From: Chiloscyllium plagiosum
Lineage: Eukaryota
NCBI RefSeq assembly: GCF_004010195.1
Contig: NC_057749.1
Coordinates: 17,638,146-17,702,145 of the forward strand
Direction of reading: 5' to 3'
DNA: 64,000 bases
In this document: piece by piece, positions 1 to 64,000 of the stretch
How the letters are laid out: the number at the start of each line of letters is the position of its first letter
How positions within the stretch are numbered: the first letter of the stretch is position 1
Translations under genes and position numbers: made by a program
Notes under the pieces: generated by a model
What the model saw: the letters and a program-made list of their open reading frames with translations, nothing else
Told to the model about the DNA's origin: nothing
The model's database searches: none

Positions 1-34
<34 letters not shown>

Positions 35-171
35 GCACACACACACACACAGGCAAACACACAGGCATGGTCTCACTCTCTCTCTCTCAATGTCTCACAC
101 ACACAGAGAGGCATTGTCTTACTCTCTCCCTCTCTCTCTCTCCCTCCCTCTCCCTCACACACTCTCACACA

Positions 172-202
<31 letters not shown>

Positions 203-230
203 GCATACACTCACACACACACACACAGAC
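1..230. repeat. (TC)n/(CA)n compound microsatellite
   Basis: Dinucleotide runs are directly visible. Confidence 0.95.
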
Positions 231-283
231 ACTTCTTTTTTAAAAGCTGCAACATCTTCTTCCACTTGGTTCAAAGCAGTATC

Positions 284-763
284 TTTTCCCATTTTGGGTG
301 CACAGTCCGAAAGATGGAAGTGCTGTTTACACCAGAGTCCTATTTTTTCCCCAAAATTCTCCAAATGTTCACTTAACAAAAATCCACCAAAGTCAGCCTT
401 GTAATTAATGGGTGTTGATCAGTTGCTGTTTGTGGAAGAACAGCTTGACCACCATAACTAAAGCTGTCAGAATCACATACAGCTTGGTTAGATTTCCATT
501 TCCAAACAGAATCAATAACGATAACATCCACTGTAAGTCTCCTGGTAGGTTTTCCCATTTTGGGTGCACAGTCCAAATGTTCACTTAACAAAAATCCACC
601 AAAGTCAACCTTGTAATTAATGGGTGTTGATCAGTTGCTGTTTGTGGAAGAACACCTTGACCACCATAACTAAAGCTGTCAGAATCACATACAGCTTGGT
701 TAGATTTCCATTTCCAAACAGAATCAATAACGATAACATCCACAGTAAGTCTCCTGGTAGGTT
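284..763 (+). repeat. Tandem duplication (284-552 copied at 550-763, second copy lacking 309-362)
   Basis: Near-identical blocks at 360-552 and 572-763. The junction 550-574 equals 284-308. Confidence 0.9.
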
Positions 764-935
764 TAGCCTGGTGGCTGAGCTTACGGTCATTATTCTTGGC
801 ACCTGCCAAAGTCTAGCAAAGCCTAATATTTACGAGATTAAGGAATGATTTTTCTGGTGATTAGATGGAACAAAGAGGGTTGGCAGACAGAAGTTACTTC
901 CTCTAAATGGGGAATCCAAGATTAGGGAGCATAGT

Positions 936-1222
936 GATTAGATTAGATCCCCTACAGTGTGGAAACAGGTCCTTCGGCCAACCAGTCCACACTGACCCTC
1001 CGAAGAGTAACCCATCCAGACCCATATCCCTCCAGCTAATGCACCTAACACTATGGGCAATTTTAGCATGGCCAACTCACCTGACCCACACATCTTTGGA
1101 TTGTGGGAGGAAACCCACGCAGACACAGGGCGAATGTGCAAACTCCACACAGACAGTCACCCGAGGCTGGAATCCAACCTGGGTCCCTGGTTGTGAGGCA
1201 GCAGTGCTAACCACTGAGCCAA
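936..1222 (-). mobile_element. HE1-type tRNA-derived SINE (V-SINE)
   Basis: Reverse complement of ggctcagtggttagcactgctgcctcac...gtttgcacatt...cccacaatccaaagatgtg...cacactgtaggga tail. Confidence 0.85.
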
Positions 1223-1289
1223 TATGCCGCACAATCTACAGATTAGAACCAGCCATGTTTTGGGAGTGCAATTCTAGAGCACTTGAATG

Positions 1290-1589
1290 TGCAGCGGCTC
1301 AGTGGTTAGCACTGCTGCCTCACAGCACCAGGGTCCCAGGTTCGATTCTAGTTTCAGGTGACTGTCAATGTGGAGTTTGCACATTCTCCATGGGTCTGTG
1401 TGGGTTTCCTCTGGATGCTCCAGTTTCCTTCCACGGTCCAAAGTGGTGTAGGTTAAGTGGATTGGCCTTGGGAAATCACCCATAGTGTGCAAGCTTGGTG
1501 GATTGGGGGAGGGTTATGGGAATAGGGTGGGATGCTTTTGGGGAGTCAATGGGCCAAATGATCTCCATCTGCAATGTAGGGATTCTCTA
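1290..1589 (+). mobile_element. HE1-type SINE
   Basis: A box ggctcagtggtt, B box ggttcgattc, V-domain tggagtttgcacattctcc. Confidence 0.85.
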
Positions 1590-2277
1590 AAGCAATGGTG
1601 GACCTTTGAAGCTGTATTCGCAAACAGCAATTGATATTATATCAATTGTTAATTATATGTATGACTTTGGTAGATTTTTGTTAATCAAAGATATTTAGGG
1701 GGAAAAAATTGAGTCTATGGTGTAAACGGCACTTCCATCTTTCAGACTGTGAACCCAAAATGGGAAAAGATACTGCTTTGAACCAAGTGGAAAAAGATGT
1801 TGCATTTTTTTTTAAAATGAGTGTGTGGGTGTTGTATCTACAAAGTTGCCTTATTCAAACACTGGGTGAGAGTGCAAGGCATCTCAGTTCCATGGGTGGG
1901 TGTGTGTTTCCAGGGATGTTTTACCCAGTGACAAACTTTTGATTGGTTTACCAACCAGGATCAGCAGTGAGTTCAGGAGTACTCACCATGGTAACCACTT
2001 CTTGATTGGTTCCTGAGTGTATGTTTGAGCGAGGAGGGAGGTCTGTTCTGTTCCTACTATCTGACAGTACGAGGTCAAGCAGACACTGATTTAAGGAGTT
2101 CAGCAAGAGATCTGGGTGGAATTTCGAGAAAGATTTTTTTGACACAGTGTGGTTAAGATCTGGAACACACTGACCGTGCAGGTGTTGGGAGAAGAGAAAA
2201 TGTCTGAGGAAGTTAGCTAGGCCCCTGAAGAAAATCACAAGGCTACTAGGATCAAGCAACAGCATTGTTGTGGTGTC

Positions 2278-3606
2278 TCCCTGTATATGGTTAAGGCCTC
2301 CCTGTACATGGATGATGTCGCCGTTTTCTGCTCGGATCCGCTGTCCGTGCGCAGACTCATGTGCATATGTGACCAGTTCAAACGGGCCTCGGAGGCCATG
2401 CTCTTCGGGAACTGGGCCGACCGATCCTCCATACCCTTCACCATCAGGACCGACCACCTGAAGGTGCTGGGTATTTGGTTCGGGGGGGGCTGGGGCGTGC
2501 GCCAAGTCTTGGGAGGAGCGTATCAGCAAAGTGAGGCAGAAACTGGGCAGATGGAAGCTACGGTCGCTCTCCATCGCGGGAAAAAACCTGGTAATCAGGT
2601 GTGAGGCCTTGTCATTGCTATTATACGTGGCACAGGTCTGGCCTATTCCCAGAACCTGTGCCGCTGCAGTCACCCGGGCCATCTTCCAGTTTATATGGAG
2701 GTCAAAGGTGGACCGGGTCCGAAGGGACTCAATGTATAAAGATCTGGGCAANNNNNNNNNNNNNNNNNNNNNNNNNNNNNNNNNNNNNNNNNNNNNNNNN
2801 NNNNNNNNNNNNNNNNNNNNNNNNNNNNNNNNNNNNNNNNNNNNNNNNNNNNNNNNNNNNNNNNNNNNNNNNNNNNNNNNNNNNNNNNNNNNNNNNNNNN
2901 NNNNNNNNNNNNNNNNNNNNNNNNNNNNNNNNNNNNNNNNNNNNNNNNNNNNNNNNNNNNNNNNNNNNNNNNNNNNNNNNNNNNNNNNNNNNNNNNNNNN
3001 NNNNNNNNNNNNNNNNNNNNNNNNNNNNNNNNNNNNNNNNNNNNNNNNNNNNNNNNNNNNNNNNNNNNNNNNNNNNNNNNNNNNNNNNNNNNNNNNNNNN
3101 NNNNNNNNNNNNNNNNNNNNNNNNNNNNNNNNNNNNNNNNNNNNNNNNNNNNNNNNNNNNNNNNNNNNNNNNNNNNNNNNNNNNNNNNNNNNNNNNNNNN
3201 NNNNNNNNNNNNNNNNNNNNNNNNNNNNNNNNNNNNNNNNNNNNNNNNNNNNNNNNNNNNNNNNNNNNNNNNNNNNNNNNNNNNNNNNNNNNNNNNNNNN
3301 NNNNNNNNNNNNNNNNNNNNNNNNNNNNNNNNNNNNNNNNNNNNNNNNNNNNNNNNNNNNNNNNNNNNNNNNNNNNNNNNNNNNNNNNNNNNNNNNNNNN
3401 NNNNNNNNNNNNNNNNNNNNNNNNNNNNNNNNNNNNNNNNNNNNNNNNNNNNNNNNNNNNNNNNNTAATCGCACAGACCTGTAAATAGGAATGATTACTC
3501 TGTTTCGGTATGCAAACAAATGGAATGTTTACATATGTATGACATGTCCAGTTGTACAGATCATCAAAGTATTTTATGAATAAAGTATATTTTTGAAATA
3601 AAAAAA
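2278..3606 (+). mobile_element. 5'-truncated L1/Tx1-clade LINE (RT C-terminal part, gap, 3' UTR, poly-A) with 17-bp TSD
   Basis: Frameshifted peptides VKASLYMDDVAVF (YxDD), KVLGIWFG and RQKLGRWKLRSLSIAGKNLVIRCEALSLLLY...IFQFIW. AATAAA plus an A-tail ends at about 3607. agcattgttgtggtgtc is duplicated at 2261-2277 and 3607-3623. Confidence 0.85.
2752..3465. other. Assembly gap (N)
   Basis: Run of N. Confidence 1.
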
Positions 3607-3760
3607 AGCATTGTTGTGGTGTCCCTACCTCTGGGTCAGGTAGACCTGGGTTCAAGTCCTAGTTACACCAGAGGTGTATAAGAACACCTGTAAACTGATT
3701 GATTTGGGAAAATATCTCATGGAATCATGCAAGGAAAGAACTAGGACTGACTGGATTGCT

Positions 3761-3974
3761 AGGAGAAAGCAAGGACTGCAGATGCTGGAGATCAGAGCTG
3801 AAAAATGTGGTGCTGGAAAAGCGAGACAGGTCAGGCAGCATCCAAGGAGCAGGAGAATTGACGTTTCGGGCATAAGCCATTCCTGAAGAATGGCTCATGC
3901 CCAAAATGTCGATTCTCCTGCTCCTTGGATGCTGCCTGACCTGCTGCGCTTTTCCAGCAACACACTTTTCAGCT
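3761..3974. mobile_element. Penelope-like pseudo-LTR palindrome with 14-bp TSD
   Basis: cagagctgaaaaatgtggtgctggaaaagcg...gacgtttcgggcat is followed by its reverse complement. ctgactggattgct lies at 3747-3760 and 3975-3988. Confidence 0.8.
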
Positions 3975-4966
3975 CTGACTGGATTGCTGTACAGAGAGGC
4001 TGGCATAAATTTGATGGACTGAATGGGCTTCTCAAAATGGGCCAGAGTTAGCTCGATTCTGAGCAGTGGAGTGTTAAATGTAAATACTGATGGAATACTG
4101 TTGGAATCTTGCTGACCCATATGTTCTGGGATTCCCTTACTCCCGTGGATACTCGGTGCCAATCCTCTCAATACTCACTGCCTGGGCCACAAACTGGAGG
4201 TTTCTCCACACCGTTGTGGACAAGGTGACACCGCCAACCAAAGGCAGCACAGTTTAAACAGACCAGCAGTAGCTAGCTCACAGCATTCCCTGAAAAAGCT
4301 GTTAGATCTTCAGCAGTTATTTCAGATCTCAGCACATGCAGGAGGATGGAAGATTTAAACCTTGATGCTTCTGGGAGCTGGGAGTAGTTCCCTTCTTATG
4401 TTACTCTCCTATGATAATTAAATAAAAAGCAAAGACACAAAAGAAATCCGAATTTTTATGAGATGTTCGGGGCCTAGCAGCTTTATTCTTGTTTTGTAAT
4501 TCCTGATTGAAGAGATCACTGAGAGGCCCAAGGCTTTTCTCAATAGTGTCTGTCACTGTACACATCCTCACACAAAATTCCTCCACATTTCATCTGTGCT
4601 GTGTAATCAGGCTACTAACAGAATGATTAAATCAAACAATTCTATCAGCTGCTTGATTTGGAAGTTTGGTTTTTTTGTGAATTTATGACTGTTCTCCGAC
4701 TTGTCTGCCGAGTGCAAGAAGACTGCAATTCTACAGGTGAATTTTTTTTTAAGATTTATAGAAACATATAAAGCAGAGGAAGACCCTCAGCCTCTCCCGC
4801 CTGTGCTGCAGCAGCAATAAGTTACTCATTTTTACAAATAAATTCCAAATCTCTTTTTAAAAAAAACTGCTTTGAATCTTTTGAGCCCAACAACTTTCAG
4901 TGAAAACAATTTGATTCTCTCCTCTCGAACCTCCCCTATTTATTGTAGATCTACACCCTCTTGGGA

Positions 4967-5238
4967 AGCACAGTGGCTCAGTGGTTAGCACTGCTGCCTC
5001 ATAGCACCAGGGACCTGGGTTCGATTCTATCCTCGGGGTTGACTGTGTGGGCTCTCTCCAGGTATTCCAGTTTCTTCCCACAATCTGTACCTGTGCAGGC
5101 CAGGTGGATGAGCCATGGGAAATGCAGGGTTACGTGCAGAGGGTAGGGGCGTGGGCCTGGGTGGGATGGTCTTCTGAGGACTGGATTGAATTTGATAGGC
5201 CAAATGGCCTGCTTCGCTCTGTAGATATTCTATGATTC
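4967..5238 (+). mobile_element. HE1-type SINE
   Basis: gcacagtggctcagtggttagcactgctgcctc...gggttcgattc head and CR1-like tail. Confidence 0.8.
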
Positions 5239-5244
5239 ATCACC

Positions 5245-5780
5245 TTCCAGGAAAAAGTTGTCTCTTCTCTATCTTTCCTATCAAACCCTTGATTAGATTG
5301 ATAATCTCCTCAGTTTCCCTGTTCTGAATAGTCTAGTCTCAATTCTTCCAGCCTCTCCTCATACTTGTAGTCCCTCACTGCTGGTAACATCCTGACAAAC
5401 ATTTCTGTCAAAGGACATTACATCATCCCCTGAAGTATTGTTCATATAGCATTGCCCATAACATCCGGGTTGAGGTGTAACCAGTGGTTTATAATCTTCT
5501 AGAACAGTCTCTTTTCTTTTATGTTCTGACCCTCTAATATTAAAACCAAATAATATGTTTAAAAATACCTTAAATTGTGATGCCAGCTTTAAGAAACCAC
5601 GTGAATGGACTCTGCTCATTGACACTTTTCAAAATGGGACCATTTAATACTCTGCCCTATATTAGACCCAGCAACCAATATCACTTCACAGTCCTTCACC
5701 ATGGCTCTGCCCATTTCACCATCCTGTCTACGGCATTCTGAAGCCTAGAACTACATTCACCATGATGCCAACTTATGTAT
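5245..5780 (-). mobile_element. Old CR1 LINE remnant
   Basis: Minus-strand peptides LQNAVDRMVKWA and RGSEHKRKETVLEDYKPLVTPQ resemble CR1 ORF2. Confidence 0.55.
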
Positions 5781-6436
5781 ATTCTGCGAATGTTATAATA
5801 TGCCCTTGTCGAGGTTGTGTTGCAGTGAAGAGTATTATTCGTGTTTGGTTCATGGATGTTGCAACTGCTCAGTTCCACTGGGGGCCAGTCAGTTTTCGGA
5901 AGTTCTACAGATATCAGTCCACTCAGGGGCTGAGAACATGTCTGTGTGTGCACTGTTTCACTAGCAGCATTATTAGGAGTGGTGCTCGTGTATTGGCAAC
6001 TTTGCTGGGATAGTAATCCAAAACCTCCAAGCTGTTGTTCAGAAAGCGTGAGTTTGAATCCCCTCCAGGGTATGTCCCCAGCTTGTGGACTGTGCTCGGC
6101 TGCATCCCTGGGCTCTTCATCGCTGTCATAGCAACCAACCACTCTGAGCGTACCTCTTTGTCCCCTCAGGCAGAGATGCCAGGCTGATATTATCGCTGTG
6201 TGACCATGCAATTTAGTACAGACCCAAAGTCAACAATGGTTGCCATGGAAACTGAGAAAATAGCAGCTGAAGTAGGCCATTTGAGTGTGCTCTGCTATTT
6301 GTTATGATTATCCAACTCACTATCCTGTCCCTACATTTCTCCCATTTGGTTTCTTTACCTCAAGTGCTTTATCCAACTCCTTTTTGAAATCATTTAATGT
6401 TTTGGTCTTGACTGCTCTCGGTGGTAGAGAGTTCCA

Positions 6437-6572
6437 CAGGTGAATTGACCATGCTAAATTGCCCATAGTGTTAGGTGCAATAGTCAGATTTTAAACATAG
6501 GTTGGGGGAATGGGTCCGGGTGGGTTACTTTTCGGAGGGTCAGTGTGGGCTTGTTGGGCCAAATGGCCTGTA
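6437..6572 (+). mobile_element. HE1-type SINE 3' fragment
   Basis: caggtgaattgaccatgctaaattgcccatagtgttagg...ttgggccaaatggcctg, as in the other copies. Confidence 0.7.
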
Positions 6573-7374
6573 ACAGGAGAAAAACATTCTCCTTGTCTCT
6601 GTCTTATTTGGGAGTGCTCTCTAGCTCTGGTCTCTCACATTTGAGAATACACGCTCTTGTTACCCAGTCTATCGTGTCCTCTCAACCTTCCCCTGTCCCC
6701 AGCATTGCTGACCTGTCTGTGGAACTGAAGCTCATTGGCAGCAAGGCAAAATGATGGCTCTACTGCTCCAAACACAGACAGATGTAACGGATCTGTGATG
6801 TGGAAATCATAGTGAAAGCTGGGTCACAATCCTGGAACACCCTCTCGAACTGCATTTCGGGTCTAACCGACAGCAAGTAGACTGCAGTGGATCAAGAAGG
6901 CAGTAGTGCTTGCTCTGTTCTATTACCCTGTTGCCCTTTGTATGTTACTGCACACAAAACAAAACTTTTCACTGTACCTCGGCAATTGTGACAATCATAA
7001 ATCAAATCACAAGAAAGCCAGATGTACTCCTGAGGGTTTAAACGATTCCGTACTTTGTGGCTCTTTGTAATTTAGAAGCTTGGAGAATTTGCTTAAATTA
7101 CTCAGTGCTCTACGTAATGAGCTTGTTTATGCAGTGGAAGGTATAGGTTGCAAATGAGGGTGTTTAATGAAGGTGTTGTAATTGACATGCAGGAAAACAA
7201 TGGAGAGATACACAGCTGCAGCTGTCGGCTTATGGGGAAGGTGTAAGGAGAGAGTCATTGCCAGGAGGAGAGACACGACGGTTTTGCAAATGATTCTGTA
7301 AATATCCTTTCAGATCACTGCACAGGTCCTGTCATTTTATAACATTCTGCTCGCATGACTTTAATTTCGGGAAA

Positions 7375-7702
7375 ATGGTTCTGTGGTGGTGGTGTCTCCA
7401 GAGCGACAGGCTGATTTTCAGGGGACACAGATTCAAATTCACCTCAGTATTGGTGGAATTATAAATTCACTTTATCAGTCTGGAATTGAAAACTAGAATT
7501 GGTCACTATTAAGCTGTTAGCCCCATTGTGGAAGGAAATCTGCCATTCTCATCTGGTCTGGCTTCCACGTGACTCCAGGCCTACAGCAATGGAGCTGACT
7601 CTTAATGACCCTCAGAAATGACCCAGCAAGCCACTCAGTTCTAGGGCAATTGGGGTTAGGCTGTCCCTGCCAGAGGCACGTGTATCCCATGAGCGAATAA
7701 AA
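7375..7702 (+). mobile_element. Second tRNA-derived SINE family (related copies about 7920-8510, 30935-31520, 48470-48820, 59815-60120)
   Basis: Shared core ggaaggaaatctgcc...tggtctggc...gtgactccag...gactcttaa...gggcaatt recurs in five places. Confidence 0.65.
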
Positions 7703-7717
7703 ATGCCCAGAAGCTTT

Positions 7718-8855
7718 TTTTAATCACTCATGGGGCATGGGTACCGCTGGCTGGACCAGTATTTATTTCCTGTCCCTAGTTGCCCCCTTGAGAAGGTGGG
7801 GGTGAGCTGCCTTCTTGAACCGCTGCAGTCCATGTGCTGTGGGTTGACCCACAGTGCTCTTAGGGAGGGAATTCCAGGATTGTGACCCAGCCACACTGAA
7901 TGACCAGTGAGCTATTTCCAATGGCCTAGTGGTATTATTATTCAACTAGCAATCTAGAGAGCGTAATGTTTGGGGCATCTGGGTTCAAATCCTGCAATGG
8001 TGGAATTTGAATTAAATTCTGGAATTAAGAGTCGAATAATGGCCATGAATTTGTTTTTTTTTTCTCTTCTTGTTATTACCCCCACACTACCATCTAACTG
8101 CAGTAGTGCTTATTTTTCCCCCAGCACCCATGTTGTGTGAGTGCAGGTGTGAGACACAGTGAAAGACACAAGGTGTAAAAATCTTTATTCAATTCCCACC
8201 ACCAGGAAGAGAAGAAACACCCGAGTGGCCAGTGACAAGCACTGCCCTTCACACCAAAGGGCAATGCTGTGTGATCAAACAGTGAAGGGGAGGGTAGGGA
8301 TTAAATCAAAATAGAATTGGAGGGGGAAGCCATGAAATTATTATCTGAAAACCCCATCTGGTTCACTGATGCTCTTTAGGGAAGGAAACTGTCATCCTTA
8401 CCTGGTCTGACTTATGTGTGACTCCAGACGACCAGCAATTGCTCTCTGTGCAATTAGGGATGGGCAATAAATGCTGGCCCAGCCAGTGATGCCCACATCC
8501 CAGGAATGAGTATGGGAAAGAGGTCAGGATGGTGAGTGGCTTGGAGGGTAACTCACAGAGGGTGGTGCTCCCATGTATTTGCTGCCCTTGTCTTTCTCAA
8601 TGGAATAGGTTGTAGCTTTGGATGGATCTTTGGTGAATTTCCTTAGTGCATGTTGTAGATGGTGCTACTGAGCACCAGTGATTCAGGGAGCAGATGCTTG
8701 TGAATGTGATGACAATCAAGCAGCTGCTTTGTCCTGGATGGTCTCAAGCTTCTTGAGTGTTATTGGAGCTGCCCCCATCCAGAATCACATTCCTGGCTTG
8801 TTCCTTGGAGATGGTGGACAGGCTTTGGGGAGGCAGAAGGTGAGTTACTCACCGC
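7718..8855 (-). mobile_element. CR1/L2-group LINE 3' end interrupted by a nested SINE (about 7920-8510), which itself carries an A-tailed insert (about 8050-8328)
   Basis: Minus ORF SFSVAGSQSWNSLPKSTVGQPTAHGLQRFKKAAHPHLLKG. The LINE sequence resumes at about 8520, as in the uninterrupted copy at 51515-51870. gccatgaa is duplicated around the inner insert. Confidence 0.65.
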
Positions 8856-9327
8856 AGAAGCTGGAGTGTGGGAACCTCTGAGTGTTCCGGCGTATTGCTT
8901 ACCAGTGGGTTGTGCTGGACAATGCACCAGTGTGGAGATACTGGATTAGGGAATGACAGAATACAGCATGGTTACAGTAATCCAGGATGAAATAACGATG
9001 CCAAGACTCACCGTGTGATTAGCATGTGACTAATGGTTTCCTGGGTGAGGTTATGGAGAGTTAGTGAGCTCTAGGAATAGTGTCTTCAGCATAGGGAGGG
9101 GCATCCGAAAGCAACAAAGACCTTGACATAATTTTTCAATAATCATGGATTGGTTGCCAGGTGCTGCTGGGCATTCTCATTGGTTGGCCTCCCTGTGAAG
9201 GGATACAAACGTCTGCTGTCCAATAGTTCTCTGTGTTTCAGCCAGAAGCCATTTCAAATGGGCCCTCATTCTGATGTTGTATACTTGACGTTTTCAACAA
9301 GGTTAAGCAGAGATTACTGCAGTTCAG

Positions 9328-9637
9328 GCTGCACGGTAGCTCAGTGGTTAGCACTACTGCCTCACAGCACCAGGTTCCTGGGTTCGATTCCAGCCTCGGG
9401 TGACTCTCTGTGTGGAGTTTGCACATTCTCTCTGTGTCTGTGTGGGTTTCCAGTTCCCTCCCACAGTCCAAAGATGTGCAGGTCAGGGTGAATTGGCCAT
9501 GCTAAATTGCCCATTGTGTTAGATGCATTAATAAATATAAGGTAGACGAAAGGGTCTGGGTGAGTTACTCTTCAGGGGGTCGATATAGACTTGTTGGGCT
9601 GAAGGGCCAGTTTCCACACTGTAGGGAATCTAATCTA
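9328..9637 (+). mobile_element. HE1-type SINE, near full length
   Basis: tRNA head, V-domain and tail cacactgtagggaatctaatcta. Confidence 0.88.
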
Positions 9638-9715
9638 AACAGAGGGTCAGCTTGGGTTCTGGTGGTTTTTTTCTCATAATAGCCTCGAGAGCTAGTGTAT
9701 GCACAGGACCCAGAG

Positions 9716-10393
9716 AATCTTTGAAAGTGGAGTCGCGGGTAGATAGGATAGTGAAGAAGGCGTTTGGTATGCTTTCCTTTTATTGGTCTGAGTACAGGAG
9801 TTGGGAGGTCATGTTGCAGCTGTACAGGTCATTGGTTAGGCCACTGTTGGAATATTGCATGCAATTCTGGTCTCCTTCATATCGGAAAGATGTTGTGAAA
9901 CTTGAAAGGATTCAGAAAAGATTTACAAGGATGTTGCCAGGGTTGGAGGATTTGAGCTATAGGGAGAGGTTGAACAGGCTGTGGCTGTTTTCCCTGGAGC
10001 ATCAGAGGCTGAGGGGTGACTTTGTACAGGTTTACAAAATTATGAGGAGCATGGATAGGATAAATAGGCAAAGTCTTTTCCCTGGGGTCAGAGAGTCCAG
10101 AACTAGAGGGGTTAGGTTTAGAGTGAGAGGGGAAAGATATAAAGGAGACCTAAGGGGCAACTTTTTCACGCAGAGGGTGGTACGTGTATGGAATGAGCTG
10201 CCAAAGGATGTGGTGGAGACTGGTACAATTGCAACATTTAAGAGGCATTTGGATGGGTATATGAATAGGAAGGGTTTGGAGGGATATGGGCTGGGTGCTG
10301 GCAGGTGGGACTAGATTGGGTTGGGATATCTGGTCGGCATGGACGGGTTGGACCGAAGGGTCTGTTTCCATGCTATACATCTCTATGACTCTA
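9716..10393 (+). mobile_element. CR1 LINE 3' fragment (HER1-like), ORF2 C-terminus
   Basis: LYRSLVRPLLEYCMQFWSP...LERIQKRFTRMLPGL...RLRGD...FFTQRVVRVWNELP, then a 3' UTR ending ctctatgactct. Confidence 0.92.
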
Positions 10394-11284
10394 AATGGTT
10401 GTTTTTAATTTGGGAAAACAGATGGTGCAATCATACCTATTAAACCATCTGGCAAACTAGCATGAGTAGATTGAACAACATATGCACCTAACAGCAGAAA
10501 TTCCAGCACTGAGGCAGTTGAATCCTCTTTTGTAACCTGACTTGTCTTGAGTCATGGCTGTTTGAATTGTAAATGTCAGTCAGTTTACCATCCTTTGCCA
10601 AGTTCCTGTTAGCTACTGCCACTATCCACATCCAGAGTGGGAGGCAGGAAGAATTATAAAATATCTTCACAGTGCACATACTCAGTGTGTGTCCACTCCA
10701 GTGTGAGCTCAATGCAGAAATCAGCAACAAAACATTTTCTGTCACTTAACTCTTCAAAAGTGCAGGTCAGGACTAGGTGGACATCTAACCCAATGACAGT
10801 GGCATTGCCAAGTGCTAGAGGGCACTGACCTCAGCCCCACATGTTGCAGAGTCAACTGCCCATTGAGGTTCCCAGCAACCAGAGGGTTCACCCAATACCA
10901 GCTGGAGAAAGGCACATCTCTGAAAATAAAGCACAGCAGCAGCTGAGGGAGTGTACATTAATACGTATAATTTTCATTTGTATTCATCAATTGCATGCAG
11001 TACTATTCGGCTTGACTCCTGTGCATTACAAGCGCTTGGCAAACTATGCATTTGTAATTCAATGAAACAAGAACGAGGGAATTTCTTCAAAAATTCAGAA
11101 ACAAAATCAAAATGGATAGGTTTCTGGAACATTTGTTTTATTGGCTGCACCCTGTAATGGGAAATTAGATATAAATGTACATATTTGTTTTTAATTTCAT
11201 TTACAATTACATTTTGATTTGGTATTTTTCTCCATCAAAGGTGTTGTTATTTGCTGGAGTACGGTTTTGTTATCCAGTCACTGA

Positions 11285-11460
11285 CAGCCCTGTCGTGCCC
11301 AGTTCAGAGCAGTTACTTCTGATAATGGATCGGCAGCTGCAGAGGAGGACAGTCTTATTCCCTCTGGACTGCGTCAGGAGGCCTGACCCAGATACAGATT
11401 GCAGCCTGGGTCAGTGCTCTGTCCAAGCTATAGCAAGGCAGCAAGAGAAAGTGCCACCAT
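11285..11460 (+). pseudogene. Degenerate Myb/SANT-like DNA-binding ORF of a PIF/Harbinger transposon
   Basis: LLLIMDRQLQRRTVLFPLDCVRRP, then after a frameshift IAAWVSALS, resembles the LL..V..RR..LFP.D....IA..VSA pattern. Confidence 0.5.
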
Positions 11461-11929
11461 CTGCTACCTCACCCTCACAGGGGACACCATTCAGTCTAAC
11501 TCTGCCACTACATACACTTCACATCAAAGTTCAGACTACACCTCTCATTATTGCATGTCCACTCAATGATTCTCACCCACCTCCTGCTCACCAGCACTTC
11601 CTCCTCACTCACTGGGTGGTGACTCCTCACTCTCTCTCCTGCTCCTGCATCACCGCTAGCTGCTCATCCATCCCTTGTGTCACACTCAGCGAGCCCCTCT
11701 CTTTGTCTCATTGCTAGACTAAGCCTCTTATCATCGAATCCCTACAGCATGGAAGCAGGCCATTCAGCCCATCAAGTCCGCATCGACGCTCTGGAGAATA
11801 TCCCACCCCCTACTCCATCTCTGTAACCCTGGGTTTCTCATGGCTAAGTCACTTAGCCTGCAAGCTTTTGAGGAAGCTGTGAGTTGTACAGAATGTAAGG
11901 ATGGTGACAACTCCCTGGATATTGGGCAC

Positions 11930-11966
11930 ACTCCTGAAGAAGGGCTAATGCCCGAAACGTCGATTC
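11930..11966 (+). ncRNA. Minimal type-I hammerhead ribozyme motif in PLE pseudo-LTR (element about 11930-12058)
   Basis: CTGAAGA a GGGC taat GCCC GAAAC GTC. Confidence 0.7.
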
Positions 11967-12061
11967 TCCTGTTCCCTAGATGCTGCCTGACCTGCAGCGC
12001 TTCTCCAGCAACACATTTCCATCTCTGATCTCCAGCATCTGCAGATCTCATTTTCTCTTTC

Positions 12062-12400
12062 TGATCACCACCCAGCTAGAGTTAGAGGAATTGAAATTCC
12101 TTCCTGTTCAGGATTGGCTGGATTGTGCCAGGGAGCTCTGAATGCCGTACGATGTGGCCCTTGTACCTGGGGGAGTCCAGTGATGGGTACAAACCTGATA
12201 GCTCAGCCACTGCGGCACTCGATGCCCATGGTGAACTGGGCACTGACTCTATATTGTCGTGAGGTCCCAAGTGCTGCTTGTGGGCAGCACATTGCGAGAT
12301 GTCACACATCTCTCCGGCTGAGGTTTGACAGGAGCTGGTGATGAGAAGGTTCTTTGCCAATGCCACAGGCACAGAGCTGCCAGTTGCTGACATAGAGAAC
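12062..12400 (-). pseudogene. Degenerate HARBI1-like DDE transposase (PIF/Harbinger)
   Basis: Minus-strand peptides in order: SVPVALAKNLLITSSCQTSAGEMCDISQCAAHK, AIRFVPITGLPQVQG, AFRAP, LNRKEFQFL..LGGDQ. These follow the Harbinger motifs SGSFQ...GD..GISQ, IAGFP.V.G, RAP, NRKG.HSLN.Q.VCD. Confidence 0.75.
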
Positions 12401-12957
12401 ACTCCTGTTACCATGTGACGCTGTCTCTCATGCCCCTGCAGCAATGCCCTCGGTTGCCCCTGTCTGGGCACACTTCTCGCCAATTCTGAAGACCCTGGTT
12501 CCCCTCTACATGGCCTGCCTGCTCATGAAACACTGCAGCTGAGTTCTCTGAACCTCATGGCTGGGGTTCTGTTGGTACTGTTCATCCATTCTCCTCCTCC
12601 TCCTCCTCCGCTCTCCCTAACCACAGCTGGGCTAGCTTGGTTGAATATCTGACTTGGAAATACTCATCTGTGAGGTAAGGTCAGGAGTGAGGTGCATGGT
12701 CTCTATGTGGACATGGTCAAGCTGCTGTGTGGGCCCTTTTCAGGCAGTTCATGGGTTGGCTGAAAACCAGCCTCTCAAAATGACAAAGGGCATCCTCTGG
12801 GAACAGGAGCTGCTGTTTCTTCCCCTCCCCCTCCCCTTTCTCATTCTGCTGTGTGTGACCTTTATGTTACTTTGCCATCATTTTGCAATCAGCACAAAAT
12901 GGCTTGGTCATGTAGGAGATGAGACAGAAGATGTTTGTCCGCACTGGAGCTTGGAAG

Positions 12958-13356
12958 AGATTTTTAACCTTCCTGCGAATCCTCTTCCAAGGATGCCAAC
13001 CCTGAAGAAGTTCTCCTCTCTCTCTACAAGAATCTCAGTGTAGTCTCTCTCTCACTGAATCCTCTGCCCTGAAGCTCTTCAGCCACTTCCTGAAGCAGAC
13101 TCCCTACCACAGCCACATCTCCTTCCTCAGTGCCTGCCTCCAGAACCAACTGATCCCACACGGACTCCGGACCACGTTCAGACCAATACAGTCTGGGTCT
13201 GAACAGGACCAACCAGTACAGACTACAGATTCAAAACCTCCAGCAATGGTTAAAAAAAAAGCTAATTCCTGATGAAGGGCTTTTGCCCGAAACGTCGATT
13301 TTCCTGCTCCTCGGATATTGCCTGACCTGCTGTGCTATTCCAGCACCACTCTAATC
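12958..13356 (+). mobile_element. Penelope-like element fragment: ORF N-terminus joined to pseudo-LTR
   Basis: ALKLFSHFLKQTPYHSHISFLSACLQNQLIPHGLRTTF (H..FL..C....LIP.GL motif), followed by a hammerhead-bearing repeat. Confidence 0.7.
13264..13301 (+). ncRNA. Minimal type-I hammerhead ribozyme motif
   Basis: aattc CTGATGA a GGGC tttt GCCC GAAAC GTC gattt. Core intact; predicted cleavage after 13296. Confidence 0.8.
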
Positions 13357-13657
13357 ATGGCAGAAGGTGTCTAGCCTCTCTTCCCCAACTCCCACCCCCC
13401 CCCACCTCCCCATCAGGTACATGCTCTGATAGATATCATCTGGTTTGTCAACACCGTTCCCAGTTTGCCGCATTCAGGCTTGTGCCCATGGATGTAATTC
13501 CTGTGGCTGGAGTGTTAATGTGGATGGAAAGAAAGCTTTTGAGAAAGTACTAGCTAAGCTTTAACACCCCACTGTTGAAATATGGTCCTTGTCTCCTGGT
13601 CAGTTAAAGTTCACTGCCTAGCATTCTTAATCTCCAGGTAGGTCAGGAAGATTCCAC

Positions 13658-14217
13658 AATGTAGGAGCAAATTATTGCAGATGCTGGAATCTGTACTGAA
13701 AGTAAAACTTACTGCAGATCACAGCATGTCAGGCAGCATCTGATGATGAAAAGTTCACTGGACTGAAAACGTTAGCTTGCTCTCTCTCCACAGATGCTGC
13801 CTGACCCGCACGAGGTCCTTCTGCAGCTGTACAGGGCCCTGGTGAGACCACACCTGGAGTACTGTGCGCAGTTCTGGTCTCCAAATTTGAGGAAAGACAA
13901 TCTGGCTATTGAGGGAGTACAGCGTAGGTTCACGAGGTCAATTCCCAGAATGGCGGGACTATCTTACGCTGAAAGATTGGAGCGACTGGGCTTGTATACC
14001 CTTGAGTTTAGAAGACTGAGAGGGGATCTGATTGAGACGTATAAGATTATTAAAGGATTGGACACTCTGGAGGCAGGAAGCATGTTTCCACTGATGGGTG
14101 AGTGCCGAACCAAATGAATGGTGGTGCTGGCTCGAGGGGCAGAATGGCCTACTCCTGCACCTATTGTCTATTGTCTATTGACCCACTGTGATTTCCAGCA
14201 TTTTTTGTTTTCAGTCT
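13658..14217. mobile_element. PLE-type palindromic element interrupted by a CR1 fragment (13809-14178, +)
   Basis: Outer duplication ggaagat(t/c)ccac at 13646-13657 and 14218-14229. Inner ORF EVLLQLYRALVRPHLEYCAQFWSP with (ctattgt)n tail and tgaccc duplication. Confidence 0.8.
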
Positions 14218-15216
14218 GGAAGATCCCACCCCTAATTGGGGATTGGTTCCAAAATGAAGTTAAGTCAAAAGGGGCTCGGGAATGTCAAAGCTTTAATGAT
14301 TTAAAGTGGCAACAATGAGTTATATTAGTCTAGCCTCTTTAATACAGTGAAACACCATAAAGCACTTGGCAGCAACGTAATGAAGGAAATGTTGGCATTG
14401 AACATGATTGGTAAGGAATGTGAACCAAAAATATCAGGGACAGCTCTGAATTTTACAGTGTGGGCACATGGGGAAGTGAAACAGCATGTGGGACAGTTTA
14501 TTTATACTTGGTAGGAATAATAAAGGCTTTCCTCCTAAATCTTTGAAATTCAGTCAAAATGCATTTGTCATGTCTCTTTTAATGAGTTAACGTCCTGTGT
14601 GGGGGCCTGAGGGGAGAGGGGAAATGACAGTGTCTATACAGGCCCTTCTGGAGCTAGACCTCCTGCCGCACAAATACACAGCGCACCGTGAAGAGTGAGG
14701 GAGAATAGTTCTACCCTGCTGCTTACACGTTGCTATATGGACACAAGAGTTGTGCAAATAGAGAGGACTGGGGAGAATCATTTTGAAAAATGTATCTGAA
14801 ACATGTCAAGTACAATCTCATGCTTGGCATACAATCAGCATGAGGCTGTGAGTTGCTCCAGCTGCTTCATTTGATCAGTGTGGAGTTTCTAACACCTTCC
14901 TCTCGGCTGACAAATGAAAGCTATCATTTAACTAGAGGCAGGAAAAAATTACAATGAAGTGAAGGATGAACTGGAGAGGAAGGGCAGAGAAAAAAGATAA
15001 TGAAAATATCCAAGGTAGTCTTTGCATAAACTGATTCTGAAGCTGCTAATTCACAAAAGTGTGAAAGATTCCAACTGGAGTTAAATACATACACATGCAG
15101 GGCAGTGATTGGATGATTGCTTGAGTAGAGGGGTTTGGTTAGCTCAGCTGACTGAACAGCTGGTTTGTGATACAGAGTGACGCCAACTGTGTGGGTTCAA
15201 TTTCTGCATCGGATGA

Positions 15217-15435
15217 TTTGGAGATGCCGGTGTTGGACTGGGGTGGACAAAGTTAAAAATCACACAACACCAGGTTGTAGTCCAACAGGTTTAATTGGAA
15301 GCACTTGGTTGTAGAGGACACTATTGTAAGACACACAATCATGTTCTCTACAACCAGCTGATGAAGGAGCTCCGAAAGCTAGTGCTTCCAATTAAACCTG
15401 TTGGACTAAACCTGGTGTTGTGTGATTTTTAACTT
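15217..15435. mobile_element. Second PLE-type family palindrome with hammerhead core (15355-15384, +), inserted in a tRNA-derived SINE
   Basis: aaagttaaaaatcacacaacaccagg...ggaagcact is inverted at 15381-15436. Core CTGATGA aggagctcc GAAAGCTA gtg. TSD tgcatc(g/a)gatga at 15205-15216 and 15436-15447. Confidence 0.75.
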
Positions 15436-15824
15436 TGCATCAGATGAAGTGACCATGAGGGTAAGCTCAGCCCTTGCCTGAGGAATGATAACCTTCAGGT
15501 TAAACCACCACCCACCTTGTCTTTCTACGAGGGAGCAGCACTATGGGCTTGTAAACTATGATGGCTTTACTTGAGGAGATATAAAGGGACAGTCACTGAC
15601 ACCGTGTGATTCAAGGTTGGATTCACTCTGTGAAAACGTTTATACTTAGTAAAGTTTCATTTTGACTTCTTCTTCCACTGACTGCTATCAGGAGTGAACA
15701 CACACACAACTATTTGAAGAAGAGTAGGGTTATAGCCAATGTCCTGGTCAGTATGAATCCCTTAACCAACAGCACCAGCAACAGATTGGTCATTTAGCTC
15801 AGTGATAGGCTGCTGTGCTCTCCA

Positions 15825-16292
15825 GGAATAAAGGCAGTGAGCCTGGAGCGTGGAGAGATAAGCTAGAGGAGGGTGGGGGTGGGGAGAAAGTAGCAGAGAC
15901 TACAATGGGTGAGTGGGGGAGGGGATGATGGTGATAGGTCAGGGAGGAGAGGGTGGAGTNNNNNNNNNNNNNNNNNNNNNNNNNNNNNNNNNNNNNNNNN
16001 NNNNNNNNNNNNNNNNNNNNNNNNNNNNNNNNNNNNNNNNNNNNNNNNNNNNNNNNNNNNNNNNNNNNNNNNNNNNNNNNNNCCATTGTAGTCTATGCTA
16101 CTTTCTCCCCACCCCCACCCTCCTCTAGCTTATCTCTCCACGCTCCAGGTTCACTGCCTTTATTCCTGATGAAGGGCTTTTGCCTGAAACATCGATTTCT
16201 AAGCTCCTCGGATGCTGCCTGAACTTCTGTGCTCTTCCAGCACCACTAATCCAGCATCTGGTTTCCAGCATCTGCAGTCATTGTTTTTATCT
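15825..16292. mobile_element. PLE palindrome with gap at its centre and 14-bp TSD, inserted in a DeuSINE-like remnant (about 15705-16345)
   Basis: About 15824-15908 is inverted at about 16083-16168. tgctgtgctctcca lies at 15811-15824 and 16293-16306. Core ctgatgaagggcttttgcctgaaacatc starts at 16166. Confidence 0.8.
15960..16082. other. Assembly gap (N)
   Basis: Run of N. Confidence 1.
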
Positions 16293-16585
16293 TGCTGTGC
16301 TCTCCAACCTTACAACAAGTGCTGCACGTCAAAATATTTCCTTGGCTGTAACACACTTAGGGCTCAGATAAAGATATAAAGGCAAGTTATCACAATAAGG
16401 TGAATAAAGAGAAAACGAGGCAAGGTAAGGAGTGAAGGCAAAAGAGAAAGAAGATGGATGACAGCATCTACACAGGAAGAGTTGAAGAGAGTTGAAGACA
16501 GGGAACAGGGAAAAGGAATAGAGTGTGGGAGGAAACCCAAATGGGGGGATGCTGAGCAGCAGTTTACAGGGTGGCATCAATAGCT

Positions 16586-16872
16586 AGAATCATAGAATCT
16601 CTACAGTGTGAAAGCAGGTTATTCAGTCCATCAAATCCACACTGACCACCATATAGCAGACCTACCCCCTTACCCTATCCCTGTAACCCTGCATTTCCAA
16701 TGGCTAACCTACCTAACCTGCACATCACTGGGCACTATGGGCAATTTCCCAAGGTCAGTCCCCCCCTAAACAGCACATCTTTGGACTGCGGGAGGAAACC
16801 GGAGCACCCGGAGGAAATGTACACAAGACACAGGGAGAATGTGCAAACTCCACACAGACACTGGCCAGAGGG
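16586..16872 (-). mobile_element. HE1-type SINE, 5'-truncated
   Basis: ctttggactgcgggaggaaaccggagcacccggagg...gagaatgtgcaaactccacacagaca. Confidence 0.82.
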
Positions 16873-17130
16873 AGGAATCTATGGTTATGTTGACTTAGAA
16901 ATGGCAAACATTACTTGGAAAAGGTGAGGAGATCGATAGATAAAATATATCCAAGGGCTGTAATTTGTAACCTAAAAATGCATTCAACAGAGTTGCACAT
17001 GTAAAGCTTTCAAAAAGGCTGAAGGTCCTGAAATTAATAGCAAGACTGAATGAAATGTTTTTGCAATCAGGAACAATATTAATGATTCAACTCATAGAAA
17101 AGGTCAATGCAGTTGACTTGATCCTTTGTG

Positions 17131-17531
17131 GTAAAAACAATGACTGCAGATGCTGGAAACCAGATTCTGGATTAGTGGTGCTGGAAGAGCACAGCAATTC
17201 AGGCAGCATCCGAGGACAGGCAAAATCGACGTTTCGGGCAAAAGCCCTTCATCAGGAATAAAGGCAGAGAGCCTGAAGCGTGGAGAGATAAGCTAGAGGA
17301 GGGTGGGGGTGGGGAGAGAGTGGCATAGAGTAGAGACTCCCTGAGATTCTTGTAGAGAGAGGAGGAAAACTTCTTCAAGGCAGGCATCCTTGCAAGAGGA
17401 TTCGCAGTAGGGTTAAAATCAACGAGGTAAAAACAATGACTGCAGATGCTGGAAACCAGATTCTGGATCCTCGGATGCTGCCTGAATTGCTGTGCTCTTC
17501 CAGCACCACTGATCCAGAATCTGGTTCCCTT
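17131..17531 (-). mobile_element. Internally deleted mini-PLE with direct and inverted pseudo-LTR copies and 13-bp TSD
   Basis: gtaaaaacaatgactgcagatgctggaaaccagattctggat occurs at 17131 and 17427, with an inverted copy at 17468-17526. ttgatcctttgtg lies at 17118-17130 and 17532-17544. Confidence 0.82.
17223..17260 (-). ncRNA. Minimal type-I hammerhead ribozyme motif
   Basis: Minus strand tattc CTGATGA a GGGC tttt GCCC GAAAC GTC gattt. Confidence 0.8.
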
Positions 17532-18204
17532 TTGATCCTTTGTGAGCTAGTGGTCTGAAATATTCTGAAGAGTATTCTGGACTCGAAATGTTAGCTCTGC
17601 TTTCTTCCTGCAGAGCTGCGAGACCTTCTGAGATTCTCCAGAAATTTCTGTTTTTGTTTTAGATCTCCAGCATCCACAGTTCTATATTTTAGTTCAGAAA
17701 TGTTCACTGCCATGCATTAGCCACAGGATGATCAATAACACTGATATGACTTTGTGCTGCTGTGATTGAGCCAGGCTGGAAGATCAGTTGGTTTATCGAT
17801 GACCTGTCCTTGGTTCAGGTTGTGCAGGACTTGCATTGGACATGCTGCCAGAAGGGGATGAGTACCTTTGGAGCAATATAGTTAGAGGGAAGTGGACACC
17901 TTTCTGTATGAAATATGTTTCTGAATTTAGCTGGTAACTCTACAGGAGAAAAAGTCAATAATGTCAGCACCTGGTTGGATATAATGATTACAAAGTTCCT
18001 GTTGAGTCATACCTTGCAGCGTTTCTCAGACCCTAGCAGCTGTGTTGCTGCAGGCATTGACCTGAGGATCCCATGGAGCTGGTCTAGATACAGGCCAGCA
18101 CCTCAGACCCAGTCAGTCTAACAGTTAACGCAAACCCATGCATAATTATTTACTGACATACGTCTTGAGATTATCTCTAGGCTCTAATCTGGGTTACGTC
18201 TGAA

Positions 18205-18382
18205 TGTGTGTGTCTATGTGAGTGTGTGCATGTGTAGATGTGTATGTGAGTATGTGTAAGGGTGTGTGTCTCCTTGTGCGTGTGTGTATATCTGTGTGTG
18301 TGTCTGTGTGTGTTGGTGTGTGTCGGTGTGTGTGTGTGTGTGTGTGTGTGTGTCTGTGTCGGTGTGTGTGTTGGGGTTGGTG
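18205..18382. repeat. Imperfect (TG)n microsatellite
   Basis: Visible TG runs. Confidence 0.9.
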
Positions 18383-18684
18383 TAATTAAATCTCCCAGCA
18401 AATGCACTGCATATTTATAACAGCTTCTTCATTGTCTTGCCCTTTGGTGGTATCTCCACTGAAACCCCATCCCCCACCATTTCCATTTCCTTATCCTTCT
18501 CACGGCAGAAGGATAAGGTCTCAGTCAGGTTGGCTGCTGCACAATTCCACTCGGTCTTCAAGGTTTGTAAATTGAATATCAAACATTCTGCTGAGCTATA
18601 GAATAGCAACTTGCTTTTCTGTGGTGCTTATAGAAGATTGGAATAAATCCGTCAACTCCCACAGGGTAGAAATGTTAAAGGAAA

Positions 18685-19030
18685 TACACAAAAGACTCAC
18701 AAAGATAATATCAGAGCTGAGGGAAGGTAATTGTTAGAAAAGATGGAACAGGTTGGGACACCTTTCTCCAGAAAAGAGAAAACAGAGGGCTGACCTGATT
18801 GAAGTCCTTTTAAATCGCAAAATGTTATGATTGAGCAGATGTGGGGAAAAGGTTTCTCGCTGTGGAGAGTACAGAGTTCAGAGTCATGAATATGAAGCAG
18901 TCCCTATTAAATTCAATAAGAAATTCCTGGGAAATTGCTTTACCGAAAGAGTAATTAGAATATCGAATTTACAAAATCAAAGAGCATTTGAGCCAAATAG
19001 TATTGACGTCTTTAAGGAGGAACTAAATTA
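18685..19030 (+). mobile_element. Old CR1 3' remnant
   Basis: Degenerate CFTERVIRISNL...DVFKEELN. Confidence 0.55.
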
Positions 19031-19709
19031 AGCTAATACAGAATAATGATACCTTGCTGGGATTGGATAAAGAAGTTTGGAAGGATTATATTTTCCTGAT
19101 CAAACCTCTAGAATAGGTGGGATATGGACCCAGTCCTCCTGGCTCAGAGGTAAGAGCACTACCATAAGCACTATAAAAACATCCTGAAGCTTGAGAGGAA
19201 ATGGATAGCTCTCATTCTGTCCAGCTGCAGGCAGCCTCTGATCTGATTTAACCAGGGAGTGAGCAGAGTAGTAAATGTGTGGCTGTATCCTGATGGGGTC
19301 TGATTATCAACGTGGACAGGTTTGCAGTCAGGAGTCAATCTTATAGTCAGTCGTGAATATGTATATCATGTACATATCAGTCTTGAATGTATATATCACG
19401 TCTCACCAAAAGAGAGAAGGGGGAGAAGTACAAATGGTATTTGAATCTCATTACAAAACTGATGATGATATTACAGAATAATCCAGAGGAAATTAATCCT
19501 CTTCCTATGATGGAAAGAAAGAGATTCCGAGGTCTGTGATTCCAACATTTCAATAGGTTTTGATCAAGATTTGAGACATGACCCTTGTACCTAATAGAAT
19601 AATAGACAATACCCATTCTTAAAGATCTGTTTACTGATGTACATTTTATTCAAAATTTTGTTAAAAATCACACAACACCAGGTCATAGTCCAACAGGTTT
19701 AATTGGAAG

Positions 19710-19744
19710 CACTAGCTTTCGGAGCGACGCTCCTTCATCAGGTG
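19710..19744 (-). ncRNA. Minimal type-I hammerhead ribozyme motif, second family (element about 19660-19750)
   Basis: Minus strand cac CTGATGA a GGAGC gtc GCTCC GAAA GC TA gtg: helix I cac/gtg, 5-bp helix II. TSD attcaaaattt at 19648-19658 and 19759-19769. Confidence 0.8.
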
Positions 19745-20281
19745 GTTGTGGCTAAATCATTCAAAATTTGGACTTACTTTTAAAAAATCAAATAGTTGGT
19801 CTTGGAAAGAGACCAAGCAGTTGTAAGGAGCTTGTTCTCTTTATATATAACATCTCTTTGGGCAAGATTCCAACTGAATCCTTTTGTCGGTCAGACGAAG
19901 TGGAATATTCGGTCACCTGTTACACTGTCCACCCATGTAGACCTTCCCAACACCCACTGTAGCAAGAGGTATCAGAACAATTCCTGGATGCAGGAACCAC
20001 CATGGACACATTGACAGCAATTGTCTCAAATTAAGGTTCAGATCACTGTGTTCATGCAATAAATAGAGTGAAGGAGCTAGGATTAAGGAACAGCAGTAGT
20101 CCATTTGAGCCCGTTGCACCCTTTAATATGATCATGTCTGATCATCCACTCCAATGCCTTTTACCCACCTTAACCCTGTACACCATCAGAAATCAGAAAT
20201 CTACCTTAAACACATGCAAAGACTGACATTCCATCACCCTCTAGGATCTAGAATTCGAAATATTCTCAGCACTTTGTGTCA

Positions 20282-20552
20282 GGTGGCACAGTGGCTCAGT
20301 GGTTAGCACTGCTGCCTCACAGCATCAGGGTCCCAGGTTTGATTCCAGCCTCGGTGACTGTCTGTGTGGAGTTTGCACATTCTCCCTGTGTCTGCGTGGG
20401 TTTCCTCCCACAGTCCAAAGATGTACAGGTCAGGTGAATTAGCAATGCTAAATTGCCCATAATGTTAGGTATATTAGTTAGAGGGAAAATGGATCTGGGT
20501 GGACTTGATGGGCCGAAGGGCCTGTTTCCACACTGTAGGGAATCTAATCTAA
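20282..20552 (+). mobile_element. HE1-type SINE
   Basis: Same head, V-domain and tail as the other copies. Confidence 0.88.
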
Positions 20553-20589
20553 AATGAAAATCCACTCATTTCAGTCCCAAGATCCTTAT

Positions 20590-21200
20590 TTTTAAATTTT
20601 ATCCCTGGTTCCAGTCTCCACAACCAGGGGAAACATCTGAACCTGCATCTACTCTATCCATCCTTCAGAAGGTTCATTGGACTCGAACCATTAACTCTAT
20701 TATCTCTTCACAGATGCCGGCATACCTGCTAAGTTTCCTCAGCAATCCCACTTTGCCTTCTTGAATAATCCCACTAACTTGGGAACAAGTACGGGGAGCC
20801 TTCCTTGCACCCCTTCCATGACAATAATATCTTTCCTGAAATAAGGAGACCAAACCTGCACACACTATTCGAGGTGCGATCTAATTGGGCTCCCATACAA
20901 CTGAGGCAAAACATCACTACTCCTGTACTCAAATCCTCTTGTAATAAAGGCTAACATTCCATTAACCTTCCTAATAGTTTGCTGCATGTTCACCTTCAGT
21001 GACTTACTGCCACATACAGCCCAGCACCTTTTCACATCTACACTTCACAACTCAGTATTTCAGAAGTATTCCATATGTGCTTTCCTTCTAGCCAAGCAGA
21101 TAACCTCCCATTTGTCTACATTATACTCCATCTGCTATATTCTAGCCCACTCACTAGGCATATCCCACTCTTTCTGCGAAGCCACTCTACATTCTCCTCC
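20590..21200 (-). mobile_element. Old CR1 remnant
   Basis: Minus-strand similarity to CR1 ORF2 (gtgtgcaggtttggtctccttatttcaggaaagata). Confidence 0.6.
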
Positions 21201-21334
21201 GCTCCTAATGGAGGTTACTGACTCCATGGAATGATCTGGCATGGTTTTGGGATTGGAGAGTCAATCATTTCTGATGGAGATGGTTATCCAGCGGGAAGTT
21301 GATGGGAGGTAATGGTCTGTTGTGTGGACTAACC

Positions 21335-21683
21335 AGGAAAAAGTGAGGACTGCAGATGCTGGAGATCAGAGCTGAAAAATGTGCTGCTGGAAAAGGAGTG
21401 GGAAGGGGGGTTAAAGTGTTCAAGGACATGCAGGTCCTTGGCCTCCTCCATCGCCAGACCATGGCAACATGACGCCTGCTAGGCATAACCCTCATCTTAA
21501 CCTCCTCCCACCTATCGCATTCCCAACGTCCCTCCCCCAAGTCCCTCCTCCCTACCTTTTACCTTGGCCTGCTTGCCACACCCTCTTCATTCCTAAAGAA
21601 GGGCTTATGCCTGAAACGTCGATTCTCCTGCTCCTTGAATGCTGCCTGACCTGATGCACTTTTCCAGCAACACATTTTTCAGC
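21335..21683. mobile_element. PLE fragment with inverted pseudo-LTR ends and 14-bp TSD
   Basis: Contains a KDMQVLGLLHRQT endonuclease-tail-like peptide. tgtgtggactaacc lies at 21321-21334 and 21684-21697. The hammerhead core is mutated (ctaaaga). Confidence 0.75.
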
Positions 21684-21756
21684 TGTGTGGACTAACCTCC
21701 TCATATTATTGCAGAGGTCATTCCAGCCTGCTTGTACCCCACCGGGGATGGGGTTT

Positions 21757-23630
21757 TGTAATAATCATAATGAGGTCAATCAGGTGGACCTCATAGAATA
21801 TGATTTCCCTGTTTGGGCAGTTACACTAGTCCAATCAGGGAGCCCTGGCTGACAGGTATGAACAGGAATGTCCGAGGTTCTGCTCACTGAGTGCTGATCC
21901 TGAGGAGCTGGATCAGTGTTAAGGACTCTCCATTTGTGTCAGGGAGGGGACTGACTCTGAGCTGGCTGCCCACATCCAGTGTGTACTGCTGCTGTTGGTT
22001 TCTGATTTTGTTTGGGGAACCTGATTCCTTAACTGGCTGAACTGTATAGCAGTTTGCTAACTGGTATTCTCTTCTTTGAGGACTGATTTCTGAACTGGCT
22101 GATCTACACAATCAATGTGTTACAGGTGTAATTCAGCCCTCATTAAGGGATTGTTGTTTCACTGGCTGGTTACAGCCTGTGTGTTACTCTTTTCTCTTTT
22201 ACTTTGAGAAAAGGACAATGCTGATTTTGTGGCAGGGCTTAGCCCTTGCACTTTGGTTTTCTTTCTTTTTCACATTTGTTTTCACTTTCTTTGTGTTTGA
22301 ACAGAGCCCCTGTGAGAAAATACACCTTTCCAGATGCACTGGCCCTCTGTTGGTAGGCCTGGCCCTGTGTGGGTGGGCTAGGCCTCTGTAAATACTGAAC
22401 ACCTATGTGTGCTGGGATGTGAGCATTTGCTGCCTTCAGGAGTGGACCATCCCCTGTGAGTTAACAGCTGCTTTTACAATGAACTATATTCCTGTGAGTG
22501 GGCCTGGTTCTCTGGGGATAGACCAGGTCTTTATGGAGACTGAATGCTTGTGTGTGTGCTGCAGGGTGTGCATTTGCTGCCTTCGGTTGTGGGCTCTGTT
22601 TTTGATAATGCACTCTGCTTCCTGGAGTGGACTCTGTTCCTGGGAATGGATTCTGCATTCTGAAGAGAACTGTTTATGGTAATGGACTCTGTACCAGAAG
22701 GGACTCTGTTTGTTGCTAATTGACTCTGTCTTGTTGTTTGTTGGGTTTATCACCTGCACTGTCTTATGTGTCCCTTAGTCTGGCAGGCCTCACTGTGAGC
22801 TGGGAGGCTCAAAGGTCATCCCGAAAGCTGTCACCCCGAAGGCCAGAGGGTGGGTAGGCCGTCCCGAGAGTCGGAAGGTGGATAGGCCAACCTGATGCCA
22901 ATCGTCCTGAAAGCTGGAAGGGGGTTAGGCTGTTCTGAGCACTGTTGTCCCAAGAAGGGGTAATCAGGACGGGCTGTCCTGGAGGTGGCCAGAAGGTGTG
23001 TGGGAGTGGCCGAGAGCCAGAAGATGCGTGGGGGCTGCCCTGTGCGCCATCATCCCAGGGATGGGGATGAGCTGTCCTGGAGGTGGCTGGAAGGTGTGTC
23101 ATGGCACACCAAGAGTGGTAGGGGCATGGAGCAGACCGAGAGCTGGAAGGAGCGGAGGGGCAGGCTGCCTTTGAGTGGCCGGAAGGTGGGAGGGGTGGGT
23201 GGTTTGCTGGGTTTCCAGGAGTGTCTGTGTTATGTGCACTGTTTTATTGGTCAGTTTATCGGACTGTCTGTCTGTATGTGATTGAATTCACTGTTTTTCT
23301 TCTTGATAATGTACGGTGGGATCCGAGGTTCATCCTTGTTTCCCTGTGAACTGGTTGTATGGTGGGGTTTGGGGTCTGGCTTTGCTGCCCCCTTCCCCTG
23401 TAAATGGCTGTTTCTTGTAAACTGCTGTTCATTGTTAACTGTTGGTTTGGTAACTTGTGCTGGTTAATAAAGTTTTTTTAAAATATAGAAAAAAATATAC
23501 AAACAGGAATGTCAGGGGTTCTGCTTACTCTGAGAGCTGGCTCTGAGGGAGCTGGATCAGGGTCAAGTGCAATATACGAGTAAATAAAGGGGGACGGTGA
23601 TGGAACAGCAGCCTCTGGGGAGTTATTTCA
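21757..23630 (+). mobile_element. Two LTR-like segments (about 21757-21990 and 23495-23630) bracketing an AATAAA/A-tailed non-coding segment
   Basis: aacaggaatgtc..gggttctgct.act..gag...gagctggatcag is repeated. The block starts TG and ends CA. A related LTR-like copy is at 37998-38228. Confidence 0.5.
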
Positions 23631-25092
23631 GATTTCACGATATGTGATCTAGGATTCTATCTATTGCCTGGAGATGGTGTTGGAAGGAAGGAGTCATTAA
23701 TGGAACAATTACGATTAACGTAGAACCTCCGGGTCTGTAATTTCTTTGGCTTCTTCCTTCGGGATGTCCGGGAGTTCACGATCTACAACGGCTGGAGTGA
23801 CATTTGGAGCTCTGTGTGTAATGGAATGATGGGCCCCATTCCCCTGATACAGCAATCTTTTTAAGTCTGAATATTGGGAAAGACAGATTGAGATTCCTGC
23901 TTCTTGGCAGAATATTGAGCAGCAGCTTTTCAGGTGGCACCATGACTGACTGCTCCCCTCTGATGGAATAAAAGACTAAAACCCATTGCATAAATAATTC
24001 AGATTATTTTCGGAACAAGATATATTTTGAATGCATAACAATTTTATTAAGTTAAAAACTAATCACACGAGGATCCCTTGCATCAAATGAATGAATTGAA
24101 GGTTTGTTTTGAAAGACCAATATAACTGAGGCTAGAACGTGCACAGCAATGATGATTAGCTATCAGGAAAGGATGGAAACTATCCCTGCCAGCAGTGTGG
24201 TGGTAAATTATTGATGTTCTGTACAAAATGCTGTGGTGTGTGTGTGTGTGTGAAAGAGAAACTGCAGGCCAGCTTAGATACAGAAGAATTTGTTAATCTG
24301 CATAGTCTCACCTGCTAAAGCATGCTTTGAGTTCTGAGTTCAATTATTTCCAGGATTGCTCTGGAGAGTGAACTTGATTCCATCCTAAGCACCTTCAGGA
24401 TGGGCGGGAGGTATTGGGGTGATGGAAAGTGAACGACGTTGATATTAACCATTGCTGGCAGCTGAGCAGCAAGAGACCTGATCAGTTCACCACTCAGCCA
24501 GTGAGACTGCAAACCACAGGCACTGAGCTCACGGTGGGGTTTACCTGTTCCACACTAGAGTAGACATAAGCCTGGTGCTGGAGCAATGTTACAAACAGTG
24601 ACAGAAAGCGACTCTGGTGAAAGAACTGGCTGGTGAATGGAAAGAGTAAGGCTGCCATTGTTATGGAATGGGAAGAATTGGGGGTAGGGGGAGAGGAGGG
24701 TGCTGGCTGGGTGTAAAAGGGTGAAAACAAATCCACTGAAAGCAGCATTGGCAGTTTGGCTCAGAGTGTAACTGTGCTGTGTCTATGCCAACTGATTTCC
24801 TGAGGAAGTGATAGATTTGATCTGTTATCACAGTTTTACAGCAATGCTTTTGGCAGTAGTTAGCACTAAATTAGCATTGCCATGTTGAATATAATGTCAG
24901 GTAGGAAGGTGCCTCCAGTGAAATAGATTGCAGAGCAGTAACATGTGACAGATATTGGGCATTGCAACACTCCTGGACAAAGGCATCTATAATGGGTCGA
25001 TGATGGATGACAGCCAGTCAGAGCCTGATGGTTCAGTTCAAATTCTTGTTACATTAATTTTACATCAGCATAGATGTAGTTTGGCTTGTTCA

Positions 25093-25592
25093 NNNNNNNN
25101 NNNNNNNNNNNNNNNNNNNNNNNNNNNNNNNNNNNNNNNNNNNNNNNNNNNNNNNNNNNNNNNNNNNNNNNNNNNNNNNNNNNNNNNNNNNNNNNNNNNN
25201 NNNNNNNNNNNNNNNNNNNNNNNNNNNNNNNNNNNNNNNNNNNNNNNNNNNNNNNNNNNNNNNNNNNNNNNNNNNNNNNNNNNNNNNNNNNNNNNNNNNN
25301 NNNNNNNNNNNNNNNNNNNNNNNNNNNNNNNNNNNNNNNNNNNNNNNNNNNNNNNNNNNNNNNNNNNNNNNNNNNNNNNNNNNNNNNNNNNNNNNNNNNN
25401 NNNNNNNNNNNNNNNNNNNNNNNNNNNNNNNNNNNNNNNNNNNNNNNNNNNNNNNNNNNNNNNNNNNNNNNNNNNNNNNNNNNNNNNNNNNNNNNNNNNN
25501 NNNNNNNNNNNNNNNNNNNNNNNNNNNNNNNNNNNNNNNNNNNNNNNNNNNNNNNNNNNNNNNNNNNNNNNNNNNNNNNNNNNNNNNNNNNN
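25093..25592. other. Assembly gap (N)
   Basis: Run of N. Confidence 1.
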
Positions 25593-25618
25593 AACCAACC
25601 CCAACAAAAAAATTGGGA

Positions 25619-25968
25619 TGGCACGGTGGCTCAGTGGTTAGCACTGCTGCCTCACAGCACCAGGGACCTGGGTTCAATCCCACCCTTGGACTGTCTGTGT
25701 GGAGTTTGTACGTTCTCCCTGTGTCTGTGTGGGTTTCCTCCAGGTGCTCTGGTTTCCTCCTACAGTCCAAAGATGTACAGGTTAGGGTGGATTGGTCATG
25801 CTAAATTGCCCATGGTGTGCAGGGATGTGCAACAAGGTGGATTAGCCATTGGAAATGCAGGATTACGGGGATAGAGCAGGGGGGATGCGTCTGGGTGGGA
25901 TGCTGTTCGGAGGGTTGGCATGGACTCGATGGGCCAAATGCCCTGTTTCCACACTGCGGGGTTCTATA
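25619..25968 (+). mobile_element. HE1-type SINE, full length
   Basis: ggcacggtggctcagtggttagcactgctgcctcacagcaccagggacctgggttcaatcc... Confidence 0.9.
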
Positions 25969-27684
25969 ATCCTAATCTGTACTGTAGAAGATGTCTAAAG
26001 GAAATCCTTCTAGAGGACAATACCCCAGAGAGCAAGCTGAGGAAATGAATGTGGAAAGTGAACTGGGTTTCCGATTTAACCCCTGAACTGTGTTGAGGCT
26101 GGCTGTGGTTGGGGTAAGAGTTGGATTGATCGGGTGGTCAGAGAGGGCTATTCCAGCCAAGCTCTTCACTTCCAAACACAATTCCATCGCCATCTCCCAA
26201 AATGTCAAACGGTCAATGGTGGGCGAACGTATATCATTACATTATCATTCCAGCAGAGTAATGGACAAATTAGTTCAGAGCAAACCATGGATGTTCAATC
26301 TATTTTGTTTAGGACTGGAGCTGCTAACACTGAGATTTCAACTGCATCGTGAAAGGCTTGTTCCCAGGAAATATATGAATATGGGTCATGTGGACAGATT
26401 TGATCAATGGGAAGTGTGATGGGGTAACTAACACAGGCTGGGCGAGTGCTTGATGATTTAACAAAAAACTGGTATGTAAGGACATGGGAGGTTGGTCAAT
26501 GCCGTGCATGCAGTGTGAGGTTAGTTGGTCAAAAGGAACAAATAATTGGTAAAGAAGTTTTCAGAAATGACCAACTGATTGGTCTATAAACATAAATAAA
26601 CAAAGGGTCAAGGTGTGCTGACGCATGGGACTGCAGGAGAGGTGAAATTCTGTGTGTGCACACATAAACACAAAAACAAACTTTTTATTTACTTCCAGCC
26701 ATGATGTGTTGAGGGGTCTTGTTAATCCTTCACAACTAACCAACACAGTATAGAGGCACACGGGGCTAACATAGCTGAGCAAATGACCCCCAGTGAGAAT
26801 CATTCAGGAACTGTATCCCAGTGAGAATCAGCTCCTTCAGGGGACAGGCCAGGAAAACTACTTGACAAAAATGAAATAGTAAACTTATTGATCTTTATTT
26901 CGCAGAAAGAAATTATTCAATTTTTTACGATGTAATATTAATGATTGGGAAGATAATAGGAAGCTGTTTGAGAGACGAGTCCCCAGTGTCAGAAACAGAA
27001 AGCTAATATTGACCTTTAAAAGTCAAGAAGCAGGAAAGGGTTTTTTTTGGTAAAGCTACAATTCAATTTCACCCCAGGTCTGATCCTGTCAATCCCTCTG
27101 TGCTAATATTGTGTTGTCTTTTTCTTCAGATCATCTTTCCACAGTTGTAAAATTTAATCAAAGAGTTTGTAAAGTATGGTCAAAGGTCAGGTTACTGTTT
27201 CAGAAAACATAGATTTTCCTGTCTATCTGTCATCTAATTGTTTCTCCCTCTGTAGTGGGTAGCTTATTATTTTCCACCTTTGACCAGGTTAATTGGCATC
27301 TCCCTACTGAGGTCAATTTGCTTGAGTTGGATTTGGCTTTGAACTGAAGTCTCTAGGTCAGAAAGGCACATAGCTAAACCTTACATCGTTTTAACAAAGT
27401 GCCAGTTATGTCAAGTTTTTTCAGAGGATCTTTCTCCATGAGGTACAGTGAGATTCTTTGTTACACCTTACTGAGTGCACCTTACAAACTACTCAACTTG
27501 TCCCTATAGCTTCCCTCATGTCCAATTCTATCGCCATTCTTCTACATGCCTGACACAAATTGCTACTCACTGGATATCTGCTGAAAGATCAGCATCCTTT
27601 GCGTCCACGCCATATTTAAAGTATGGATGTGCACCAGGGAAAGCTCTGTCAGTCCAGAGCTAGCCTGCCTGCTTCCTGACATTT

Positions 27685-27860
27685 GCCCAGGCCGTGGCAG
27701 ACAGGGACCTGGAGCCCCTGCTGGTCAGGATGTGGCAAAGACGGGATATCCTCTCCACCCAGGACCAGCCGGGGAAACCCCGATACCAAAACCTGCCTGG
27801 CCTGGTCTGAGGGTATCACCTGGTTCACTGTGGCCTCAGGCATCTGGAGGGTCAGCACAG
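27685..27860 (+). pseudogene. Second degenerate Harbinger Myb/SANT-like ORF
   Basis: ADRDLEPLLVRMWQRRDILSTQDQPGKP followed by a frameshifted PAW. Confidence 0.5.
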
Positions 27861-28125
27861 TAGCAGGATGCTCTCTGGCCATCCCCACTCTGCCAGGGTG
27901 AGTACGCCCACCTTCTTTCTGCTGTCTCACACTCACTCCTATCTCTGCTACTGTACTCACCTCCCACCTGACCACCCTCACCATTGCCTGCAATGTCTTC
28001 CCACACTCACACTCACCCACTCTAACCCCTGCTGTGTGCCCTTTGTGCTGCCCATTAACTCACTCAGACAAGTGCCAGCCACTTCCATCTCCCTTAATCC
28101 CTGCCTCTCTTTCTCATTCCATGAT

Positions 28126-30438
28126 GAAGAGGTTCTTTAAGTACATTAAAGGAAAAAGAATAGGGAGAATAGGGCCCCTGAAGGACCAAAATGGACATGT
28201 ACGTGTAGAGCCACAGGAAATGGGTGAGGTCCTCAATGAATATTTCTCCAGTGTGTTTACCATGGAGACTTGGAAACTTGGGCAAGTTAGTGCTGATATC
28301 TTGGGGACAGTCCGTGTCACAGTAGAGGGAGTGTTGGATGTATTAGCATGTATGAAGCTGGATAAATCTCCTGGTCCTGAGCAGATATATCCAAGAACAC
28401 TGCAAGAGGCTAGAGAAAGAATAGCAGGGGTACTGGCTGATATTTTTGCAAAATCATTAGCCTCGGGTGAGGACCCGGAAGACTGGAGGATAGTGAGTGT
28501 TGTGCCCTTATTCAAGAAGGGCTGCAAAGGAAAGTCTGGAACTACTGTGGTGGGTAAGTTACTTGAGATGATTCTGAGAGATACATGCATTTGGAAAGAC
28601 AGGGTTTGAATAGGAGTAGTCAGCATGGCTTTGTGAGTGGCAGATCATGCCTCACAAATTTGTTAGAGTTCTTTGATATAGTGACCAGGAAGGTTGATGA
28701 GGGCAGGGTGGTAGACGTGGTCTGTATGGATTTCAGTAAGGCCTTTGATAAGGCTCCACATGGTAGGCTGCTCTGGAAGGTAAGATCACATGGAATCCAG
28801 GGGGAGCTGGCAAATTGGATACACAGCTAGCTTGATGGTAGGAAGCAGAGGGTAATAGTGGGAGGTGCTTGTCGGACTGGAGGCCTGTGACTAATGGAGT
28901 GCCTCAGGGGTCGGTGCCGGGCCCATTACTGTTTGTTATCTATATCAATGATTTGGATGAGAATGTACAAGGCATGATTAGTAAGTTTGGGGATGACACT
29001 GAAATAGGTGGGACAGTGAGGAAGGTTATCAGAGATTGCATCAAGACCTGGGGAAGTGGGCCGAGAAATGGCAAATGGAGTTTAATATCAATAAGTGTGA
29101 GGTCTTAATTGCAGCAAGACCTGGGGAAGTGGGCCGAGAAATGGCAAATGGAGTTTAATATCAATAAGTGTAAAGTCTTACATTTTGGAAAGTTAAATCA
29201 AGGTGGGAGTTTCATGGTGAATGGTAGGGCCTTAAGGAGTGTAGTGGAACAGATGGTGATAATAGTAGTGTTGTCCCAGTCGAACTCATGTTGCTTGTCA
29301 TCTGTGTGTGTGGCTACTAAGGATAGCTGGTCTAAGGACAACAACTCACCAGGACGAAGGACCTGATACCCAGCATGAGCAAAACTAATGTAGTGTACAA
29401 AATTCCATGCAAGGACTGCACAAAACTCTACATAGGACAAACAGGAAAACAGCTAACGATCCGCATCCATGAACACCAACTAGCCACGAAACGACATGAC
29501 CAGCTATCCTTAGTAGCCACACACGCAGATGACAAGCAACATGAATTCGACTGGGACAACACTACTATTATAGGACAAGCCAAACAGAGAACAGCCAGGG
29601 AATTCCTAGAGGCATGGCACTCATCCACATATCAATAAGTGTGAGGTCTTACATTTTGGAAAGTTAAATCAAGGTGGGAGTTTCATGGTGAATGGTAGGG
29701 CCTTAAGGAGTGTAGTGGAACAGAAGGACCTTGGAGTTCAGATGCATGGTTCTCTGAAAGTGGAGTCCCAGGTAGACAGGGCAGTGAGGAAGGCTTTAGG
29801 CACACTGGCCTCCATCAGTCAGGGCATCGAGTATAGAAGTTGGGAAGTTATGTTGCAGTTACACAGGACATTGGTGAGGCCACGCTTGGAGTATTGTGTT
29901 CAGTTTTGATCACCTTGTTATAGGAAGGATGTTACTAAACTGGAAAGAGTGCAGAAGAAATTTACAAGATGTTGCCAGGACTCAATAGTCTGAATTATAG
30001 GGAGTTGCTGGACAAGCTAGGGCTTTTTTCTTTACAGGGTAGGGGACTGAGGGGGGATCTTATAGAAGTGTATAAGACCATGAGAGCCATGGATAGGGTG
30101 AATGCATTCAGTCTTTTTCCCAGGATTGGGGAATCGAGGACTAGAGGGCATCAGGTTAAGGTTAGAGGGGGAAGAATAAATGGGAACGTGAGGGGTGACT
30201 TTTTTAAACAGAGGGTGGTACGCATATGGAATGAGCTGCCAGTGGAAGTGGTAGAGGTGGGTACATTAACAACATTTAAAAGGCATTTGGACAAATACAT
30301 GGATAGGAAAGGATTATAAGGATATGGGCCAAGTGCAGGGAAATGGGGTTAACATGGATGGACATTTTGGTCAGGATGGGCCAGTTTGGGTCAAAGGGCC
30401 TGTCTGTGTGCTGTAGGACTGTATGACTCTATGACTCT
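28126..30438 (+). mobile_element. CR1 LINE, about 2 kb of ORF2 RT (frameshifted), interrupted by a PLE
   Basis: [84 protein letters not shown]; tail tatgactctatgactct. Confidence 0.95.
29254..29628 (+). mobile_element. Penelope-like GIY-YIG endonuclease fragment with inverted 5' segment
   Basis: NVVYKIPCKDCTKLYIGQTGKQLTIRIHEHQ...H....HEFDWDN...REFLEAWH. 29259-29332 is the reverse complement of 29498-29571. Confidence 0.92.
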
Positions 30439-32429
30439 CTGAAAACAGCCAACAATGGGACAGAAAGAGTCCAGACGGGTGGTGGGCTGCCTGTCATTTG
30501 GTCCCCACCCCTCATGCGGAGAGCTTTTTGATGTGATTGTCCTGAGGGGCTGACTCACTGTGTGCAAGCCCATGGCCTGGGATTAGAGGCCACCCTTGAC
30601 TTAGGGCACAGGAAACCCCTGAGCAAAGGCTATCCACCATGTCATGAGCGAGGCCTCTGGCTGACCAGGAGGAGCTCCCTGTCTTTGTGTTTGTGAAATG
30701 GCCCAGGAATACAGCAGTAATGTCAGCTTGCTCTCTCTGTCTGAGGGGGCATGCTGCACTCAGGCAAGGCCATGGAAGACAAGGAGGCTGGGAGCATCAG
30801 CTGCTTCAGGTATTGCTCAGGACTCTACAAGATCCTACAACACACTGTGGCTTCTTCTCATTGCTTTTCATGTTCAAACCTCTTCGTGACCTCTCCCAGT
30901 AAAAATTATAAATCATATTTTACAAATAAATTTTATTTCAATTTGTTTACGGGACATGGATATCACTGGCTATGTCAGTATTTATTCCTAATTACCCAGA
31001 GTCAGCCACATCACTGTGGGGCTGGAGTCACACATGGGCCAGACCAGGTAAGGATAGTAGATGTCCCTCTGTAAAGGACAATAGTAAAGTCCTCTCTCCC
31101 CTCCCCAACCCCCATCTCTCAGTCTTGCAGTTAGACACACCATCGTTCTGCCATTCTCACATTCTGACCACTTAACCTGAACTATCAACATCCTTTCTCC
31201 CCCAGCACTCCAGCCCCATTCCCCCCAAGTTTTACATTAATGCTAAACCCCTCATCACTTCACATCAGCTCTGATGAAGACTCAGAACGTTAGCTTCCTC
31301 TCTCTCCATGGAGGCTGCCTGACCCGCTGTGATCTCCAGAATTTTATGTTTTTAGTAAACAGAGACTTTTTTTTTAATGACAAATGGTTACATGGTTGGC
31401 ATTAGCCTAGCTTTTGATTCCAGATTTAATTTTCACCATCTGCTAGAGTGGATTGAAATCCATGTCCCCAGACCATTAACTGGGCGTCTGGATTACAACT
31501 TGAAACCACAACCACTGAACCCATTCTGATTGTTGCTGCCTTTGCTCTTGTATATACAGCTGCTAGACTTTGCACTGACAATGCATCATCCAGCCCTTGA
31601 TGGAAGAATGCCTATTTTCACTGACCTTTAGCTGGGAGCTGGAGGAATTATTTATCACTTCTTATTGAAATTAAACTGGGGCTAAGGGTGAAAAATTCTT
31701 TTCTTTGTCAAAACTTCATGTATTAAGTATGTGAGAGTTGAAATCCTGTACAAGGCTGCACCATTTGAACATCCTTGCACCTTGGCTATGAGATGCAGAA
31801 ATTTTGACAGCAGCCACAATTGGATTAGCGACAGATAAAACCTAATTAAAGATTTCTCTCTGGCTTTTAAATAAAATTATGCTCCTGAACCAAGCGGGTG
31901 GACTTTGATATTTAAATGTATTTTCTGCAATCCCTTGTGGTTCTGGTTCACATTCCGAAAGATCAAACACATTGAGTTTTCTGAAAACACATTGCTGACA
32001 ATATTGTACTTATGAAGACAGATTTGTTGGCCACAGAGACACAAGGGGAGTTTGCAGACACATCTGTAATTTTATTTCCCACATTATCCAGTCAGTGTTT
32101 ACCTCTTGCGTACTTTCTGCCGACTGCAACAATCCTGTTGCCTTCCTTACTTTTGCGACGACCCTTTGCTCAAAGGCACTGCCAAATGGTCACAGCGAGG
32201 AACCTCTGTCAAATGTGTCATTCCACTAGCTCAGAACATCGCAGAGGTTCACCCAACTCAACAGCGATCAGGTGGTGCAGGTCTGACCAGACTGGCATTC
32301 TTGTTTGAAAACATTGAGCATTAAGCTGGCTGTATTGGATAACCCCCAATAATAGGCACAGTGGTTACACCATCTGGTCAATCCATGCCCGGTCAGGAAT
32401 CCTGCCAGTGCAGCTACTTGGTGTCGTAT

Positions 32430-32685
32430 CACACAATCAGCCTCCCATCCACTGACTCCATCTCAACTTCCCACTGCCTCGGGAATCAAACACAACACAA
32501 TCAAAGACCTCTCCCACTCTGGTTAAACGCTTTTCCACCCTCTTCTGTCGGGCAGAAGGTAAAGCAGTTTGAATACATGTACAAACAGATTCAAGAGCAG
32601 CTTCTTCCCTGCTGAGATCAGACTTTTGACTGAACTACTCGAATGTTAATGTTGATCTCTCTGTCTCTCTCTCTCTCTGTCTGTC

Positions 32686-32740
<55 letters not shown>

Positions 32741-33180
32741 GTCTGTCTCTCTCTCTCTCTGTCTCTCTCTCTCTGTCTGTCTCTCTCTCTCTCTCTGTCT
32801 ACTGTGGCTATAACACTGTATTCCGCATTTTGAGAAGATTTGTAGCTCCGGTTGAGGTTCTGGATGTAGGTTTGCTCGCTGAGCTGGAAGGTTTATATTC
32901 ACCATACTGGGTAACATTTTCAGTGTGTCTCCAGATGAAGCACTGGTGGTGTAGCCCACTTTCTATTTGTGTGTTTGGATAAATACACATAAATAGAAAG
33001 CGGGTTATACCACTAGTGCTTCATCCAGCTCAGCAAGCAAACCTACATCCAGAACTGTATCCCGTACTCTGTTCTACTACCCTAATGTACTTTGTATGGT
33101 ACAATTTGCCTGTATTACAGGTAACGCAATACTTTTCACTGTGTCTCAGTACACGTGACAATAATAAATCAATAAAACAT
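32430..33180 (+). mobile_element. Rex1/Babar-like LINE 3' end with (TCTG/TC)n tract and nested PLE-type insert (32826-33053)
   Basis: Degenerate LPSTDSI...IKDLSHSG...PLLSGRR...RFKSSFFPAEIRLL. The insert is flanked by actgtat(t/c)ccg. Confidence 0.65.
32656..32800. repeat. (TC)n/(TCTG)n microsatellite
   Basis: Directly visible. Confidence 0.95.
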
Positions 33181-33222
33181 CAAAGAAGCAAACTTAGAAA
33201 ACAATGGAAAAATTGGACAGTC

Positions 33223-34388
33223 ACCATGGATTTACAAAAGGATAATCATGTTTGATAAATCTACTGGAATTCTTTGTGGATATAACTAGTAGGGTAGGTC
33301 AGCAGGAACCCGTGGATGTGGTTCATTTGAACTTTCAGAAAGCTCTCGACAGAGTCCCACATAAGAGATTAATGTGTAAAATTGAAGTACACAGAATTGG
33401 GAGTATTGAGATGGATAGAAAATTGGTTAATGGATAGGAAACAAAGAGGAGGAATAAATGAGTCTTTTTCCGAAATGTGACTAGAGGTGTACCACAGGAA
33501 TCATTACGAGGACCCCAACTGTTCACAATATATGTTAATAATTCAGGTGATGGAACTAACTGTAAAAGTTTCACATTTGCAGCTGACACAGAGCTGTGAA
33601 GAGGGTGCAGCGATGTGCAATTGGCACGGGCTGAGGGAGTGGACAAATGCACAGCAGGTACAGTATAATGTGGATAAATGTGAGACATCCACTTTGTTGG
33701 CAATAACAGGAAGGCAGATCAGTATTTGAATTGAGGGAGGAGAATGTTCACCAACACCTGGGTGTCCTCATACACCAATCGCTGATAGTAAGTGTGCAGG
33801 TGCAGCAGGCAGTGAAAGAGATAAAGTGTATGTTGGTCTTCATAGTGAGAGGGTTCGAGTACAGGAACACGGATGTCTTGCTGCAATTATACAGGGCCTT
33901 GGTGAGACCACACCTGGTGTACTGTGTGTCGATCTGGTCCTCTTATCTGAGGAAGGATATTCTTGTTAGAGAGAGGATTCAGAGAATGCTTCCCAGATTA
34001 ATTCCTGGGATGGCAGGACTGACGTATGAGGAGAGATTGTGTCAGTTAGGATTGTATTCACTGTAGTTTAGTAAAATTCTAACAGGACTAGACAGGTTAG
34101 ATACAGGATGTTTTCGACAGTGAGGGAGGCCAGAACGAGGGGTCACCGTTTAAGGATAAGGGATAAACCTTTAAAGATTGAGATGTAGAGAGTGGTGAGT
34201 CTGAGGAATTCACTCTCGCAGAAAGTGGATGGGGCCAAAACATTATGTGTTTTCAAGAAGGAGCTAGATACAGCTTGTGGCGAAAGAGGATCAAGAACTC
34301 GGGGGTGGATGGTTGGATTCGGATATTGAGCTCAATGACCAGCAGTGATCATGTTGAATGGCCTACCCCTGCTTCTATCTCTATGTTT
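33223..34388 (+). mobile_element. Degenerate CR1 LINE ORF2 3' half
   Basis: NLLEFFVDITSRV...NFQKALDRVPHKRL and LQLYRALVRPHLVYC. Confidence 0.88.
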
Positions 34389-34568
34389 CTGCACAGAAAA
34401 TCTCCAAGGTCTGCATCAGAATCTACCTGCTCTCTATATGTCTGATAGCTTGCCATCTGTTGAAGTCCTTACCCATAAGGACTGGGCCATGATTTAATAC
34501 TGCTTCCACCTGCTTTTGGCAAAAAGGAATAACCAAAGGGGGAATTAAATAAATTGTTGAAAAAGGCA

Positions 34569-34694
34569 TTCTGGAGTAGAGTGGTGCTGGAAAAGCACAG
34601 CAGTTCAGGCAGCATCCAAGGAGCAGGAAAATCTGATGTTTCGGGCAAAAGCCCTTCATCAGGAATACCAGCATCTGCAGTCATTGTTTTTACC
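34569..34694. mobile_element. Short PLE pseudo-LTR insert with 15-bp TSD and minus-strand hammerhead-like core
   Basis: ttgttgaaaaaggca lies at 34554-34568 and 34695-34709. Contains gtttcgggcaaaagcccttcatcagg. Confidence 0.8.
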
Positions 34695-36594
34695 TTGTTG
34701 AAAAAGGCAGGACTGCAAGGTCAGAGCAGGAGGTTCAGACTAATTGGATAGAGAAAGTCCCAGTACCATGGACTGAATGGCATGCAGCTGGACAGTACCA
34801 TTTGGGAGTCTCTGGCCAAATGTGATGCTCATGCCGATCAGCAACCGACTGATCCAAGATCTTTCAACGTTTCGGCCTTGTTTACGGGAAACTGATGAAC
34901 TGCCAATCTGTTTCGAGCACTGATAGACAGCTTGCTTTTATGTGGGGAGTGAGTGATTGGGAGAAAGGAATCGCTGGCAGCCCATATGCAGTGCTGAGCT
35001 GGTACTGAGGCCATGTACAGGGAACACTTGACTGATGGTGAGCTGGAAGCCTGGAGGTGACAATGAGTGTGAATGGCACAGAAACCATCAGGCGGATCGG
35101 AGAGATGGATTGGCAGATTGCCAATAATGACATGATTTTGCCAGCCCTGCTGCCTTTATACCACTCTGCGGACTCACTATTTCCCATCCTTTTCCATGGG
35201 CGGAGCCATTCCAAACAAAGGAAATCACTGGAACCTTGTTATGGCTCTTATGCCCCCACAGTTATCTGTCCCGAAACATCAACATAACATGGCCCACCCG
35301 TAACCCCTGTCACATGACTGTAGCTGCTGGTTTGTTTGAATCACATTTAATCATCGAGCTGTAACTCGTGGTCAGGCTGATGGTAACACCTGAAGAGCCA
35401 GCAGCTCAAGGCTGAGCTAACTGCCTGTCTCTGATCTCAATATCTTCAAAATTCCAATTTCTGAAAATAAACCTATGTGAGATGATGAATCCTTTACACC
35501 AACCCATTAATCCAGTATTCTGTCTAATCACTACAACACCAGCAAATCAATTGTGTTGAACATCCTACGAAAGATATTGATCTGGACAACCAACTGGATG
35601 AAGCACAACTAGACATTGACTTATGGGGCTCTCTAATTCCCGTGAGCTCACTTTGATATCTCTGATTTCAATTAATTTGTAATTTATGCTGTTTGGTATT
35701 TCTCTTCTTCGCTGTCCCTGTTGCCTGTGTGTGAGGATATGTGGTACCAACTGTTCATCCCTCTCTGGGCTGTGAGCGCAGTAACGATCTGTTTTAACCT
35801 TGAAGGACTTATTGTGGGTCATTTTTAACAGGGTTTTGGGGAAACACGCCAAAAAATAAATCTAATTTTTAAAAGAAAAGCGATTAAAACTGCTGCTGTT
35901 ACGGACAAGAGAGGAGGATAGCAGAAATAATTCAGTTTGCCTGCCTTGCTTGTCCATGACACTGTTGACAGTATGAAGCAATTTTCCAGTGTCATGCTGA
36001 TGCATTTCGACATCCAGATGCTACTTAAATCTCTGGTCACGCCTCTTGCCATAACTAATCCAGCCTGAATTTTATTCTTGGATGTGATTTTGGTGTTTAT
36101 GATCGAGCAAAGGCTTTTGAATTTGTCCTCTGCTTCCATCTCAGGGTTTCCAATCTTGATTTTTCCATCACCATTTACAGCCAGAGGATTGAACATTATC
36201 TCATTTACATCCAGTCAAGACAATCCCCGGTGTCTGGGACTGTGCCTTTCACTGGGTCCGCCTTTTGCTTCATTGTATGGGAACGTGACAAGGCCAGGGG
36301 GACTGGCTTGGCCTGGTGTACTGAGAGACCTGTTCTAATAGCGATGCACGAATCTGGCAGCAAGAGATCCTCAGGTGGGAAGGTGGAGCGAAGTTGAAAT
36401 TAAAATGATCTTTTTTGCTGTTTCGCTTTGAAGGGAAAAGAGGGCAGATGCTGGGCAATGAACTGCTTCTATTGATCAGCAATCACTTATCTCAGTGTGG
36501 GAATAGCCAAGTGAAGATAATCTTCCCAAGGACATTATTCACTCATGTACCTTCCCAAAGGAGAGCTGGGAGATATCAGGATGACACCTTCCTA

Positions 36595-37330
36595 GTATGG
36601 AAGGTGCTAGCTATGAAGAGAGGTTGAGTAGGTTAGGATTGTTTTCATTAGAAAAAATGAGATTGAGGGGGGACCTGATTGAGGTTTACAAAATCATGAA
36701 GGGTATAGACAGGGTGGATAGAGATAAGCTTTTTCTCAGGGTGAGGGATTCAATAATGAGAGGTCACACATTCAAGGTGAGAGGTGAAAAGTTTAAGGGG
36801 GATACACGCGGAAAGTACTTTACACAGGATGGTTGTGGAGAAAGTGAGGACTGCAGATGCTGGAGATCAGAGCTGGAAATGTGTTGCTGGAAAAGCGCAC
36901 CAGGTCAGGCAGCATCCAAGGAGCAGGAGAATCGACGTTTCGAGCATGAGCCCTTCTTCAGGAATCATAAATCATGAGCCCTTCTTCAGGAAGAAGGGCT
37001 CATGATTCATGATTCCTGAAGAAGGGCTCATGCTCGAAATGTTGATTCTCCTGCTCCTTGGATGCTGCCTGACCTGGCGCACTTTTCCAGCAACACATTT
37101 TCAGCACAGAGGATGGTAGTGCCTGGAACGCGTTGCCAGCAGAGGTGGTAGAGGCAGGCACGGTAGATTCATTTCAGGTGCGTCTGGACAAATTCATGAG
37201 TAGGTGGACAACAGAGGTGTACAGGTCCTTAGGAATTGGGCAACACGTTTAGACAGTGCATTTGGATCAGCTCAGGCTTGGAGGGCCGAAGGGCCTGTTC
37301 CTGGGCTGTAAACTTTCTTCTTTGTTCTTT
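36595..37330 (+). mobile_element. CR1 3' fragment interrupted by a PLE palindrome (about 36837-37105)
   Basis: SYEERLSRLGLFSLEKMRLRGDLIEVYKIMKG...YFTQ. CR1 resumes at 37106. Confidence 0.9.
36929..37047. ncRNA. Back-to-back hammerhead motifs on opposite strands (36929-36966 minus; 37011-37047 plus, variant)
   Basis: Minus: gattc CTGAAGA a GGGC tcat GCTC GAAAC GTC gattc. The plus copy has GAAAT GTT. Confidence 0.7.
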
Positions 37331-37997
37331 GACAGCATTGACCTTTTTTACTGAGGTCAGCAGGGGAGCACTTGTTGCTGAGCTTAACAAGAACTTCCCA
37401 CGCAGACCTAGTGATCCCTGAAATGCGTTTCTCAGATCTCTCAGTCTGAGAACACTTTCAGTCTGGATTTCTAAACATTCAAAAGTAGGTAAGCAGCCAA
37501 TCACATCAAAGCATTCACACACACAGCAAATCAAGACGTTAGAAATCAATGTTTTTCACTTTCAATGTACATTTTCCAACAGCAAAGCAATCGATTTAGA
37601 TATAATTGAGGTAGAGGCTAAAACTGAGATTAAAAAGCATTACAATGTTAAACATATGGATTAAAAACAAGTCATTACTGAGAAAAATCACTTGGGGTCA
37701 CAATTTCAGAATATGGGGTCAGCTATTTAAGACTGAGATGAGGAGAAACTTCTTACACACGGACTAAGGAACATAAGAGCATGAAAGGCCATTCAGCCCA
37801 TTGAGACAGTTCTATCATGCAATAAGATCATGGCCCCAATTATCTCTCACCCACTTACTTATCATGGATCTATCCACCTCTGTCTTCAAAATAGTCAAAG
37901 ATTCTGCTTCCACCACCTTTTTGAGAAAGTAAGTTTCAAGGATTCACAGCTTTCTGTGTCTTAAAAGGGCAACTGCATGTTTTTAAACAATGGCCCT

Positions 37998-38228
37998 GTA
38001 GTGATTGGAACCATTGTCGTAGTCAATGATTGGAGTTGTTAACCTGGGCCAATCAGGGAGCCCTGGCTGATAGATGTAAGCGGACAATTCCAAAAAAGTA
38101 AACGGAAGACTCAGAAGGGCCCCTCAGTCTAGGGACTGACTCTGCGCTGGCTGGTTAGAGCCCATACAGTGCACATGTAAATAAAGGGTGACATAGTGAC
38201 AGGATACCAGCCGTTGTGGGGGTATTTC
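37998..38228 (+). mobile_element. Solo-LTR-like insert within an old minus-strand CR1 remnant (about 37765-38790)
   Basis: ccaatcagggagccctggctga and gtaaataaagggtgac are shared with 21757-23630. gccc flanks both sides. Confidence 0.55.
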
Positions 38229-39049
38229 CGAGCCCTAGATCCAGATTCTCCCACAAGTGGAAACACCCTCTTTACATCCACTTTCCCAGGATTATGTTTG
38301 TTTCAATCAAGTTGTCTTATGTTCCTCTAAACTCTAGCTAATGCTACTTCTTCAAAGAACTTCAATAACTTGGTTAAATATGATTTTCCTTTCCCAAAAC
38401 CATGTTGACTCAGCCTGATTACCACAAACTTTTCTCAGTGGCCTGCCATGACATCTTTAATAATTGCTTTAACCCATTTTCCCTCTATCAGATATTTAGC
38501 TAGGTGACCTGTAGTTTACTGTTTTCTGTCTCACTCGTATTTGAAATACATTCAGTAATTTCCAATATAACAGAGCCTTTCCTGAATTAAGGGAATTTTG
38601 GAAAATTAAAACCAATGTATCAACTATCTCATTTCAAGATCCTGGATGGAATCCATCAGGGACCCAGAGACCTAACAACACCCAGCTCCAATTATTTCCT
38701 CCGAACCATTTCCTCAGTAATTGTAATCTTCCTGATTTCATCCCTTCTATCTGTTTCCTGGTTTATAGCTATTTCTGGGATATTATGGTGAAGACTAATT
38801 CCACATGTTTGAAGAAGAGTTGAAATATTTATTCTGTTTCTCTCTCCACTAGACCTGCTGAGTTTCTCCAGCATTCCCTGCATTTGCTTCCAATTTCCAG
38901 CACCTGCAATATTTTACTTTTAATGCACAATCTCTTTCATTAAAGAATTGTGTTTTTTTTTTGAAATTGACTGTCTTGGAGAACTATCAATATATATTCA
39001 AAGTGGGTTGAAGGGACTAATGGCTTTTAAGGGAAATGGATATAATGTG

Positions 39050-39699
39050 GATCATGGGATATCTGGGATAATGAGATATGGGGGAATAGGGATAATGGGG
39101 TATGGGATAATTGGATAATGGGATATGGGGGTAATGGGTTAATTGATTATGGGGGAATAGGGATAATGGGTTATGGGGGTAATGGGTTAATTGGTTATGG
39201 GAGAATAGGATATGGCAGTAATCCAGGATCTGAGCTGGAAAACGAGCTGTGATTGCATTGAATAGCGAATAATCCTAATGAATCAAATAACCTTCACCAG
39301 TTCCCATTTCTTATGCACTTTCATATGTTTATGGGAATTTAAATAGTACCATTCCAATGTTACTGGTGCTTATTGGCATCAGGAGCTAACCAAATGGTTA
39401 TGGGGTAATGGGTTAATTGGTTACGGGGTATGGGGGTAATGGGTTAATTGGTTATGGGGGAATGGGTTAATTGGTTATGGGGGTAATGGGTTAATTGGTT
39501 ATGGGGTCATGTGATATGGCAGTAATCCAGGATCTGAGCTGGAAAACGAGCTATGATTGCATTGAATAGCGAATAATCCTAATGAATCAAATAACCTTCA
39601 CCAGTTCCCATTTCTTATGCACTTTCATATGTTTATGGGAATTTAAATAGTACCATTCCAATGTTACTGGTGCTTATTGGCATCAGGAGCTAACCAAAT
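39050..39699. repeat. (atgggggtaatgggttaattggtt)-like minisatellite plus about 304-bp period tandem duplication
   Basis: 39211-39395 is repeated at 39515-39699, each copy preceded by the G/T-rich repeat. Confidence 0.92.
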
Positions 39700-40479
39700 C
39701 TGTGGTAAAGCTGTCTCTCATGTATTAGGAGACAGCAGGCAGGGTTAAAGAGGATTGAAAATAGAATGGAACATTATAGAATCAAGCTTCAGACTGTAAC
39801 CAGATTACAGCAAGTCGACAATCAATATTTGATGATGAAACTGAAGAGTAGTTTGTTGATTTTAGTAGAATATAGGACAAGAACTTACTTTGCATAAAAA
39901 ATTAATGACCTATATTTCCAGATTTAAGTGATTGCAATTGCCGATTAGTTACATGGCTTTGTGAGATTGTGCAATGATGGAGAGAGCTTGAGTCAGCTTA
40001 TAGCCCCTGTGCAGGGCGACTTGCGTTGTAATGGCTGAGTCCCTACCTCCTAGTCAGGAATCACTTAATTTACAATGGACAGTTATTTATTTGTCCACAA
40101 TATATTTGAGGTCTTCAGTTGCGTGCACAGATTTCCTGCAATGTTTTTATATAGTTCGGACATGTTCCTGTCCGACCTTAGACCACATGTAAATTTATTC
40201 AAACCAAGGCATATCGGAAGATTTATTCTAGCACTACTACTCTGTTTGACTTTCAGTTTCTCAGCAGTGGATGATGGAGAGATAAGTTCAAACAGCCTAA
40301 AATACAACCCGGAACCTTGGCATGCTTTTCAAATGATAATTTGTGATCATTTTTGCATTTTCCTGAAAATACAAAACAACATTTAAAGTCCATGCTTCTA
40401 CTCCCTCTCTCCAAGAACCAAGTGTGTTCCACAACGTAAACACCTGACCTGGGCCTCAACCAATGCAGCATTCTCTTCA

Positions 40480-41250
40480 CACTGAATGGTAGATCCCTAG
40501 GAGATACTGAGGAACAAAGGGACCTTAATGTACAAGACCATTGATCCCCGGAGGTGTCATCACAGGGAGACAGGGTGGGGAAGGAGGCAGATGGAATGCC
40601 TGACTTCCTTAACCGGGGCAGGGAATCTAGGAGCAAGGAAGTCTTGTTACAACTTTATAAAACATTGGTTAGACCACAGGTGGAATACTGTGGGTAGCCC
40701 TGGTCACCACACTATTGGAAGGATGGGATTGCACTGGAGATGGTGCAGAGGAGATTCACCAGGATGGTGCCTAGGATGGAAAGTCTTAGTTATGAGGAGA
40801 GACGGGATAGGCAGGGCTTGTATTCCCTGGATCAGAAGGGGCTGAGGGGAGGGATCTGAACGAGATGTGCAGAATTATGAGAGGTAAAGATAGAGGAGAT
40901 TATGAGAACCTTCTCCTCAGGGCAGATGTGTCTCAGAGCAGAGGATGTGAGGTTAAGGTGAGGAGTAAGTGGGGGGGGGTTAGAGGGGACCTGAGAAAGA
41001 CACTTTCACCAAGAGGGTGGTACAATAATGGAAGGTCTGCCTGAGAAGGGGGGAGTGGGGTGGGGTGGTGGAGTCAGGTATCCCCAACATTTCAGAAGCA
41101 TCTGGATGGGCCCTTAAAATGCCAGGGTAGGCTATGGTCATGTTCAGGGAAATGGGATTAGTGACGTTTGATGCTTGTTGGTCGACACAGACATGGTGGG
41201 CCGAAGGGCCTGTTCCCTGTGTTGATTGACTCAATGCTGTCTGACTCTAC
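40480..41250 (+). mobile_element. Degenerate CR1 3' fragment
   Basis: ctttataaaacattggttagaccaca...gtgcagaggagattcaccaggatg...gggccgaagggcctgtt. Confidence 0.8.
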
Positions 41251-41582
41251 GATGTTGGTATTTACATTTCTACAGCCTCTCAGGATAAAAGCTCTTCAGA
41301 GGCTGTGTTAAGTTTGAAATGTCATGACTGTTGTGCCACTTACTTAAACGGCAGGAAGTGTGTGTAAGCAACATCCCCCAAACTGCTTTGAGATGCTTTA
41401 CTCTGAAGTCCTCTTACGAATACACGCCTGGTCCATTGCATTTGGTCCACTGACGTAGCAGAGCTCTATCGAGTTCTGCAATGTCATCTGATTGATGGAC
41501 ATTCAGGACCAGTGCTTCCACTGTTCCTATGCATTTGTTACAAAGTTATGTCTTGACTTTCCTGTTCTGACAATGGCCCCAA

Positions 41583-41820
41583 GACCAGAACATAGGAGTA
41601 GAGGCAGGCTATTCAGCCCATCGAATGGTGCTGCACCATCCAGGAAGGTCACGGCTGATCTGATCTGATCATCCTCAACTCCACTTTCCTGCCTTTTCCC
41701 ATGACCCTCAATTCCCTTCCTGATTAAAGATCTGTCCGTCTCAGCCTTGAACATACTTAATGACCCAACCTCGACAGGCCTCTGCAACAAAGACCTCCAC
41801 TGATTCCTCACCCTCTGAGA
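41583..41820 (-). mobile_element. CR1 3' end
   Basis: Minus PVEVGSLSMFKAETDRSLIRKGIEG and CR1 3' UTR. Confidence 0.75.
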
Positions 41821-42477
41821 TTAAAACAAACTCCTCCTCATCACTAACTTATATGGATACTGGTGAATTTAATGCAATTAGTTACAATGAAGTTGAATTA
41901 GAAGATATTTTGATTCATCAGAAATCTACCCAATGAGAGCGGGTGGGAAGCTGTTGGCAATGTTAATATTTATTGCTAGCATTAATCTGAAAGTCTGCTG
42001 CTATTACTAAGTGACATCAGCGATATGGTCATCCACCCTGCTCCCTAAAATGGAAAAGTACATTCCTAAACACGCATGGTGGAATCATGTCCTCCATGTG
42101 GTGGGGGCAGGAATTTTAAGTAGTACATGGAGTGCTTCCTCAAGATACCCGTGTCTCTGAGCTAACCTGCTGAGGCCAGTATCAATGTTTCCCATTCAGC
42201 TGAGGGAGGAACTATGGGACCAAATGGAGGGAATGTGTCAGACATGAGATGAGTACCAGCTCCCTCCCCCAATGAGTTGGTGTGTGGTCATGGTTGTCCC
42301 CTGATGGCAGGTCATGTGACCAAGCTCTCAGCTGCCCCATCGCAAAGCTGGTGGATAGGATGGCCACAGGCTCGAGCCCAAGGAATCCTGTGGAAGGGGA
42401 ATGCCATCTGTCCTGGGCATTGCAGCCTCTGATTAGGCCTTCTGCCCTGGGAAACCATTGGTTATCTTTAACCTGCC

Positions 42478-42897
42478 AAATAAGCTGGAGCTGTTTTCCA
42501 TGGAACATCGAAGGCTGAGAGGTGACTGTATAGAGGTTTATAAAATCATGAGGGGCATGGATAAGATAAATCAACAAAGTCTTTTCCCTGGGGTCAGGGA
42601 GTTCAGAACTAGAGGGCATAGGTTTAGGGTGAGAGGGGAAAGATATAAAAGAGACCTAACAGGCAACTTTTTCACTGAGGGTGGTACGTGTATGGAATGA
42701 GCTGCCAGGGGAAGTGGTGGAGGCTGGTACAATTACAACATTTAAGAGGCATTTGGATGGGTATATGAATAGGAAGGGTTTGGAGGGATATGGGCCAGGT
42801 GCTGGCGGGTGGGACTAGATTGGGTTGGGATATCAGGTCGGCGTGGATAGGTTGGACCGAAGGCTCTGTTTCCGTGCTGTACATCTCTATGACTGTA
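42478..42897 (+). mobile_element. CR1 3' fragment (same subfamily as 9716-10393)
   Basis: LELFSMEHRRLRGDCIEVYKIMRG; 3' UTR near-identical to the 9716-10393 copy. Confidence 0.92.
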
Positions 42898-45800
42898 TGT
42901 AAGGAGACAAGGGACTATAATGCCCTCATGGGCCCATTGCATCGAGGTGGAGATCCTTCATGGCCCCATGTGGTATCTTCCCGGTGCCTGTCAGTTATGG
43001 TTGATTCAATAATGGCTGCTTCTTCTGAGCCCATGTGTGAATCTATTGTCAGAGCAATACACACCAGAAAGACTGTGACAAGGATGGGATCAAATTCCTC
43101 TTTATCACCTTTTATAAACATTAAAGGTTGATATGAGCACACAACTAACACTGAGATTTGCATCAGTCAAAGGAAACCATTATCCAATGGCTATAGGCAA
43201 GTACATAACCAAAACTGTGAAATATTCCTGTAATTGTTTTAGTCCTCTTGTTCATTTGGCATTTTACATTCTAAGGTATACCTTGCACTTTTTAAGCGAG
43301 TAGGGAATGATGTACATTACAGCTGTCTGTTTTCTGCCCCATCTGTTGAAGCAGTGTAAATAAAATTAGTGCAGTAATGGTGGCCTGTTCGGAAGAGACG
43401 TTGCCCATCATTTCTTAATGTTATGCACAATAGTCCCAATTGCAGAAAAAAATTCAAAAGCAATAAGAAACTTTCTGTCATCCACTGTCTCTACTGGTAA
43501 GCTGCACCCTGGCCACGTTTCCAGTCGATTCAAGTTGTATTAGATTATAACTGTGTTGCTAACTGCTGCTAAATAGTGTGATTATGGTAATAAGATTTGG
43601 ATCAGCCTATGTTAAAACTTTGTACATACTTTACATTCCTTTTGAGCTGCAGTTAAGGAAGTTAAATTGAACAATCAACCTTCAACGAGTTTAATATTTG
43701 CAGTTATACAGTCAAGAGGTTTCCATTTGCTATTAACTGTACAGCTAAGTTCAGGGAAAATGATTGCCTGTGGTGCTATCTCCCATATAACACTATTTCT
43801 CTTTTTATAACCAATATCACATTTCCCTAAATACCTAATTAAATAAATAAAGGTCACTGATAATTGATCCTCAATTTCTCACAGCACCTTCCAAATCTGT
43901 GGCGTCCATTGACTAGAAGGACAAGGGCAACAGGTCCTCAGGGTCAGCACAGCCTTCCCCTCACTGTCACACACCATCCTGACTCAGAAATATATCACCA
44001 TTCCTTCATCATCACTGAACCCAGGTACACCTTGTCTGAAAGCTCCTCACAGACTCTAGTCCAAGAAAGCAGTTCACCACCAGCTTCTGAAAGACAGTGT
44101 GAGGTAGACACCAGCATAGTCAGTGAAATCCATATCCCAAACTGACTACAAAAGCTTACCAACAGGAATTTATGGACAGGAGCATCCAGTAGAATTATAG
44201 GACAGTGCAGCACAGAAGGAGGCTATTCAGTCATCAGGTCTGTGCTGGCTCTTTCAAAGACAATCCAGTTGGAACCACACACCTTGCTCCTCTAAATTTT
44301 TGTCCTTTATAACTATTGACCCAATTCCTTTATTATTTGAATATGTCTTCACCTTCCTATAATTCCAAATCCTAACTACTTGTGTAAAAAGGTTATTAAC
44401 TTGATGTTTTGTGTTTGTTTTTGTTATAAATCTGTTGACTCTCAGCCATTGGAAAAGATTCCTCTTTATTTCCTCTATCTAAACCACGCTATGAATTTAA
44501 ACTGGCCTTGATTCCCTTCCTAACCTGCTCTGGTGTAAGGAGCAGAATCTCAGCATCACAGTCTGGACACATCACTATAACCCCTCATCACTGCAACCAT
44601 GTGAGACAATCTCTCCAGACCCACTCCTGAGCCGTCGCACTCTTCCGAACATATGATGACCTAGATTGGACAAAATACTCTAACTATGGCCAAGTGTACA
44701 TTCAGGTAGGGGGTGGACACTCATTGGACTTGGCTGTGCGAACCTGTCTAAGCTCTTCATAAAGGCTAAATAAAAACTTAAAAAAATACTGCGAATGCTG
44801 TAAATCAGAAACATAATCAGAATGTGCTGGATAAGCTCAGCAGGTCTGACAACATCCGTGGAGTGAAATCAGAGTTCATGTTTCGGGGCGAGTAACCCTT
44901 CTTCTGTGAAAGAGGAATAAAGCCGTGCAAAGGAAACAGTTTCAGATTTCCTGGTGCCCTCCCTAAAGCTCATTCCTCTGAACAAAGCAGTGCATTTAAG
45001 AGAAACTGCATACCTCATTAACCACTCATTGACAATAAGCTTCATTATAGATCAAACCTCTCTCCTAACAGTGAATGTTACAAAAAAATCCTTCATTGCT
45101 TCCTCCCGAGAAAGTGCTGGGCCAGGGATCCACTTTGGTGAAGGTGGAGCTGGTAACAACACAGGGGGACATCAGCACACAATGAGGAACAGCTTTAGGA
45201 GGATTGGTAACCTCTAGTAGTCTTCCATTATGACTATGCTTCAGGGTGACCGTGGGAAGGGTATTAATGGGTGTATCGAGGGGGCATGGGGATGTGGAAT
45301 TATGTGTAACGTCCCAGCTGAAATCAGTCTTGACCCTGCCTGACACCTTTAAATTGGGTTTTTCTTGAATTTAAACTTGGCTGAAAATAGATTAAACCAT
45401 TAGACATTTGAGATAATTGATCCTGATCTGACCTGTTTCATTATTTAGATTTCAAATATAACCATTTCTCACAGCATTGGTTACAGCAGTAAAATTTCAG
45501 TAGATCATTGAATGTTTACTTAGCAATTACCAGGTAGCGGTGCTGCCTTCTGTATCTCTCTGCTGCGTGAGTGAACGTGCACACAGAGCTCTGTGCAAGA
45601 CTGCCCATTGGGAGAAGGAGCAGGGAGCATGCTGAGGTCAGTGGTAATCACTGGAAATAATTTAGCTGACAGGTATTCATTTTCCAAATGAAGACTCCTT
45701 GGCAGCCCATCCAAAACGAACAATTTCATTTGGAGAATGAACTAATTACCCCTTCTGAGACGTCAACTGAACTGTCGTTCCGCAGTGACCTTGGGTTACA

Positions 45801-46084
45801 GGTTCTGTACCAGAGCTGACAGTGAGCTGAAGATGGATTGGATTTGATGATGTCGCTACAGCTCAGTTGTGTAGATGCTGTTTTCCTCAGCTGGTTTGCT
45901 TCAGGCTCATTGAAGCGTTCTTTTCCATGTTACTCCTCTTGTACCATGTTCACTGCAACTTTCTCTGAGCAGATTAACTTATTCATTTTTTCTGTGATTG
46001 ATATCAGTTTTGTATCATACTTACTTGACTTGTTTCCTTTTATTGCAGCCTAGATCCCAAGTGTATTGCTCTATGACTCACTTA

Positions 46085-46425
46085 GGAACACAGATAGAGT
46101 AAATGGTAGTTGTCTTTTCTCTAGGGTGGGGGATTCAAGAATAAAGGCACATTTCTAAGTGGAGAGAGATTTAAAAAGACATGAGGGCAATTCTTTTAAC
46201 CAACGGGTGGTTTGTGTGTGGAATAAACTTCCTAAAGAAGTGGGGTATGTGGGTACAATTACACCCTTTAAAAGACTTTTGGATGGATATTTGAAGAGGA
46301 AAGATTCAGAGGGATACGGGCCAGGAGCAGGCAGGTGGGACTAGTTGAGTTTGGGATTATGCTCGGAATGGACAGGTTGGACTGCAGGATCTGTTTCCAC
46401 ACTGTATGACTGTGACTCTATGACT
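46085..46425 (+). mobile_element. CR1 3' fragment
   Basis: FNQRVVCVWNKLPKEV; tail tatgactgtgactctatgac. Confidence 0.85.
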
Positions 46426-46532
46426 TACCAGCTAAAGATTGCGGTCAGTAGTTGGCGGGTGGGGTGGAGGGGGTTTGGGAATGCGAGGGTGGGGGCTAGT
46501 TTGGATGTAGAATCTTTGTAGAATCTTAAAAG

Positions 46533-46905
46533 CCTGCATTTATACAGCACCTGTCAGGAAAGTGCTTTACAGTCAGTGAAGTGTAATGTAGAAATCACAA
46601 CACTCAATTTGCTCAATCTGCACACAGCAAGTTCCAACAAGAGTTCTGATTGGATAATTATTTTTCATGACGTCGATTGAGAGATAATTCTGGAACTTGA
46701 TGCTGAGGAGCACTCTGCCCCACACTTCTTTGATTCAGTTCCACAGAATCTGTTGTGTCTACCTGAGAGGATAGCAGAGATTTTGTTTAATCAGCTATCT
46801 GACAGCTCCCGCAGGATGGTACTGCAGACAACCTTTGATGCTGAATTCTCTGGGCTGGAAAGACAGTCCACACCCTTTGCCTCTGAATGAAAGGCTGACC
46901 CATTG
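46533..46905 (-). mobile_element. DeuSINE-like (SacSINE1/AmnSINE1-related) old SINE
   Basis: tgcatttatacagcacc...gctttacag...tgcacacagcaagttcc...cacttctttga...cctgagagg matches my recollection of the Deu-domain and tail, in reverse. Confidence 0.5.
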
Positions 46906-47146
46906 AATAATGCTGGCATTTGGGTTCTCTCAGTACCCTCTGTTGTTTTATTCACTGCTCAGCAGATTCCTTAAGGAAATCCATGTGTAGCTTTGGCCAA
47001 TTCACTTGCATTGTTCCTGTTGGGTGTTCAGCTGGACTTACAAATGCAGCACTCATTCTCCTCCACAGGCTGTTCACCACCAAACACTTCTTCAACTCCG
47101 TAAATGGAATAGCTTTGTCTCTTTATTCTGGCAGTTCTTTCCCAAG

Positions 47147-47445
47147 CCATAGAATTCCTACAGTGTGGAAGCAGGCCATTCAGCCCATTAAGTCTGCAAT
47201 GACCCTCTGAAGGATATCCCATCCATACCCACTTCCCCATCCCTGTATTTCCCATGGCAAATCCACCTAGTCTGCATGTCTCTGGACAATTTCCCATGGT
47301 CAATCCACATAACCTGCACATCTTTGGACTGTGGGAGGAAACCACAAAGACACAATGTGCAAACTCTACACTTACAGTCACCCGAGGGTGGAATTGAACC
47401 TGGGTCCCTAGCACTGTGAGGTGGCACTGCTCACCACTGAGCTCC
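47147..47445 (-). mobile_element. HE1-type SINE
   Basis: Reverse-complement tail, V-domain and head. Confidence 0.82.
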
Positions 47446-48855
47446 CATGATTCCCCTGTTTTGGGAAAGTGGTTTTTGGAAAGGTGATTCCGTTCTTCAT
47501 TCTGTGAATCTTACCTCTGAGCTGCTCCTTCCTGGACTGATGAATGCCCTGTTCCTCTGGCAGTGATGAGCTCAGTGACCTTAACACAGTCTGAATTGGT
47601 GACCACTAATTCTGAGTCTTGTGATATTTGCACTCAGAAACACACCAACAGTTGAGATAGATTTGATTCTCCAGCCTCATTAGATTAACCTGCTTATTTT
47701 GTTGCAATTATTATGCATCTTATATTGTTGCATTCACCAGAATCCTCATGTCTCATATCATTAAGTCTAGTCAGAACAAATCAATTAAAGCAAAAGGGTT
47801 TATTTAAAATGCAGAGTAAAGCAGATTATTTTCCTCATGCATACGCTGTGCTACTGACCATCTGAAAACATGTGCACAGCCTTGACATTACACATGGTCA
47901 GGCACAGCCTGTCAGGTTCCTGTATCACAATTGCATAAAACAATCCCCATGTTCCCCTCTTGAGCACATGGGGTCGCAGGTCAACTTGCTCAGTCACTAC
48001 AGAAGATCCAGGTTGATTAAAGTCACCCACTGCCTGTAACATGGACACGGGAAATAATAATGATTGGGCATGAGCGGATAGAGAAAGACTGGTTGGGAAT
48101 GGGAAGCTGTGGTGACGGGAGTTGGTGAGGCGAGTGGGCATAAGAGTAAAGATTGGGGAGAGTGGAGCTTTGGCAGAGGGGTGGCACAGAGAACACGAGA
48201 TAGATGCACCAGAGGCGTGTAACGTTCCTAATGGAGATTGGAAACCCATTCTTCCACTGCACCTCCCAAACACCACGTGAAAGGCAGCAGATCCATGGGG
48301 TAGAATCTCCTCAGCCCCTGAACCAAGGGGGTTCTGGCACTGGCAGTTCATCGGGAAATTCGGGTGAGATCAGCAAAAGTGAGCTTATCAAAATTGAGAA
48401 GAAAGTCTGATTGTCCAAACGATGTGGTGATCAGTGAGAGAAGAATGTTGCTTGTGAGAGGCAAGAGGCCTTTTTAATTCATTCATGTGATGAGGGTGTC
48501 ACTGGCTGAATCAATATTTATTACCCACCCCTAATTGCCCAGAGGACAGTTAAGAGTCAACCACATTGCTGCGGGTCTGGAGTCACATGTAGGCCAGACC
48601 AGGTAAGGATGGCAGTTTCCGTCCCTAAAGGACATTAGTGAACCCAGGTGAGTTTTTCCAACAATTGACTCATGGACATCATTAGACTGTTAATTCCAGA
48701 TTTTACTGAGTTCAAATTCCACCATCTGCTGTGGCAGGATTCAAACCTGGGTCCCCCAGAACATTACCTGGGTCTCTGGATTAACAGTCCAGCGATAAAG
48801 CCACCAGGCTATCATCTCCCCCAGTGGATTTACATGCATTAGCATGTTATTATTA

Positions 48856-49018
48856 GGAGAAAGTGAGGATTGCAGATGCTGGAGCTCAGAGTCAAGAGGG
48901 TAGTGCTGGAAAAGCACATCAGGTCAGGATGAAGGGCTTACGTTTACGCCCGAAACATCAATTCTCCTGCTCCTGGGATGCTGTCTGACCTGCTGTGCTT
49001 TTCCAGCACCACACTCTG
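48856..49018. mobile_element. PLE palindrome with 14-bp TSD
   Basis: gcatgt(t/c)attatta at 48842-48855 and 49019-49032; inverted gtgctggaaaagcac arms. Confidence 0.78.
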
Positions 49019-51514
49019 GCATGTCATTATTACCATCGGCATGTTGTTGATGTGTAATTTCCTGTTCTCCCACCCACTGGACAGAAACAAAATGGAAAGA
49101 ATTCCCGCTGTGAAAGTCAGAGCAGGAACCTGCTGCCTGAAGCTCACTGCTTGCTCCTTCAGATCTCCATCTCTCAGGGCATGCTCCATCTGCAACGTGT
49201 GTCCATGGGCATTGGCATTGGGCATGTACCAGCCTGACACCACCCTCTTGGCACATCACTCAACCACCCACAACACACTGTGCATGGTCAGGCTGCAGTT
49301 TGGAGTACACTGATGGCTGGAGATAGACAACTGTACTTTGTGCCCAGGGGCAGGCACCAGCTCACGGGTTCGAGTGAGGGGGTTTCTCAGGGCTCCTCAC
49401 GTACTCCCTTAGTGCTCACTAACTTTGGGCTCACTCAGATGCAGTACCTTACAGTATCTCTGCCTTGAAACTGTATTGCTATAACAGCACAGCAGGTCAG
49501 GCAGCATCCAGGGAACAGGAGATTCGACGTTACGGGCACAGGCCCTTCTTCAGGCCCTTCTCTGCCTTGCCTTTTCAAAGCTTCTGCCAGAGCTCGGTGT
49601 ACTTCAGTCTTGCCTTGTCTTTTAACACAGACACAGAGGGAGGCAGCTTGCCATCAGTGATGCTGAAAGTGTAATGCTCCCTGCGACTGGATTCTGAGGT
49701 GGGCTAACAGTGAGGTCAGTGAACTCCAGTAGCTTGGTTCATCAATAGCAAATACCATTTCCCAACATGCACTTGGAATTGCAATGAAGGGTCAGCCCTG
49801 CCACCTCTGTGCTCTCAGGAAGATTTCCTTTCGGTTTCTCTTCCACGACATCGATAAGCAAAGGGAGCCCCTGCCTGATGGGGTTTCACTGAGTGCAGAC
49901 CTGTGTCAGCGTGGTGAATGTTAGGAGAACCTGGTCGAGTGGGTTCAGGAGAAAGTGAAGATGGTACGATTGGAGAATGATGGAGCTGTGGTGCTGAGGC
50001 AATGAGGTGAGCCGCAGGGAATGATGGGTAAAAGCTCACTCGGTCTCACAGAAGGTAAACCTGTAAAACTCACCAAAATTAACATTCAGCCCATGGGAGG
50101 ATCAGCAGCTGTAGGTTCCTCTCCAAAACCTGACTGGGACTGTATAGTCATTCCTTCAGTATTGTTGGGTGAAAACTCCATCTGTAAGAGCACAGTGAGC
50201 ATACTCACAGCACATAAACTGCAGTGGTTCAACAAACAGGTCCAACCGCCATTTCTCAAAGACCTGCAGCTGGGAAAGAGAGAACAGCCTTACTGATGGT
50301 GCCCACCTCACCAGGATGAAATAAAAATAACTCAAGGCCACAAGAAGTCCCTGTTGATCTGGCCAGATATTGTTTGGAATTACACGCAGATAAATGAAGC
50401 TTAATATAAGGTTCTTATGGTGCAGTGACAATGTCCCTATCTTTGAGCCAGGAGACCTGAGTTCAAGTCCTACTTGCTCTGGAGCTGTATAATAACATCT
50501 CTGAACAGCTTGATAAGAAAAAAAGATAACTTTTTTTTTAAATCAGACTGAAACTTTGGAGTTTTCAGCCGTCTCACCCACCGCACTGAGAGACTTGTGC
50601 TGATTGGGTAATCTAATGTTCCACAAATTTCAATAAATCAATTTGTAATATTTGTGCTGAAGTCCATGTAATCACTCAAACTGCTATTGAATTTAGATGA
50701 AAGCACTTTATTATGCAAAACATGATCCTTAGAGGAAGTAATTAGTTTGTGAATAATAATGAATTTGCACTGTGCTAATAATATTTGGTCTGCTGAGCAA
50801 TGGCAACAGGCATGTCATTACTGAACATTTTCTGGTTGGTTTCGGATCCTGTGTTAAAGTTTGATAAATGATGGGATGATGGAAGTGAGCGTGATGTGGG
50901 AAATGAACTGATTGCAAGTGAATACAAAGGGACGTGTGTTGGGAACTCTGTGCCAGTGCGTGCGAACAGGAATGGGTTCGGGTCCATTGGGATTATGTGC
51001 TGTGGAAGTGAGGGGAAATGGGTTTAGGTCCATTGTCTTAGTATGGAGTGGGAAGGGATGTGGATCCATTGCAATTGTGTGGAGTGGGAGTGAATGGGTT
51101 TGATTAGTTGGGCTTGAAATTATGGCTCGTTCTGCTGGAACCTGAACCTGCAGGAATGCTCTCTCAGACCAGAACTCCCTCCCTAGTGGCTGAGGAGTTA
51201 GCTGGAACTGCCTCGTGTCTTATCTGTTTGCTATTGACAGGAGAGAAATTTCTACATTGGGACAGTTTCTACTTTTTTACTGAAAACCCATCAGAAGAAG
51301 AAGGGAGTGGACAATTCCTGCTGCAGTAACCTAACCGACTCGGTGACCAGTCCCTGGCCTTATCTTCAGAACTGCCAGCGGAACATGGATCAATCCCCTT
51401 GGAACAATGGCATTGCCAGAGCTAAACATTTTCATTTCCAAACTTATACAACTGGGAGCCTGTTAAAATCTGGCCTGTCCATTTTGCATTGCTGTGGCAA
51501 ATAATATGTGCTTT

Positions 51515-51870
51515 TTGATTCTTTCATTGGATATGAGTGTTGTTGGCTGAGCCAGAATTCATGATCCTTGTGAGCATTATGATGAACTGCTGCAGTCCAT
51601 GGCTGTGGGTAGACCCACAATGCCCTTAGGGAGAGAATTCTAGGATTTTGACCCAATAACACATAAGGAACGGCGATATATTTCTGAATCAGTCTGGTGA
51701 GTGGCTTGGAGGGGAACGTGCAAGGGACGGTGTTCTCCTGTACCTGCTGCCCCTTGTCCTTCAGGGTAGTAGTGGATGTGGAGTTAACAGGTACTATCTA
51801 AGGAGCCTTGGTGAAATACTACAGTGCCTCTTGTAGATGGTATACAATGCTGCTCCTGAGCATCAGTGCT
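51515..51870 (-). mobile_element. CR1/L2-group LINE 3' end (same family as 7718-8855)
   Basis: ctgcagtccat...gacccacaatgcccttagggag...gtgagtggcttggagggg. Confidence 0.65.
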
Positions 51871-52019
51871 GGTTTATAATTCTGTTGCATTGCAGTATGG
51901 GGTTTTGTGTCTGTCTATCCAATTCCATTGAGAGTTTATTAATAAACAGGGTAGGTGTCTGGCAAGCTACCTTGTCTCAAATGAAGTCACTAATTGGCTA
52001 ATTGATGGTAAATCGGTAA

Positions 52020-52340
52020 ACCATGTGGACAAAGCCCTTTTGACCTCCCTGAGTCTGCACTGACCCCCGAAGGGTACCCCACATCCCACCCACCCCTGCC
52101 CTATCCCTTTAGCCCTGCATTTACCATGGCTAATCTATCTAACCTGCACAAACCCTGGACACTTTAACATGGCTAACTCACCCTGACCGGTACATCTTTG
52201 GACTGTGGCAGGGAACCGGAGCACCCGGAGGAAACCCATGCAGACACGGGGAGAATGTGCAAACTCTACAGGGGCTGGAATCGGACCCGGGTCACTGGGG
52301 ATGTAAGGCAGCAGTGCTAGTTAGTGAGCCACCTTGCCAC
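52020..52340 (-). mobile_element. HE1-type SINE
   Basis: ctttggactgtggcagggaaccggagcacccggaggaaaccc...gagaatgtgcaaactc. Confidence 0.82.
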
Positions 52341-55030
52341 CCAGAGTTCTCTCCTGTTTAGGCTCTCTGTCTCCATTAGAGACCTTCATTAATGGTAATG
52401 GGCATTTCCTCACTGGCTTGCTGCCCCTGCTCTGATCATGGACTCTCCATTCCTCCCCACTTTCAGTGAGACCTGCGTGACTGGCCTTGAGGTTGCTGCC
52501 TGCAAATCTGACTGGATCCTCATCAGGTACAGGGTGCAGTGCATGCCGTGGTCTAGTCACTGCTCCCTTTCATGCTGCTGGGTTCTCTCACAATTCCTCA
52601 GCCATAGGCCAGGCTATCACCTGTCGTTGTCTTTCTGATCCCAGGAATTGTGACACCAGATGTGCTGCCCTAACATGTACAGTAGCTCATTGCCAATGGG
52701 AACATAAGCGAGGGAGTAGTTGCACAGGAACTTACTACTGGGGGATTGGAATTGTACCTTTATATGGTCATAACCCTGGAGGCAGAGACCACACTTCCCT
52801 CACTCAGTGGGCAGGTTTGGTTGATTCTAACTACAGTTAATTGGGAAAATAACTTATCGTTACCAAGAAATGATGATGAAGTAATCTACGAATTGCAATC
52901 ATTCTGCATAGTGAACTGACTAACGCAGTACTGTCGAAAGTGTCATAAATCCAGCCAAGGTTATAAAATCTTGATCATCAATTTTTTTGCTATCTTAAAT
53001 TCCTATGTGGAAATTTGCTGGGAAGTCTCTATCTCTCAATTGCAGAGGGTTACGGAGACAGAACAGGGGGATTGTGACTGATTGGGGGATTGGCTGGTCA
53101 GATTGTCTCTTTCATTGCAGGATTGTTCTGGGATCCTCTGAAATGTAGAGTGTTCTGTAAATCTCTCGCCTGTGAGCAGGCTGACTGCAAGGGAGCAGTG
53201 GCCCCTGGTTAGATCACGCAATAGAATTCCGCCTGATTTTCCTATTCCCTGCCGCGTGACAGCCTCTGTAGTTACCTTGTTTACAAATGGGACATTTCCA
53301 TTCAATGGGACAGAGTTAGGGCTCAAATCTCAGGCTTCAGCAGTTTGTGTTAACTCCAGCAAGTCAACCAACTCCAGGAACAGACTCTGTCATCGAGAGA
53401 GCATTCTCGCTAGTGACATTGGTGACAAAAGAAATGAAAGAGGGACACATGACAAAAGTGTCAACACATTATCCGAAGAATTTGTAACAAGATTGGCGAG
53501 CAGCGAGCAGAGTTGTAGTAGCCCGTTGAAGACCCACTGGGAACCAATAGAAAACTGAGTTAAGCAGCAACAATAGCTTGTCTTCACAGAGCACCTTCGC
53601 CTAGCTTTAATGCACAGAAATCACTCGTTGAATCCAATAGGACAATGCCCCTGTTCATGCTGAGAATAAGCCTCCTCTAACCCTTCTTCATCTAACCCCA
53701 TTAACATGTCCTTTTATTCCTTTCTGCATTATTGTGTTTAACCAGCTTCCCCTTTACGATGTCTCAGACACCACATCACCATGGGCAGGACCGACCCAGC
53801 AGAAATGGTGGCACAGTGCTGGACAGCTGTGGCAAAGTTGCCTTGAGAGTTTTCAGCATTAACTTGGGACCAGTAACTGGTCAATCATGGGCAAGGAAAC
53901 CTCCTGCTGATTATCACATAGTGTCCTCCCTCAGCTGATGAATCCGCACTCCTCTACGTTGAACAAGCACTGAGGATGGCAAGGGCACAGAATGTTCTCT
54001 GGGTGAGGGACTTTGCCATCCAGTAGCACCATTACTGACCCAAGCCCTAAAGAACATTGCAGCTTCGGCAGCTGGTCATAGAGCCTGTCCCAGGTTGAAT
54101 GATAAATAAATCCTCCCTACGGTAACTGGATCCACATTCTCACCACTTTCATTGTAAGTCTCTTCCCAAAGAGTATCAGGAAGCAAGGCTTGACCCAAAG
54201 CCACAGGAGTGAGTATTACGCCAGGTGAATGTACACTAGGAGGAACATCTTAAGATGGAGTGGAAGTGGGTGGTGAGGTGAGGTGTTGGTTTCAGGAGAA
54301 GTACCGTACCGAAGCATTCCGGTTTATTCGGAATGAGGAGGCCAGTCTGTGGTTTACTTCTGTCTTTCAAGTATTTTTTATTTGATCCATAAAATGAGTG
54401 AGAAGAGAAATTGTTTGTGAGCGATTGCTTCAAAGCCAGCAACAGTGAAGTAATCTTACGTTATTTGGTCTCTAGAAATTGCACTTTTTACAAAGGCAAG
54501 GACTCTGCAGGTTTCTAGAGTACAGCTTGTTCCACACTGGCTCATCAATCGCACTAAATTTCAATTCTAAACAATTTTGCTGTACTTCGCTACACTCTGT
54601 GTTTAGTAATCTAGCTCGGCAATCGAAACAATTGAACAAAGGAACAAGACAGAGACGAACAAAGTGAGAAATTAGTCATCAGGTCAGGTTCAACTGACCT
54701 GAGCTGATCATGGTGCCATTAAGCTTAAAGCCAGATCCAAAACTGAGTAATTTCAGAGAGGGGGAGCACACAGGTTTAGAGAGGAATAAAAGCGTTATCA
54801 TTTCTGAGCTCTCGCCTCTTGCCTGCTGAAGTCTTTGATGCACTCGAGGGTATAGATCAATGGCGACAGTCATTCTCTGCTCTCTCACTGAAATGTCAAT
54901 CTCTCTGGTTAGTTCCAGCCAGTAATGTCAGTAAAGCTATGCAACTACGGAGGAGGCGTTGCCTTCAAATTTGTTCAGCACACCCCCACTTTCCAGCAGA
55001 TGGGCCACTGAGTAAGAACGCTGTGTTTCT

Positions 55031-55257
55031 ATTTTAAAAAAACATCCAAAGAACTGCAGATACTGGAAATCAGAAACCAAAACAGAAATTGATGGAAAAG
55101 CTCAGCAGGTCTGGCATCACCTGTGGAGAGAAATCAGAGTTAATGCTTTAGGTCCAGTTCTGAGGAAGGGTCGCTGGACTGGAAACGTTAACTCCGATTT
55201 CTCTCCACAGGTGATGCCAGACCTGCAGAGTTTTTTCCAGCCATTTCTGTTTTTGTG
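55031..55257. mobile_element. Third PLE-type family palindrome with hammerhead-like core (55156-55193, +) and 11-bp TSD
   Basis: agtt CTGAGGA agggtc gctg gactg GAAAC GTT aact. gctgtgtttct lies at 55020-55030 and 55258-55268. Confidence 0.72.
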
Positions 55258-55591
55258 GCTGTGTTTCTTTTCTTGCCTCAGCCAGAGGTACAGAGACCTG
55301 GTGCCCACCCTCACTGAGATTCACTCACTTTCGGAATGCAGGGACAGGGCAGGCCTCTTGCCCCTTGAGTCTGCTCAACAAACCAATTTAACCACAGCTG
55401 GTGCATATTTTAATTCCATGTACCTGCCTGTCCTGCCTGAGGATAGGTGACACAGCAGGGCCAATGGGCTGAATGGCCTAATTTTGCTCCTACACTTGAT
55501 GGTTTTAGGAAACAGGGTAGATCCGGAGAAATGAGCTGAAAATGTGTTGCTGGAAAAGCGCAGCAGGTCAGGCAGCATCCAAGGAGCAGGA

Positions 55592-55626
55592 GAATCGACG
55601 TTTCGGGCATTAGCCCTTCTTCAGGA
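55592..55626 (-). ncRNA. Minimal hammerhead motif in PLE pseudo-LTR (element about 55525-55627)
   Basis: Minus strand tc CTGAAGA a GGGC taat GCCC GAAAC GTC gattc. Confidence 0.72.
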
Positions 55627-55832
55627 AAAATGATCACATTCTGTTCACACTATAGACACCACATTTGATCCAGTTCACAGTAACGTAATAGTGTCTGATA
55701 ATAGTGCGAGGAGGCAAAGACTATTAAATATCCCACCGTCTTCCCAATGCAGAGAGACCTTGAGTCAGGAGACGGTGCCGGTGTGGTGACGAAGAGAAAC
55801 TGTTGTTGCAGGGGGTTAAAAAAGCTTCAGTT

Positions 55833-56310
55833 CATAGAATCATAGAGATGTACAGCATGGAAATAGACCCTTCGGTTCAACCCGTCCATGCCGACCCGAT
55901 ATCCCAACCCAATCTAGTCCCACCTGCCAGTACTTGGCCCATATCCCTCCAAACCTCTCCTATTCATATACCCATCCAAATGCCTCTTAAATGTTGCAAT
56001 TGTACCAGCCTCCACCACTTCCTCTGGCAGCTCATTCAATACGCGTACCACCCTCTGTGTGAAAAAGTTGTCCCTTAGGTCTCCTTTATATCTTTCCCCT
56101 CTCACCCTAAACCTATGCCCTCAAGTTCTGGACTCTCCGACCCCAGGGAAAATACTTTGTCTATTTACCCTATCCATGCCCCTCATAATTTTGTAAACCT
56201 GCAACATGACCTCCCAATTCCTGTACTCAATACTCTGACCAATAAAGGAAAGCATACCAAACCCTTCTTCACTACCCTATCTACCTGCAACTCCACTTTC
56301 AAGGAGCTAT
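55833..56310 (-). mobile_element. CR1 3' fragment with internal deletion
   Basis: Minus RDNFFTQRVVRVLNELPEEVVEAGTIATFKRHLD, fused directly to the ELQVDRVVKK region. Confidence 0.9.
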
Positions 56311-57297
56311 GTTCAGTTTGGTCTGGCTGGATTTGCACCATTTCCAGGGACACAGGAGTCTGAGTACATAATCTGTTTGGATATTCTAATTCAGTATTGT
56401 GAGACATTCAGGGGAGATCTCAAACCAAGGTCAGCATTTGCCTGTTCAGGCTGATGTTGGAAGGCCCTGGATGTCAGGGAGAATACAGCCCAGGCTGTTT
56501 CCCTTACGCGACCGTGTGAGATCTTGCTATGCACTGATTGGCTGCTGGGCTTGACTACATACAGAAAGTTTTATGGCTCAATAACTCGGTTCATAAGGGC
56601 GCTATGTGCGTGCAGTTACTTTTTTTTTCTTGGCCTGGCGTGCTATGTGGGAGCTGGAAGTCAGTTTATCTTCACTACAGTTTGTATCTCTGCTACAAAT
56701 CCCCTCCCACACTAGTTCCCCAATACTGTCCAACACAATCCCACCCTCCACCCTCTACCACCCCCAACTCATTAACCGTAGTCGTGTTTTTGGTCTGCGT
56801 TGCTATTTGTCCTAGTTTTCAGGATGAAGGTTGAAGTTGTAGACTGAAGTTGCCTTGAGGCATGTCCGATGTATTGAATGCTTCCATCTAAAGTGGCTTT
56901 TCTTCCTCTTGCTTTATTTAACTTACATCACTTTTTAACATGTTAAACTTCCAGAGTGCGTTTTAAATTCTAAAGCACCTCATCCATTTTCTGCGCATGA
57001 AAGAAGTAGTTAGCCTGCAGGCTACAATGTAGAATATGTAACCACATGGTTACAGCAGAAACTGCATTGTCCTTCATTTCTTTCCTGGGAACCTTAAGTT
57101 TTTAAGGTCCTATTCAAAAGCTACAAAAGAAATGGTGTGCTTAGAAGGAACGACAAGAAAAGCTAACAAAGACATTTTCAAAATCGAGTCCTGCATTTTC
57201 TGTCTCAATTAATTTAATCTCAAAGATTTTCTGAGTAAGTGATTTGTAATGAGATAGTTGGCTAATTCAGGATAAGGGGGCATTCATATGACTCTAG

Positions 57298-57705
57298 ACA
57301 TTAAGAGGCATCTGGATGGGTATATGAATAGGAAGGGTTTGGAGGGATATGGGCTGGGTGCTGGCAGGTGGGACTAGATTGGGTTGGGATATCTGGTCGG
57401 CACGGATGGGTTGGACCTAAGGGTCTGTTCCATGCTGTGCATCCCTATCACTCTATGACTCTATTTAAGGTGAGAGGTGGAAAGTTCAGAGGAGCGTGGT
57501 AGGTGCCTGAAAATTACTGCCCGGGTTGGTGTTAGAGGCAGATACGATCGGATCATTTAAGAAACTTTGAGATAAGCACATGAATATATAAGGAATGGAG
57601 GGATATGGACCAAGGGCAGGCAGAAGGGATTAGTTCAATTTGGCATTATGTTTGTCATGACATCATGGGCTGAGGGGCCCATTCCTGTGCTGTACAGTTC
57701 TATGT
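57298..57705 (+). mobile_element. Two adjacent CR1 3' ends
   Basis: The first ends ctctatgactctat at about 57463; an older copy follows. Confidence 0.8.
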
Positions 57706-58387
57706 TGTATATGCACTCTGCGTGATGTAAGCTTGTTTTATGACTGAGAGCATTACCACAGCTCACTGAGCTACATTCCTCTGCCTCTGGCAGTGTTTGT
57801 GTGAGATAATAATTTATCAGGAGTTTAAGAGTGCATGGGTTATAGGTGAGCTATTCAGTCAATATTTGTCTTTGTACTAAACAGATTTTGCTTACATTGG
57901 CTATTTCTGGGGCTTTGATAAGTATTAAGAGAGTAATGCTCTGTCAGGGTAAAGCTCACTGACCTTACAGTTCCATGTGGAAACTCCAAGTTTGTTTTGT
58001 GTGATTCTTTTTTTACTGTTAATAAGTAGTCATCTGAAATACTTCGGCCCACAATGAAGGAGTTTTGCAACAGAACTGTTCAATTGATGGGGTTAGTGAG
58101 AGGTCACTTAACTGCTATGGTGTGCACCAGGAAGGGTATGACACCATTACCCTAGCCCACAGTCATAAAACCTGCAACCACCTAGAATCCCACTCAGCCC
58201 AATTGAATGCTCAGATTCCCAAAGTCTTCAGCATGTTTCCCAGACCTGGAGGCCCACCTCCCAGTCCTCCATCAGACACTGCAGAAGCTGTAACTCGCAG
58301 AGTCAGAGAAGATGGTCACCTCAAAGTCACAAGCACCAGCCTCTTTCTCCCCATCACCAACATTATTGGCTTCATGAGAAACAAAGG

Positions 58388-59240
58388 TAGAGTCATACAG
58401 CATGGAAATAGACCTTTCAATCCAACTCATTCATGCCGACCAGATTTCCCAAACTGAACTAATCCCATTTGCCATAGAAGGGCATATCCCTCTAAAACTG
58501 TTTCTATCCATGTGCCTGCCCAAAAGTCTTTTAAATGTTGTAACTTACCTGCACCTACGGCTTCTTCTGACAGTTCATTCCACATATAACCACTCTCTGT
58601 GTGAACAAGTTGCCTCTCAGTTCCCTTTTAAATCTTTCCCCTCTCACCTTAAATCTATGCCCTCTAGTCTTGAACTCCCCTACCCTAGGCAAAAGACCTT
58701 GACTATTTACCCTATGCATGTCCCTCCTGATTTTATAAACCTTTCAACCTCCTATGCTCCGGGGAAAAAGTTGCAGCCAATCCAGCTTCTCCTTATAAAT
58801 CAAACCCTCCAGTCTCGGCAATATCCTTGGAAATCTTTTTTACACCCTTTCCAGTTTAATAATATCCTTCCAAAATTCCTGTATGCAGTACTCCAAATGT
58901 GGCCTCACCGATGTCCTGTACAGCTGCAAGTTGATGTCCAAAACACAGGGCTCTGACTGATGAAGGCAAGCATGCCCAATGCATTCTTCACCATCCTGTC
59001 TATCTGTGACACAACATGCTAGGAACTATGTACGTGCATCCCAAGGTCACTTTTTGCAACAACACTCCTCAGTGCCCTACCATTACCTTGTAAGCCCTAT
59101 CCTGGTTTGTCTTACCCAAATGCAACACCTCTCATTTATTCAAATTAAACTCCATCTGCTGTCCCTCTGCCCATTGGTCCAGCTGATTAAAATCCTGTTA
59201 TACTCTTAGATAAGCTTTTGCATTGTCCACAATACTATCA
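58388..59240 (-). mobile_element. CR1 3' fragment
   Basis: Reverse complement of CR1 ORF2 C-terminus and UTR (gtactccaaatgtggcctcacc; aaattaaactccatctgc). Confidence 0.85.
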
Positions 59241-60388
59241 TCTCAGGAGCCTAGTCATCTTCCAGAACCTTCCTCCTGAGTGTAGGAGACTAACTGACCA
59301 CTGCCACCCTTATGCCTTAAGAAACTTGAATTCAATTCCGACTTCCAGAATGCTCTGGAAAACTCCACAGCTTTTCTTTCATCGCTATTTGATTTTCTGG
59401 AGGAAGCATCATTGGTGCCTGCCTTAACTAAATGCCTGCTAGGTGACTAATCCCGAATAATTACAATCATCTTCTTTTGTGCACACTATGTCTCCTGATT
59501 TTATTGATGTTCTCCCTTCACCTGATTGCCATTGACACTGGTTTTGCTCAGGCTCCGCGATGCCACACTCGGCCAGATGCAGCCTGGATGTCAAGGGTAG
59601 TCACTCACACCTCGCAATAGCAGGAATTATTTGACTGCTGCATTTAGCATCAAGTACAATTTTTAATTGCTAAACTGCACTTTTTTTTTCTCACTTTTAA
59701 CAAGGAATCAAAATTGAATGAGCACTTGGAAGCAAAAAGATTGATTCCCTGTCCCAGCCAATAACACATCAAAACATATAAGAAAGAAAATCAAAAAATC
59801 CTCAAAATGGGAGACAGAGCAGTAGTAGTGATGACAGTAAAATTCTTACTGCAGTGGCCCAGTGGGAACAAATCCCATTACAGAAGCTGGTGGGATTTAC
59901 ATTCTGTGAATAAATTTGGAGTTGAAAGCTCATCTTGCTAATGGTGACCATGACAACTATTGTCAATTATCATATAAATCTCATCTTGTTCTTTAGAGAA
60001 GGAAATATGCTGTCCATTCAGGTCTGGGCCTACATGTGACTCCAGACCCACAGCAAAATGTGGTTGACTCTTAACTGCCCACTGAAAACACCTCTCAGTT
60101 AAAGGGCAATTAGCGATGGATAACTAGGGGCAGTATAATGACTCAATGCATAAGTCTGCAATTTTGGGAGATATTTTATGCATTTACTGCAAAGTAGTTC
60201 TTGTCTATGCAGGTTGATAATGACGCCATCCTAGTACAATATCAGCATTTCATTTCCAAGTGCTACATAAACTCATGTAGACATTTGACATGATAAACTT
60301 CAAGATAGTGGAGGAATGAAGGTAGCTGAGACTAGGCGACATCTCCTGACAGTGCACACACTGGACATTTCTCCCTGCACCAACAGAC

Positions 60389-60754
60389 TCTTATTAATGA
60401 CATGAAGCCAGAATGGGCAAATGGAGTTGAGGCAGAGATTGGCGATAGTTTGAACAAGGAACACCTTTGAGGCATTGAGTGGTCATTTCCGGTTCCCGTG
60501 TTTCATCACTGAGTGAAAAAGTTGTGGCAATGCCTCGGTAAATCGCTATCTGATTTCACACAGTGCCCATTCCCTTTAACCATCAATAAACCATCATTAA
60601 TTCACCATCGTCAAGTTGTGACCACTTATAGTCATTGAGTAAAGTGGGGAGTAAAGGGTTGGTGGCACAGTCAACTCAATGCCTCAAAGATGCTTCTATA
60701 GCTGATCTCTGCCTCAACTCCATTCGTCCATCCAGGCTTCATATCCTTAACAAG
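60389..60754. repeat. Inverted repeat, arms about 60389-60484 and 60670-60754
   Basis: atgaagcc...aatggagttgaggcagagat...ctttgaggcattgagt versus actcaatgcctcaaag...atctctgcctcaactccatt...ggcttcat. Confidence 0.85.
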
Positions 60755-60799
60755 AATTTAACATTATTTTGATGTGCTTCCATTAGAACCTCCATTGGA

Positions 60800-61095
60800 T
60801 GCCACGGTGGCTCATTGGTTAGCACTGCTGCCTCACAGTGCCAGGGACTCAGGTTCAATTTCACCCTTGAGTGACTGTCTGTGTGGAGTTTGCACATTCT
60901 CCCTGTGTCTGCATGGGTTTCCTCTGAATGCTACAGTTTCCTCCCACAGTCCAAAGATGTGCGGTTAGGTGGATTGACCATGGGAAATGTGGGGTTACAG
61001 GAATAGGGTGGGGGTAGGTAGGATGCTCTTTGGAGGGCCAGTGTGGATATAATGGGCCAAATGGCCTGCTTCCACACTGTAGAGGTTCTATGATT
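60800..61095 (+). mobile_element. HE1-type SINE
   Basis: Head, V-domain and tail. Confidence 0.87.
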
Positions 61096-61990
61096 TACAA
61101 TGGGACCTGCCTATGTAAACATGTCACATGGACAGGACCACATTAAGCAGATAAATTAGTCTTTACTGAATGTGGCTATAGGATCAAAGCCTGGGTATAT
61201 CTATGATCTCTGTGTGCAGCAGAATCTAGGTATTAATATCTAATAAATAGGGATACGGTGATGTCTAAGCCTGAATGACTTTGGCATTTCCTCAATCAGT
61301 CTGTAAATAACCCAAACTCATGGTGTGGCAACAACACTCACAGTGAAAGAGGAACGAGCTTTGACTAATCCAAGAAAACAGTGGCACAATGCAGAAAAAA
61401 ATTTCACTGCATCGATCAATATGATACAACAACAACTTGCATTTGTAAGTCGCCTTTGATCAGGTGAAACATTCGCAGCGATTTGTATACCAAGCTAGGG
61501 AAGGCACCATTAGGAGGGAGGACCAAACATCTCTTTGGGAGCAGATTTAAGGAGGACCTGGAAGAGAAAGGGGAGTGTTGTCAAAGGTTTCAGGGAGGGA
61601 AGTTCAACACTCACTGAGACCAATAATGGGGTGAAAGGGTGGCAGACTGCAGTCAGAGATTACTGGAGTGGACGTTAAAGTTTTATTGGTAAATGATTTA
61701 AAGTTTATGCAGGATAAAATTACGCTGATAGTTACATTTCTAAAACGTTTCCAGGCTTAAAACACCACGAGCCCGAGACATGCTTGATGCTGGAGTGATT
61801 GTTGCTCTTGGTAGTGACTTTAATCCCAATGCATACTGTTGCTCGATGGTAAGTAAATCCATTCTGTCATTGTTTCATCCAGTGCCTCTGGAAGAAAAGG
61901 AACGATGTATTTGGTGGAGAGGACAGTTGAGCTCATTGCTTTGATCTGGAGCCTTCGAAATGAAAGGTCCCTTGTTTATCCAGCATTTTT

Positions 61991-62470
61991 TTTACAACAT
62001 TGGGGAAGTATTTGTGTACTTTTACAACATTGGGGAAGTATTTGTGTACTTTTACAACATTGGGGAAGTATTTGTGTACTTTTACAACATTGGGGAAGTA
62101 TTTGTGTACTTTTACAACATTGGGGAAGTATTTGTGTACTTTTACAACATTGGGGAAGTATTTGTGTACTTTTACAACATTGGGGAAGTATTTGTGTACT
62201 TTTACAACATTGGGGAAGTATTTGTGTACTTTTACAACATTGGGGAAGTATTTGTGTACTTTTACAACATTGGGGAAGTATTTGTGTACTTTTACAACAT
62301 TGGGGAAGTATTTGTGTACTTTTACAACATTGGGGAAGTATTTGTGTACTTTTACAACATTGGGGAAGTATTTGTGTACTTTTACAACATTGGGGAAGTA
62401 TTTGTGTACTTTTACAACATTGGGGAAGTATTTGTGTACTTTTACAACTTTGGGGAAGTATTTGTGAACT
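61991..62470. repeat. 30-bp minisatellite, 16 units (tttacaacattggggaagtatttgtgtact)
   Basis: 15 identical units plus one terminal variant; no spacers. Confidence 0.98.
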
Positions 62471-62821
62471 TTTGAAGTGTACCCAAATGCCAAACAGACA
62501 CTTTTCACAAGCAAAAAGCTTTCTGAAAATGCAAGTTGTTACAAACAACTCCCATGTGAAGTTCTCCAAGTTAGAATATTTTCAGACAGAAATATTCCAA
62601 ATCGTTAAGTTCCAGGGTGAGGAGGAATGGACTGAGTCCCACTGCTCCCTCAGTTTGTGACAGTAAGGTTCGTTTTAAAAGGATTCCTCTGTTGTGAACG
62701 CCTTTTACCCAGACCAAATTATGTTTCAAAAAGAGCCAAATTAGCTGGGCTTTACTTGAATTAACAAAAATGTGAGTTTATTAGTTTCTACATGTGGGAA
62801 GTATTAATAATATATTGGGAA

Positions 62822-63014
62822 TATGATGTGGAGGTGCCGGTGTTGGACTGAGGTGGACTAAGTCAGAAGCCACACAACACTGGGTTATAGTCCAACAGGT
62901 TTAATTAAAATCACAAGCTTTCACAACAATGCCCTTTAATCAGGTGGAACTTCACCTGACGAAGGAGCAGCGCTCCAAAACCTTGGACTATAACCTGGTT
63001 TCGTGTAACTCCTG
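62822..63014. mobile_element. Second-family PLE-type palindrome, degenerate hammerhead, 10-bp TSD
   Basis: ggttatagtccaa / ttggactataacc arms; cac CTGACGA aggagc agc gctcc aaaa; atattgggaa at 62812-62821 and 63015-63024. Confidence 0.7.
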
Positions 63015-63304
63015 ATATTGGGAAGAAAAAGTGGGTCCAAAGAAAAGGTAAAATTTAAAGGTTATAAGCAGATAATCTCTCTGGATAGTTCAGGAAAAGT
63101 AGACAGTGGAACATGGATAGCGGAACAGTTAAACAGCCATTTTTGGGATTTTAGTTTTTGCAGGTTAGTTGATATCCTTTTGACCTGTTTCCTTTCGATG
63201 GTAACTGGTTAGCAGCACTTCAGAGCAAGAGAGCCCTTCTGTCTTTTGTTTCATTCTGACTGGCTTCTCACTTAATTGGCTTCTAGCATGTAGAGTGACA
63301 GATT

Positions 63305-63625
63305 CATAGATCAAAACATTTGAGATCCAGACAGTACAGCAGAGGTTCTTCAGCCCATCAAGTCTGTGTGCCACCAAAATGACACTAAATCTACCCTCAT
63401 CCCACTTTACAGCACTTGGCCAATGCCTTGAATGTTATAGCATTTCAGGTGCTCCTCCGTGTAATTTTTAAAAGTTGTTAGGTTTCCCACCTCAACTACT
63501 CTCCCAAACAGTGCATTCCAGATTCACATCACCCTCTGGATGAAAAAATAGTTTCCTCAAATCCTCTCTAAACCTTCACTTTAAAATTATATCCCCTTGT
63601 TATTGACCCCTGAACTAAGGGGAAG
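63305..63625 (-). mobile_element. CR1 3' end
   Basis: Reverse-complement CR1 UTR and tgcattccagatt...accctctggatgaaaaaa. Confidence 0.7.
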
Positions 63626-63630
63626 AGCTG

Positions 63631-63722
63631 CGTGTATGTGTGTGAGAGTGTGTATGTGTGTGTATGTGTGTGTGAGAGTGTGTATGTGTGTGAGTGTGTA
63701 TGAGAGTGTGTATATGTGTGTG
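63631..63722. repeat. (TG)n-rich microsatellite
   Basis: Directly visible. Confidence 0.9.
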
Positions 63723-64000
63723 GTTATTTGGGGTATAGAAGGTGGCCAGCAATAACTGGACTGTCCTACACTAACAGCTGGTATGGAGGCTTATAAAAGG
63801 AAGCCAGGAGAAAGCATTGTGAAAGAAAATTAAAAATAGTGATGGAATGAAGAAATTCTTACTTCTATATTAGTGAGAAATTGAGCAGGAAAGAACAGCT
63901 CTTGGACTGCATTCAAGACATCCCTCATTTATTCCATTATGATTATATTTTTATTCAAGTGTAGATGAAATAACAGAGACTGTGAAGCAGCATAGCAAAC

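Follow-up and report, generated by a model that had tools for sequence, protein, structure and literature searches.

The 64,000-nucleotide stretch of the Chiloscyllium plagiosum genome analysed here (the window) carries minimal type-I hammerhead motifs that very probably form part of the pseudo-LTRs of Penelope-like elements (PLEs), at least three lineages of which (families A, B and C) were once active in this genome (probability about 0.87).

Hammerhead motifs in the window

We surveyed the window with a strict minimal-hammerhead descriptor (CTGANGA, zero or one extra nucleotide, helix II with 4 bp or more, GAAA, a palindromic pair at 15.2/16.2, T and H). It returned the six cores that the initial annotation had called intact (11934 and 13269 on the plus strand; 17255, 19741, 36961 and 55624 on the minus strand) and no other match, whereas 200 simulated windows under a first-order Markov model gave 0.01 matches on average and 1 at most. 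A looser pattern matched 22 times, with 7.2 +/- 2.8 matches expected. The extra A between A9 and helix II, said to be common to all, is present in 6/6 cores. By contrast, the Rfam hammerhead models, proposed as another route to the same motifs, gave no match to them even at E up to 10; these models demand helix III and a longer helix I.

The roughly eight variant cores reported alongside the intact ones are also real, as decayed or truncated copies of the same repeats (3879+/3891-, 15358+, 16166+, 21589+, 34662-, 37016+, 55160+ and 62946-), and further copies lie at 48928, 49554, 13740 and 17565. In all, about 18 insertions can be counted (12 in family A, three each in B and C), which comes to about one every 3.6 kb, with an intact core every 10.7 kb. 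None of the 25 long ORFs in the window has a Pfam match, and no coding exon was recognised within it. The features are as follows.

3761..3978: head-to-head family A pair, 3761-3891 (-) long form and 3879-3978 (+) short form, both cores mutated or truncated
11930..12057 (+): long-form family A unit (-4 to +124), reaching the distal 3' end including the 'tail' (blastn against real genomic copies, 92% over 126 nt)
11934..11961 (+): intact family A core (N7=A, loop TAAT; descriptor), predicted cleavage after 11961
13072..13209 (+): putative N-terminal ORF fragment of a family A element, a short way upstream of the motif at 13269; its similarity to the L058 N-terminal ORF is weak (E 0.003 in a small search space)
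13265..13350 (+): short-form family A unit stopping at the proximal 3' end, 94% to a TTTT copy
13269..13296 (+): intact family A core (N7=T, loop TTTT; descriptor), predicted cleavage after 13296
13740..13814 (+): decayed, truncated family C copy, approximate limits
15213..15437: head-to-head family B pair, 15213-15304 (-) and 15346-15437 (+), core at 15358 (+) without a helix II loop
15823..16292: head-to-head family A (TTTT) structure, 15823-15959 (-), N run 15960-16082, 16083-16292 (+), joined inside the 3'UTR-like extension, core at 16166 mutated
17130..17332 (-): family A (TTTT) copy that includes the long tail and, upstream, about 75 nt of 3'UTR-like extension (93% over 203 nt)
17228..17255 (-): intact family A core (TTTT; descriptor)
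17425-17469 (-) and 17468-17529 (+): two 5'-truncated family A tail pieces, head to head (repeat alignment)
17561..17683 (+): decayed family C copy, core 17565, approximate limits
19660..19751 (-): family B unit, short form (repeat alignment)
19713..19741 (-): intact family B core (GGAGC-GTC-GCTCC; helix III AGCT; H17=A; descriptor)
21335..21687: family A pieces, minus-then-plus, 21335-21395 (-) and 21589-21687 (+), core mutated to CTAAAGA
29378..29617 (+): remnant of a PLE GIY-YIG endonuclease domain (tblastn: P0009 E 8e-6, P0004 E 9e-6, P0012 E 2e-4)
34580-34667 (-): short family A copy, helix III decayed from ACGT to ACAT, abutting a 28-nt inverted tail piece, 34667-34694
36836..37105: head-to-head family A pair, 36836-36965 (-) long form and 37012-37105 (+) short form, the plus-strand core decayed at CpG sites; at the junction Rfam scores a hairpin only
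36934..36961 (-): family A core (loop TCAT), helix II GGGC/GCTC paired via one G-U (descriptor)
48855..49013: head-to-head family A pair, both 5'-truncated (repeat alignment)
49465..49554 (-): short family A copy (CTGT subfamily), core mutated to GTAA for GAAA
55098..55257: family C copy with decayed core at 55160 (+), preceded by an inverted partial copy, approximate limits
55525..55627 (-): family A unit (repeat alignment)
55597..55624 (-): intact family A core (TAAT; descriptor)
62823..62946 (-): decayed family B copy, long form (repeat alignment)

Three families share a hammerhead core

The copies fall into three repeat families by helix II: GGGC/GCCC in A, GGAGC/GCUCC in B and GGGUC/GACCC in C. 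These three repeat bodies are unrelated or distantly related and have the hammerhead core alone in common, that is CUGANGA, one extra A, GAAA and UH. Comparison of 12 real copies revealed compensating substitutions in helices I, II and III, bearing out the earlier observation that helix II keeps its pairing while its sequence changes. Variation in these copies is confined to positions that the hammerhead consensus leaves free: N7 can be U, A or G and H17 can be C, A or U, with C-G or G-C at 15.2/16.2 and C-G or U-A at 2.1/1.1. For family C, the intact form was first deduced from the three decayed copies in the window, on the assumption that helix II pairs, and was then recovered in the genome. 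The cis helix I of most family A copies is only 2 bp plus a mismatch; a 4-bp helix I is restored in the CTGT subfamily. Nearest-neighbour folding of monomer and dimer prefers non-hammerhead pairings.

The motifs belong to Penelope-like elements

Family B motifs flank a reverse transcriptase (RT) ORF in direct orientation, 2,517 bp apart at L058 and 3,044 bp apart at L074, and the ORF begins directly after the long end. Its full-length relatives, P0012 and P0023, have RVT_1 and a C-terminal GIY-YIG domain, and residues 158-796 of P0012, endonuclease included, align at many loci of this genome. A second ORF lineage, homologous to the same PLE proteins (E 2e-13 to 3e-14 for the copy at L083), has the family A motif at its 3' end; at L082 the motif lies 3.6 kb downstream of the ORF start. 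Because young family A elements read N in their RT and endonuclease interiors, the assignment of family A to the PLEs depends on the N-terminal 130 residues and the anatomy of the element. The putative N-terminal peptide at 13072..13209 recurs in the genome (150 scored places among 3,362 candidates). Every lineage has the motif in sense orientation, with the 3'UTR on one side and the ORF start on the other. The ORF begins past the tail, about 125 nt downstream in family B and about 170 nt in family A.

The ends of the copies are also of PLE type. Their 3' ends fall at two fixed points about 35 nt apart, 88-93 nt or 125-135 nt past the motif. In family A, 28/30 copies belong to these two classes (16 short, 12 long); among family B copies about 14 are short, about 12 long and 3 full-length. 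Target-site duplications vary in length (10-15 bp at L038, L020, L034 and L021). Truncation at the 5' side is common and very often exact to the motif's 5' edge, where the ends of 17-18 of 30 family A copies are heaped, as are 15-16 of 18 in the N7=A subfamilies. Head-to-head joining to a second, inverted partial copy is frequent, and among motif neighbours within 2 kb a minus-then-plus order occurs 14 times versus two for plus-then-minus. The RT ORFs flanked by motifs, the RVT_1 and GIY-YIG relatives and these copy ends uphold the identification as PLEs.

Genome-wide abundance and decay

A generic core pattern matches 198,732 times in the genome versus 5,848 in a reversed-pattern control, corresponding to about 193,000 core-intact motifs, or about one per 18 kb. 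Exact family motifs number 87,506 (A), 41,653 (B) and 10,807 (C), with 0 control matches each. The initially proposed density of about one motif per 5 kb therefore describes this window, decayed copies included; extrapolated to the genome, it overstates the density of intact cores about 3.4-fold.

To measure decay we took 39 family A copies, 12 of them from the window, regardless of core state. Divergence in the motif versus the downstream sequence is 11.9% versus 10.6% at non-CpG sites and 20.5% versus 18.7% at CpG sites. The dispersed copies are dead after insertion and decay neutrally, CpG sites fastest. What had been described as short Penelope-like elements are mostly truncated, dead insertion products.

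Cleavage and the role of the motif

By analogy with Poseidon of Anolis, the two 3' ends may represent two internal start sites of the PLE reverse transcriptase, and inverted pairs may arise as the PLE enzyme cuts and extends both DNA strands. We infer that the motif would be kept intact only in master elements, in whose transcripts two motif copies could pair via the palindromic ACGU or AGCU, forming helix III, and cleave slowly, probably aided by PLE protein. In host transcripts, useful cleavage of solo copies, with a helix I of 2-4 bp and no helix III, is unlikely, and most copies are probably inactive. The results given in PMC4209133 have metazoan minimal motifs cleaving poorly in vitro and monomeric ones not at all. 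Same-strand neighbours within 2 kb, 3 of 100, are close to the 2.5 expected from density. RNA read ends do not pile up at the predicted sites 11961/11962 and 13296/13297, the latter being where a look for cleaved ends had been proposed; the poly-A single-cell library makes this a weak test. Together with the lack of Pfam matches among the window's ORFs, these observations leave unsupported the large self-cleaving load in introns that the initial annotation had envisaged.

It is possible, if rather doubtful, that PLEs keep a hammerhead-like fold for a role other than cleavage, such as a platform to which the PLE protein binds close to the RT start sites, or a signal in the region of translation start, with cleavage incidental or absent in vivo. 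The missing pile-up and the poor in vitro cleavage would fit such a role, as would results reported for Anolis Poseidon (PMC11167929), where catalytic-core mutants left in vitro insertion unchanged, cleavage was protein-dependent and the RNA-seq data had no reads ending at the cleavage site. However, the positions fixed across the three lineages are the catalytic ones (CUGANGA, GAAA, U16.1 and an H17 that is never G) while helices and loops vary, which is the pattern that selection for catalysis predicts; a protein-binding hairpin alone would need neither a G-avoiding H17 nor a palindromic 15.2/16.2 pair.

We consider it quite improbable that the short units are non-LTR retrozymes, tandem non-coding elements spread via self-cleaved circular RNAs, rather than truncated PLE copies. 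Same-strand repeats do occur (two TTTT motifs 776 bp apart at L044, two 406 bp apart at L045, and a period of about 295 nt at 17130-17469 in the window), non-coding derivatives with internal deletions exist, and a preprint (10.64898/2026.07.22.740005) reports PLE pseudo-LTRs as the source of retrozymes. Yet the majority of copies stand alone, carry target-site duplications and stop at one of the two 3' ends of PLE type, same-strand neighbours are no more frequent than density predicts, and unit ends lie off the cleavage site at +28, unlike copies of circle-derived monomers. Finally, it is very hard to credit that a CR1/L2-type LINE, or its SINE, supplies the repeat as its 3' tail and that the hammerhead likeness is a coincidence: CR1/L2-like ORF fragments adjoin several copies (L040, L041, L044 and the window from 13815 onward), but at L044 the LINE frame stops at an unrelated junction ahead of the repeat start, the ORFs that motifs flank are PLE-type, copies lack a poly-A or microsatellite tail, and the three repeat bodies share only a core with compensating changes.

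Comparison with known systems

The PLE pseudo-LTR motifs described here resemble the metazoan minimal hammerheads of PMC4209133 in their type-I layout, the unpaired nucleotide between A9 and 10.1, the G10.1-C11.1 pair, a short helix I and a helix III reduced to the palindromic 15.2-16.2. Also alike are the several covarying consensus families per genome and the preponderance of solo motifs together with opposite-strand pairs 100-700 bp apart. Helix II, at 4-5 bp, is shorter than the 7-8 bp given there for Schistosoma, and the hammerhead of Drosophila virilis Penelope, also described there, differs in its helix II bulge and a 2-nt palindromic helix III insertion; that element has 130 copies, versus 10^5 here.

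Poseidon PAc of Anolis carolinensis (Frangieh et al. 2024, PMC11167929) likewise has two copy ends 30-40 nt apart (the 'tail'), a hammerhead beside the ORF start and no RNA-seq ends at the cleavage site, and uses both target strands, as the head-to-head pairs attest here. As described there, the PAc ORF starts inside the motif (AUG within CUGAUGA), whereas here it starts about 125 nt (B) or 170 nt (A) downstream. Animal non-LTR retrozymes, as presented by Cervera and de la Pena (2020, PMC7229834) and by Li, Clavereau and Pollet (2026, preprint), are similarly non-coding hammerhead derivatives related to PLE pseudo-LTRs, with monomer 'offspring' dispersed over chromosomes; their defining features are tandem arrays and circular RNAs, whereas tandem pairs are rare here at the DNA level.

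Our finding agrees with that of Cervera and De la Pena 2014 (PMC4209133), and what it adds is scale and host lineage only: about 193,000 core-intact motifs, compared with about 4,000 in coelacanth and about 9,000 in Xenopus counted there with a different descriptor, in a cartilaginous-fish genome, a host absent from those that the survey describes.

Hammerhead cores and their repeat families

To locate hammerhead cores in the window we used a strict descriptor that asked for CTGANGA followed by at most one extra nucleotide, then helix II with 4 bp or more, GAAA, a 15.2/16.2 pair that is palindromic, T and H. The six cores that the initial annotation had called intact are all present in their reported places, and the descriptor returns these six only; when the window was simulated 200 times with a first-order Markov model, chance gave a mean of 0.01 matches and a maximum of 1. 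A looser pattern gives 22 matches in the window versus 7.2 expected, and the sites that had been listed as variants belong to the same repeats as the intact cores, in copies that are decayed or truncated. The helices were parsed by script in 12 real copies; a MAFFT alignment of the three families described below had family B one column off. The catalytic core C3-U4-G5-A6-N7-G8-A9 ... G12-A13-A14 ... U16.1-H17 (H not G) is found in 6/6 window cores and in 12/12 parsed copies. The extra A after A9, which was claimed for all motifs, is present in each of the six intact window cores, and the unpaired nucleotide between A9 and 10.1 is an A in every one of the 12 parsed copies.

The motifs are assigned to three interspersed repeat families, and family A is further divided into subfamilies named by the helix II loop or by N7.

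Features of the three repeat families

Family A: N7 U or A; helix II GGGC/GCCC; loop TTTT, TTAT, CTGT, TAAT or TCAT; helix III ACGU; H17 C
Family B: N7 U; helix II GGAGC/GCUCC; loop of 3 nt, variable (GTC, AGC, AGT, GGC and others); helix III AGCU; H17 A
Family C: N7 mostly G; helix II GGGUC/GACCC; loop of 4 nt, variable (ACTG, ACCG, ACTC and others); helix III ACGU; H17 U

Within the window, family C consists of three decayed copies only; its intact form was predicted by assuming helix II pairing and was then located in the genome. Among the 12 parsed copies, families differ from one another at N7, H17, loops and helices alone; within the core, nothing but N7 and H17 varies. The proposal that helix II keeps its pairing while its sequence and loop change holds for GGGC/GCCC, GGAGC/GCUCC and GGGUC/GACCC alike: the helix is closed by G10.1-C11.1, pairing is kept through compensating changes at the third and fourth pairs, and the loops vary freely. 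In helix III of the same copies either C-G or G-C occupies 15.2/16.2, and the palindrome, through which two motifs could build helix III jointly, is ACGU (families A and C) or AGCU (family B). The predicted helix I, between the stretch 5' of C3 and the stretch 3' of H17, also has compensating changes, with C-G or U-A at 2.1/1.1 and U-A or A-U at 2.2/1.2; its contiguous pairs number 2 in the majority of family A copies (the CTGT subfamily has 4), 3 in B and 4-5 in C, which is short and inside the published range of 2-5 bp. Families A and C have downstream sequence in common.

Rfam covariance models give 0 matches in the window at the gathering score. At E values up to 10 there is no hammerhead among 19 matches, and the head-to-head junctions between motifs yield only hairpin-type microRNA look-alikes. 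Pfam gives 0 matches in 25 long window ORFs, and therefore we find no gene context for the window motifs. Several foldbacks and open frames were observed elsewhere in the window.

Foldbacks and open frames in the window

1164-1354, both strands: near-perfect foldback of ~190 nt with tRNA-like box sequences (GGTTCGATTC) and a sub-threshold plant microRNA precursor score; probably two SINE copies head to head
32937-33022, both strands: near-perfect hairpin of 80 nt, matched below threshold by several microRNA precursor models
61857-62660: five of six reading frames open, with no N; presumably a simple or low-complexity repeat

Across the 3.56 Gb genome, using the reversed pattern as a control, we counted 87,506 exact family A motifs, 41,653 family B motifs at up to one mismatch, and 10,807 family C motifs at up to two mismatches (control 0 in each case). 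A generic core pattern without a pairing rule has 198,732 matches versus 5,848 in the reversed control; subtracting the control leaves ~193,000 real core-intact motifs, or one per 18 kb.

The motifs are carried by Penelope-like elements

The motifs flank reverse transcriptase (RT) ORFs whose relatives are of the Penelope-like element (PLE) type, confirming the identity that had been proposed for their carriers. Family B motifs enclose RT-like ORFs on one strand at two loci fetched from the same genome.

L058, minus strand: motifs at 5491 and 2974 (2,517 bp apart), with the ORFs between them
L074, plus strand: motifs at 972 and 4016 (3,044 bp apart)

Both loci have direct pseudo-LTRs, with a hammerhead on each side of the ORF and on the sense strand. 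In full-length family B copies, the ORF begins directly after the long end of the repeat (+125 relative to the motif start, C3). The best-scoring named relatives of the L058 ORF are from sharks (65-73% identity), with turtle and other animals more distant. P0012 (797 aa) and P0023 (809 aa), which are full-length relatives, contain RVT_1 and a C-terminal GIY-YIG, and residues 158-796 of P0012 align at many loci in the genome. By these relatives, the family B element has one ORF, in which the reverse transcriptase precedes a GIY-YIG endonuclease. In family A, a further ORF begins downstream of the tail. For instance, locus L082 has on one strand, in succession, a family A ORF start, a 2.9-kb N stretch, a 3'UTR-like extension and a TTTT-type motif. 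Only the N-terminal region of the family A ORF is visible, its interior reading N; this visible part of the lineage, at L083, matches the family B ORF at E 2e-13 and the PLE protein P0004 at 3e-14. Six family A loci with same-strand motif pairs (L040-L045), inspected as candidate full elements, have no PLE ORF between the motifs. A tblastn search of the window with PLE proteins finds a GIY-YIG remnant at 29378-29617 alone, and a GIY-YIG Pfam profile search of the genome is uninformative: of 14,403 candidates 150 were scored, and these gave one weak match. In annotation, the label that suits the repeats is PLE fragment and not ribozyme gene.

Long open frames in L074, L081, L082 and L083 were considered as real ORFs and rejected as artefacts of N runs. 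Such runs are present in the window at 2752-3465, 15960-16082 and 25093-25592 and in the interiors of the same four loci; in the fetched loci they span the RT/endonuclease region of young PLE copies, where ORF listings then show spurious open frames of 900-1,300 aa. As a separate observation, CR1/L2-type LINE ORF fragments (C-terminal, ...LVRPxLEYC...) often adjoin PLE copies (window 13815-14117; L040, L041, L044 and L058-L060).

Copy ends and inverted pairs

All-against-all BLAST of 30 loci identifies a common family A unit that runs from -4 to ~+93 or to ~+126-135. Sixteen of these copies have a short 3' end (+88 to +100), 12 a long one (+124 to +135) and 2 another; in family B, ~14 copies end short at +88 and ~12 end long at +125. 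Target-site duplications are clear in four family A copies and measure 10, 11, 13 and 15 bp. Given these fixed-end units with target-site duplications, we conclude that the family A copies are retroposed and are not DNA transposons. A LINE 3' tail as the source of the repeat was rejected after a base-by-base reading of L044. A MITE, suggested by head-to-head pairs that resemble long terminal inverted repeats, was rejected in view of target-site duplications that vary from 10 to 15 bp, the mostly solo copies and the RT ORFs that the motif flanks. Non-LTR retrozymes are recognized by tandem arrays of hammerhead-bearing units and by circular RNA; no such arrays are found: same-strand neighbours less than 2 kb apart number 3/100 among the matches listed, versus ~2.5 expected, and six inspected loci contain only scattered two-copy repeats.

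Opposite-strand neighbours less than 2 kb apart are minus-then-plus in 14 cases versus plus-then-minus in 2, among the first 100 places listed per family. Head-to-head structures also occur in the window.

Head-to-head structures in the window

3761-3978
15213-15437
15823-16292
34580-34694
36836-37105
48855-49013
55098-55257

Frangieh et al. (PMC11167929) describe two adjacent internal RT start sites that give rise to an optional genomic "tail" of 30-40 nt, which in their account is a signature unique to PLEs, and a PLE enzyme that cuts and extends both target strands. Cutting and extension of both strands predicts copy pairs joined at their 5' ends. The copy ends ~35 nt apart and the head-to-head pairs seen here fit this two-start-site, both-strand mechanism. 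PLE copies are also nested: at L050 (C1:1658407-1661435, minus strand), a family A copy is inverted inside a family B tail region, with B sequence repeated to its left and right.

The 5' ends of family A copies pile up at -4 to 0 from C3, which is the 5' strand of helix I, in 17-18/30 copies (loci L009-L038 genome-wide; window positions 11930, 13265, 34667 and 55627). This point differs from the predicted hammerhead cleavage site at +28. By subfamily, the pile-up includes 15-16/18 of the N7=A copies versus 2/12 of the TTTT copies. At this edge of the motif, 9-10/30 copies adjoin unrelated flank and 8/30 abut an inverted partial copy. One reading is that the N7=A units of 100-135 nt are not random truncations and parasitize the PLE machinery as minimal SINE-like elements, composed of the hammerhead and the RT start region; we regard this as unlikely, with perhaps one chance in seven of being right. 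The fixed 5' end of such units would need a process tied to the motif, whether a pseudo-LTR transcription start, a programmed RT stop or non-canonical RNA processing. If this were true, the family, grown to at least 10^5 copies, would be the largest known vertebrate hammerhead reservoir, and its close-paired subset in host transcripts could cleave nascent RNA.

Fate of inserted copies

To follow the retroposed PLE copies after insertion without core bias, family A copies were gathered through their downstream part only. The full 28-mer is kept in 3/27 copies from loci not chosen via that copy's core (two by script and L060 by inspection), and 8/27 of these copies pass a loose core pattern. We took divergence from the nearest real reference copy, using these 27 copies and the window's 12 (n = 39). 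At non-CpG positions divergence is 11.9% in the motif (-4 to +28) and 10.6% downstream (+29 to +93), and at CpG positions it is 20.5% and 18.7%, respectively. This like divergence in motif and downstream sequence indicates that inserted copies are under no constraint, and the core is probably kept only along master-element lineages. Given that 3/27 copies keep the 28-mer, decayed copies probably outnumber the core-intact motifs several-fold.

Expression, cleavage and folding

In raw reads of poly-A single-cell RNA with the same species label, the repeat units are covered at a depth of ~100-280 in either direction, and coverage of the unique sequence between units is zero. The initial annotation had suggested looking for RNA ends after 13296; in this library, which makes a weak test, no place qualifies as a pile-up of read starts or ends, the predicted cleavage sites 3' of H17 at 13296/13297 and 11961/11962 among them. 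Anolis likewise gave a negative result (PMC11167929). Most reads that span the 5' edge at 11932 run into one 3'UTR-like extension (agreement 0.6), and DNA contigs at this edge are mixed (agreement 0.36). This hints at an excess of longer elements in the expressed set.

In ViennaRNA predictions the helix II hairpin forms and elsewhere non-hammerhead pairings are preferred, so the fold is neither supported nor excluded. The minimum-energy dimers are not hammerhead-like and contain an extended GAAA...UUUC palindrome. At window 13265-13297 (family A, TTTT), the predicted minimum-energy fold joins UGAUG of the core to CGUCG, which surrounds the predicted cleavage site. According to this model, the UGAUG/CGUCG pairing would extend the helix II hairpin, and the resulting closed form would compete with the active fold; the pairing is weaker in the N7=A subfamilies. 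The initial annotation envisaged a very large load of potential self-cleaving sites in introns and nascent RNA. That such sites are active in host RNA on a large scale is not supported, as most copies are solo, without helix III and neutrally decaying, and no cleavage ends were seen.

Comparison with known systems

Minimal type-I motifs in PLE pseudo-LTRs were described by Cervera and De la Pena 2014 (PMC4209133). Their account includes G10.1-C11.1 and the palindromic 15.2-16.2 pair, lists the conserved unpaired nucleotide between A9 and 10.1 as a feature, and reports that helix I is short, at 2 bp in D. virilis, that consensus families show covariation, and that both solo motifs and opposite-strand pairs occur. 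In the same account, cleavage was undetectable for single motifs and weak for dimers, and ~4,000 motifs were counted in coelacanth and ~9,000 in Xenopus. Tandem retrozymes are tied to PLE pseudo-LTRs in a 2026 preprint (10.64898/2026.07.22.740005), whose sampling includes one chondrichthyan, and whale-shark repeats are reported to include PLEs (PMC8455134). Our search of the available literature for these motifs in cartilaginous fishes found no paper. Counts and taxa in the work of Lunse, Weinberg and Breaker 2017 (RNA Biol 14:1499), cited in PMC6765202, may bear on novelty.

The motifs of this shark are therefore nothing new in kind, as all of their qualitative features had been described in 2014. 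What is notable here is the copy number and the clean three-way covariation. Close to 193,000 core-intact motifs in at least three lineages, with compensating changes in helices I, II and III, constitute a clean natural experiment. Every one of these motifs is missed by current Rfam models, and they are material for a better covariance model. Lastly, the copies provide an independent genomic view of a mechanism whose in vitro analysis used a single lizard element.
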